DNA of 42,721 nucleotides. It comes from Ascoidea asiatica JCM 7603. Lineage: Eukaryota > Fungi > Ascomycota. The position numbers were made by a program, and so were the translations under genes. Each line of letters starts with the position of its first letter. Position 1 is the stretch's first letter. The stretch is taken from contig BCKQ01000023.1 of NCBI GenBank assembly GCA_001600695.1, forward strand, positions 123,417 to 166,137. The letters are read 5' to 3'. Below are positions 1 to 42,721 of this stretch, one piece after another. The notes under the pieces were generated by a model. That model searched no databases. It was not told the origin of the DNA and worked only from the letters and a program-made list of their open reading frames with translations.

Positions 1-3000
1 ATTACTATTACTATTACTATTACTATTACTATTACTAGTATCTTTTTTCAATCCTAAAAGTTCTAATGGTGTTAAAAAATTATTTTCAAAAGAAATTTGA
101 TCTTGAATTATTGAATCTAGATTATGATCAAAAAGAATATCAATTGGAAAGTTACTGAAAAAGTCATCATTATATTTGTTAATATCATCAAAATCATTCA
201 AATTAATCAAATTATTCAAATCACTAAAACCATCTAAATTATTGAAATCCTCTAAACTATTGAAATTGTTTTGCTTATTGAGATTTTCAATATCATTATT
301 ACCAGTATTGAATGAGTAATCAACATTTGTATTAAATACATTATTTAAATTCAGAGATACATCATTTGAATTCATCAGACCATTATTATCTTCTAATATT
401 ATTTTTTTATTTTCAAATTCATTATTAAAAATTTTCTCATTTCTTTCAAAACCATTTAATTTATTATCATTACAACTATCAATATTTTCAGTCATATTCA
501 AACCTAATTGATCATTTCTCAATGATTTATTATTAGATATTATCTTACACTCAACATTATTTTCATCATCTTTATCTGATTCTAAAATTTCCTGTTTATT
601 ATCACTTTTGGATCCCATTGTCAATATTTCTTTATTTGAAACTGAACCTCCATTTAAAGTGAATTCTTTTACTTCAGAATTATAAAATGGACATTTTTCC
701 AAAACCTTTTCAACCGGAGACTCATTTTCTTCATTGTATTTATTTTCACTAGTAACTTTAAAACTATTTTTTTCTTTCAAAACTTTTATTTCACGAAATA
801 AGAAATTATTATCCTGTTCGAAAAAATGAATATAGAAATTAACGGTTTTAGACATTTTCCATGCATAATATGATTTAAAACTTGGCTCTTCAATAGATTT
901 CACCAATTCCTTAAATTCTAAAATCAAAAATGATGAAACATTTTCTCCATAATCCATAAAGGACTTATCAACACCTGATTGATATAACAAAGGAATACGG
1001 ATGTGATTTAAAGACTCTGAAAACTTCAATTTATCAGAAATTTCATTTTTCTTATTGATTAATTCTTTTTTATTTGTCAACCTCTCCTTTTCAAATAGAC
1101 TTACCAACTTTAGTTTGATTATTATGCTAACCATGAATTGTAAAGATCTATGAGAAATTAATAACAATAATGATTGTAAAATTAATTCAGAAGTTATTCC
1201 AAAATATTCTGGAGATTTACTTAAAACCTCTTTTGCAATCTTATGATTTTCAAACGCAAAATTAAAACAAATTTGATCGTATTTATACTCTAAAGTCTTA
1301 ATATTATCTAAATTCATATCTTCACTGTTGAAATAATCATCTTTGAAAATAGAATTTGGATCAAAATTTATATTAAGTTGTACAAATATGACATAATTCA
1401 ACAAAAATATTAGTAGTTTCAATTCCATAAGCATTTTGAAAGTAACTACCCTTTCAGCTGTTTTATATGAACAATTAACTTTTGTTATTTCCATCAATAA
1501 GACTCTTTGTGAATCATCAGAAAAATTATAATTATAGGAGCTAAATCCATCAATGTAATTTGAAACTTCTGAAACCATTTGATTTATATCATTTAGTGAT
1601 AATTTTCTATCCAAACGTAATAAATTCATCAAAATTTCCGAAATTAGCGAATCTATTATATATTGCTTCTCAAAATATTTGATAATCGATAATTCCAACT
1701 CATCTTTTTTGAAACATTGATGAACCTCACCTGGAAATTTTGTGTCACAATACTTTATCAAATCAAAATTAATTATTTTAGGTGAACCATGAAAAAAACT
1801 CTGACTTACATCTAAGTTTATTATTTTATACCATATTTTTCTCCTTAAGTGGATATATCTGAACTTATTTTCATTTGGATCATCGAATGTAGATTTTAAA
1901 CTGTTAGCAAGATTTATTTGATCAATAGTTGTTGGATCTCGATGGAACCCAGAGGCTAAAGCCATTTGAATAATTATTGCTAAAAATATTCTAGATTCCG
2001 AACTATTCAACGAATCACCTTCTTCGGGAGCATACTGATAGTATAATTTTAAATACAAACAAGCTTGTATTACAAAAATATCAGATTTTGAAAAAAATTT
2101 TATGTTTAAAAAAAGGTTTTTAACAGATTCAATAAGCGATGAATGAATAATGTTTTCTGGTTTAGACAAAGTTTCAATGATGGAAACATGTTCACCACTG
2201 TTTTCAAGAATAATATCTTTCTTTTTATTTGATATACTAGAATAAGAGGAGTTAAAAGGTAATGTCAACCAGCTCAATCTTAAAATAACAATCATTATTC
2301 CAATATAAGCATAATATTCATACTTGGAGCTTAATAACTTTTTGCCTTGAGAATCTTTCTTTCCTTCATTATTAGAATTGACTAAATTGATATTTTTCAA
2401 TTGAATTTTTTGTTTTTCATCTGTTCTATCTCCTATAATAGCAGTTATAATATATATAAAATCAACTTTATCAACGAATGGGATATAAAAATACATCAAC
2501 TCAAAATACCTATCAATGAGTAGCCAAACAATATTTTTGGTGGGAAGTGCATCTTCTATTTTCTTTAAAGAAATATCATCTGTGAGACTTTTTTTACTGG
2601 ATCTTTCCATGAATTGATTAGAATTCTGATTAGGAGAATTTGAGTTTTTGGTATTCATTGGACACTTTGATGCTTTAAAAAACAAATTTTCTTTTTGATA
2701 TGCTGTGTGATTTGTAGTTAAAGGCTCAGCAGATGTTAAACCTGTAACTGGACATTTTTGTATATTCAAATCGCTGTTATAATTAATATTACTGAACTTA
2801 TGATTATCAATAATTTCTGTATTTATTGAGGCGGTTTGTAAACTGGAGTTGAGATTTTTGGATTGATTGAATTTGAATTTCTTTTCAGGTTTATTCCTCA
2901 CCGATGAGCTATTTGAACGCTTTAAAGGACTATAGTTTGTAATTGAATTATGTTCCTTTTTGACCTTTTCAAATAAATCATGATTTATAGGACATTTTTC

Positions 3001-3861
3001 ATTTTTTTTATTTGAGTAAGCTTTATTTTTTAATAATTTATTGAAATGAAAAGTAAATTTCTTGAAAATTATGAACCATAATATATTTGAATAATAGTCT
3101 AATTTCATTAAATTTAACCAATTTATCAAACCAAAAAATTTAAAATTTTTTGAAGAAGTTAAAGAAAATTCTTTCAGAATGTTTATGTTGAAGTTTAAAG
3201 AATTTTTATTATTATTATGATTGATTACGGATGCATTTAATTTTGAATTTGAATTTGAACTCAAAAGTAATAATCTGTTTTCAGCTTCTAATAATTTAAG
3301 TTTCAAATCGTCAATTTCACTATTTTTTTCAGTCAATTCAACTTGTAATGATTCGTTTTTGAATTTATAATTTAATGGATCGATCATATGAGCTTCTAAG
3401 TTATTTTGAATTTTATCTTTATTTTCACTTATAAATTTCTCATAATTATTATCATTATCATGAATAGTACTACTGTCTTCATTTTTGGCCCAAGAGGGAT
3501 CAATAAATTTGCAAAGATGATTCACTCCTGTTTTAATACAAGTTGAACATATGGGCCTTTTTTTATCGCATTTGACTTTTCTTTTTCTGCAAATGTTACA
3601 AGATAAAGGTGCTCTATTTCTTCTTATTGATTTGTTTTTCATCTTTTCAACTTTTTCACTTTTCTTATTTTTCTCAGATTGTTTTTCAATTGAAGATTTT
3701 TTGATTGACTTATTTATTTCAAAATGTTCAAAATGTTTGTCACTTTTAGTATCAATTAAAGAAGTTCTGTTTTTTAAATTGGTAGAAATTGTATTTTGGA
3801 ATGAAACATTCATTAAAGAGTTTTGACGATTTGAACTTAAGGATTGATCATTCTGATTCAT
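1..3861 (-). CDS. HAP1: Hap1-like (Hap1/Mrr1 family) Zn(II)2Cys6 transcription factor, 3'-truncated by the window edge
   Basis: Manual minus-strand translation from the ATG at 3861 (MNQNDQSLSSNRQ...). Zinc cluster RRNRAPLSCNICRKRKVKCDKKRPICSTCIKTGVNHLCKFIDPSW closely resembles the Hap1 cluster. Middle homology region QMALASGFHRDP...RRKIW is present. In-frame KCPINH, KCPVTG, KCPMN and KCPFY motifs. No stop was seen at the points checked, and the frame continues past position 1, which explains its absence from the ORF track. Exact orthology (Hap1 vs Mrr1-like) is uncertain. Confidence 0.8.
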   Translation of the reverse strand, partial: MNQNDQSLSSNRQNSLMNVSFQNTISTNLKNRTSLIDTKSDKHFEHFEINKSIKKSSIEKQSEKNKKSEKVEKMKNKSIRRNRAPLSCNICRKRKVKCDKKRPICSTCIKTGVNHLCKFIDPSWAKNEDSSTIHDNDNNYEKFISENKDKIQNNLEAHMIDPLNYKFKNESLQVELTEKNSEIDDLKLKLLEAENRLLLLSSNSNSKLNASVINHNNNKNSLNFNINILKEFSLTSSKNFKFFGLINWLNLMKLDYYSNILWFIIFKKFTFHFNKLLKNKAYSNKKNEKCPINHDLFEKVKKEHNSITNYSPLKRSNSSSVRNKPEKKFKFNQSKNLNSSLQTASINTEIIDNHKFSNINYNSDLNIQKCPVTGLTSAEPLTTNHTAYQKENLFFKASKCPMNTKNSNSPNQNSNQFMERSSKKSLTDDISLKKIEDALPTKNIVWLLIDRYFELMYFYIPFVDKVDFIYIITAIIGDRTDEKQKIQLKNINLVNSNNEGKKDSQGKKLLSSKYEYYAYIGIMIVILRLSWLTLPFNSSYSSISNKKKDIILENSGEHVSIIETLSKPENIIHSSLIESVKNLFLNIKFFSKSDIFVIQACLYLKLYYQYAPEEGDSLNSSESRIFLAIIIQMALASGFHRDPTTIDQINLANSLKSTFDDPNENKFRYIHLRRKIWYKIINLDVSQSFFHGSPKIINFDLIKYCDTKFPGEVHQCFKKDELELSIIKYFEKQYIIDSLISEILMNLLRLDRKLSLNDINQMVSEVSNYIDGFSSYNYNFSDDSQRVLLMEITKVNCSYKTAERVVTFKMLMELKLLIFLLNYVIFVQLNINFDPNSIFKDDYFNSEDMNLDNIKTLEYKYDQICFNFAFENHKIAKEVLSKSPEYFGITSELILQSLLLLISHRSLQFMVSIIIKLKLVSLFEKERLTNKKELINKKNEISDKLKFSESLNHIRIPLLYQSGVDKSFMDYGENVSSFLILEFKELVKSIEEPSFKSYYAWKMSKTVNFYIHFFEQDNNFLFREIKVLKEKNSFKVTSENKYNEENESPVEKVLEKCPFYNSEVKEFTLNGGSVSNKEILTMGSKSDNKQEILESDKDDENNVECKIISNNKSLRNDQLGLNMTENIDSCNDNKLNGFERNEKIFNNEFENKKIILEDNNGLMNSNDVSLNLNNVFNTNVDYSFNTGNNDIENLNKQNNFNSLEDFNNLDGFSDLNNLINLNDFDDINKYNDDFFSNFPIDILFDHNLDSIIQDQISFENNFLTPLELLGLKKDTSNSNSNSNSNSN

Positions 3862-4584
3862 GATATTTTACAAAAAAGCAGTTACAAAATCTTAGTCTCC
3901 CTGCTGAATGATTACTTTATATTAACAATAATTAAGAGTAATATCAAACTGATAATCTTTTCAAGTGATTGATTCCTTTAAAAGCAACTATCTTTCCTTC
4001 CAACTTCCTTCTTGGTATAATTTGTTTCTTCCGATTCATTTACTTTTTTATCATTTTCTTCATCGACGATTTCTCACTTTTTCTCAATTATCAGAAATCA
4101 GCGCGTTTCTCGGATAAACATCCGGTTCGATCGGCCAATTACGCACATGAAAAAGCCGGAAGTTGTTTGAAGTAAGACGGAAATAAATGTTCCAAAGTGG
4201 AAATGTTCACTTCAATGATTATTTCATTTCATTTTATTTTATTTTATTTTATTTGATTATTTAACAAACCAGAGAGTTTTTAACTGAACAAAAAGATAAA
4301 AAAAAAACAGTTAGCCCAGAATACAATGAAAAAGAATTAGGAATAAAAATAAAAGTTATTAGTTTAAAAAGTTATGGAAAAACAGACAAAATGATAAGCA
4401 AAATAGAAAAATCAGGTAGGAAAAATAATTATAATAAAACACATGAAACATGATAACCGTCAGTTAATTGAATAGTTTATTGATTAAGTTGATATCAACT
4501 AGAGAAAAGTTCTTCAAAAGAAGCAAAATATAAGCATAACGAAAACAACACAACTTAATTTTTTTTTTGATAGTACTCTTTCTC

Positions 4585-6423
4585 TTATACAAAAACATCT
4601 ATTCCAGTTTCATTTATAAGATTTAAACCAAATAATCTGACTATCGTTATAGACAATTTTTTAAACATCTCAATTTCAATTTCTTTGAATTTTTTATTAT
4701 TTAAATTATATTGATAATGATAATCAAAATTTGTTGATATCATAAATTTAATATTCAAATTATCAAATTTATTATTCATAATTAGTTTAAAAACTTGATT
4801 CAAAGGTAATAAACCAGGTACAACCAAAGGTATTGCTACTCTATCAATAACTTCTTCATCATCATTATAATTACTATATTCATCAGAATCTCTTGTGAAT
4901 GTTGTATTATATTCATAATTAAATTCAGATATTTTATATTTGATATTTAATTCATCTTTAAATTTTTTAATAATACTATCTAAATTCTTAAATGCAATAC
5001 CATTTTTACCATATAATTTTTCAGTAATATTGATTAAATTTGTATTTTCATTATAAGATTCTGGACAAATTGGAAAATTATCATAATCTATATCAATTTC
5101 TTCACTAATATTATTATTATTATTATCATCATCATTTGGAGTAAAGCACAATAAATTATCGTTTTTTCTATTATTCAAATTTTCTAAATCATTATTATAT
5201 TTATTTAAATTGAAATACTTGTAATCAATTAAATTCAATAATTCACCACCAAATTTTTTTTTATAATTCATTTTTGGACAATTTGAAATATAATATCCTA
5301 AATAATAATATTTTTTATTCATAAGATGTGTTAATATTAAATCTTTTATAATTGAAAAATTACCTAATGACATTTTTTTGAAATCAGGATCATAAATAAA
5401 ATAAACAGAAGAAATTCCATCAATTAAAATATCAATTATACTCAATGCAATTAATTCATTATTATAATAATAACATTCATGAGTTGGACCAATTCTTTTA
5501 TAAAAATCTTTTGATTGTGGTTTATTACCTAATTTAAACCAATTATTTAATTGATTGAATTGATTTTCATTACCATTGATAATTTTTTCATTAAAAGGAG
5601 ATTTACAAAGAAAATTTTTAAAAGTTTTTATTGATATATTTTTTGGATCATCACTATGAATTTTAACTTGATATTTTTTATATAAATTGAATTTTTCTAA
5701 AGTACAAATTGGAGTTTCAAACTTTGTTTTTAAATTTGTATCTTTATGATTAAAAAATTTTAAAAATAAATCAATTAGTTCAATATTATTATTATTATGT
5801 AAGATTAAATTTTTTTTATTATTAAAATCATTTGAATTATTGAAGAATTTTATAAATTTTTTTATAGTTTTTTTATGATCATTAATTAAATTAAAATTTA
5901 ATAAATTTGATCTAATTGAATATAATTTACAACAATTTCTTAAATTATCCATTTTATAAAAAAAATTTCCAGATCTTCTAAAATTTTTATTAATTAAAAT
6001 TTCATAATTTTTAATTGAAATTTGAAAAATCTGAAAACCAAATTCATTTGAGTTTTTTTTATTTGGAAATTTAATTAATGAATCATTATAACAATATGAA
6101 CAACCAAAATTTTTGAAATATAAAGGATTATCAATTACTAATTTTGAATTATTATTATCATAATCAATTGGAGATATATTATCATCTAATTTATTATTTA
6201 TATCAAAATTTTCATCATCGTCGTCGTCATCGTCGTCATCATCATCTTCTTCTTCTTCATAATCTAAACCTTCTCCAAGAGATAAATTTAAAGAAGGATC
6301 TTCAGGAATTTGTGGATTTAAATCTTGAACAATTTGATCATCTTGATCCAAGATATATTCAGCATCATTATTATTCAAATCTTTGAAAATATTTGTAGAT
6401 TTTTTATTATTTTCTTCACTCAT
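4585..6423 (-). CDS. ATE1: Arginyl-tRNA--protein transferase (N-degron pathway)
   Basis: GCSYC, FRRSGNFFYK..RNCCKLYSIR, EKFNLYKKYQVKIHSD, GPTHECYY, ISSVYFIYDPD, YYYLGYYISNCPKMNYK are ATE_N/ATE_C motifs; acidic N-terminal extension. Confidence 0.95.
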   Translation of the reverse strand: MSEENNKKSTNIFKDLNNNDAEYILDQDDQIVQDLNPQIPEDPSLNLSLGEGLDYEEEEDDDDDDDDDDDENFDINNKLDDNISPIDYDNNNSKLVIDNPLYFKNFGCSYCYNDSLIKFPNKKNSNEFGFQIFQISIKNYEILINKNFRRSGNFFYKMDNLRNCCKLYSIRSNLLNFNLINDHKKTIKKFIKFFNNSNDFNNKKNLILHNNNNIELIDLFLKFFNHKDTNLKTKFETPICTLEKFNLYKKYQVKIHSDDPKNISIKTFKNFLCKSPFNEKIINGNENQFNQLNNWFKLGNKPQSKDFYKRIGPTHECYYYNNELIALSIIDILIDGISSVYFIYDPDFKKMSLGNFSIIKDLILTHLMNKKYYYLGYYISNCPKMNYKKKFGGELLNLIDYKYFNLNKYNNDLENLNNRKNDNLLCFTPNDDDNNNNNISEEIDIDYDNFPICPESYNENTNLINITEKLYGKNGIAFKNLDSIIKKFKDELNIKYKISEFNYEYNTTFTRDSDEYSNYNDDEEVIDRVAIPLVVPGLLPLNQVFKLIMNNKFDNLNIKFMISTNFDYHYQYNLNNKKFKEIEIEMFKKLSITIVRLFGLNLINETGIDVFV

Positions 6424-7344
6424 TATTCTGAAATCTAAAAAAGATGTAAATAAAGTAAATAAAAAGTATAAAAAATATAAAAAGAATAAAAATATGAAAG
6501 TATGAAAAAAAAAAAGAATAAATGAGAGGAATTAAATTGATTAAATGAAATAAATAAGTAAGTTTGAATCAAATTATGAAGAAATTTAGTCTTATTTTAT
6601 ATGAATTAAGATTATTATTATTAAATCTAGACCAAATATCAAATTTGCCTTCAAAATGTAACTGATGTATTTAGTACTATTTAGGTTTTTATACCGGAAT
6701 TTATAGTTATTTATCTAAAATATTTAAAATATACAAGTCTTTCAAATAAAATACTTAGAATTGAAAGAAGCTTGTGAATAGATGAATATTTATGACAATT
6801 AATTGGTAAATTAGATTGTAAATTAGTGAATTAATGAATTAATAAATTGGTGAATTGATGAATTGAAGAATTGATAAATTGTTTGTTATTTGAATTGTTT
6901 ATTTATTAATGATAAGTTGATTTAGTTGATTGAAATTGTTTTCTGGTCACTTTTTGGAAACAATTCACTGAGAGAAATGAATGAGTTCGGGATAAGCAGA
7001 AGTTGGAAGTGCTGAGATCTGAGTTTGCAAACTGAGACCAGAAACTGAGAGAAACACCGTGCGCACTGCACCGCCACACAAGCGCGAGCTACGCGCAACT
7101 TTTCTACGACTTTTCCACGAGTGCAAAGAGACCAACTACCGAAATGTGCGAGTGAGGGCAAATTTTGTGTGCAAATTGTGTGCAATTCGTTACACACAAC
7201 GCAAGAACAGCACTACGCAACGTGCAACAGACATGCACAATTTTCAAACTAGGTTATGCGTTAAAGGTATTCACATGTGCCGCACTGTTTGCTGTCTCAG
7301 AAAGGCAAATCCCGAAACATGCGCGCATCTTTAATTGCGTGGGA

Positions 7345-7352
7345 TTGCCACC
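7345..7352 (-). promoter_or_regulatory. Rpn4 PACE-like element (GGTGGCAA) in the ATE1/GET5 divergent promoter
   Basis: TTGCCACC on + reads GGTGGCAA on -, an 8/9 match to GGTGGCAAA, lying between two ubiquitin/proteostasis genes. Confidence 0.4.
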
Positions 7353-7799
7353 CGACTGGGAAACTTTACGATTTCAGTTTTAGTTCGGCTTTCCCAAACA
7401 CTTAACACTTCTTGAGTAATGAAAGCCCAAAGCCCCGCTACCGGAAGAACCTGGCAAGCTTCTTAGCAATCAGGGAACTGTGCCAGTGACGTCCTAGGGC
7501 TTTATAATATATATAATCCTGAAAAAGATACCACAGTTCTGGAGCTTATTAAGTCACTTGACTTTTTAAGGAAACTGTAGAACCAAATGAACAACATACA
7601 TTTTAAAGCACCCTTTAGACGTTTATTTAACGCTCAAGATTAATTAAAAATAATAAATAATCCTCGATAGTGAAGAGTATCAAGTTAGAAATATCTATAA
7701 TCTACAAATATATATAAATAATAATATAATTTGTCCCATAGCTATTTAAAAGGGAATATATTTCAAGTAATTATTATTAAAAAAAGTACTATTTCAAAA

Positions 7800-8666
7800 A
7801 TGTCAGTAGTAATTGAAGATGAAGAAGAAAACTATATCAATAATTATTTGAATTTATTATATTCTAAATTACCAATTGATGAAGAAACAAATGAGAAAAA
7901 ATTAAAATATTCAAATGATTTTAAGTTAGATTTAAAAGAATTATCAAATAAGAATTCCTTGCCTGGCTTCTCTAATTATCCAGTAATTAAAAAGTCTCCA
8001 ATTTTCAAAACTAACAATAATATTAATATTCATAATAATAATAACACAAATTCCAGTGATAATGAAGTAAATAATGATAATCAAATTGTTAATGACTCGA
8101 AAAAAATTGATATAAATATAACTGCAAAATCAATTAAACCTCCATATAAATTCAATTTATCTTTTAAACTAGATAATATAAATAATAAAAATCTAACAAT
8201 ATTTCAAGTGAAAGAAATTCTATTAAGTAATATTCATGATTTGAATAATGAAATATTCGATGAAAAAATTTTAAAAATTGATCAAATCAAATTAATTTTA
8301 AAAGGTAAAATTTTGAATAATAAAGACAATTTAAGTGATTTAATTTCAAAATTGAGTAATTCTAAAGATTCTAAAGATTTTAATGAACTAAATTTAACTT
8401 TACAAGTATTCATCAAAGATTTAACTATTGAAGAATTAAATGAAATTAAATTGAAAAAACTTCAAGAAATTGAAAATAATGAACTTCAAAATCAGAAAAA
8501 TTTAGAAAGAGAAAAGTTAAAAAACTGTAATACTAATAGTAATAATGATCATAATGAAATAGATGAAGATACTTGGAATAAAATAAATATTCTCTTAATT
8601 GAAAAATATGGAGAACCTAAAGGTAATTCAATATCTAAAACTCTCAAAACAAAATTCTATAATTAA
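7800..8666 (+). CDS. GET5: Get5/Mdy2 ubiquitin-like protein of the GET pathway
   Basis: The likely start is the ATG at 7800 (aaaaATG); the track's 7731 start is TTG. N-terminal EENYINNYLNLL...YSNDFKLDLKEL..LPGF resembles the Get4-binding segment, the central UBL reads INITAKSIKPPYKF...IFQVKE...QIKLILKGKILN, and the C-terminal DTWNKINILL resembles the dimerisation helix. Confidence 0.8.
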   Translation: MSVVIEDEEENYINNYLNLLYSKLPIDEETNEKKLKYSNDFKLDLKELSNKNSLPGFSNYPVIKKSPIFKTNNNINIHNNNNTNSSDNEVNNDNQIVNDSKKIDINITAKSIKPPYKFNLSFKLDNINNKNLTIFQVKEILLSNIHDLNNEIFDEKILKIDQIKLILKGKILNNKDNLSDLISKLSNSKDSKDFNELNLTLQVFIKDLTIEELNEIKLKKLQEIENNELQNQKNLEREKLKNCNTNSNNDHNEIDEDTWNKINILLIEKYGEPKGNSISKTLKTKFYN

Positions 8667-8900
8667 ATAATCAATGAATAAATAGTTTTTTTTTTGAAAT
8701 TAAAGCGAGACCAAAAACGTGGGTCTGAAAAATAAAATATTTTTTTTTTTAAAAATTTTTGTTTTGATTACGTAACGTGTCAATCAGCGCTCGTGACTTT
8801 TTTTTTTTTTACGGCTGCTTTTTTTTTTGCTGAAACTGAAAAGGTGAGAAAAAGTGAGAAAGTTGAGAAAGAATTTGAGATTGAAGATGCTTTATTTGCA

Positions 8901-8935
8901 GTTACCCTTTTATTATTTCAAACGTCTAGGGTAAC
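8901..8935. promoter_or_regulatory. Inverted pair of Reb1-type sites (GTTACCCT / AGGGTAAC) just upstream of REB1
   Basis: GTTACCCT at 8901-8908 and its reverse complement at 8928-8935, 50-85 bp before the ATG; TTACCCK is the Reb1 core. Confidence 0.55.
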
Positions 8936-8985
8936 AACAACACTTTGATAACAAGAAACCATCTCATCAACAGAAGTTAATCAAA

Positions 8986-11055
8986 ATGAATAATGATAAT
9001 TTAAATGATAAGAAAGACGATGATAAGAAAGATATTGAAAAGGATATAATCCTCAGTATTATTCCTGATAAAATCGAAAATGAAATTGTAAAAAAAATTG
9101 TAAATGATAATCTAAATGATAGTTTAGATGATCTTCAAAATTCTATTCATCAAAATGATAATGATAATGAAAATATTAATGAAAATATAAATGAAATTGT
9201 AAATGATAATCTTTATAAAAAAAGATCAAATCCTGATCAAAATTCTGATCAAATTGATTTAAATTATTATTTAATGAGTTTAAATCAAATTGAATCTAAA
9301 ATAAAGAAACGTAAAATTAATAATAATAATAATAATAATAATAAAAATAGTATCAATAATAATGAAAATGATAATTTAAATAGCTCAAATCATTCTGGCA
9401 GTGAAAACAATGCAATTGATAATATAGATGCTAATAAAAATGATAATAAAAATGATAATAATAACGATAATAATGACAATAATGACAATTCTAATCATGA
9501 TAATAATGAGAAAATTCATAACTTTAATCAAAATGTTATTAAAGAACCTGAATTCGATCCAGAATTATCAAATTTGTCAAATTTAAATTCTTCTGCAACT
9601 TTACATAACCCAGATCATAATTCTATGGTAACTGCTGCTGTTAATGATGCAAAAAAATTATCTTCTGCATTAGACTTTTCAAATAATGATGATAATGATC
9701 CAAATGCTAATGATAATAACGACAATGGAGATGATCATATTGATAATGATAATGATAATCAGCATACTAATAATAATAATAATCAAGATAACATGAATTT
9801 ATCACTAGAAAATGATCCTCACTCTTTTGTTAATGCTCTAATATTATCTCAAACTACTGATCAAGTTCAAATTCAAAACCATATTGCAACTCATTTAGAT
9901 AATCAACTATCAAATCAATTATCAAATCAATTATCAAATCAATTACAAAATCAAATAACTAATGAAATTCAAAATCATTTAAAAACTGAAGCTGAACTTC
10001 AAATTGAAAATCAAATTGAAAATTTAGGTCAAAATCAAGACCAAAATGTAGATGAAAATCAAAATCAAAATCAAATCAAAAGTGAAATCAAAAATCAAAA
10101 TCAAAATGATATCAATAATCAAAATAATCAATTTTCAATGATTTCAAATGAACAAGAAGCTTTATTAGCTCAAGCTGTTTTAAATGCTGGTTCTTGGATT
10201 AAACAAGGAAATTCAGCTTCTTTATTTTCAAAAGAAGAAATTGGTGGTATAGATAAATTTATTATGGCTTATTGTAAAATAAATGATTTAACAAGAAATG
10301 ATATTTGTCAAAGAGTTTGGTCAAATGATAGAAAAAAAGATGATTTTTGGTTATCTTTACAAAAAGTTTTACCAAATAGATCAAGAACTTCAATTTATAA
10401 ACATGTTAGAAGACAATATCATATTTTTAAAGCAAGAGGTACTTGGACTCCTGATGAAGATAATCAATTATTAAAATTAGCTAATGAAAATGTTGGAAAA
10501 TGGAAATTTATTGGTCAAGAAATGAATAGAATGCCAGAAGATTGTAGAGATAGATGGAGAAATTATATTAAATGTGGTCCTAATAGAAAACAAAATGTTT
10601 GGTCTAAAGATGAAGAAAATCAATTGAAACAAATAATTACTGATATTTTCAATAGTAATGAAGAAAATCCAATAATAAATTGGACAATAGTTTCTGAAAA
10701 AATGGGTGGTACAAGATCAAGAATTCAATGTCGTTATAAATGGACTAAACTATTAAAAAGACAATCTGTTGAAAAAGTTAAACAAATTTCAGTAGTTGAT
10801 AAAATCTGGTTACTTTCAAGATTAAAAGAATTAGGTTTTACTGAAGATAAACAAATTGATTGGGATGCATTAGCTTCATTACATCCAAGAAGTTATTGGA
10901 CTGGAACTGATTTTAAAATTTGTTATGAAAAATTAAGAATTCCCGTAAAAGATCATAAAAGAAAAAGAGTTGATGAAATTTGTTCTGATTTATTAGAAAA
11001 ATTATATAAAGAAGAAAGAGATCAATTAATTAATAATGAGACAGTTGAGATTTAA
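8986..11055 (+). CDS. REB1: Reb1/Nsi1-family Myb-domain DNA-binding protein
   Basis: RVWSNDRKKDDFW...LPNRSRTSIYKHVRRQYHIFKARGTWT, IGQEMNRMPEDCRDRWRNYIKCG, INWTIVSEKMGGTRSRIQCRYKW; long Asn/Asp/Gln-rich N-terminus. Confidence 0.92.
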   Translation: MNNDNLNDKKDDDKKDIEKDIILSIIPDKIENEIVKKIVNDNLNDSLDDLQNSIHQNDNDNENINENINEIVNDNLYKKRSNPDQNSDQIDLNYYLMSLNQIESKIKKRKINNNNNNNNKNSINNNENDNLNSSNHSGSENNAIDNIDANKNDNKNDNNNDNNDNNDNSNHDNNEKIHNFNQNVIKEPEFDPELSNLSNLNSSATLHNPDHNSMVTAAVNDAKKLSSALDFSNNDDNDPNANDNNDNGDDHIDNDNDNQHTNNNNNQDNMNLSLENDPHSFVNALILSQTTDQVQIQNHIATHLDNQLSNQLSNQLSNQLQNQITNEIQNHLKTEAELQIENQIENLGQNQDQNVDENQNQNQIKSEIKNQNQNDINNQNNQFSMISNEQEALLAQAVLNAGSWIKQGNSASLFSKEEIGGIDKFIMAYCKINDLTRNDICQRVWSNDRKKDDFWLSLQKVLPNRSRTSIYKHVRRQYHIFKARGTWTPDEDNQLLKLANENVGKWKFIGQEMNRMPEDCRDRWRNYIKCGPNRKQNVWSKDEENQLKQIITDIFNSNEENPIINWTIVSEKMGGTRSRIQCRYKWTKLLKRQSVEKVKQISVVDKIWLLSRLKELGFTEDKQIDWDALASLHPRSYWTGTDFKICYEKLRIPVKDHKRKRVDEICSDLLEKLYKEERDQLINNETVEI

Positions 11056-11158
11056 AATCATTCAATAATAATCAAACATTTTAATAATACATATATATTA
11101 AATATTAAATATTAAATACAAATATTAAGCCTGAAAAATAAACTAATTAATTCATTGA

Positions 11159-11743
11159 TTAGTCTGATGTAAACCATTTTTTAGCATCTTTATGACTTTC
11201 AGAAACAGATTTATAAATTTTTTTCTCAATTTCATCAAGACCATATAAAAATTCATAAACAGAATCATTATTTAAACTGTTTCCTTTCATTGTTGTAGCA
11301 AAATCATTAATAATTATACTTCTTTCTTTTAACATATTTTGAACTATTTGAATTAAATCTTCATCACCTAATTTTTCAGTTAATTTATAATAATTTGAAC
11401 AAATTGAATGTAAATCACAATTAACAGGATTAGTTTTTATTGCATTAATTACTTTTAAACTAAAACATTCAGGTTGAATTAATTCAACAAAAGTTTTTTG
11501 ATCTTCTAAATCTTCATCATCATTATTATTATTATCATTATCATCATTTGAAACTGCAACTGTAGCTAATATTTCAGCTAACCATAAAGGTAAATCTAAT
11601 TTTGAATTTTTTTCAATTGAAGAATCTTCATTATCTTCTTTATTTTCCAAAAATCCTAAACCAGGAACAGTTATTGAAAATTTACAAGGTATTTTTTCAC
11701 CATCTGCAATAATATCATCTATATCATAATAATTGCTACTCAT
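11159..11743 (-). CDS. PSF3: GINS complex subunit Psf3
   Basis: YYDIDDIIADGEKIPCKFSITVPGLGFLE, KLDLPLWLAEILA, KVINAIKTNP..DLHS, FLYGLDEIEKKIYK. Confidence 0.95.
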   Translation of the reverse strand: MSSNYYDIDDIIADGEKIPCKFSITVPGLGFLENKEDNEDSSIEKNSKLDLPLWLAEILATVAVSNDDNDNNNNDDEDLEDQKTFVELIQPECFSLKVINAIKTNPVNCDLHSICSNYYKLTEKLGDEDLIQIVQNMLKERSIIINDFATTMKGNSLNNDSVYEFLYGLDEIEKKIYKSVSESHKDAKKWFTSD

Positions 11744-11922
11744 TCTCTATCATTCTATATCATTATTTGATAATAAGTATTAAGTATTAAGTATGTTGAT
11801 GAAAATAAACTAAATTAAATAGATTATTCAAACACGTAAAATATTTTATATTTAAAGCAAAAACTAAAATGCTTACTAAATCGGTACTATTTTCTTAACG
11901 GAGTTTTCCAGTAAAAGCAAAG

Positions 11923-11928
11923 ACGCGT
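11923..11928. promoter_or_regulatory. MCB (MBF) element ACGCGT upstream of PSF3
   Basis: ACGCGT ~180 bp upstream of a DNA replication gene, in an otherwise very AT-rich promoter. Confidence 0.6.
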
Positions 11929-12260
11929 AACGAAAGTAAATATAAAAAAAAAAAAAATTAAAAAATAAAAGGTATCGGAGAAAGCACAACTAAGTTTTAT
12001 GAAACTAAGATACCAATATTATTGAAACTATTTTTACGAAATATTGATGAATGGGTTGAATTATTATAAAAGACTTTGATAAAAATTTAAATTAAAGTAC
12101 AGGATTAAATAAATCTTGGTTTTAGGGTGCTAAACAAAAATATATAAGAATGCAAGTTTAAAAAAAGGAAAGAAGAAGAAAAAGAAAAAGAAAAGTATTA
12201 AATGACAAATTGAATTGATGAGATAAAAAAGTTTGTTTTAATTCGATTGAAGGTATTAGT

Positions 12261-13124
12261 TTAAGCAGATTCTAAATCTCTTGTGGAATGTCTTTGAGGC
12301 ATCATAATAACTTTAGGTCTCCAGTATGAATTATCTTTATTAGCTTGCTTGGTATATGCAATGAATAAAGCTAAGATTGAGGCAATAATACCAAATATAC
12401 CACCAGCTCTTGCAGTTGAAGGAGATTGAGCAAATTTAGAAGCTCCATTCAATGAAAATGTTACAACAACAATCCAAAGTAATGTACAGAAATAAATATC
12501 TTCTTTCAAAGCTAGCAATGCCATCATTAATGTATATATGGCAAATACTAAGTTAAAGAAACCCATGGCATTACAAAAATCTTTTGAATCAGAACCACCA
12601 TAGGCATCAATAACACCAAAAGACTCGGTATGAATCACACCCCAAGCCATCCAAAAACCTCCATAAGATGCAAAAGTATTACAAGCTACACCATCACCGA
12701 CTATGAAACAAAGAATACCTGCAACAAATTGAATGAAACCACCATAGAAAAAAGCAAGACCAATTACAATACTTTCTTCAGTTAATCCTAAAGCTCTTGC
12801 ATTACATAAGGAGAATAAAAAGGTGGTTAGGGCAAAAGAACATAATCCCAATGGAGCTGGATCACCAAATTGCCATTTGTTATTGTTATTGTTAATATTG
12901 TTATTAGTATCAATAGGAGTTTGAATTTGTTCTTGGTCTTGAGATTGAGAATGAGATTGTGATTGAAATTTATTGTTGTTTTCAAGACATAAGGTTTTTA
13001 ATAAATCATTTTTATTTATTTTGTTATTACCAACATAGATGAAATTATCAGTATTATCTTCATTATCAGAATCGCTATCATAATTAGCATGTTTATCTTT
13101 TGAAATATATTGATTTGAAGACAT
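12261..13124 (-). CDS. GPR1/FUN34/YaaH (ATO/ADY2) family acetate/ammonia transporter, copy A
   Basis: FGDPAPLGLCSFALTTF (the family NPAPLGL motif with N->D), AFFYGGFIQF.AG, SYGGFW, six predicted TM segments. Confidence 0.93.
   Translation of the reverse strand: MSSNQYISKDKHANYDSDSDNEDNTDNFIYVGNNKINKNDLLKTLCLENNNKFQSQSHSQSQDQEQIQTPIDTNNNINNNNNKWQFGDPAPLGLCSFALTTFLFSLCNARALGLTEESIVIGLAFFYGGFIQFVAGILCFIVGDGVACNTFASYGGFWMAWGVIHTESFGVIDAYGGSDSKDFCNAMGFFNLVFAIYTLMMALLALKEDIYFCTLLWIVVVTFSLNGASKFAQSPSTARAGGIFGIIASILALFIAYTKQANKDNSYWRPKVIMMPQRHSTRDLESA
12287..12944 (-). repeat. Left arm of a ~660-bp near-perfect inverted repeat (partner at ~18828-19485)
   Basis: The two ATO proteins are identical from SQDQEQIQ to PQRHST. 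By eye the DNA is essentially identical, with one synonymous TCA/TCC difference noticed. Confidence 0.85.
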
Positions 13125-14636
13125 TTTTAAGTAATTGGTGTTTTTGAATTGATTATGTATATGATTAAAGTAATTGATTAATTTTTAATTATTATTAATA
13201 ATGATTAATAATGTTTAAAATAATATATTATAATTTTGATTGATATTAGTTGAATAAATTGTTCAACTTTTATATGATTTCATTATTATAATAATTATTA
13301 GTTAATGGTTATAATATTATGGTACAGTAGTGTAGTGGTATTATGGTAATAGTGATAAAATAGTTTTTATTGAATAAATTATCATTATCAATAAATAAGT
13401 AAGAAAGAGTGATTAGCCATCACATAATATTCCAACTTTATTTTAGCTTGATTGATAAAATTAAATTTTTCTCTTTCTTTTTCTTTTTTCAAATCAAAAC
13501 ATAAAATCATAAAAATGAAAAAAAATAAATTATCCAATGGATTTGAATAATTTACCGAACAAAAAACATAGGGATAACAAAAAAATAAATATTATTCACT
13601 ATCACTTTATAATTTCTATTAATTTTCTATTAATTTTCTTTGATTTTCTTTGACTTTCGTTTCAATTAAAGTTCATTCACTGATAAAGAGAATTAAAGCT
13701 ATGAATAATAATCCGTAAGAGTTTGTTTTAGTGCTGTTGTTTTTTGCTTTTTAGAATACTGAAAGAAAATCAGCATTAAAATTGGCCTTTACTAAGATTT
13801 ATTCGAATGAAAAACAGGCCAATATCGTATGAAAGAAGCAAAAATGGTTCAATTTTCAATCAGTCCATGCCAGAAAATAATACACAAAACACAAAACACA
13901 AAACACAAAACCGTGCCGGTCCGCAGAGATCAAATTCAAATTCAAATTCACACGCCAAACCAGGAAATAAAAAGGGCCCTCTCGGATGGCGTTGAGCATC
14001 AGAGGGCCCTGCATGGCTAACCTCAGGCTGAAATGGCCCTACATTGACAAAGTGCTGTCCCTGCGGCCTTGCACAGAACACCCTTTGAATAAAAATCACA
14101 CCCATGCATGGTGCCGTGGAGTGTGACAGACTCTTCTTTTGCGCGGCCACGAGCTGGAACTTTTGCGCAGCGGTGAGGATCGGTTAAGCTCGGTCGGTTT
14201 CTGTCTGCAAATCCGTTTAAAGCTAAGTTTTGTGGGATAAGAGCACATCCTGCATTCACCGATTATCATTTCTGGCTGCGTTCGATGGGTTCCATGGTTC
14301 TGGTTTCAGCCTGCTCCTCGGTGGTGTAATGGATAGGTCTATCTAGATGATATTTAAGATTGTAAAAGTATTTATTGCAGCTATATATTTGGAATTGCTT
14401 AATTCTTAGAATTAACATTAATTCTAATAATTAAGGGATTACTGATTTATATAAATTGGATAAATCCTACGAATTGATTGTTAATGACACCTAATGCGGA
14501 TTGAACAATTAGTGTTCATAACAGGTGGGATGTTCTGTGAGTGACTCAAAAACTATTGCAAGAGTCTCGCAGCTGATAAGAGTTTTGACATGTAAACGTT
14601 AGTCACTTTATTGAAGCCGGTATTACGCATGCTTCA

Positions 14637-14678
14637 ATAATAATAATAATAATAATAGTAATAATAATAATAATAATA

Positions 14679-14713
<35 letters not shown>
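14637..14713. repeat. (AAT)n microsatellite, interrupted
   Basis: About 25 AAT units with two AGT interruptions, intergenic. Confidence 0.9.
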
Positions 14714-14717
<4 letters not shown>

Positions 14718-15010
14718 TAACTTACAATAAACTCAGCAATAATAATACTTTTGATGGGACTTAATTATAATTGAGCTACTAATCACTTGATTATCCTATG
14801 TTTTTGCCTTCCACAGCCTTGCTTTTGATTTTTTCTTCAATTTATAATATTGAATTCAATTGAATCTTCCAGAAACAGTAGTGAAATTAGAAACATGCTA
14901 GTTTTGTAAATTTAAAACCAACTTCTGTTTTAAACAATGTAAATAATGTATCGTATCAAAATGTTATATAAAATCATCTCAAATAAAAAACAATAAACTA
15001 CAAAAAATAA

Positions 15011-15091
15011 CGACAACAGCAGGACTCGAACCTGCGCGGGTAAACCCAAAAGATTTCTAATCTTTCGCCTTAACCACTCGGCCATGTTGCC
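15011..15091 (-). tRNA. tRNA-Ser(AGA)
   Basis: GGCAACATGGCCGAGTGGTTAAGGCGAAAGATTAGAAATCTTTTGGGTTTACCCGCGCAGGTTCGAGTCCTGCTGTTGTCG; long variable arm; followed by a T-run terminator. Confidence 0.97.
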
Positions 15092-16029
15092 TTTTATACT
15101 TTTTTCACACCTCTTAATTAATGATATCCTCATTGTAAGTGTTAACTTCTGCTTTTTTCTATCGTTTTATTCTTAATACCAAATTAGGTCACGAGCTTTC
15201 TCTGAAACCAAAAGTTCGGGTTTTCTTTTTATGGTTCATTTCTTGATATCGATTAAATATATTTTTGTTGAGTAAATTCAATTTTAAAGATTAATTTCAA
15301 CAATGAGCCATTTTTCAATTGATTATATATTTGAAGATTAAAAATAAAAATTAAAGACTATAATTTTAAATCTTTTGTCGTGTGGATTGTTTGTTTCAAA
15401 ATGAGATATTTCTCAAAATTCAATTTAACTTTTACTCTTGCTTTACCATTTTGATATGCATTCCAATTTTGTCCACTTTTTTTTTTTTTTTTTTTTTTGC
15501 TTAATTTCTAATCTTTATAATCTTTCTAATCTAATAATAACACAAATTGATAAACAAATAAAAAGAAAATGACTAAATAATGATACGATATTGCAATTTT
15601 TTTGTTAATATATTTCTATATTTTTATTCTATTGAGACAATTTTGTATAAATACTTGTTAGAGTTATTAATTTACTTCACTACTTTACAGCAACTGTTGA
15701 AATGTGTCTCAAATTTTATTTGAAATATAAATTTACTCTTTCCTAAAAAAAAAAAAAAAAAAAAAAAGAAAAGAAAGAGAAGAAAAACAAAAAAGATTAC
15801 AAAATCTTAGGTTTATATATAATATAATAATAATAAAACACTACTTCTTATAAAGATTATTCGGTCGGTATTTCCTTTTTTTTTCTTAAAAATTCAATTG
15901 AATAAAATATTTCTAACTCGATTTTATCTCGTTATTTTATTTAACGATGAATCTCTTACTATACGGTATTTTATATACAGTATTTTATATACATTATTGT
16001 ATGTTTTATATACGAAAATATGATATCAT

Positions 16030-16073
16030 AAATACATTAGAAATACATTAGAAATACATTAGAAATACATTAG
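16030..16073. repeat. Tandem repeat (AAATACATTAG)x4
   Basis: Four exact 11-bp copies. Confidence 0.9.
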
Positions 16074-16624
16074 AAATTTATTTGAAAAAAAGTAAAAAAA
16101 ATGTTTAAAAACCGTTTTTTTTATAATGATTTAGTTGTTTTCTTAAAAGTAAAAAAAAGATAAGACAAATAAATAACGTCATCGAGACATAAAATATAGG
16201 TTAAATTTATGAAGAAATATAAACTCATCGCTCATCGCTCATCACTCATTTTTTATAAAAGATATGAATGATAAATGATAAATGGTAAATGGTAAATGGT
16301 AAATGGTAAATGATAAAAATAGTATTAACTTATTTTGGCAATTCTTAGCATATCTGTAATATTTTATATAATTAAATATTACATATCGAGTAAATATAAT
16401 ATATTTAAGTTAATTATTATTATTTTGATTAATTGAGAAAACAATTTATATAAAATATAGATAGAATATAAATAGAATATAAATAGAAGTGAATTCTCTA
16501 TTACTTTTTATTTAAAAATATCTTCTCAATCTTTTCATATTTCTCAATTTTATATTATCTTTATTTTCAATATATAATATATTTTCAATTAATCAATTAA
16601 TCAATTAGTTATTAAATCAGGAAA

Positions 16625-16813
16625 ATGACTCAATCTAATAGAAAAAGAGTACCAATGCGTTATGCTTTTGGATGTTGTAAATGTGGTAAAGTTGAAAGTG
16701 GTAGTACAACTTGTAGCAGATGTGGTAATTTAAAATGTAGAAGATGTAAAATTTTTGAAATTGAAAGTAGATTACCTGCAATTGATGGTTTTAAGTGGGT
16801 TAAAGATGAATAA
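16625..16813 (+). CDS. Small Cys-rich putative zinc-binding microprotein, family member 1 (62 aa)
   Basis: FGCCKC-x9-CSRC-GNLK-CRRC; aaaaATG context; host-like codon usage (TGT, AGA, GGT); same Cys spacing as three other ORFs in the window. Confidence 0.75.
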   Translation: MTQSNRKRVPMRYAFGCCKCGKVESGSTTCSRCGNLKCRRCKIFEIESRLPAIDGFKWVKDE

Positions 16814-18563
16814 TCGTTTCTCTTTTTTCAATCTAATATTATTTTAATTCTATTTCACATTATATTATATTACATTTATGTTTCATCATTCACTATAGAA
16901 ATATTATACTAAGATCTTTTTCTAAACTATCTAAATCATTGAATATAATTTCATTGTTTTTATATATACTTTATTACCTAATATATTATACTAAACCTTC
17001 TGTGACTACTTATAAGAACTTCTTAACTAATCTGATTATCTTGAAACAGAACATGAACTGAATTGCTTCTTCTTATTGATTCAATAATCTAATAATCCTT
17101 TATTTCAATTATCAATTGAAATTTTGTCATCAAATATCACAAAGAAGCTTTGTTTATTTTCTTACTTAAGCATCGGGACAGAGCCTCAACTGAGCAGCCA
17201 TGATTCATAAATACTCAGGACAATTGTCCCAATATGGAAATAAAAATAAAAAAAATAAAAACAAAAAATATGACACTGGATAGAATTGAACCGACAAAAA
17301 CCAGTCCGGATATCAGTTGTGACATTATCCGGTAGTTGAAAGTGCGATAAGAGCATACGCCACACGCATACGCACTGGCAAATATCTGAATCCTGGGCTG
17401 TTTGGATATGGGGTGCCGGTGAGTCAACGGAAACCTGGAAACCTGGAAACTGGAGCGTCTGGAGCTGCATAAGAGGATGGTCACACAGGGCTCTCTGAAG
17501 GGCCTCAAGAATTTCAAGAATTTCAAGAATCTCGAGTGCTCACTGTTCTTCTTCGCTCACCAAAGATTAGTAATATCAGTATTGAAACTAATGAAATCAC
17601 TCAGAGATATCACATCAGAATCTGGTATCAAAATCTGATGCCAATTCAGCCAGCTCAGCATGCTGGGCCCATGTGCTGTCTGAGGTCTTTCGGGACCCTG
17701 TCTGTCCCCTTTCTGAGCGTCTGCTGTCCCTGCGAACGGCTGGCTGCCACCTCTCCCCCACTCTGCCAAGCACCTAATTCCTGTTTCAGCTTCCATACTT
17801 AAGCAAAGCCACTCCATGGAACCTACACGGATTAGGAAACTAGCTCTTTTTCAAATCTGGAGAATATATTTCATGTTCTGTGTAAGGAAAAATGATATTG
17901 AAATATTTAATTTCAATGGAATTTATTTATAATATTCGTTCTATTTTCTTTATTATCTGTAATCTTAACTTAATTTCAAACTTCAATTCCAATATCAATT
18001 TCAATATGAATACTAAAATATTTTTTTTCTGAAGTTAGTTATTCTTGGAAATTTCTTTGTTGAAAAATAATAAACCGATTCAATCTAATGTTGATAATGG
18101 CTCATTATCAATAGATTCAAACAATTCACAAATCATCTCATAACTTTTTACAAATTAAAATTTCATTCAATTATTCTTATGAGTTACAAAAGGATAATTA
18201 AAAGATTATTATTATGTACTATTTAACTATTTGACTATTAAATTTTTTGGGTTATTGAAGTAATAGGCCATCACCGTATAATATAATAATAAAATTGATA
18301 AAAGTTATTATTCACTTTATCGGATATAGCTTTTATTCAAAAGTATGAGTATAATAATAATTGAATATTAATATAAAAAGATATAATTCGAACATGTTTG
18401 AAAAGCTTTTGTAATTTAATTCAATTTATCATTATATTTTAATTTTCATTATTATTTGATTCTTTTATGATTCATATTACATACATTATTATCATTAATT
18501 TTCATTATTATTAACAAATTTTAAGAAAAAAAAAAAAAAAAAACAATTATAATTTAAACAAAA

Positions 18564-19535
18564 ATGTCAAATTCAGAAATTAAATTAAATAAAAAAGATA
18601 ATTATAATTATAATCATGAATCAGATTCTGAAATTGAAGATCTGGAATCAAATGATAAAAATTATATTTATATTGGTAATACAAAAGTAAATAAAAATGA
18701 ATTATTAAAAACTTTATGTCTTGAAAAAAATTTATCTCATAATAAACAACCATTTCCAAATGAGTTAAAGAATTTAGATCAACTCAAAAAAAACTTACAA
18801 CTTTCTCAATCACAATCACAGTCTCATTCTCAAGACCAAGAACAAATTCAAACTCCTATTGATACTAATAACAATATTAACAATAACAATAACAAATGGC
18901 AATTTGGTGATCCAGCTCCATTGGGATTATGTTCTTTTGCCCTAACCACCTTTTTATTCTCCTTATGTAATGCAAGAGCTTTAGGATTAACTGAAGAAAG
19001 TATTGTAATTGGTCTTGCTTTTTTCTATGGTGGTTTCATTCAATTTGTTGCAGGTATTCTTTGTTTCATAGTCGGTGATGGTGTAGCTTGTAATACTTTT
19101 GCATCTTATGGAGGTTTTTGGATGGCTTGGGGTGTGATTCATACCGAGTCTTTTGGTGTTATTGATGCCTATGGTGGTTCTGATTCCAAAGATTTTTGTA
19201 ATGCCATGGGTTTCTTTAACTTAGTATTTGCCATATATACATTAATGATGGCATTGCTAGCTTTGAAAGAAGATATTTATTTCTGTACATTACTTTGGAT
19301 TGTTGTTGTAACATTTTCATTGAATGGAGCTTCTAAATTTGCTCAATCTCCTTCAACTGCAAGAGCTGGTGGTATATTTGGTATTATTGCCTCAATCTTA
19401 GCTTTATTCATTGCATATACCAAGCAAGCTAATAAAGATAATTCATACTGGAGACCTAAAGTTATTATGATGCCTCAAAGACATTCTACAGGAGATTTAG
19501 AATCAGGTAGTAAAGATGAAGAATCCTCAAACTAG
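18564..19535 (+). CDS. GPR1/FUN34/YaaH (ATO/ADY2) family acetate/ammonia transporter, copy B
   Basis: Same motifs as copy A, with a longer diverged N-terminus and a different C-terminal tail (GDLESGSKDEESSN). Confidence 0.93.
   Translation: MSNSEIKLNKKDNYNYNHESDSEIEDLESNDKNYIYIGNTKVNKNELLKTLCLEKNLSHNKQPFPNELKNLDQLKKNLQLSQSQSQSHSQDQEQIQTPIDTNNNINNNNNKWQFGDPAPLGLCSFALTTFLFSLCNARALGLTEESIVIGLAFFYGGFIQFVAGILCFIVGDGVACNTFASYGGFWMAWGVIHTESFGVIDAYGGSDSKDFCNAMGFFNLVFAIYTLMMALLALKEDIYFCTLLWIVVVTFSLNGASKFAQSPSTARAGGIFGIIASILALFIAYTKQANKDNSYWRPKVIMMPQRHSTGDLESGSKDEESSN
18828..19485 (+). repeat. Right arm of the ~660-bp inverted repeat (partner at ~12287-12944)
   Basis: Reverse complement of the copy-A core. 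Confidence 0.85.
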
Positions 19536-19840
19536 ATTTCTAATTGAAAACAAACTTTTTTACTTTATTCTAAATAAACTTATTCTTATTGAATTTATTA
19601 TATCTTTTATTAATATTTCTTTTTGCTTTTTTTTGGCTTTTCTTTTTAAATTTCTTTTTCCTTTTTTGACTTTAATCAACTGATAAATTTGTTTTTATTT
19701 CTTTATTGTACTCTATTATTCAATAAATTTTTTTATTCAAGTATTTTTAATAAAAAATTGTAGTCATATTCAAATGAATATTGAAGAATAAATAACATAA
19801 AAAAGTAAATGCATATAAATATAAAGAAAAATTAAAAAAA

Positions 19841-19958
19841 TGGCTGCAAAGAGGTTCGAACTCTTGCATCTCTCGATATCTGATTGCTCGCTTTTCTGTT
19901 AAGTGAAAGTTAACAAGTAACTTGAGTCAGACGCCTTAGACCACTCGGCCATACAGCC
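19841..19958 (-). tRNA. tRNA-Leu(CAA) with a 36-nt intron (~19885-19920)
   Basis: GGCTGTATGGCCGAGTGGTCTAAGGCGTCTGACTCAAG[intron]ATCAGATATCGAGAGATGCAAGAGTTCGAACCTCTTTGCAGCCA; the intron is at the canonical 37/38 position; T7 terminator. Confidence 0.95.
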
Positions 19959-20239
19959 TTTCTTTATTCAAAGACAAAGTGAAAGGCTACCAGAGAAATA
20001 GGTAAAATAATAGTAGTAAAATAATAGTCACGGGACTCATTTGGAACCAAAAATTGGGAACTTTTACATTTTTTGTGAGCTCGAGAAGAAATTACAAAGA
20101 TATTTATCTCTATTGACAAATGAGTTGAACTTTTATTACTTTTATTACTTTTATTACTTTCATTACGTTTATATAGCTTTTTACTTGAGGTTTGTATCTA
20201 GTTATAAATTACAAATTCTTATAAATTTATCCTCAATTC

Positions 20240-20380
20240 TTATGATTGATCCTGACGATAACACCAGCGACAAATATTATGAGTGCATTTCTGACACTTT
20301 TTGACATTTCTATTAGATTTAGCACATTTACAGCAAACCCATATACTTATACGAAAACTGATTAAGAAAAAGCAGGCCAT
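20240..20380 (-). CDS. Small Cys-rich putative zinc-binding microprotein, family member 2 (46 aa from ATG 20380)
   Basis: MACFFLISFRISIWVCCKC-AKSNRNVKK-CQKC-THNI-CRWC-YRQDQS, the C-terminal part of track ORF 20240..20509 (whose start is TTG). Exact family motif; the start context (ttgATG) is weaker than in the other members. Confidence 0.65.
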   Translation of the reverse strand: MACFFLISFRISIWVCCKCAKSNRNVKKCQKCTHNICRWCYRQDQS

Positions 20381-20766
20381 CAACTTTTTATTTCTATAGT
20401 TTTTATTATGTATTTTATTTCCTTTATCTTCTAAAATATAAATTGTTTTGGTTTTTTTTTTATAAAATGAAGAGGAAACTAGAAGTGTAATTCTCAGAAT
20501 ATCGTCCAAAGTTATCAGTTTTTATAGAGACTTTCATTGTGCTTGATGATTAATTTTGAAAGTAAATAGCTATTTCGTGGCCTCCAATAATTTGTACTTT
20601 TTTCTTAAAGATTTAAATTCACACACAAAGGAGAATACAAAGTGTTATAAATATAGAATCTGGATTTGGATCTGAAATTGAAAATAATTAAAAATAAACA
20701 TAAAATTGAAATGGTATTAAAAATATAAAAAAAAAAAAAGGAAATGAAGAAAATAAAGAAGTATTC

Positions 20767-20790
20767 TGCTATTTCTGTGGATCGAACACA

Positions 20791-20823
<33 letters not shown>

Positions 20824-20839
20824 GCTGAGCTAAAACAGC
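20767..20839 (-). tRNA. tRNA-Phe(GAA), intronless
   Basis: GCTGTTTTAGCTCAGCTGGGAGAGCGTCAGACTGAAGATCTGAAGGTCCTGTGTTCGATCCACAGAAATAGCA, 73 nt. Confidence 0.96.
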
Positions 20840-21001
20840 AAGAATATAAAAAGTTAAATTTTAATCTGGTCCTAGACATAAAAGTAAGTTATTTTTAATT
20901 TTCCTTATTCGATAGTATATCACCTGACTTAGCATCATAAAACCCTTTTAAAACAAATAGTTTCAATTATTGATACTCGGATACTTCAAGAACCAAATAA
21001 T

Positions 21002-21061
21002 AGATAATAAATAAGATAATAAATAAGATAATAAATAAGATAATAAATAAGATAATAAATA
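21002..21061. repeat. Tandem repeat (AGATAATAAATA)x5
   Basis: Five 12-bp copies. Confidence 0.9.
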
Positions 21062-21661
21062 AAATAGGTAATAAATAATGATCAGATAATAAACAACAGT
21101 TTTTTTTACTCGTATTTCACATAACCACATCACTCAAAGCAGGTTTGATTAATTGAAGCCTCTTGAAATCCATTCAAATACATTCCAATTCATTCAATTT
21201 CACTTATTTTCATGTAAATCAAGAAATTTAACTTATTTTTTATACAAACTTAAGGATTTTATTTAACTTGATTTTATTATTATGAAACAAATTTGAAATT
21301 AATTTGAAATTAATTTGAAATTGATTTAAATTATGTTTATTACCATAGTAATAGATTTAAATAAATATGTATTTCGTTTATTCGTTATTTATTCATAACC
21401 ATAAATTTACCACAAAACCAGATATTAAAATGTAATTTATCTATAATATTATTTTTTCTTTAATAAAAGTTTTTAATCAAGTTTTGAATTGAATACTTTT
21501 TTATAATTTCCATAATTTTTTTTTGTTATAAATATTTAAAATATTCCTTGATAATCATATTACTATATTTCTGTATTACTTTATTACTATATTATTATAC
21601 TACTATATTAATATATTTTCATTAATAATAAAAAAAGTAAATAAGAAGTTTAAAATTAAAA

Positions 21662-21922
21662 ATGGGTTTTTTAGATTCAATTCAAGATAAAGCAGAAAGT
21701 GAAATGCAAAAAAGAGTACAAAATAAAATTATTGATGGTTTTGAAGATCAAATTCAATCAAAATATGGTATTGATATAGATTTCAATAATAATGATAAAA
21801 AAGATTCTTCTTCTTCTTCAAATAATAATAACAATAATAATAACAATAACAGCAACAATAGTAACTCAAAAGATAGTTCTAATGGAGATCTATTAAATAA
21901 TCTTGCAAGTAAATTCTTCTAA
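21662..21922 (+). CDS. Small hypothetical protein (86 aa), partial paralog of the adjacent prion-like protein
   Basis: aaaATG start; shares the motif MQ..V/Q.KI(I/V)DG(F/I)E.QI..K(Y/F)G...D(F/L)N and an LAS.F motif with 22287..23144. Confidence 0.75.
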   Translation: MGFLDSIQDKAESEMQKRVQNKIIDGFEDQIQSKYGIDIDFNNNDKKDSSSSSNNNNNNNNNNSNNSNSKDSSNGDLLNNLASKFF

Positions 21923-22286
21923 TAAATTAGTTAGTTTAAATATTAAATAAATAGTATTATTGTTAATAAATATTTCATTTTCTATTTCAGTTTGTATGTA
22001 TTTAAGCCATTACTTTCACATGGAGCAGCAGTGCGAGAGTTTGCGAGTACCGTACTAAAATTGTATATGGATAATTTCATTTGAAAACTCGTTATTTTGC
22101 ATAATAAAAATCCGTTAACATTTCTGATTTACTATTTTATAATTATTATTATTATTTGATTATTTGATTATTCATTTACTTTATTATTTGATTATTCTAT
22201 TCATATTTATATAAATATACAATTACTATTACATATACAAGTACAAGTTAAAATTACAGATCATAGATTAACCCTCACTACTAAAG

Positions 22287-23144
22287 ATGTCTTCAAATAA
22301 TAATAATTATAATTATAATAACAACCAAGGAAATAATAATGGAACTACAGATAGAGGATTATTAGATAATTTAAGTACTTTAAATAAATTAAATCAACAA
22401 TTTAATGGTAAAGGTAATGGTAATTCTAATTCTAATTATAATTCAAATTCTAATGGTAATAAATCATCTTCAATGCAAGATAAAATTGTTGATGGAATTG
22501 AACAACAAATTTCTAAAAAATTTGGATTTAATGTTGATTTAAATGGTAATCAAAGTAATCAAAATAGCCACGGTAATAGTGGTAATAATGGTAATAATGG
22601 TAATAGTGGTAGTAATGGAGGTTTTGGTAAATTAGCAAGTTCTTTACTTGGTGGTGGTTCAAATCATAGTAACAATAGTAATAATAATAATAATAATAAT
22701 GGTAATAATAATAACAATAATTATGGAAATAGTAATGGTAATGGTAGTAGTGATACATTTGGTAAATTAGCTAGTTCATTATTAGGATCTGGTAAAAATT
22801 CAAATCAAAATCAATCTGGATCTGGTTCAGGTTCAGGTTCATCAGCTCTTGGTGGTGGATTAATTGGAGGATTAGCAAGTTCTTTTCTAGGTGGATCAAG
22901 TTCAAAACATTCCAATAATAATCAAAATGACTATAATAACAATAGTAATAATAATAATAATAATAATCATAATAACAACCAAGGATATAATCAAAATAAC
23001 TATGGTAATAACCAAGGTAGTTATGGAAATGGTAATCCAAGTGATTATGGTAGTTATGGTAATGGTAATCAAGGTAGTTATGGTAATGGTAATCAAGGTG
23101 GTTATGGTAATGGAAATGGTGGTCAAGGAGGAAATAGATGGTAA
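22287..23144 (+). CDS. N/G/S/Q-rich prion-like protein with Rnq1-like architecture
   Basis: 285 aa; three (F/I)G(K/G)LASS(L/F)LG hydrophobic repeats in an Asn/Gly/Ser background; C-terminal GNQG(S/G)YGN oligopeptide repeats; ends NRW. Confidence 0.8.
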   Translation: MSSNNNNYNYNNNQGNNNGTTDRGLLDNLSTLNKLNQQFNGKGNGNSNSNYNSNSNGNKSSSMQDKIVDGIEQQISKKFGFNVDLNGNQSNQNSHGNSGNNGNNGNSGSNGGFGKLASSLLGGGSNHSNNSNNNNNNNGNNNNNNYGNSNGNGSSDTFGKLASSLLGSGKNSNQNQSGSGSGSGSSALGGGLIGGLASSFLGGSSSKHSNNNQNDYNNNSNNNNNNNHNNNQGYNQNNYGNNQGSYGNGNPSDYGSYGNGNQGSYGNGNQGGYGNGNGGQGGNRW

Positions 23145-23436
23145 TTAGAAACGTTGATAAATTGATCATTTGACCACTGATAGTTTTTTTATTTTTTTTC
23201 TTTCTTTTATTCTTACATTTCCATATATTTTTCATATTTTGTCACTTATTCTTAATACCTAACAAACTTTATGAACACTAAAAGCATCAAAAGCATCAAA
23301 AGCATCAAAAACATCTCAGACAGATGAAACACAGGAAACAAAAGAAAAAAAAGAACCAAAGCGAAATACGCAAATTCACACTCGCAAACGCCGGGGAAGA
23401 TGAAATTCGATGCCCATCGCATCCTTACAACTGGTA

Positions 23437-23475
23437 AACTCCAGTGCAGTGGATCTGCACCACTGCACTGGAGTT
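23437..23475. repeat. Perfect 16-bp inverted repeat with a 7-nt loop
   Basis: AACTCCAGTGCAGTGG-atctgca-CCACTGCACTGGAGTT. Confidence 0.9.
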
Positions 23476-23524
23476 AAAAAAATAAAAATAAAATAAAAGA
23501 CCCATTGATATGGAGTCAAAAACC

Positions 23525-23775
23525 CACGTGAACGTTGTCGGAAACATAGTCCGAGGTAAACATAAACACGTGCTACATTTCTGCATGTGACAGCTGTTTG
23601 GAATTCCGGCAACAGTGACTCACCCAGCTGCTGCCTCCGCCTGCCTCCGCCTCTCTTTTAAATGACCTCGGATCTTCCCGCTGGCTTTTTCAAACAAAAT
23701 ACATCCGACTACTACTGAAGGTGGTCGTAACTTTAATTAATTACCATAATAATACAATCCGATTATACGCACGTG
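23525..23775. promoter_or_regulatory. STR3 upstream cluster: Cbf1-type E-boxes and a Gcn4/AP-1 site
   Basis: CACGTG at 23525, 23567 and 23770; CATGTGAC (= GTCACATG, RTCACRTG) at 23584-23591; TGACTCA at 23616-23622. Typical of sulfur amino-acid gene promoters. Confidence 0.6.
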
Positions 23776-24219
23776 TCTTTTACTAGCTGCCAAAAAAACT
23801 TTAAATTTTTGAAAATATTCTGAAATGTCAAAGAATTCGATCGCCAAATTATTACTCATAAACTCAGTGTAAAAAGTTGTTTGAGTGATAAATATCAAAT
23901 TTCAGTATAAATAAAAATTAGCTTCTTTCTTCTTCTTCTTCTTCTTCTTCTTTTTTTTCAAATATATTTCTTTTAATTTAATTCATTCTTATTTTGCTTC
24001 ATATAAGATTAAAATACTTTATAAAGCTAATTTATTTTATTAATATTTTGATAAAGACCAGTTATTACTCTTTATTAAAATTTTTATTTTAATTATCTTC
24101 TCAACAAGTTAATTTCCTTTTCTTTTCTTTTCATTTCATTTCCTATCTCCTTCTATTTCTCTTTCATTTCCCCTTTTTTCTCCATATTTTATTTGTTTTT
24201 TAAATAATTCATTCAGAAA

Positions 24220-25674
24220 ATGTCTTCAGATTCAGATTCAAATTCAAAATCTTTGTATAAATTTGATACAGAATTATTAAGATTAAATCATAATGATCAA
24301 AATTATTCTTCAGTTCCACCTTTATATCAATCAACAACTTTTAAACAAATTATAAATGGTAATAATACTTATGATTATACAAGATCTGGTAATCCAACAA
24401 GATCAATTTTAGAAAATCATTTATCTAAATTATCAAATTCAAAAAAAACTTTTGTAGTTTCAAGTGGTATGACTTGTTTAGATATAATTTTAAAATTATT
24501 ACCAAAAGATTCAATTGTATTTTCAGGTTTAGATCTTTATGGTGGTTCAAATAGATTATTAAATTATTATTCAAAAGATTTATCTCTTTTAAAATTATTT
24601 CAAATTGATACTTCTAATTTTAATGAAATTGAAAAAATTTTTAATGAAAAATTATTAAAATTTAATAATAAATCTAAAATTTCAATGATTATTTTAGAAA
24701 GTCCAACAAATCCATTAATGAAAATTATTGATTTAAAAAAAATTGTTAAATTTATTAAATTAAATTATCCAAATTGTATTATTGTTTTTGATAATACTAT
24801 GATGTCTCCATTATTTTTTAAACCTTTAAATTTTGGCATTGATATTCATTATGAATCTGCAACTAAATATCTTAATGGTCATCATGATATTATGGCAGGA
24901 ATGATATCTGTAAATAATTTAAATTTATCAAATAAAATTTATTTTATTATTAATTCAATTGGTTCTGGTTTAACTCCTTTTGATTCTTGGCTTTTAATTA
25001 GAGGTTTAAAAACTTTAAATATTAGATTAATTAAACAACAATCAAATGCTTTAATTTTATCTAATTTTTTAAATTTAATTCCATTTTTAAATAATAATGT
25101 TTATTATCCAGGTTTAAAAACAAAACAAAATTTAAAAAATTATAATTTACATAGATCTTTTAATAATGGTTATGGTTGTGTATTATCTTTTAAAACAAAT
25201 TCAATTTTAAAAAGTGAAAAAATTTTAAAAAAAATTAAATTATTTTCAATCACTGTTTCTTTTGGTTCATGTAATTCATTAATTTCATTACCTTGTAAAA
25301 TGTCTCATGCTTCAATTGATCCAAAAATTAGAAAAAAAAGAAATTTACCAGAAGATTTAATTAGAATTTCAACTGGTATTGAAAATCCTTTAGATTTAAT
25401 TAATGATTTATCTCAAGCTTTAATTTATTCTGGTATTAATATTCCAAAAAATTTAATTAATTATTTTAATGAAAAATTATCAACCAAATATCAAAATAAT
25501 GATTTTAATAATCAAATTAATAATGATTCTTTAAATGATTTAATATTTAATCAAAATAATAATAACATCAATAATAATAATAATAATAATAATAATAATC
25601 AAGATATTATTAATGATCAAGATAATTTAACTAATTATAATTCTGTTAATCAATTATTAATTCCAAAATTATAA
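24220..25674 (+). CDS. STR3: Cystathionine beta-lyase (PLP-dependent, Cys/Met metabolism family)
   Basis: SSVPPLYQSTTFKQ, YDYTRSGNPTR, DLYGG, LESPTNP, FDNTMMSP, YESATKYLNGHHDIMAG (PLP lysine), SFGSCNSLISLPCKMSHASI; C-terminal -PKL. Confidence 0.93.
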   Translation: MSSDSDSNSKSLYKFDTELLRLNHNDQNYSSVPPLYQSTTFKQIINGNNTYDYTRSGNPTRSILENHLSKLSNSKKTFVVSSGMTCLDIILKLLPKDSIVFSGLDLYGGSNRLLNYYSKDLSLLKLFQIDTSNFNEIEKIFNEKLLKFNNKSKISMIILESPTNPLMKIIDLKKIVKFIKLNYPNCIIVFDNTMMSPLFFKPLNFGIDIHYESATKYLNGHHDIMAGMISVNNLNLSNKIYFIINSIGSGLTPFDSWLLIRGLKTLNIRLIKQQSNALILSNFLNLIPFLNNNVYYPGLKTKQNLKNYNLHRSFNNGYGCVLSFKTNSILKSEKILKKIKLFSITVSFGSCNSLISLPCKMSHASIDPKIRKKRNLPEDLIRISTGIENPLDLINDLSQALIYSGINIPKNLINYFNEKLSTKYQNNDFNNQINNDSLNDLIFNQNNNNINNNNNNNNNNQDIINDQDNLTNYNSVNQLLIPKL

Positions 25675-25754
25675 ATTAATCAATTTTCATAAATTTTTTC
25701 CTCCCTTCTTTTACTGACTGTCTTTAACTTTTAATTTCTTCTATTTTCAATTCA

Positions 25755-26514
25755 ACTATCCAACTAGTTTTTTCATCATCCTTTTTTTTTATTATTTAAA
25801 TTAATAATTAACTTAAACATTCAATTACTATCCAACTAGTTCAATTGTCAATGTTTAAAAAATCTTCTTCAATATTTCTTGTTTTCAAATTAATTCAATA
25901 TTAATCAATCATAATTAATATATCTCAAACTATTGATTAGTTTACAGATATATATATATATACAGTATATGTATTATGATTATGAATTTTGAAAACATTA
26001 ATATGATAACTATCCAACTAGTTTTTTTACAATCAATGGTTTTTAATTGACTAAAATTAATTTACTATCCAACCAGTAACTGTTAATTTAGTCAAGAAAT
26101 ATATTCAGTGAATCTTTTAACATTGACTAAATATATTTCTATATCTTTCTTATTTTATATTTTATATTTTAACTCCCATCCAAAGACAGACAGTCAATCT
26201 CATCATCTTACTTACTATTTATTTATTTATATTTTAATTATCTCATTGCTTTTTTTGCATTGCATAGTCTATCCAACTAGACTCTTTATACCTCCTCACT
26301 CATGTTAAATTGTTATATTACACTATTTTTTCTCATATTTATGTTTTTTTTAATTAATTAATTCTCTTGGTTTTTTTTACTCTCTTTTTCTTTCTCTTTC
26401 TCTTTCTCTTTGTTTATTTTTTTCTCTTTATTATTATTTATGTTAATTATCATGCTATGTGTATCGGGTTTTAAAAATTTTGTTTCAATGAATTATAAAT
26501 GACTATCCAACTAG
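25755..26514 (+). repeat. Six dispersed direct copies of (A)CTATCCAACTAG
   Basis: Copies at 25755, 25827, 26009, 26064 (ACTATCCAACCAG), 26268 (TCTATCCAACTAG) and 26502, all in the same orientation. Confidence 0.85.
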
Positions 26515-27304
26515 TTCATTTTATAACATTTCTTTTTTTCAATTATTCTATTCTTAATAAATACAATGGAATCTCAATTGATTTCATTCTTCTTATTACT
26601 ACTTTTATTGTTATCTTCTCTCTGTAAATGACTGAAAGAGTTTCAATTATCATTTTCCTTGTCGAATTCAAAAACAGCAGATTTTGGTGAATTTGGTGAA
26701 CATTGCGGATTTTTATTAGTAAAACGAGATCCGCGATCCGGGTTTCCTCGTTTCCGTATTTGGAAATAAAAACAACTGAAACAAAAAGAAACAAAAGCAA
26801 AAGTCTTTGATTGTCAATGATAAGCAATTGGCTTTAGTAAGATAATTAATACCTCTAAAGAATTGCGTAGATATTAAATACGTAAATTATTTTCCCAATT
26901 TTTTTTGAAAAAAATATTTATTAAGGATTAAAACTACATTTTATATTATCTTTAGCACTTTCATTTCGCCAATTTTTAGTTAAACTTGATAAAAATCGAT
27001 AAAAATCTGATTCAAAGATTGATAGATTAAAATGAAAATATAAACAAAAGTACCACCAATTTATGAATGATGAAATTAGGCGACGGATATTAGACTTTAT
27101 TAAGTAAAAAGGAACAGATAAAAAAAAAGAAAATCAAAATTGAAGAAAAAAAAAAAAATAAGGAAAATGAAACAAGAAAACAAAAAATTAATCAATGGAT
27201 CAACAGAGGAGGTAAAATGTTTTTTTTATGAAGAATAAAGTAAAGTAAAATAAAATAGTGGAAAATATAATTTTATAGGTAGCATCTTGATTATTTTAAA
27301 GAAA

Positions 27305-29367
27305 CTATTCTTGTCCAAAACCAACAGTTTCTTCAACTGCTAAACTTAATTTTTTCGCTAAACTTTCTGCATCTGCATAAGGTGGTAAATCAACTCTATT
27401 GAAACATGTATGAGATTTTGGTAATTGATTTGATTCACCAGCTTTTTCAATTGTGAATCTTCTTGGACCATCTGAACCTTGTAAATCTTTAAATCCATTA
27501 ACAGGTATTCTTGAAGTACCTGTTGTAAATTGTAATAATCTTGCTCTTTGTTCATTATCCCATTCTTTTATTGTTTTCCAGAACCATTGTATAACTTCAT
27601 CACTTTCTTGATATCCTCTATAATCTGTATGTTTTTTCCAATCTTCAACATCAATTTCTGAAATACCACCAATTAATAATTCTAATTCTCTTTCATCAAA
27701 TACATTAACTAAATCTGCAGGAATTAATTCATTAAAACCATCAACAAATGCTTTGAATTGTTCTTCAACTCTTTTATAAATTTTAAATTCAGTTAATAAT
27801 TCAACATATTCTTTTTTATTATCTTCTGTAACATCAATATTATCACCATCTGGTTTTAATTCAATTGTTGTAACTTGACCAAATCTTTCATCTTCAATTG
27901 AGAATGTGAAACCTAAATCTGCTACATCATTTTCTACAATCCATTTTAAAGAATTATAATATTCTGCATCAACACCTTCCATATCTTGTAATACAACTTT
28001 TCTTCTTAACATCATTTTATATAAAGCTCCAATAAAAAAAGCATCTAAAAATCTTCTATGAAATACACATAAACCAACAACTCTACCAATAAATTTAAAA
28101 TAATTTAAATGTTCTGGATTTATTGAAGAATGTGGATTAATTTGTAAAGTATAATTATCATGAGCAGAATATTCAAATAAACCATAGGATGGATTAAACA
28201 TTTCATGAGATAATAAAAAGAAAAATTCTCTTGAAACTCCACCATAATCTAAACCTTCTTCACCATCGAATTTAATCATTAATCTTTTCTTTAAATCTTC
28301 TGAAGTTTGTCTCATAATTTCTTGATATGAATCTTCAAAAATATTTGATCTTTTAACTTTTATATGACATTGACCAGGTATAATTCTTAAAGCAGGTTGA
28401 GATCTAAAATATATAACTTTTCTTCTAAAATCTCTTTTATATTGAGGTACATTTTGATCTAAAGAAGAAGGTAATCTTGGATCATCCCAAGTTGTAGTTT
28501 TTGTATTATGATCAACAAAATAAACTCTTGCAGTATTTGTTAATCTCATTTCCCAACCACTTGGTAATGGACCTAATTGAGATACAGGTTGTTGTTGAAC
28601 AGTATTTGAATTAGTTGTACCATAAGATCTTATATATTGTTGTCTTCTTGGATCAACCCAAGTTGTAGTTCTTGTATTATGATCAACAAAATATGGTCTA
28701 CCATCAGGAGTTTCTCTTTGTTCCCAACCTGGTGGTAAATCACCTAAACCTGGAGTTGTACTTGAATTTGAAGCCATTGATAAAGCAGCAAATCCTGATG
28801 TTAAAGGAGTCATATTATTTGAATTTCTTACAACAGCTATATCTCCACTATCAGTATTATTTGGTTTTGGAGTTGGATGATTTGAAGTTTGAGCAGTAGT
28901 TGAAGTTATAGCAGTTGTTGAAGAAGATTGTCCAGGTAAAGTTCTACCTCTATGTTGTCTTCTTTCTTGTTCCATTACGCTTAATCTTTGTTGATTTCTT
29001 TCTTGTTCAGTTTGATTTAATTTTGGTCTTTGCCAAGTTGTTGTTTTACTATTATGATCTACATAATATGGTCTACCGAAATTATCAGTTTTTCTTTCCC
29101 AACCTGGAGGTAATTTTCCATATTGATCTTCAAATGATGATACAGGTCTTGGAGATATTGGAGATAGTATATCATTTGTATTTGAATTTGTATTTGTATT
29201 TGTATTTGAAGTTGTGGAAGAAGAAACTGTAGGAGGTATATTAATCGATAAATTATTATTATTATTATTATTATTAGGTATAGAAGTATTAGGGGTATAT
29301 GAATTTGAATTATTTATAGTTGAAGTTGTATTGGCGGTTAAATTATTACTTATATTACTGTTTGCAC

Positions 29368-29404
<37 letters not shown>

Positions 29405-29845
29405 GGAGATATTTTGAGTTGATTGATGATTTGAATGAGATAATTCAATGATTAATTTACCAGAAACATAAACATTATCATTTGATTTTTTTAAATCTTT
29501 TGTAATTGTTTCTATACATTTATCTAAATTTAAATCAATTATATCATTAATTTTTAAATTTATAACACCTAAAAATCCTTGATCTTTCTTTTTAAATTTT
29601 TTTTGATCAAAAATTTGTATAGTTAAAATTGAATTTTCATTAATATTTGAGAAACTAAAAGATTCATTCCAATATGGATTTAAAGTCTTTTTAGCAACAG
29701 AAGTTGTTTTAGTTTGAGTTCCATCAATTGTTAAAACAGCAAATGGATCTGGAGTTTTAAATACATCTCTTTTATATAAAGATTCAGCAGCAACTATTTT
29801 TACTGAAATTGTTGAATTTATTGCAGATGGACGATTGGAATACAT
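27305..29845 (-). CDS. RSP5: NEDD4-family HECT E3 ubiquitin ligase (C2-3xWW-HECT)
   Basis: C2 domain ([26 protein letters not shown]), three WW domains (LPPGWE...YYVDHN..TTTW), HECT ending [16 protein letters not shown]...EETVGFGQE. Confidence 0.98.
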
Positions 29846-31272
29846 TTTTTATATAATTTATTGATGATAAATATTATGAATATTATTATTAGTGAATATA
29901 ATAAATACTAAAAGGCTGCCGACAAAATAAAAAAAAAAGGAATTAAGAAGAATCTGAGAGAAACCAATGAGTAATAATATGATAGTGTGATAATGTAATA
30001 ATGACAATAATGACAATGCAAATAAATGAGTTATATTAATTATATTATTTTATCAGATTTAAAAAAATAGAATATTTTTAATATTTTTTTGGGATTGAAA
30101 ATTTATTGAATTGATATGTGATGAATTATTGAATCACAGTCAGTGAAAAAAGAGAATTAAAACCCGAATCAAAAAACTGAAATTGAAAGTGATACTGAAA
30201 CTAGGCAAAAGCAGCAGAGGAATCAGATTAATCAGAAAAAGAATCAGAAGAAACAGGAGAAACAGAAGAATAGAAAGAAACAGAAGAAAAAATGCAAATC
30301 TGAGAGGTTTGTATAGATTTGTATTTTTACTGTTGTTGATTGATATGAAGCTTAGCCTTGAACAGATCTTGTGTCGTTTTTTAGGTGATAACAATGCAAA
30401 ACTACTGTTCTTTTTGATGTTCTTTTTGATATTCTAAAGATTAGTTTAATGTTAATTTACTTACTCACTGACCACCGACTGCTAACGCTGTTTGTTTGTT
30501 TGTTTGTTAGCCCAGCTCAAGAATGGACTCCATGCTGGACTTGGACCACCTGCAAATGCCATTCCCCTTAATCGCCACACCTTAGCAAATGCTCCGTGCT
30601 TGTCCTTTGCAATCCGCACCGAAATCTCATGGTCGAATCTGTCACTCATCCAGTATGAAACAAACGCTTGCTTGATTTTCTACCGGTTGTTCCATAAAGG
30701 GTATTTTATCTTATATTTTTTAATTTTGTATCTGTATTTCCGACCAGATTAGCCCCCGGAGGCTTAGTGGAGACCCGAAATTCAGAAGTTCCCGAAACTG
30801 TGACTAAATGACCCGCAATATTATTTCCATCTGACTGTGGCTTGTGCATGTCGGAAATCCGGTTCTTCCATGCCCACCACGCCTGTTTTTTGTATCCGGT
30901 GTCGCACTGAGTTTGTTCATGCGCAGTACTGCATGTCTCACGTCTTTTCCGTCCAAATCCGTTGTTTTCTTCTTTTTTCTTCTTTTACAGCTGTTTTTGC
31001 TGGTTTTGTAATTGAGACCTCTTTTGTGGATGTGTTTTATTTAGATTAAGATCTTTTGCTTTTATTATTAATATATACAGAATATACTCTCTCTCATATG
31101 AATTGATTATACTTTACTAGATATTTCAGTAAAAATTCATGAAAAAAAAAAAATTAGATTGAATTCAAATATGACTGATTGATTAACCGATTAATAAGCT
31201 AATTGGAATTCAGGAATTGGGAAGTAAAATAATATTTGATTGTTTTGAAAATAAATTAACTACAAAATATAA

Positions 31273-32718
31273 TTACCAACCGAAAAGTAACCATCCTATT
31301 ATAGCTGATCCCATTCCAATTAAAACATATTTTTCTTTCTTTGCATCTTTATCTTTAATTTTTTGATTTTCTTCAATTGAATTAACGTTTTTAATTTCTT
31401 TGATATTAGTGTCTAATTCTAATTCCTTGATTATTTCTTTTTTCTCTTCTTCTATGATTTCCTCTTTAGACAATTCTTCTTTTATTTCTTTATTTAATCC
31501 TTCATTCAATTTACTATCAACATTATCAGCTTTGAATACAATATTCTCATCTATATTTTTAACTTCATTATCTTCAATTTTTTCCATATTCAAATTATTT
31601 CTCTCGCTTTCCTCATTTTTTTTTTCCATTATATCATATTCTTTAAGTAAATTATCTAAATCATCTTTACTAAATCTTGGAAATTCTTTTTCTTTATTAT
31701 CTTTGAATGTTGGTAAAACATGTTTATCAAATACGTAATTTTTTTTATAAATATTATTTTCAGCCGGATTAACATTTTTAAATTCTGCTTCTTTTTGTTT
31801 TTGTATTTGTTTTTGCTTTTCTTCTTCTTTTAATTTATTACTTTCAAATTCTTTGATTATTTTATCTAAATCTTCTTTTGAAAATTTTAAAAATTCTCCT
31901 TTTGGTAAAATATGTTTATCAAATACATAATTCTTTTCATAAATATCATTTTTAGCAGGGTTAACTTCTTTAAACTGAAGTTCTTTTTCTTTTTCTTTTT
32001 CTTTTTCTCTATCATTTTCATATTCTTTAATTAATTTATCTAAATCTTTTTCCGAATATTTTGAAAATTCTCTATTTGGTAAAGCATGTTTATCAAATAC
32101 AAAATTTTCTCTATAAATATCATTTTTAGCAGGATTAACTTCTTTAAATTCAGGTATATTTTTTCCAATTAATTCATTTTCTTTAATCATTTCATCAATT
32201 TCTTTTTTAGAAAATTTCACAAATTCTTTATGTTTTTCATCTTTATTATTAAATTTTGGTAATTTATGAAAATCAAAAATATAATTTTTTTTATAAATAT
32301 TATTTCTAGCAGGATTTACTTCTTTGAATTCACTTTCTTTACTTTCATTTATTTTTTCATAAATTAATGGTTTAAAAACTTCATTATTATAATATTCATT
32401 TTTACTAGGATTAACATCCTTAAAATTGTTTAATTCTTTCTTAATGCCAGTCTTATTATTATTATTACTATTATGATTATTATGAAATTTAATTGAAACT
32501 CCTTGATTATTTTGACTATGATTAGCACTGATATTTTTATTTACAACATGGGAATCAATAGAATTGTGAGAATTGTGAGAATTAATATTTGCTTTTTCTT
32601 GGTTTAAAAAACGATTTAATCTTGAAATCAAAAGCTTTTTTTTACCAGTTGGATCTAAACCTTTTTTTTTGCATTCTTCTTTAAGAAGTTTTACTGTCAT
32701 TGTCTGATATGATATCAT
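31273..32718 (-). CDS. SAP-domain protein with five internal repeats and a C-terminal membrane anchor (loosely Aim34-like architecture)
   Basis: N-terminal MTVKLLKEECKKKGLDPTGKKKLLISRL matches the SAP motif; FK(E/D/N)VNP..N.IY..N(Y/F).FD.H.LP..EF.K(F/Y)SK.D.D..IKE repeats; C-terminal YVLIGMGSAIIGWLLFGW TM segment. Confidence 0.8.
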   Translation of the reverse strand: MISYQTMTVKLLKEECKKKGLDPTGKKKLLISRLNRFLNQEKANINSHNSHNSIDSHVVNKNISANHSQNNQGVSIKFHNNHNSNNNNKTGIKKELNNFKDVNPSKNEYYNNEVFKPLIYEKINESKESEFKEVNPARNNIYKKNYIFDFHKLPKFNNKDEKHKEFVKFSKKEIDEMIKENELIGKNIPEFKEVNPAKNDIYRENFVFDKHALPNREFSKYSEKDLDKLIKEYENDREKEKEKEKELQFKEVNPAKNDIYEKNYVFDKHILPKGEFLKFSKEDLDKIIKEFESNKLKEEEKQKQIQKQKEAEFKNVNPAENNIYKKNYVFDKHVLPTFKDNKEKEFPRFSKDDLDNLLKEYDIMEKKNEESERNNLNMEKIEDNEVKNIDENIVFKADNVDSKLNEGLNKEIKEELSKEEIIEEEKKEIIKELELDTNIKEIKNVNSIEENQKIKDKDAKKEKYVLIGMGSAIIGWLLFGW

Positions 32719-34013
32719 TTCTCAATTTCAATTTCACTTTTAATTTTAATTTTATTTTCAAATTCAATGTATTCAATTTCCAATTTCTAATTTCTAATTT
32801 TTCTCCCTTTAAATATTTACTCTATATTCTCTAGAGTAAAAATAAGAATATAACAATATTAATTTTTGAAACCAGCTAATTATGCTTATACAATACTACT
32901 TCTATAAGTGAGGTCTGATTTCTTTTCTTTTACTGCTTCTTAATTAAGCATAATTGCATTATTATAAATTATATTAATTGAATTGTTATTTTTTATTGCA
33001 TTAAAATCCGTTGGATGAATCTGTTAGTAAAACTTTTTCCCGGTTCCCGCACGCTGATTGGCCAGTTTTTGGAACAAATGACTTCATGCTGAAAAATCAG
33101 TATCAAAATGGAAATAAACAAAAGAATTTACTTCTCTTGAATCTGTAAAAAACAATCCAGGTTATAATTGAATTGAAATGAATTGAATTGAAATGAAATG
33201 AATTGAAATGAAGTGTTTGATGTCTTATAAAAAGTGTAGTTTAGTACCTTGAAAGAGAGCCAGGAAAGCTTTTTGAAATGAGGTACATGGAGCAAAACTT
33301 CCCATATCGAATAGATAGATTAGAATTTTTATATTTCATTTTCTCATATTCTTATATTTATTCTGCTTATCGGGGAAAGTGCTATTAATCAGTTTATGAA
33401 ACAAAAGCTGACCAGGTAATATAAGATTGTAAGATGAAAGTGTCTCTTTTTTTTTTGATTGAAACAATAGTAGTTCAGTAAATCTCATTAAAGGTTATTA
33501 CAGTACTGATTATTACTCAGATAATGAATATTGTATAATGAGTTTATTAATTTATTTATATTTTAAGGATATATGACTTCATTCCTTACAAAATTAATGA
33601 TTTTATTTTTTACTACTTAGATCAAGTTGTTCAAATGTCTTAATTTATCAAAGGTATTTTAATATTCAAAGAGAATAATCATAATGATTGTATGAATTGA
33701 TGAATTGACGATAAGAGAAGCTTAATCAAAAAGGTTCTTGAAATGAAGGATTGAAATCTTAAATTTACTTTTACAATTAATTTTTCTTATAAATTATATA
33801 AATATAACTAAAACTATCTATAATTCAATCGATCTTTAACCTTTTTTATCAAAAAAAAAAAGAAAGAAGAATTATAAGTAGAAAAACACAATAACAATAA
33901 CAATAATAATAATAATAATAATAATAATAATTTACTTATTTCAATTGTCAAAACAGTTCAAATAAGAGAGAAAAAAAAACCTGTTCAAATAAAACCAAAA
34001 TTGTTTTAAAAAA

Positions 34014-34235
34014 ATGAGTTTTACAAGAGAAGATTCCCCAGAACAAGTATATGAAGAAGAAACAGTTCGTAGAGGTGCAATTCCAATTGATTTTACTCCA
34101 GCTCCTGGTCAATATTGGAGATGTTGCCAATGTTATGCTGAAACAGTTTCTGTTCTTCCTTGTGATCATTGCCCTCATAAAAAATGTTTTCATTGTCAAG
34201 TTTATTTAGATCCTTCAAGAAATAAAAGATATTAA
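34014..34235 (+). CDS. Small Cys-rich putative zinc-binding microprotein, family member 3 (73 aa)
   Basis: YWRCCQC-YAETVSVLP-CDHC-PHKK-CFHC; aaaaaaATG context; host-like codons. Confidence 0.75.
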   Translation: MSFTREDSPEQVYEEETVRRGAIPIDFTPAPGQYWRCCQCYAETVSVLPCDHCPHKKCFHCQVYLDPSRNKRY

Positions 34236-37200
34236 TTGAATCTGAGAATTATCAGCTTATTGTTTATATTTCTTTTTAAACAATTATTTCATTTTAATTC
34301 TTATTCTTACAATTTTTCAAAAATATTTCTAGTAAATTTTTTTATAATCTTTTTTTTGTTTTTTTTTCTCAAATAATATTTATATTAACCGTTTTTTAGT
34401 CATTAAGTTCATTATAATATTTAATATAAGTCTTGTAGATATTAATTTCATTAATTTGATATTAGTTTGTGTCTAAATAAAATCCTTATTTCAAAAATTG
34501 ATAGATTTTTACTAGATACATATGTAACAGACATATTATACTACAGTATATATAAAATTGAAGATTCCAAATATCAAATATATTCCTTAAAAAAAATGTG
34601 AAGCAAAGGATTTAAAAAGTAAAACAAAATTAGTTGAAGATAATTAGTTAAATTAGATTAATTTGATTGGAGAACCCTTCAAAATTATTATTTTAAGAAA
34701 TTAATCTATTTGTTTGAACTTTATGTTCTTGTTTAAAAAAAAAAGAAATCATAACTAACCATTTCCTTGACTTTCTTTTTTTTTTTTTTTATCTCCACTG
34801 TAGATAAAAAAAAAATAAAGTAAAATTGTACAAATTTGAGAATTATTTAATATATCTTATTTTGGATAAAAGGCATTTTTTTTAAAAAAGATTAGTTAAT
34901 TTAAATTAATAAAATATTGAAACAAACAGCGAAGTAATCAATTCATTTTTAATTACTTCTTAAGTATATTACAACGATTATACTTAAAAAAAAATAAAAA
35001 CATAATTTTGAATAATATTGACACACAGTAACTTTTAAGAAAAGGATTCGAGTCAAAAATCTAAGATTTAATAAAATATCGTTTCAAAACGTTCTTTTAA
35101 TATTAAAATATAGATTATTCTTGATAATGCAAAAAGTAGCTTGGTAATGTGAATTGTCGCTATTACGCCAGCGATTCGCAGTTTTGTAAGAAAGTGAAAA
35201 AAAAAAAAAAAAAAAGGATAATGAACAGCGAATTTTTCATGAAAATCAGAAGGAAATTTAAAAAGCGATTTGAAAAGCAATTTGTAAGAGAACTTGAAAT
35301 GAAATTTGGCCTTATTCTCTTAATAAATCTCATTTAAGTATCAAATAATAATATTCATAACAGATAGCATTGTAGAATACAGAGAATTATAACCTGAAAT
35401 ACAGAAATGCAACTACATTCGTCTTTTCTATAGTTAAAATCCAAACCAGCTTTTTTTTAAGTTAAACTGTAGTTCCTGCAGCTTGATCCATTTTGATCTG
35501 AAATGATAATTGATTTTACTCTCGGACCTGTACCAATACTGGCTTTTAATTTGGCTTTTGAATTGGCTTTTGATTTATTTCTCAAATGGAATTTGAAATG
35601 ATGTAAAATTGATTTCTATAACAAAGCATCATTCCCCAAAGTTCATCCGAGTAATTTGGAACTTCAATTCAGGCATCTCCAAGATATGATTGCTTTCCTA
35701 TCATCATTTAAATATAAATTCCCTATAATTTTTATAATATTTAATAGCAATTGCAATTGAAAGCATAGAAAAGAGAGCAAATGCTGTTAGATTCATTGGA
35801 ATTCATTTAACGTTATTTGCTTATTTATTTATTTATTTATTTATTTATTTTCTGTTTGTGTTTGCTTCTTTCCGGATAAGCACCGGATGGCACCGGCTAC
35901 AACCAAAACAACCAAAACAACCAAAACAATCAAAACAATCAAAACAATCTGCATTTGATCGAGTTGATAGAAAAGTAATCATTTTCATCATCATCATCAC
36001 TATCATTGTCCTCCTTTATCACTATCATTATTTTCTTCATCATCATCATAATCAATGGGAAGATGAGCTGGAAAACAGACTGAAAAGGAGCAGGAATCAA
36101 TCAATGCAATTACAAAATAGTCCAAAACCGCTTTCTTCAATAATCTTCTTCCAAAAAGGTTTATTCCTTCTCGGGGGCTATACAATTCAGTCATTATCAG
36201 AAATCTCCAGAGAAATTTATTATTAAACTTTAGCGATGCTCAGGGAAATCATAAAAAATATATTAAAAATTATTTAATTTCAGGTACTTGCTTATCAAAT
36301 TTAATCCAACTAGGTCATGGATCAAAATATTGGAATGTTATTAATTCAATTTGAATTATTTTAAAACAATTAATTAACTATCTTCATTTAAAAAGTATTT
36401 CTTTCAATTCAATTAATACTCAATTATTATATTCAATTATTATATTCAATAATCAATAGAATAAAAAAAGTCAATTTCTATTTATCCATACTTAAAATCT
36501 TAGAAATTTTTATAGTATAAAATATAAAATATAAAATATAAAATATAAAATATAAAAGAAAAAAAAACCTTATTTATTAGAAAGTAATGAATTTAAAATA
36601 ATTTAATTTTTACATCATTATACATCTTCAAGATTTGTATCACACAACTATTAAATACTGTATATTCTTAGTTTCAAATTTAATATTAAATATTACTTAA
36701 ATTATTCCAAAAAAAAACATTTTACAAAAAATTCAATATAAAAACAGATTCTGCTTTTCAAATTTTAAAGATATTATTGTCTTATTTATTTACTCTTTTC
36801 ATTATAAATATCAGAGTTATAAATTAAGTAATTAATTTTCCAATAAATATATTCAAATAATTAACTTATCTAATAATCAATAATCTTTATCTTCTTACTT
36901 AATTGTATTCTGAGTCGGTTGTTTTAATATTAATATTTTATTTATTTTTTTTTAATCTACTGTATTCTTTTCAAAAAAAAAAAAGTCATTCATTATAATC
37001 ATACATATTTTATAATTAAAATAAATTAGAAAAAAAAATATATATTTAATTAAATTTATTCCCTTTTAAAAAAAAAAGTATAAATCAGATTCAATTTATC
37101 CTTTCTTTACTTTTCTTTTCTTTTCTTTTTATTCTCAGTAATCAAAAGAAAAATTAATTCAAAAATTACTGACTTCAATCATCTCAATTACAATCTCAAT

Positions 37201-37255
37201 AATATTATATTTATATTTATATATATTTCTATTTCTATTTCTATTTATTTAAAAA

Positions 37256-37408
37256 ATGGGTCTTAATCTTATCAATTGGACATGTTGTTTTTGTGGTAAA
37301 TATCCAAATCCAGGTGGTATTAGAAATTGTTGTAGATGTAATCATCAAAATTGTACTAATTGTGCTTTAGTTATGGTTGATCAAAGTAAAAGAAAAAAGA
37401 GTAAATGA
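37256..37408 (+). CDS. Small Cys-rich putative zinc-binding microprotein, family member 4 (50 aa; below the ORF-track cutoff)
   Basis: Manual translation: MGLNLINWTCCFCGKYPNPGGIRNCCRCNHQNCTNCALVMVDQSKRKKSK*; aaaaaATG context; a GC-elevated island in an extremely AT-rich region; basic C-terminal tail. Confidence 0.75.
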   Translation: MGLNLINWTCCFCGKYPNPGGIRNCCRCNHQNCTNCALVMVDQSKRKKSK

Positions 37409-38281
37409 ATTATTTCAAAATTTCATTTTCTAAAACTTTTTTTTATCTACATTATTATTATTATTCTTATCAGTATTATATAGTATTATACTAAATTATA
37501 TTATATTATATTATATTATATTATATTATATGACTCATTTTTTCAAATTTCATTTTCATTTATTTTACTTATAATTAGTTTACATTTTTTATTTCAATTA
37601 ATGCACTTTACTTTTTTAAAAAAACATTATCAAAGATTATCAATGTGTAAATTAAATTTAATTTTAACTAAATACTATAGCAACAGTAATAGTAATTTCA
37701 AAAATAGTTCATTGTTTTGGAAACAAAATTCCTAAAAACGTTTGAATTAGTTCAATGATTGCATATTAAATTCATCCCTACAATATTTATTAAATTGTCC
37801 CTGTTGTTACTTCTAGTCTTAGATTAATTCAATTTAGATATTATTTATTTAGAGTCAATACAAAAAATAAAATCCCAAATATAAAGTTGAAATTGATTTT
37901 CAATTGAAAACTAAAAATTCATGGCTGATTTTGAAACATTCAAATCTTTTTTCAAAATAATATGGTTTCTAATTAAAAATTCATTCAAACAAACCAATTG
38001 TGAGTTGATGATTTAAAGTCATATAAAATTCATAAAACTTTTTATTTAGTTAGAAATTTTCTGTTCTTTTGCATAAAATGAAAAAAAGCATCATAACGAA
38101 AATTCCACAGAGTGAAAAACATTTAAATACGATTAAACCAAATATTCTCGAAGAAGTCAGCCCAATTATTCACAATTTTTCAAAACCAATGAAGCAGATG
38201 AACGAATAAAAAAAAAAAAAAAAAAGGTTTAAAAAAACTTTTTTTAGTCAGAAAACACAAATTTGGTCAAAATAAAAAAGA

Positions 38282-38362
38282 CGACAACAGCAGGACTCGA
38301 ACCTGCGCGGGTAAACCCAAAAGATTTCTAATCTTTCGCCTTAACCACTCGGCCATGTTGCC
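38282..38362 (-). tRNA. tRNA-Ser(AGA), identical to the copy at 15011-15091
   Basis: Same 81-nt sequence; T-run terminator downstream. Confidence 0.97.
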
Positions 38363-40984
38363 ATTTCAGTGGCTTTTTTTGCCTTGACTTGTTTGGTACT
38401 AGCTTTCAAGCTGTGTTTGTTAGAGTTGATTACGTAACCAGCGTTTAATCAGTGAAATGCCAGTGAAATTGAAAATAAGCCTAGAAAAAAGGAACTGCAC
38501 CGATGAGATAAAGATTTTGGAGACTGAACTATTTTATAACTCTTTGTTTATTCTCATATTGAAAGTATTTGAAAATAGATTATCTATCAGAAGCAACAAC
38601 AATGTGTTCTTTTATATCCACTATCCTTTAGCCAACAATATTCTTCATTGTAATGAAAGTTTCTAGAATGTTGTTATTAAATTCATTGCTTACTCACTTC
38701 TCTAGATTTATTGTTTCTTGAATTGCTATATTTCAGATATTCTGAAACAGGTTTGATTACAGCTGCTCTTTTTTCTCAATTAGTTTTTAAACTAATGCTT
38801 TTGCCTCAAATATCAGTTTGTATAACAAATTATTGTATGCTGAATGATATTTTTACTATTAGATAGCTTTATGGTTATATACTTCATATTTCTTATATAT
38901 GAGAGGTAATTGCTTTTTTAATGGTTATCTGAAGGCTAAAACAAAACAAGGGCGGTTAATGTTATTATTAATGAAATTGAAATATTTTATAAATTCAAAA
39001 GGATTAGAATCACTTTGATTGTGATTTGAATGAATTTTGGAAATTGGTTTCTTTAATTTTAATGGATATTTCCTTCATTATTTGTGAATTAGTAATTGAA
39101 AAAGAACCTATGAAAAAAAAAAAGATCCCATTAATAGGCTTTTAATACTAAATATCTTTAAATTATTCTTATGTTAGTTAATTTCTGGAATATTTTTTAT
39201 GATATTTGTAATATACTAAGAATATATTAAGAATAAGATAATGCTTGAGAAATATTGAATAGATTTTTAATAATTATAATATTACTATTAAAATACTATG
39301 CACTATAGTACTAAGTAAAAAGTTAAGCATATTTTTAAGAAAGTTTTTTTCTTGGATTTTCTGGGATTATCAGTTATCTTTGTATAAAGAATTTTAGATT
39401 GGAAAGAATAAAAAAAGGGATAAATGCGATAGGATTATAAAAATGGATTATACAAAATACTGAAAATGAAAGTGTAAGTCTACAGTAATTCTTTTCAACT
39501 TTTATCAGTGAAAGTTTTACAATCATTATAATAATTTCCACTCTATTAATGTTTATTAAGTCTCGTTTAAGTAAAGAAAAGCTGACTGTTTTTTAATCGT
39601 TCTCTTTTTTATTTGAAAAGAAAATTAAAACTGAATAGTTAAAAAAAACAAAATATTATAAAAATTATAGGTCATATTTTTGTCTCTGATTAATATACCA
39701 CAAAATAAGATTCGTCATTTTATTTTATATAATGGACTTAGCAACAGCAGTATTCAGTTGCAATTTCACCTTTGCATAAATAAAAATTACCTAATCACTT
39801 TATTAACAGAATATTTTCACAAAATAATTTGAATCTGCAAAAAACAGTGTAATCAGAATTATGATATTTCAAAAAATCACTAGGTTATTAATGACAAAAC
39901 TTTTAATAACAATGAATCTTTAGTTTTTTTGCTCCTACAGTGATGTTCTTGTTTACTATGAATCTGAAAAGAAAAACATAATCTCTAAAATTTTTATTGC
40001 AGCTTTCAAATAGGCTTTAGAATATCTCATTAGAGTCAGATTTAATGCTTGCCATTTATTAATATTTCATGAATTTAAAAAACTAAAATATGAAATTTTT
40101 GAGAAAATTTGTATTTATTAAAATATTTATTTTATTATTATTTTCGTGTATGCAAATGATAAAATAATGAAATTCTGTATTGGAATATCAACTAGTAATG
40201 GTATTGAAAACAAAGATGATTTTTTTTTTTTTTTCAATCCTTTATGAAAATTAGTCCCAACTAGTTAAAGTTAGTACCTATTTTTCTGTAAGGCTTTGAA
40301 TTTTTCTCGTTTTCTTTTTCCGTTTTTTTTTTCTTTGGTACTTTTACGCTGCCTAGATGAAAAGAAAAAAAAAAAACTAAACAAATATTATTTATAAACA
40401 ACCACTTTGTTTTTTACTATTACTAGTAGCACTAATAGCACTATTGGTAGCAATAGTAACAGAAAAAGTCTTATAATTAGTTTTATAATACTGTAATATA
40501 ATGCTGAGTGATAATTTTCTTTTGAATATAAAAATTTTATTGGTTGAGAATGAATATAGAAATTGTATTTCTTTAAATATTTGGTACTAAAACTTTTCTA
40601 GACGGAGTTAAATCAAATAATTTTAATTCTCTAAATGGAATTTTTTATTATGGTTGGATTGAATATAACGTTAACTGAATAAATTGGTACTATTACTAAT
40701 TTCAATTTTGTTTATGGACCTTGTTTTTGTACAGTATTACTTTGCAAAAAAAAATTTATCTATTCTTCTTCTATGAAAAGGAATTTTCTCTGATTTTTTT
40801 CTTAGTCTTTTCTCAGAAAAAAAGGAGTATAAAAAAGTGTATAAAAGGACATTGAAATCACTGTTTAAATTTGAAAAATAATTGTTTTTTTATTATTCAA
40901 TAAAGATTAATTAGTGATATATAAGCTTTATTTATTAAATTATCAATATTTATATAAGAAAAATCAAGAAAAATCAAGAAAAAA

Positions 40985-41398
40985 ATGGCTAGTAAAATTG
41001 AACAAATTAGAAATAGTATCCAAGAGATTGAAAGTAGAAATAATGGAATATGCTTAAGTGTTTACGACCTTCGTAAAAATCGGTATGCTGGATATGGAAA
41101 AGATAGATTATTTGATATCATGGGAATGAGAAATGTTGATACTATTAAAACAATAATGGCAAGTCCACCAGAAAGATATACAATTGCAACTTTACATGAT
41201 CCAGAGGATGGAATTAGACAATATTATACAATTTATAAAAAATATTCAGAAGAATTTTTAACTGTTTTAGCTATTGATCCATTTGGATTTGCTTGTAGTA
41301 GAACTGATGATTATATGTTTGTTTTATGCTTTACTGATTTAACTCATATGGAAGATTATGTTATAATTATTGCTGATCTTATTTCAAAATATTTTTAA
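40985..41398 (+). CDS. Hypothetical 137-aa protein, possible divergent profilin-like fold
   Basis: aaaaATG start, upstream TATAAAA boxes, host-like codon usage. Size and alpha/beta pattern fit profilin, and GFACSRTDDYMFVL resembles the profilin GVVCVRTKQTVII segment. The CDS is credible; the fold call is tentative. Confidence 0.7.
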   Translation: MASKIEQIRNSIQEIESRNNGICLSVYDLRKNRYAGYGKDRLFDIMGMRNVDTIKTIMASPPERYTIATLHDPEDGIRQYYTIYKKYSEEFLTVLAIDPFGFACSRTDDYMFVLCFTDLTHMEDYVIIIADLISKYF

Positions 41399-41789
41399 GA
41401 TATGCTTCAATTATTGTCTTGATCTTAGATCTTTTTAAATCATTATATTAATGATTTTCATTTAATCTCAATTGTTTTTATTGTCGTAACTCATATTTAT
41501 ATTATATTATATTATATTATATTATATTATATTATATCATATTATATCTATATACTACTTATATAACTTATATATCAATTCTATATTATACTTATATTAT
41601 ATCAAAACATTTACAGCTTTTCAATGTAATAAACCTTATAGCTTCACGAAGTTTCAAAAGTTAGTATGTATCAAAAATATAAATCAAAAGATGAAGAAGT
41701 TGAATTGCATAGTATTCAAATTAGGATAATAAACAGATGATAATTCGAGAACTTCCAGAACGTTTTTACTGGTCTAATTCCACAGATTT

Positions 41790-41805
41790 GCTGATTTAGC
41801 TCAGC

Positions 41806-41838
<33 letters not shown>

Positions 41839-41862
41839 TGTGTTCGATCCACAGAATTAGCA
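41790..41862 (+). tRNA. tRNA-Phe(GAA), intronless
   Basis: GCTGATTTAGCTCAGCTGGGAGAGCGTCAGACTGAAGATCTGAAGGTCCTGTGTTCGATCCACAGAATTAGCA followed by TTTTTT. Confidence 0.97.
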
Positions 41863-42721
41863 TTTTTTATATTTTTTATATTTTTTATATTACAATATTT
41901 TCTTTTTTTTATTTTCTTCAATGCTTTCATAAAAGAGAAAATCAATTGCGATACGTGAATACTGATTTAAGAAGTAATATTTTATTTCAATTCCTACAAT
42001 ATTAGTAGTAGAAGTGTATTATTGTGCTTTATTCAATTTGATGAAATCTATGAGTAGCCACTCGTACTCAGTTTGAATAATGATAATCACGATAATCATG
42101 ATAATGATAAAGATAATCAGTTTGTAGTTAATAGGTTTCAAGACAATCTATCAAACTGCGTTCATTAATACTGTACTCTCAAAAGAATTATCTTTCCTAC
42201 GATAGTTTGTTTGAAATTATAAAAAAAATAAACATTTATTATGATAAAGAACTTACAATCAATTAATTTTAGAAACAATAAATTGAATAAAATTGGGTCA
42301 AATTATATTAAAAACATGTTAATTATCATTCATTCTTTGAATTTGAAATCTTACACGCTATTTTAACTTAGTTTCAAAAAGCTCTCAATTCAATTTACAT
42401 TAAAAACATTAAAAACATTAGAAACATAATGAAAATTCCATGAAGTAACGTTGTAATGAAATATCAAACCATGTGTTGTTGCTCAAATTCTTGAAGTTAT
42501 TTGATTATCATTAGATTCAAACAAGTTATTATTAATCAATTTCATTTTTATGTAAATCTAACTTGTATTGAAATCAATAATCTACTCGAGTAATAAATAG
42601 TATGTAAAAGAAAGTTTTTAATAACATTTGTTGTCTGGGGTGAGATTTCGAAGGCACGCTATGAATAAAATGAAAACATTTATCAAATTGTTAAGTTTTC
42701 TAACTTTATCAATCAAAATTG

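Follow-up and report, generated by a model that had tools for sequence, protein, structure and literature searches.

The window, by which we mean the whole 42,721 nt stretch of DNA analysed here, contains four short ORFs that share the motif [WF]-x-CC-x-C-x9/11-C-x2-C-x-[HN]-x2-C-x2-C. A first-pass annotation of the DNA had reported these ORFs, and all four are present where it had placed them (Table 1). The scaffold was described in that annotation as almost invariant. This holds fully for the seven Cys residues, which are identical in all four copies, and less strictly for two further positions, where the 16625(+) copy has Phe for Trp and Asn for the His ligand, making it the most divergent of the four. 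Outside the ligands, identity between the copies is only 25–34 %, and conservation between the paralogues is limited to the ligands, the Trp and a Gly-His pair. Cys and His together make up approximately 25 % of the core.

Table 1. Positions of the four short ORFs and of the tRNA genes next to the 20380(-) ORF
Feature	Position in window	Strand	Domain core	Remark
62-aa ORF	16625..16813	+	16667-16747	
46-aa ORF	20240..20380	-	20341-20261	Length counted from first ATG
73-aa ORF	34014..34235	+	34116-34196	
50-aa ORF	37256..37408	+	37277-37363	
tRNA-Leu (CAA, with intron)	19841-19958			One side of 20380(-) ORF
tRNA-Phe	20766-20840			Other side of 20380(-) ORF

The copies also differ in the sequence that surrounds or interrupts the motif. 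The 20380(-) copy retains all eight ligand positions, has a hydrophobic N-terminus and lies in a stop-free frame that extends to 20521. An acidic stretch of 34 residues precedes the domain in the 34014(+) ORF, in which the motif has the canonical W, CC and H, and the 37256(+) ORF is characterized by an 11-residue loop within the domain and a basic C-terminal tail. The four proteins are mostly basic. A signal peptide is absent from three of them. The N-termini of three are hydrophilic, on which ground we rejected the idea of secreted Cys-rich peptides. The possibility that the copies are exons of a single larger gene was ruled out, as each begins with an ATG and ends with a stop codon of its own, the distances between them are 3–14 kb, and one runs in the opposite direction to the others.

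The first-pass annotation had proposed a comparison of the motif with shuffled sequence. The six-frame translation of the window yielded four matches to the motif, and 200 shuffles that preserved the dinucleotide composition yielded none. Relaxing the motif to C-x2-C-x4-C-x2-C left the count at four, where the shuffles averaged 0.015. When every stop-to-stop segment of the window of at least 20 aa was scanned with an HMM, no further copy, intact or degenerate, was revealed.

Codon usage and genomic surroundings

In the coding frame, the codon LLR was +26.8 bits for the 16625 ORF, +32.3 bits for 34014 and +22.6 bits for 37256, and -20.4 bits for 20380(-). The first three scored positively in the coding frame only, and rank second to fourth among the 44 intergenic ATG ORFs. 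Their CAI-like values (0.786, 0.785 and 0.789, respectively) fall inside the range of ten large genes in the window (0.63–0.91). The 20380(-) copy lies outside this range, at 0.382, with rare codons and a codon usage unlike that of any gene in the window. The A-rich start context noted earlier for three of the ORFs was borne out, with A at -3 in 16625, 34014 and 37256 and T at that position in 20380(-). CTG codons are absent from all four ORFs, the reading of which is, therefore, independent of the yeast genetic code used.

From these signatures, we confidently predict that the 16625, 34014 and 37256 ORFs are genes. The 20380(-) copy is doubtful as a gene, and may be inactive or differently regulated. 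The earlier description of each ORF as a stand-alone gene can be kept for the three with gene-like codons and start contexts, and is less certain for the atypical 20380(-) ORF, which is perhaps not a working gene.

A tRNA gene is found within 1.6 kb of three of the four copies, and the 42.7 kb window contains five tRNA genes. We estimate the probability of this proximity arising by chance at ~0.15, and so did not count it as evidence. No Zap1-type zinc-responsive element was identified near any copy, the sole match with one mismatch in the window (at 11581) being at chance level. Neither upstream nor downstream k-mers common to the four copies were found, nor any common upstream motif.

Relatives in other fungi

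When 1.84 billion proteins were searched with a profile that contained only the four ORFs, 26 were retrieved at E≤1e-3, with a best E of 1.3e-10 and single-domain matches reaching 5e-5. The named matches in this forward search are hypothetical proteins of Dothideomycetes, mostly with two to five copies of the motif, and the matching sequences carry a repeated W-x-CC-x-C...C-x2-C-x-H-x2-C-x2-C. In the reverse search, a profile made only from the copies outside the window recovered exactly the four ORFs (34014 at E 7.9e-11, 37256 at 3.5e-10, 20380(-) at 8e-10 and 16625 at 1.2e-8). The next segment followed at E 0.12, after a gap of approximately seven orders of magnitude. Together, the shuffles and the reciprocal profiles exclude the explanation that these are chance ORFs. 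The full eight-position ligand pattern accompanies the reciprocal significant matches, with the state CHCC in every copy but 16625, which is CNCC.

Relatives in Pezizomycotina, such as OCK74892.1 of Lepidopterella palustris, KAF1981942.1 of Aulographum hederae and KAK5165507.1 of Saxophila tyrrhenica, have the identical full motif, including the Gly-His and the final C-x2-C. On the evidence of the profiles, the four ORFs belong to an unnamed Pezizomycotina domain family with the signature W-x-CC-x-C...H-x2-C-x2-C. The first-pass suggestion of a diverged family of small Cys/His proteins, with metal binding predicted, is supported by the reciprocal searches. Its expectation of similar small proteins in other fungi was correct in that uncharacterized relatives exist, but these are mostly multi-repeat proteins and not microproteins: whereas the yeast ORFs are single-domain and 46–73 aa long, the relatives span 116–663 aa and mostly contain two to five copies of the domain, with no other domain attached to the repeats. 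One relative is named 'RanBP2-type domain-containing protein' in UniProt.

Neither the four ORFs nor the 52-sequence domain alignment gave a match in word-index protein searches, and exact look-ups in the protein collection showed that the four ORFs and two large proteins of the window are all absent from it. The closest Rsp5 in genome collections showed 58 % identity in the N-terminal part, and was located on contigs of <4 kb. Neither the motif nor the Pfam family PF26652 was described in the literature that we searched. A perfect copy of the motif was seen in P0021, on a metagenome contig whose small genes are densely packed on the same strand, a context which hints that the module may also travel outside fungi.

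A RanBP2-like ribbon with additional ligands

The four ORFs gave no match to PF00641 or to any other Pfam family, even at E≤10. The best PF00641 score among the relatives came from one repeat of P0014 (E 0.0097, 15.6 bits against a cut-off of 27). That no known domain covers the whole pattern, as the first-pass annotation had judged, agrees with our finding of no Pfam family over the domain in the ORFs or their relatives. Compared with PDB sequences, the 52-sequence profile matched Nup153 (E 4.9e-4), RBM10 (1.2e-3), RBM5 (4.4e-3), and Npl4 and TRABID (both 0.01), with MDM2 and RanBP2 zinc fingers among the further matches. The whole set lies between E 5e-4 and 0.02, and is confined to profile positions 4–27 or, taken most widely, 2–30, the first two thirds of the domain. 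The likeness to RanBP2/NZF fingers recognized earlier is, thus, real at the profile level; the likeness to FYVE, IBR and RING half-sites proposed alongside it has no match behind it.

Every one of the 73 instances with the C-terminal C-x2-C also has C, H, D or E at the position of the second Cys of the 'CC', and in plain ribbons without the tail (n=21) that position is occupied by P, S, T, K or R, in a count that takes in related sequences and repeats and is, thus, not one of independent cases. Since the extra Cys and the H-x2-C-x2-C tail are found together, a second zinc site in the domain is suggested. The eight ligand positions fit two metal sites, consistent with the earlier reading of seven Cys and one His as ligands for what would be two zinc ions.

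An AlphaFold2 model of residues 24–73 of the 34014 ORF, computed from the 52-sequence alignment, had a pLDDT of 80 (84–92 in the core), and a model from the four sequences only was unusable (pLDDT 55). Foldseek, a check that the first-pass annotation had also proposed, found no match to the model in the PDB at E≤0.001, with E above 1. The VIA-align matches were weak (Z 2–3.5), spanned model residues 7–37, and were all zinc ribbons, including eS27, NZF and RanBP2 fingers. As the structural matches all lie below Z 4, and the Foldseek E above 1, the assignment of fold class is mainly sequence-based.

Proposed function and comparison with known systems

The best explanation, and one that we consider probable, is that the ORFs are stand-alone genes (20380(-) being doubtful), each encoding one two-metal domain derived from RanBP2/NZF, and that the products are small intracellular binding modules. 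We propose that each ORF contains a single such domain of ~35 residues. One zinc would be held in RanBP2-like fashion by Cys 1, 3, 4 and 5 of the motif (W-x-C-x2-C...C-x2-C), and the other by the H-x2-C-x2-C tail and Cys 2, the additional residue of the 'CC' pair, to give a compact two-metal module in which the N- and C-terminal strands would pair with each other. The assignment of ligands to the two sites is based on co-occurrence and not on geometry, and a cross-braced ligand arrangement is a possible alternative to the sequential one. Inside the cell, the proteins would act as zinc-stabilized modules that bind protein or nucleic acid, with partners differing between the paralogues. The lack of a signal peptide in three of the four, the mostly basic character of the proteins and the restriction of conservation to the ligands, Trp and Gly-His lead us to this role, which is our best guess for the function of the microproteins. 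The motif, the family relationship, the similarity to the RanBP2 ribbon, the joint occurrence of the extra ligands and the gene-like codon usage are direct observations, from which we infer two zinc ions, expression and a binding function.

A metal buffer or reservoir, whose task would be simply to bind and release Zn (or Cu/Cd) and whose capacity would come from the number of copies, could also account for a core so rich in Cys and His, for the retention of only the ligand positions between paralogues and for the several copies within one window. In other fungi, the stringing of the domain as repeats with nothing else attached would suit such a store. However, the rigid spacing, the conserved Trp and the Gly-His fit a folded structural zinc ribbon, and fungal metallothioneins, to our knowledge, have neither aromatic residues nor fixed ribbon spacing. 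Together with the lack of a Zap1-type element near the copies and of a common upstream motif, this leads us to regard a metal buffer as unlikely.

We give very little credence to the view that the copies are non-functional relics of a larger repeat gene or a mobile sequence, open by chance. The rare codons, poor start context, odd N-terminus and inter-tRNA position of the 20380(-) copy are what such a relic might show, but the ligand positions are intact in all four copies despite the low identity elsewhere (with Asn for His in 16625), three ORFs end in proper stops, carry A at -3 and show gene-like codons in no frame but the right one, and at 25 % GC decay would soon bring stop codons. The first-pass annotation had suggested modulators of the ubiquitin system, and NZF-type ubiquitin-binding adaptors would be consistent with the profile matches to the NZF fingers of Npl4, TRABID and TAB. 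Ubiquitin binding by the NZFs of Npl4 and TAB2 requires Thr-Phe directly after the second ribbon Cys and a later hydrophobic residue. This signature is missing in all four copies, which have G-K, A-K, Y-A and G-K at that point, and the matches to Ran- and RNA-binding fingers are equally good. We, therefore, consider a ubiquitin-related role highly improbable.

Beyond the small binding modules that we favour, a wider possibility, which we put forward only tentatively, is that the domain represents an undescribed two-zinc elaboration of the RanBP2 ribbon, with the ligand order C-C-C-C-C-H-C-C, that is widespread in Ascomycota and absent from Pfam. In this very AT-rich budding yeast it would have shrunk to free-standing microproteins and been copied many times over the genome, where the copies may be fast-diversifying small binders or a zinc store. 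The present value of the work lies mainly in annotation and domain cataloguing: a compact, readily recognized zinc-finger domain has been missed by current family libraries, and through it yeast microproteins that lack annotation are linked with hundreds of residues labelled 'hypothetical' in filamentous fungi. A profile of the domain would recover yeast genes under the usual ORF cut-off, and several of the apparent gene deserts of this genome may contain such genes. Should the second metal site prove genuine, the domain would illustrate how a one-zinc ribbon becomes a two-zinc module through the insertion of one Cys and the addition of a seven-residue tail.

The RanBP2-type finger (PF00641; Nup153, RanBP2, RBM5/10, ZRANB2 and MDM2) shares with this domain the W-x-C-x2-C, a loop of ~10 residues and the C-x2-C, whereas the extra Cys in the first knuckle and the appended x-H-x2-C-x2-C are particular to the domain described here. 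Set against the RanBP2 PROSITE pattern that we used, W-x-C-x(2,4)-C-x3-N-x6-C-x2-C, the loops of the yeast copies have 9, 9, 9 and 11 residues compared with 10 in RanBP2 fingers, only 20380(-) among them has Asn at loop position 4, and 16625 departs at the Trp. The canonical 10-residue loop with Asn is frequent in the Pezizomycotina relatives. Subclasses of RanBP2 finger are defined by Leu-Val for Ran binding and by Asn-Phe/Arg-Arg for RNA binding, and both sets are absent here; as the residues defining the Ran-, ubiquitin- and RNA-binding subclasses are all lacking, the sequence points to no particular partner. NZF fingers (Npl4, TAB2/3, TRABID and Vps36) have the same ribbon scaffold, and Npl4, TRABID, TAB2 and Vps36 are among the profile or structure matches. 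However, the eight ligand positions of this domain contrast with the single zinc bound by NZFs.

The nearest named ESM Atlas cluster is PF26652, Zn_ribbon_double ('Probable double zinc ribbon domain-containing protein', Ascomycota), which scored 0.80 on language-model features and a shape TM of 0.57 over model residues 8–50, and which we treat as a lead only. In precomputed Pfam tables, which include higher-numbered families, there is no PF26652 match in the relatives P0001, P0014, P0020, P0023 and P0029. In this comparison, PF26652 is represented by its Atlas cluster label.

Fungal metallothioneins (Cup1, Crs5 and the Neurospora MT) resemble these ORFs in being small, Cys-rich and present in several copies. 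The hallmark of metallothioneins is Cys clusters without a fixed fold, aromatic residues or His. In contrast, the domain described here has fixed zinc-ribbon spacing and a predicted beta-hairpin fold, with a conserved Trp (Trp, Phe or Tyr in 98 of the 101 aligned instances) and a conserved His (77 of the 83 instances in which this position is occupied).

Coding potential of the four ORFs

Each of the four short ORFs, named here by start position, encodes one Cys/His domain and lies where the first-pass annotation had placed it. The pattern [WF]-x-CC-x-C-x8-12-C-x2-C-x-[HN]-x2-C-x2-C, proposed there as the mark of a four-member 'double-zinc' family, occurred four times in the six-frame translation of the window (24.6% G+C) and not once in 200 dinucleotide-preserving shuffles; the sub-pattern C-x2-C-x4-C-x2-C was found four times, against a shuffle mean of 0.015. 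The four copies are not due to chance. The aligned ORFs share seven invariant Cys at an overall identity of only 25-34%, and they contain no CTG codons, so their translation is the same whichever yeast code applies. In 16625, Asn replaces His and Phe replaces Trp, and the putative second metal site of this copy may be weakened.

Coding potential was scored with codon frequencies from ten large window ORFs against intergenic trinucleotides. In their own frame, ORFs 16625, 34014 and 37256 reached +23 to +32 bits, with negative scores in the other five; among the 44 intergenic ATG ORFs sized 40-110 aa they ranked second to fourth, and their CAI-like value was 0.79 (large-gene range 0.63-0.91). 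All three carry A at -3, in agreement with the A-rich starts claimed for three members. The 20380 copy scored -20 bits (CAI-like value 0.38) and contains CGC, absent from the 4328 training codons, together with CAG, TGC and GTC. Position -3 is T, the N-terminus is hydrophobic, and the ORF is flanked by the intron-bearing tRNA-Leu(CAA) gene and a tRNA-Phe gene. Every ligand in this copy is intact, and it may or may not be a working gene. An 86-aa ORF just upstream of an Asn/Gly-rich ORF had the top coding score of all the small ORFs between genes, at 0.565 bits per codon, and is probably a real small gene.

Positions of features in the window
Feature	Position	Strand	Remarks
Microprotein ORF	16625-16813	+	62 aa
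Microprotein ORF	20380-20240	-	46 aa counted from first ATG
Microprotein ORF	34014-34235	+	73 aa
Microprotein ORF	37256-37408	+	50 aa
Small ORF	21662-21922	+	86 aa
Asn/Gly-rich ORF	22287-23144		285 aa
ATO/ADY2 (GPR1/FUN34) genes	12268-12966, 18806-19504		inverted copies
tRNA-Leu(CAA), intron-containing	19841-19958	-	Rfam 46.9 bits; missed by ARAGORN; anticodon loop by eye
tRNA-Ser(AGA), two copies	15003-15095, 38274-38366
tRNA-Phe(GAA), two copies	20718-20841, 41788-41911
G+C-rich islands	6931-7580, 13861-14380, 17261-17890, 23301-23780, 30431-31020		480-650 bp each
44-nt repeat (direct-repeat family D17)	25755-26545		three copies
Region without large ORF	32719-40984		8 kb

Genomic setting and relatives

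Typical budding-yeast genes account for the large ORFs of the window: ATE1, a Myb factor, PSF3, two ATO/ADY2 transporters, a Cys/Met PLP enzyme, RSP5 and a SAP-domain protein. Over its N-terminal part, Rsp5 shows only 49-58% identity to any Saccharomycotina Rsp5 aligning full-length, and the window proteins looked up in the protein collection were not found there, which indicates a lineage without a close sequenced relative among those searched. The two ATO/ADY2 copies are 99% identical over 699 nt, which suggests gene conversion, and their N-terminal parts have diverged; the 5.8 kb separating them contain the 16625 gene, a tRNA-Ser and two of the G+C-rich islands.

These islands have 42-47% GC, with peaks of 51-60%, against a background of about 20%. 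ATE1, the two ATO copies, the PLP-enzyme gene and RSP5 each have one island approximately 0.4-1.3 kb upstream; no microprotein gene has an island directly upstream, and an Rfam search of the islands gave no match. The tRNA-Phe pair has about 50 nt of flank in common, at 80% identity. The 44-nt unit starting ACTATCCAACTAGTT is repeated within the gap separating the PLP-enzyme gene from RSP5. The region without a large ORF is unusually sparse for a yeast, its only coding-like ATG ORFs of at least 40 aa being 34014 and 37256, alongside a tRNA-Ser at 38280-38363.

A Pfam search of the four ORFs gave no match even at E<=10. A profile built from these ORFs only was run against 1.84 billion representative proteins (cut-off E<=1e-3) and returned 26 matches, the best at 1.3e-10 and single-domain matches down to 5e-5. 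These proteins have identical motif and spacing, and Gly-His precedes their last two Cys. Similar small proteins had been expected among uncharacterized entries of other fungi; the named matches sharing the motif are indeed Dothideomycetes hypothetical proteins (Lepidopterella, Saxophila, Aulographum), but carry it mostly as 2-5 repeats per protein rather than as a single domain. In the reverse test, an HMM from outside copies only was run on every stop-to-stop segment of the window (1143 in total). The four ORFs had E-values of 8e-11 to 1.2e-8 and the segment ranked next had 0.12, a gap indicating that the window has four members in all and lacks a decayed fifth one. None of the relatives carries another fused domain. 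A perfect motif copy was seen in P0021, a 42-aa protein on a 2.8-kb contig of JGI metagenome 3300042731, amongst twelve small same-strand genes, some overlapping, in a layout that looks like a phage or virus.

A proposed second metal site and possible functions

Ligand co-occurrence was examined in 101 aligned domain instances (matches plus window), including plain RanBP2-like repeats caught by the profile. Wherever the C-terminal C-x2-C was present, the second 'CC' position held a potential ligand (73/73: C in 58, H in 11, D in 2, E in 2), and where this position held P, S, T, K or R the tail was absent (21/21). The association gave a Fisher p of 5e-16, which is not a true probability as the sequences are related. 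Judged from sequence, the simplest reading is that the domain would combine a RanBP2 ribbon zinc site with a second site formed by the extra Cys, the His and the last two Cys; the ligands may instead be cross-braced.

RanBP2 finger subclasses are recognized by Thr-Phe (ubiquitin), Leu-Val (Ran) or Asn-Phe with Arg-Arg (RNA), and none of these signatures was found in the domain. The suggested ubiquitin-system role was not borne out, as G-K, A-K, Y-A and G-K, and not Thr-Phe, follow the second ribbon Cys. Neighbouring genes gave no functional hint, and neither a zinc-responsive element near the four genes nor an upstream motif common to them was found. We infer that the ORFs encode small intracellular zinc-stabilized binding modules whose partners would differ by paralog; the main rival is that they could serve as metal buffers.

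Comparison with known zinc ribbons

The likeness to RanBP2 and NZF fingers remarked in the first-pass annotation was recovered when a 52-sequence profile of the domain was compared with all PDB sequences (Nup153, RBM10, RBM5, Npl4, TRABID, MDM2 and RanBP2; E 5e-4 to 0.02), every match being restricted to the W-x-C-x2-C...C-x2-C portion. UniProt names one relative a 'RanBP2-type domain-containing protein'. As had been supposed, no known family spans the full pattern: the local library and precomputed tables held no Pfam model for the eight-ligand domain, and a literature search found no published description of it.

An AlphaFold2 model from the 52-sequence alignment (pLDDT 80; core 84-92) pairs a strand ahead of the Trp with a strand behind the last Cys. 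Structural matches were weak, which is unsurprising for about 37 residues (Foldseek E above 1; VIA-align Z 2-3.5); save a few larger proteins with a zinc-binding module, they were zinc ribbons (eS27, NZF, RanBP2 fingers, MCM, Rpb12). In the ESM Atlas, language-model features retrieved clusters from Ascomycota that have no Pfam assignment and measure 54-115 aa (0.89-0.90). Shape retrieved a cluster of Ascomycota hypothetical proteins (TM 0.62) and, lower-ranked, one labelled PF26652 Zn_ribbon_double (TM 0.57), a candidate relative. The fold class is already known, and databases list relatives under the label of hypothetical proteins; what appears, from the sequences compared, to be particular to the yeast Ascoidea asiatica is the occurrence of several copies as single-domain microproteins.
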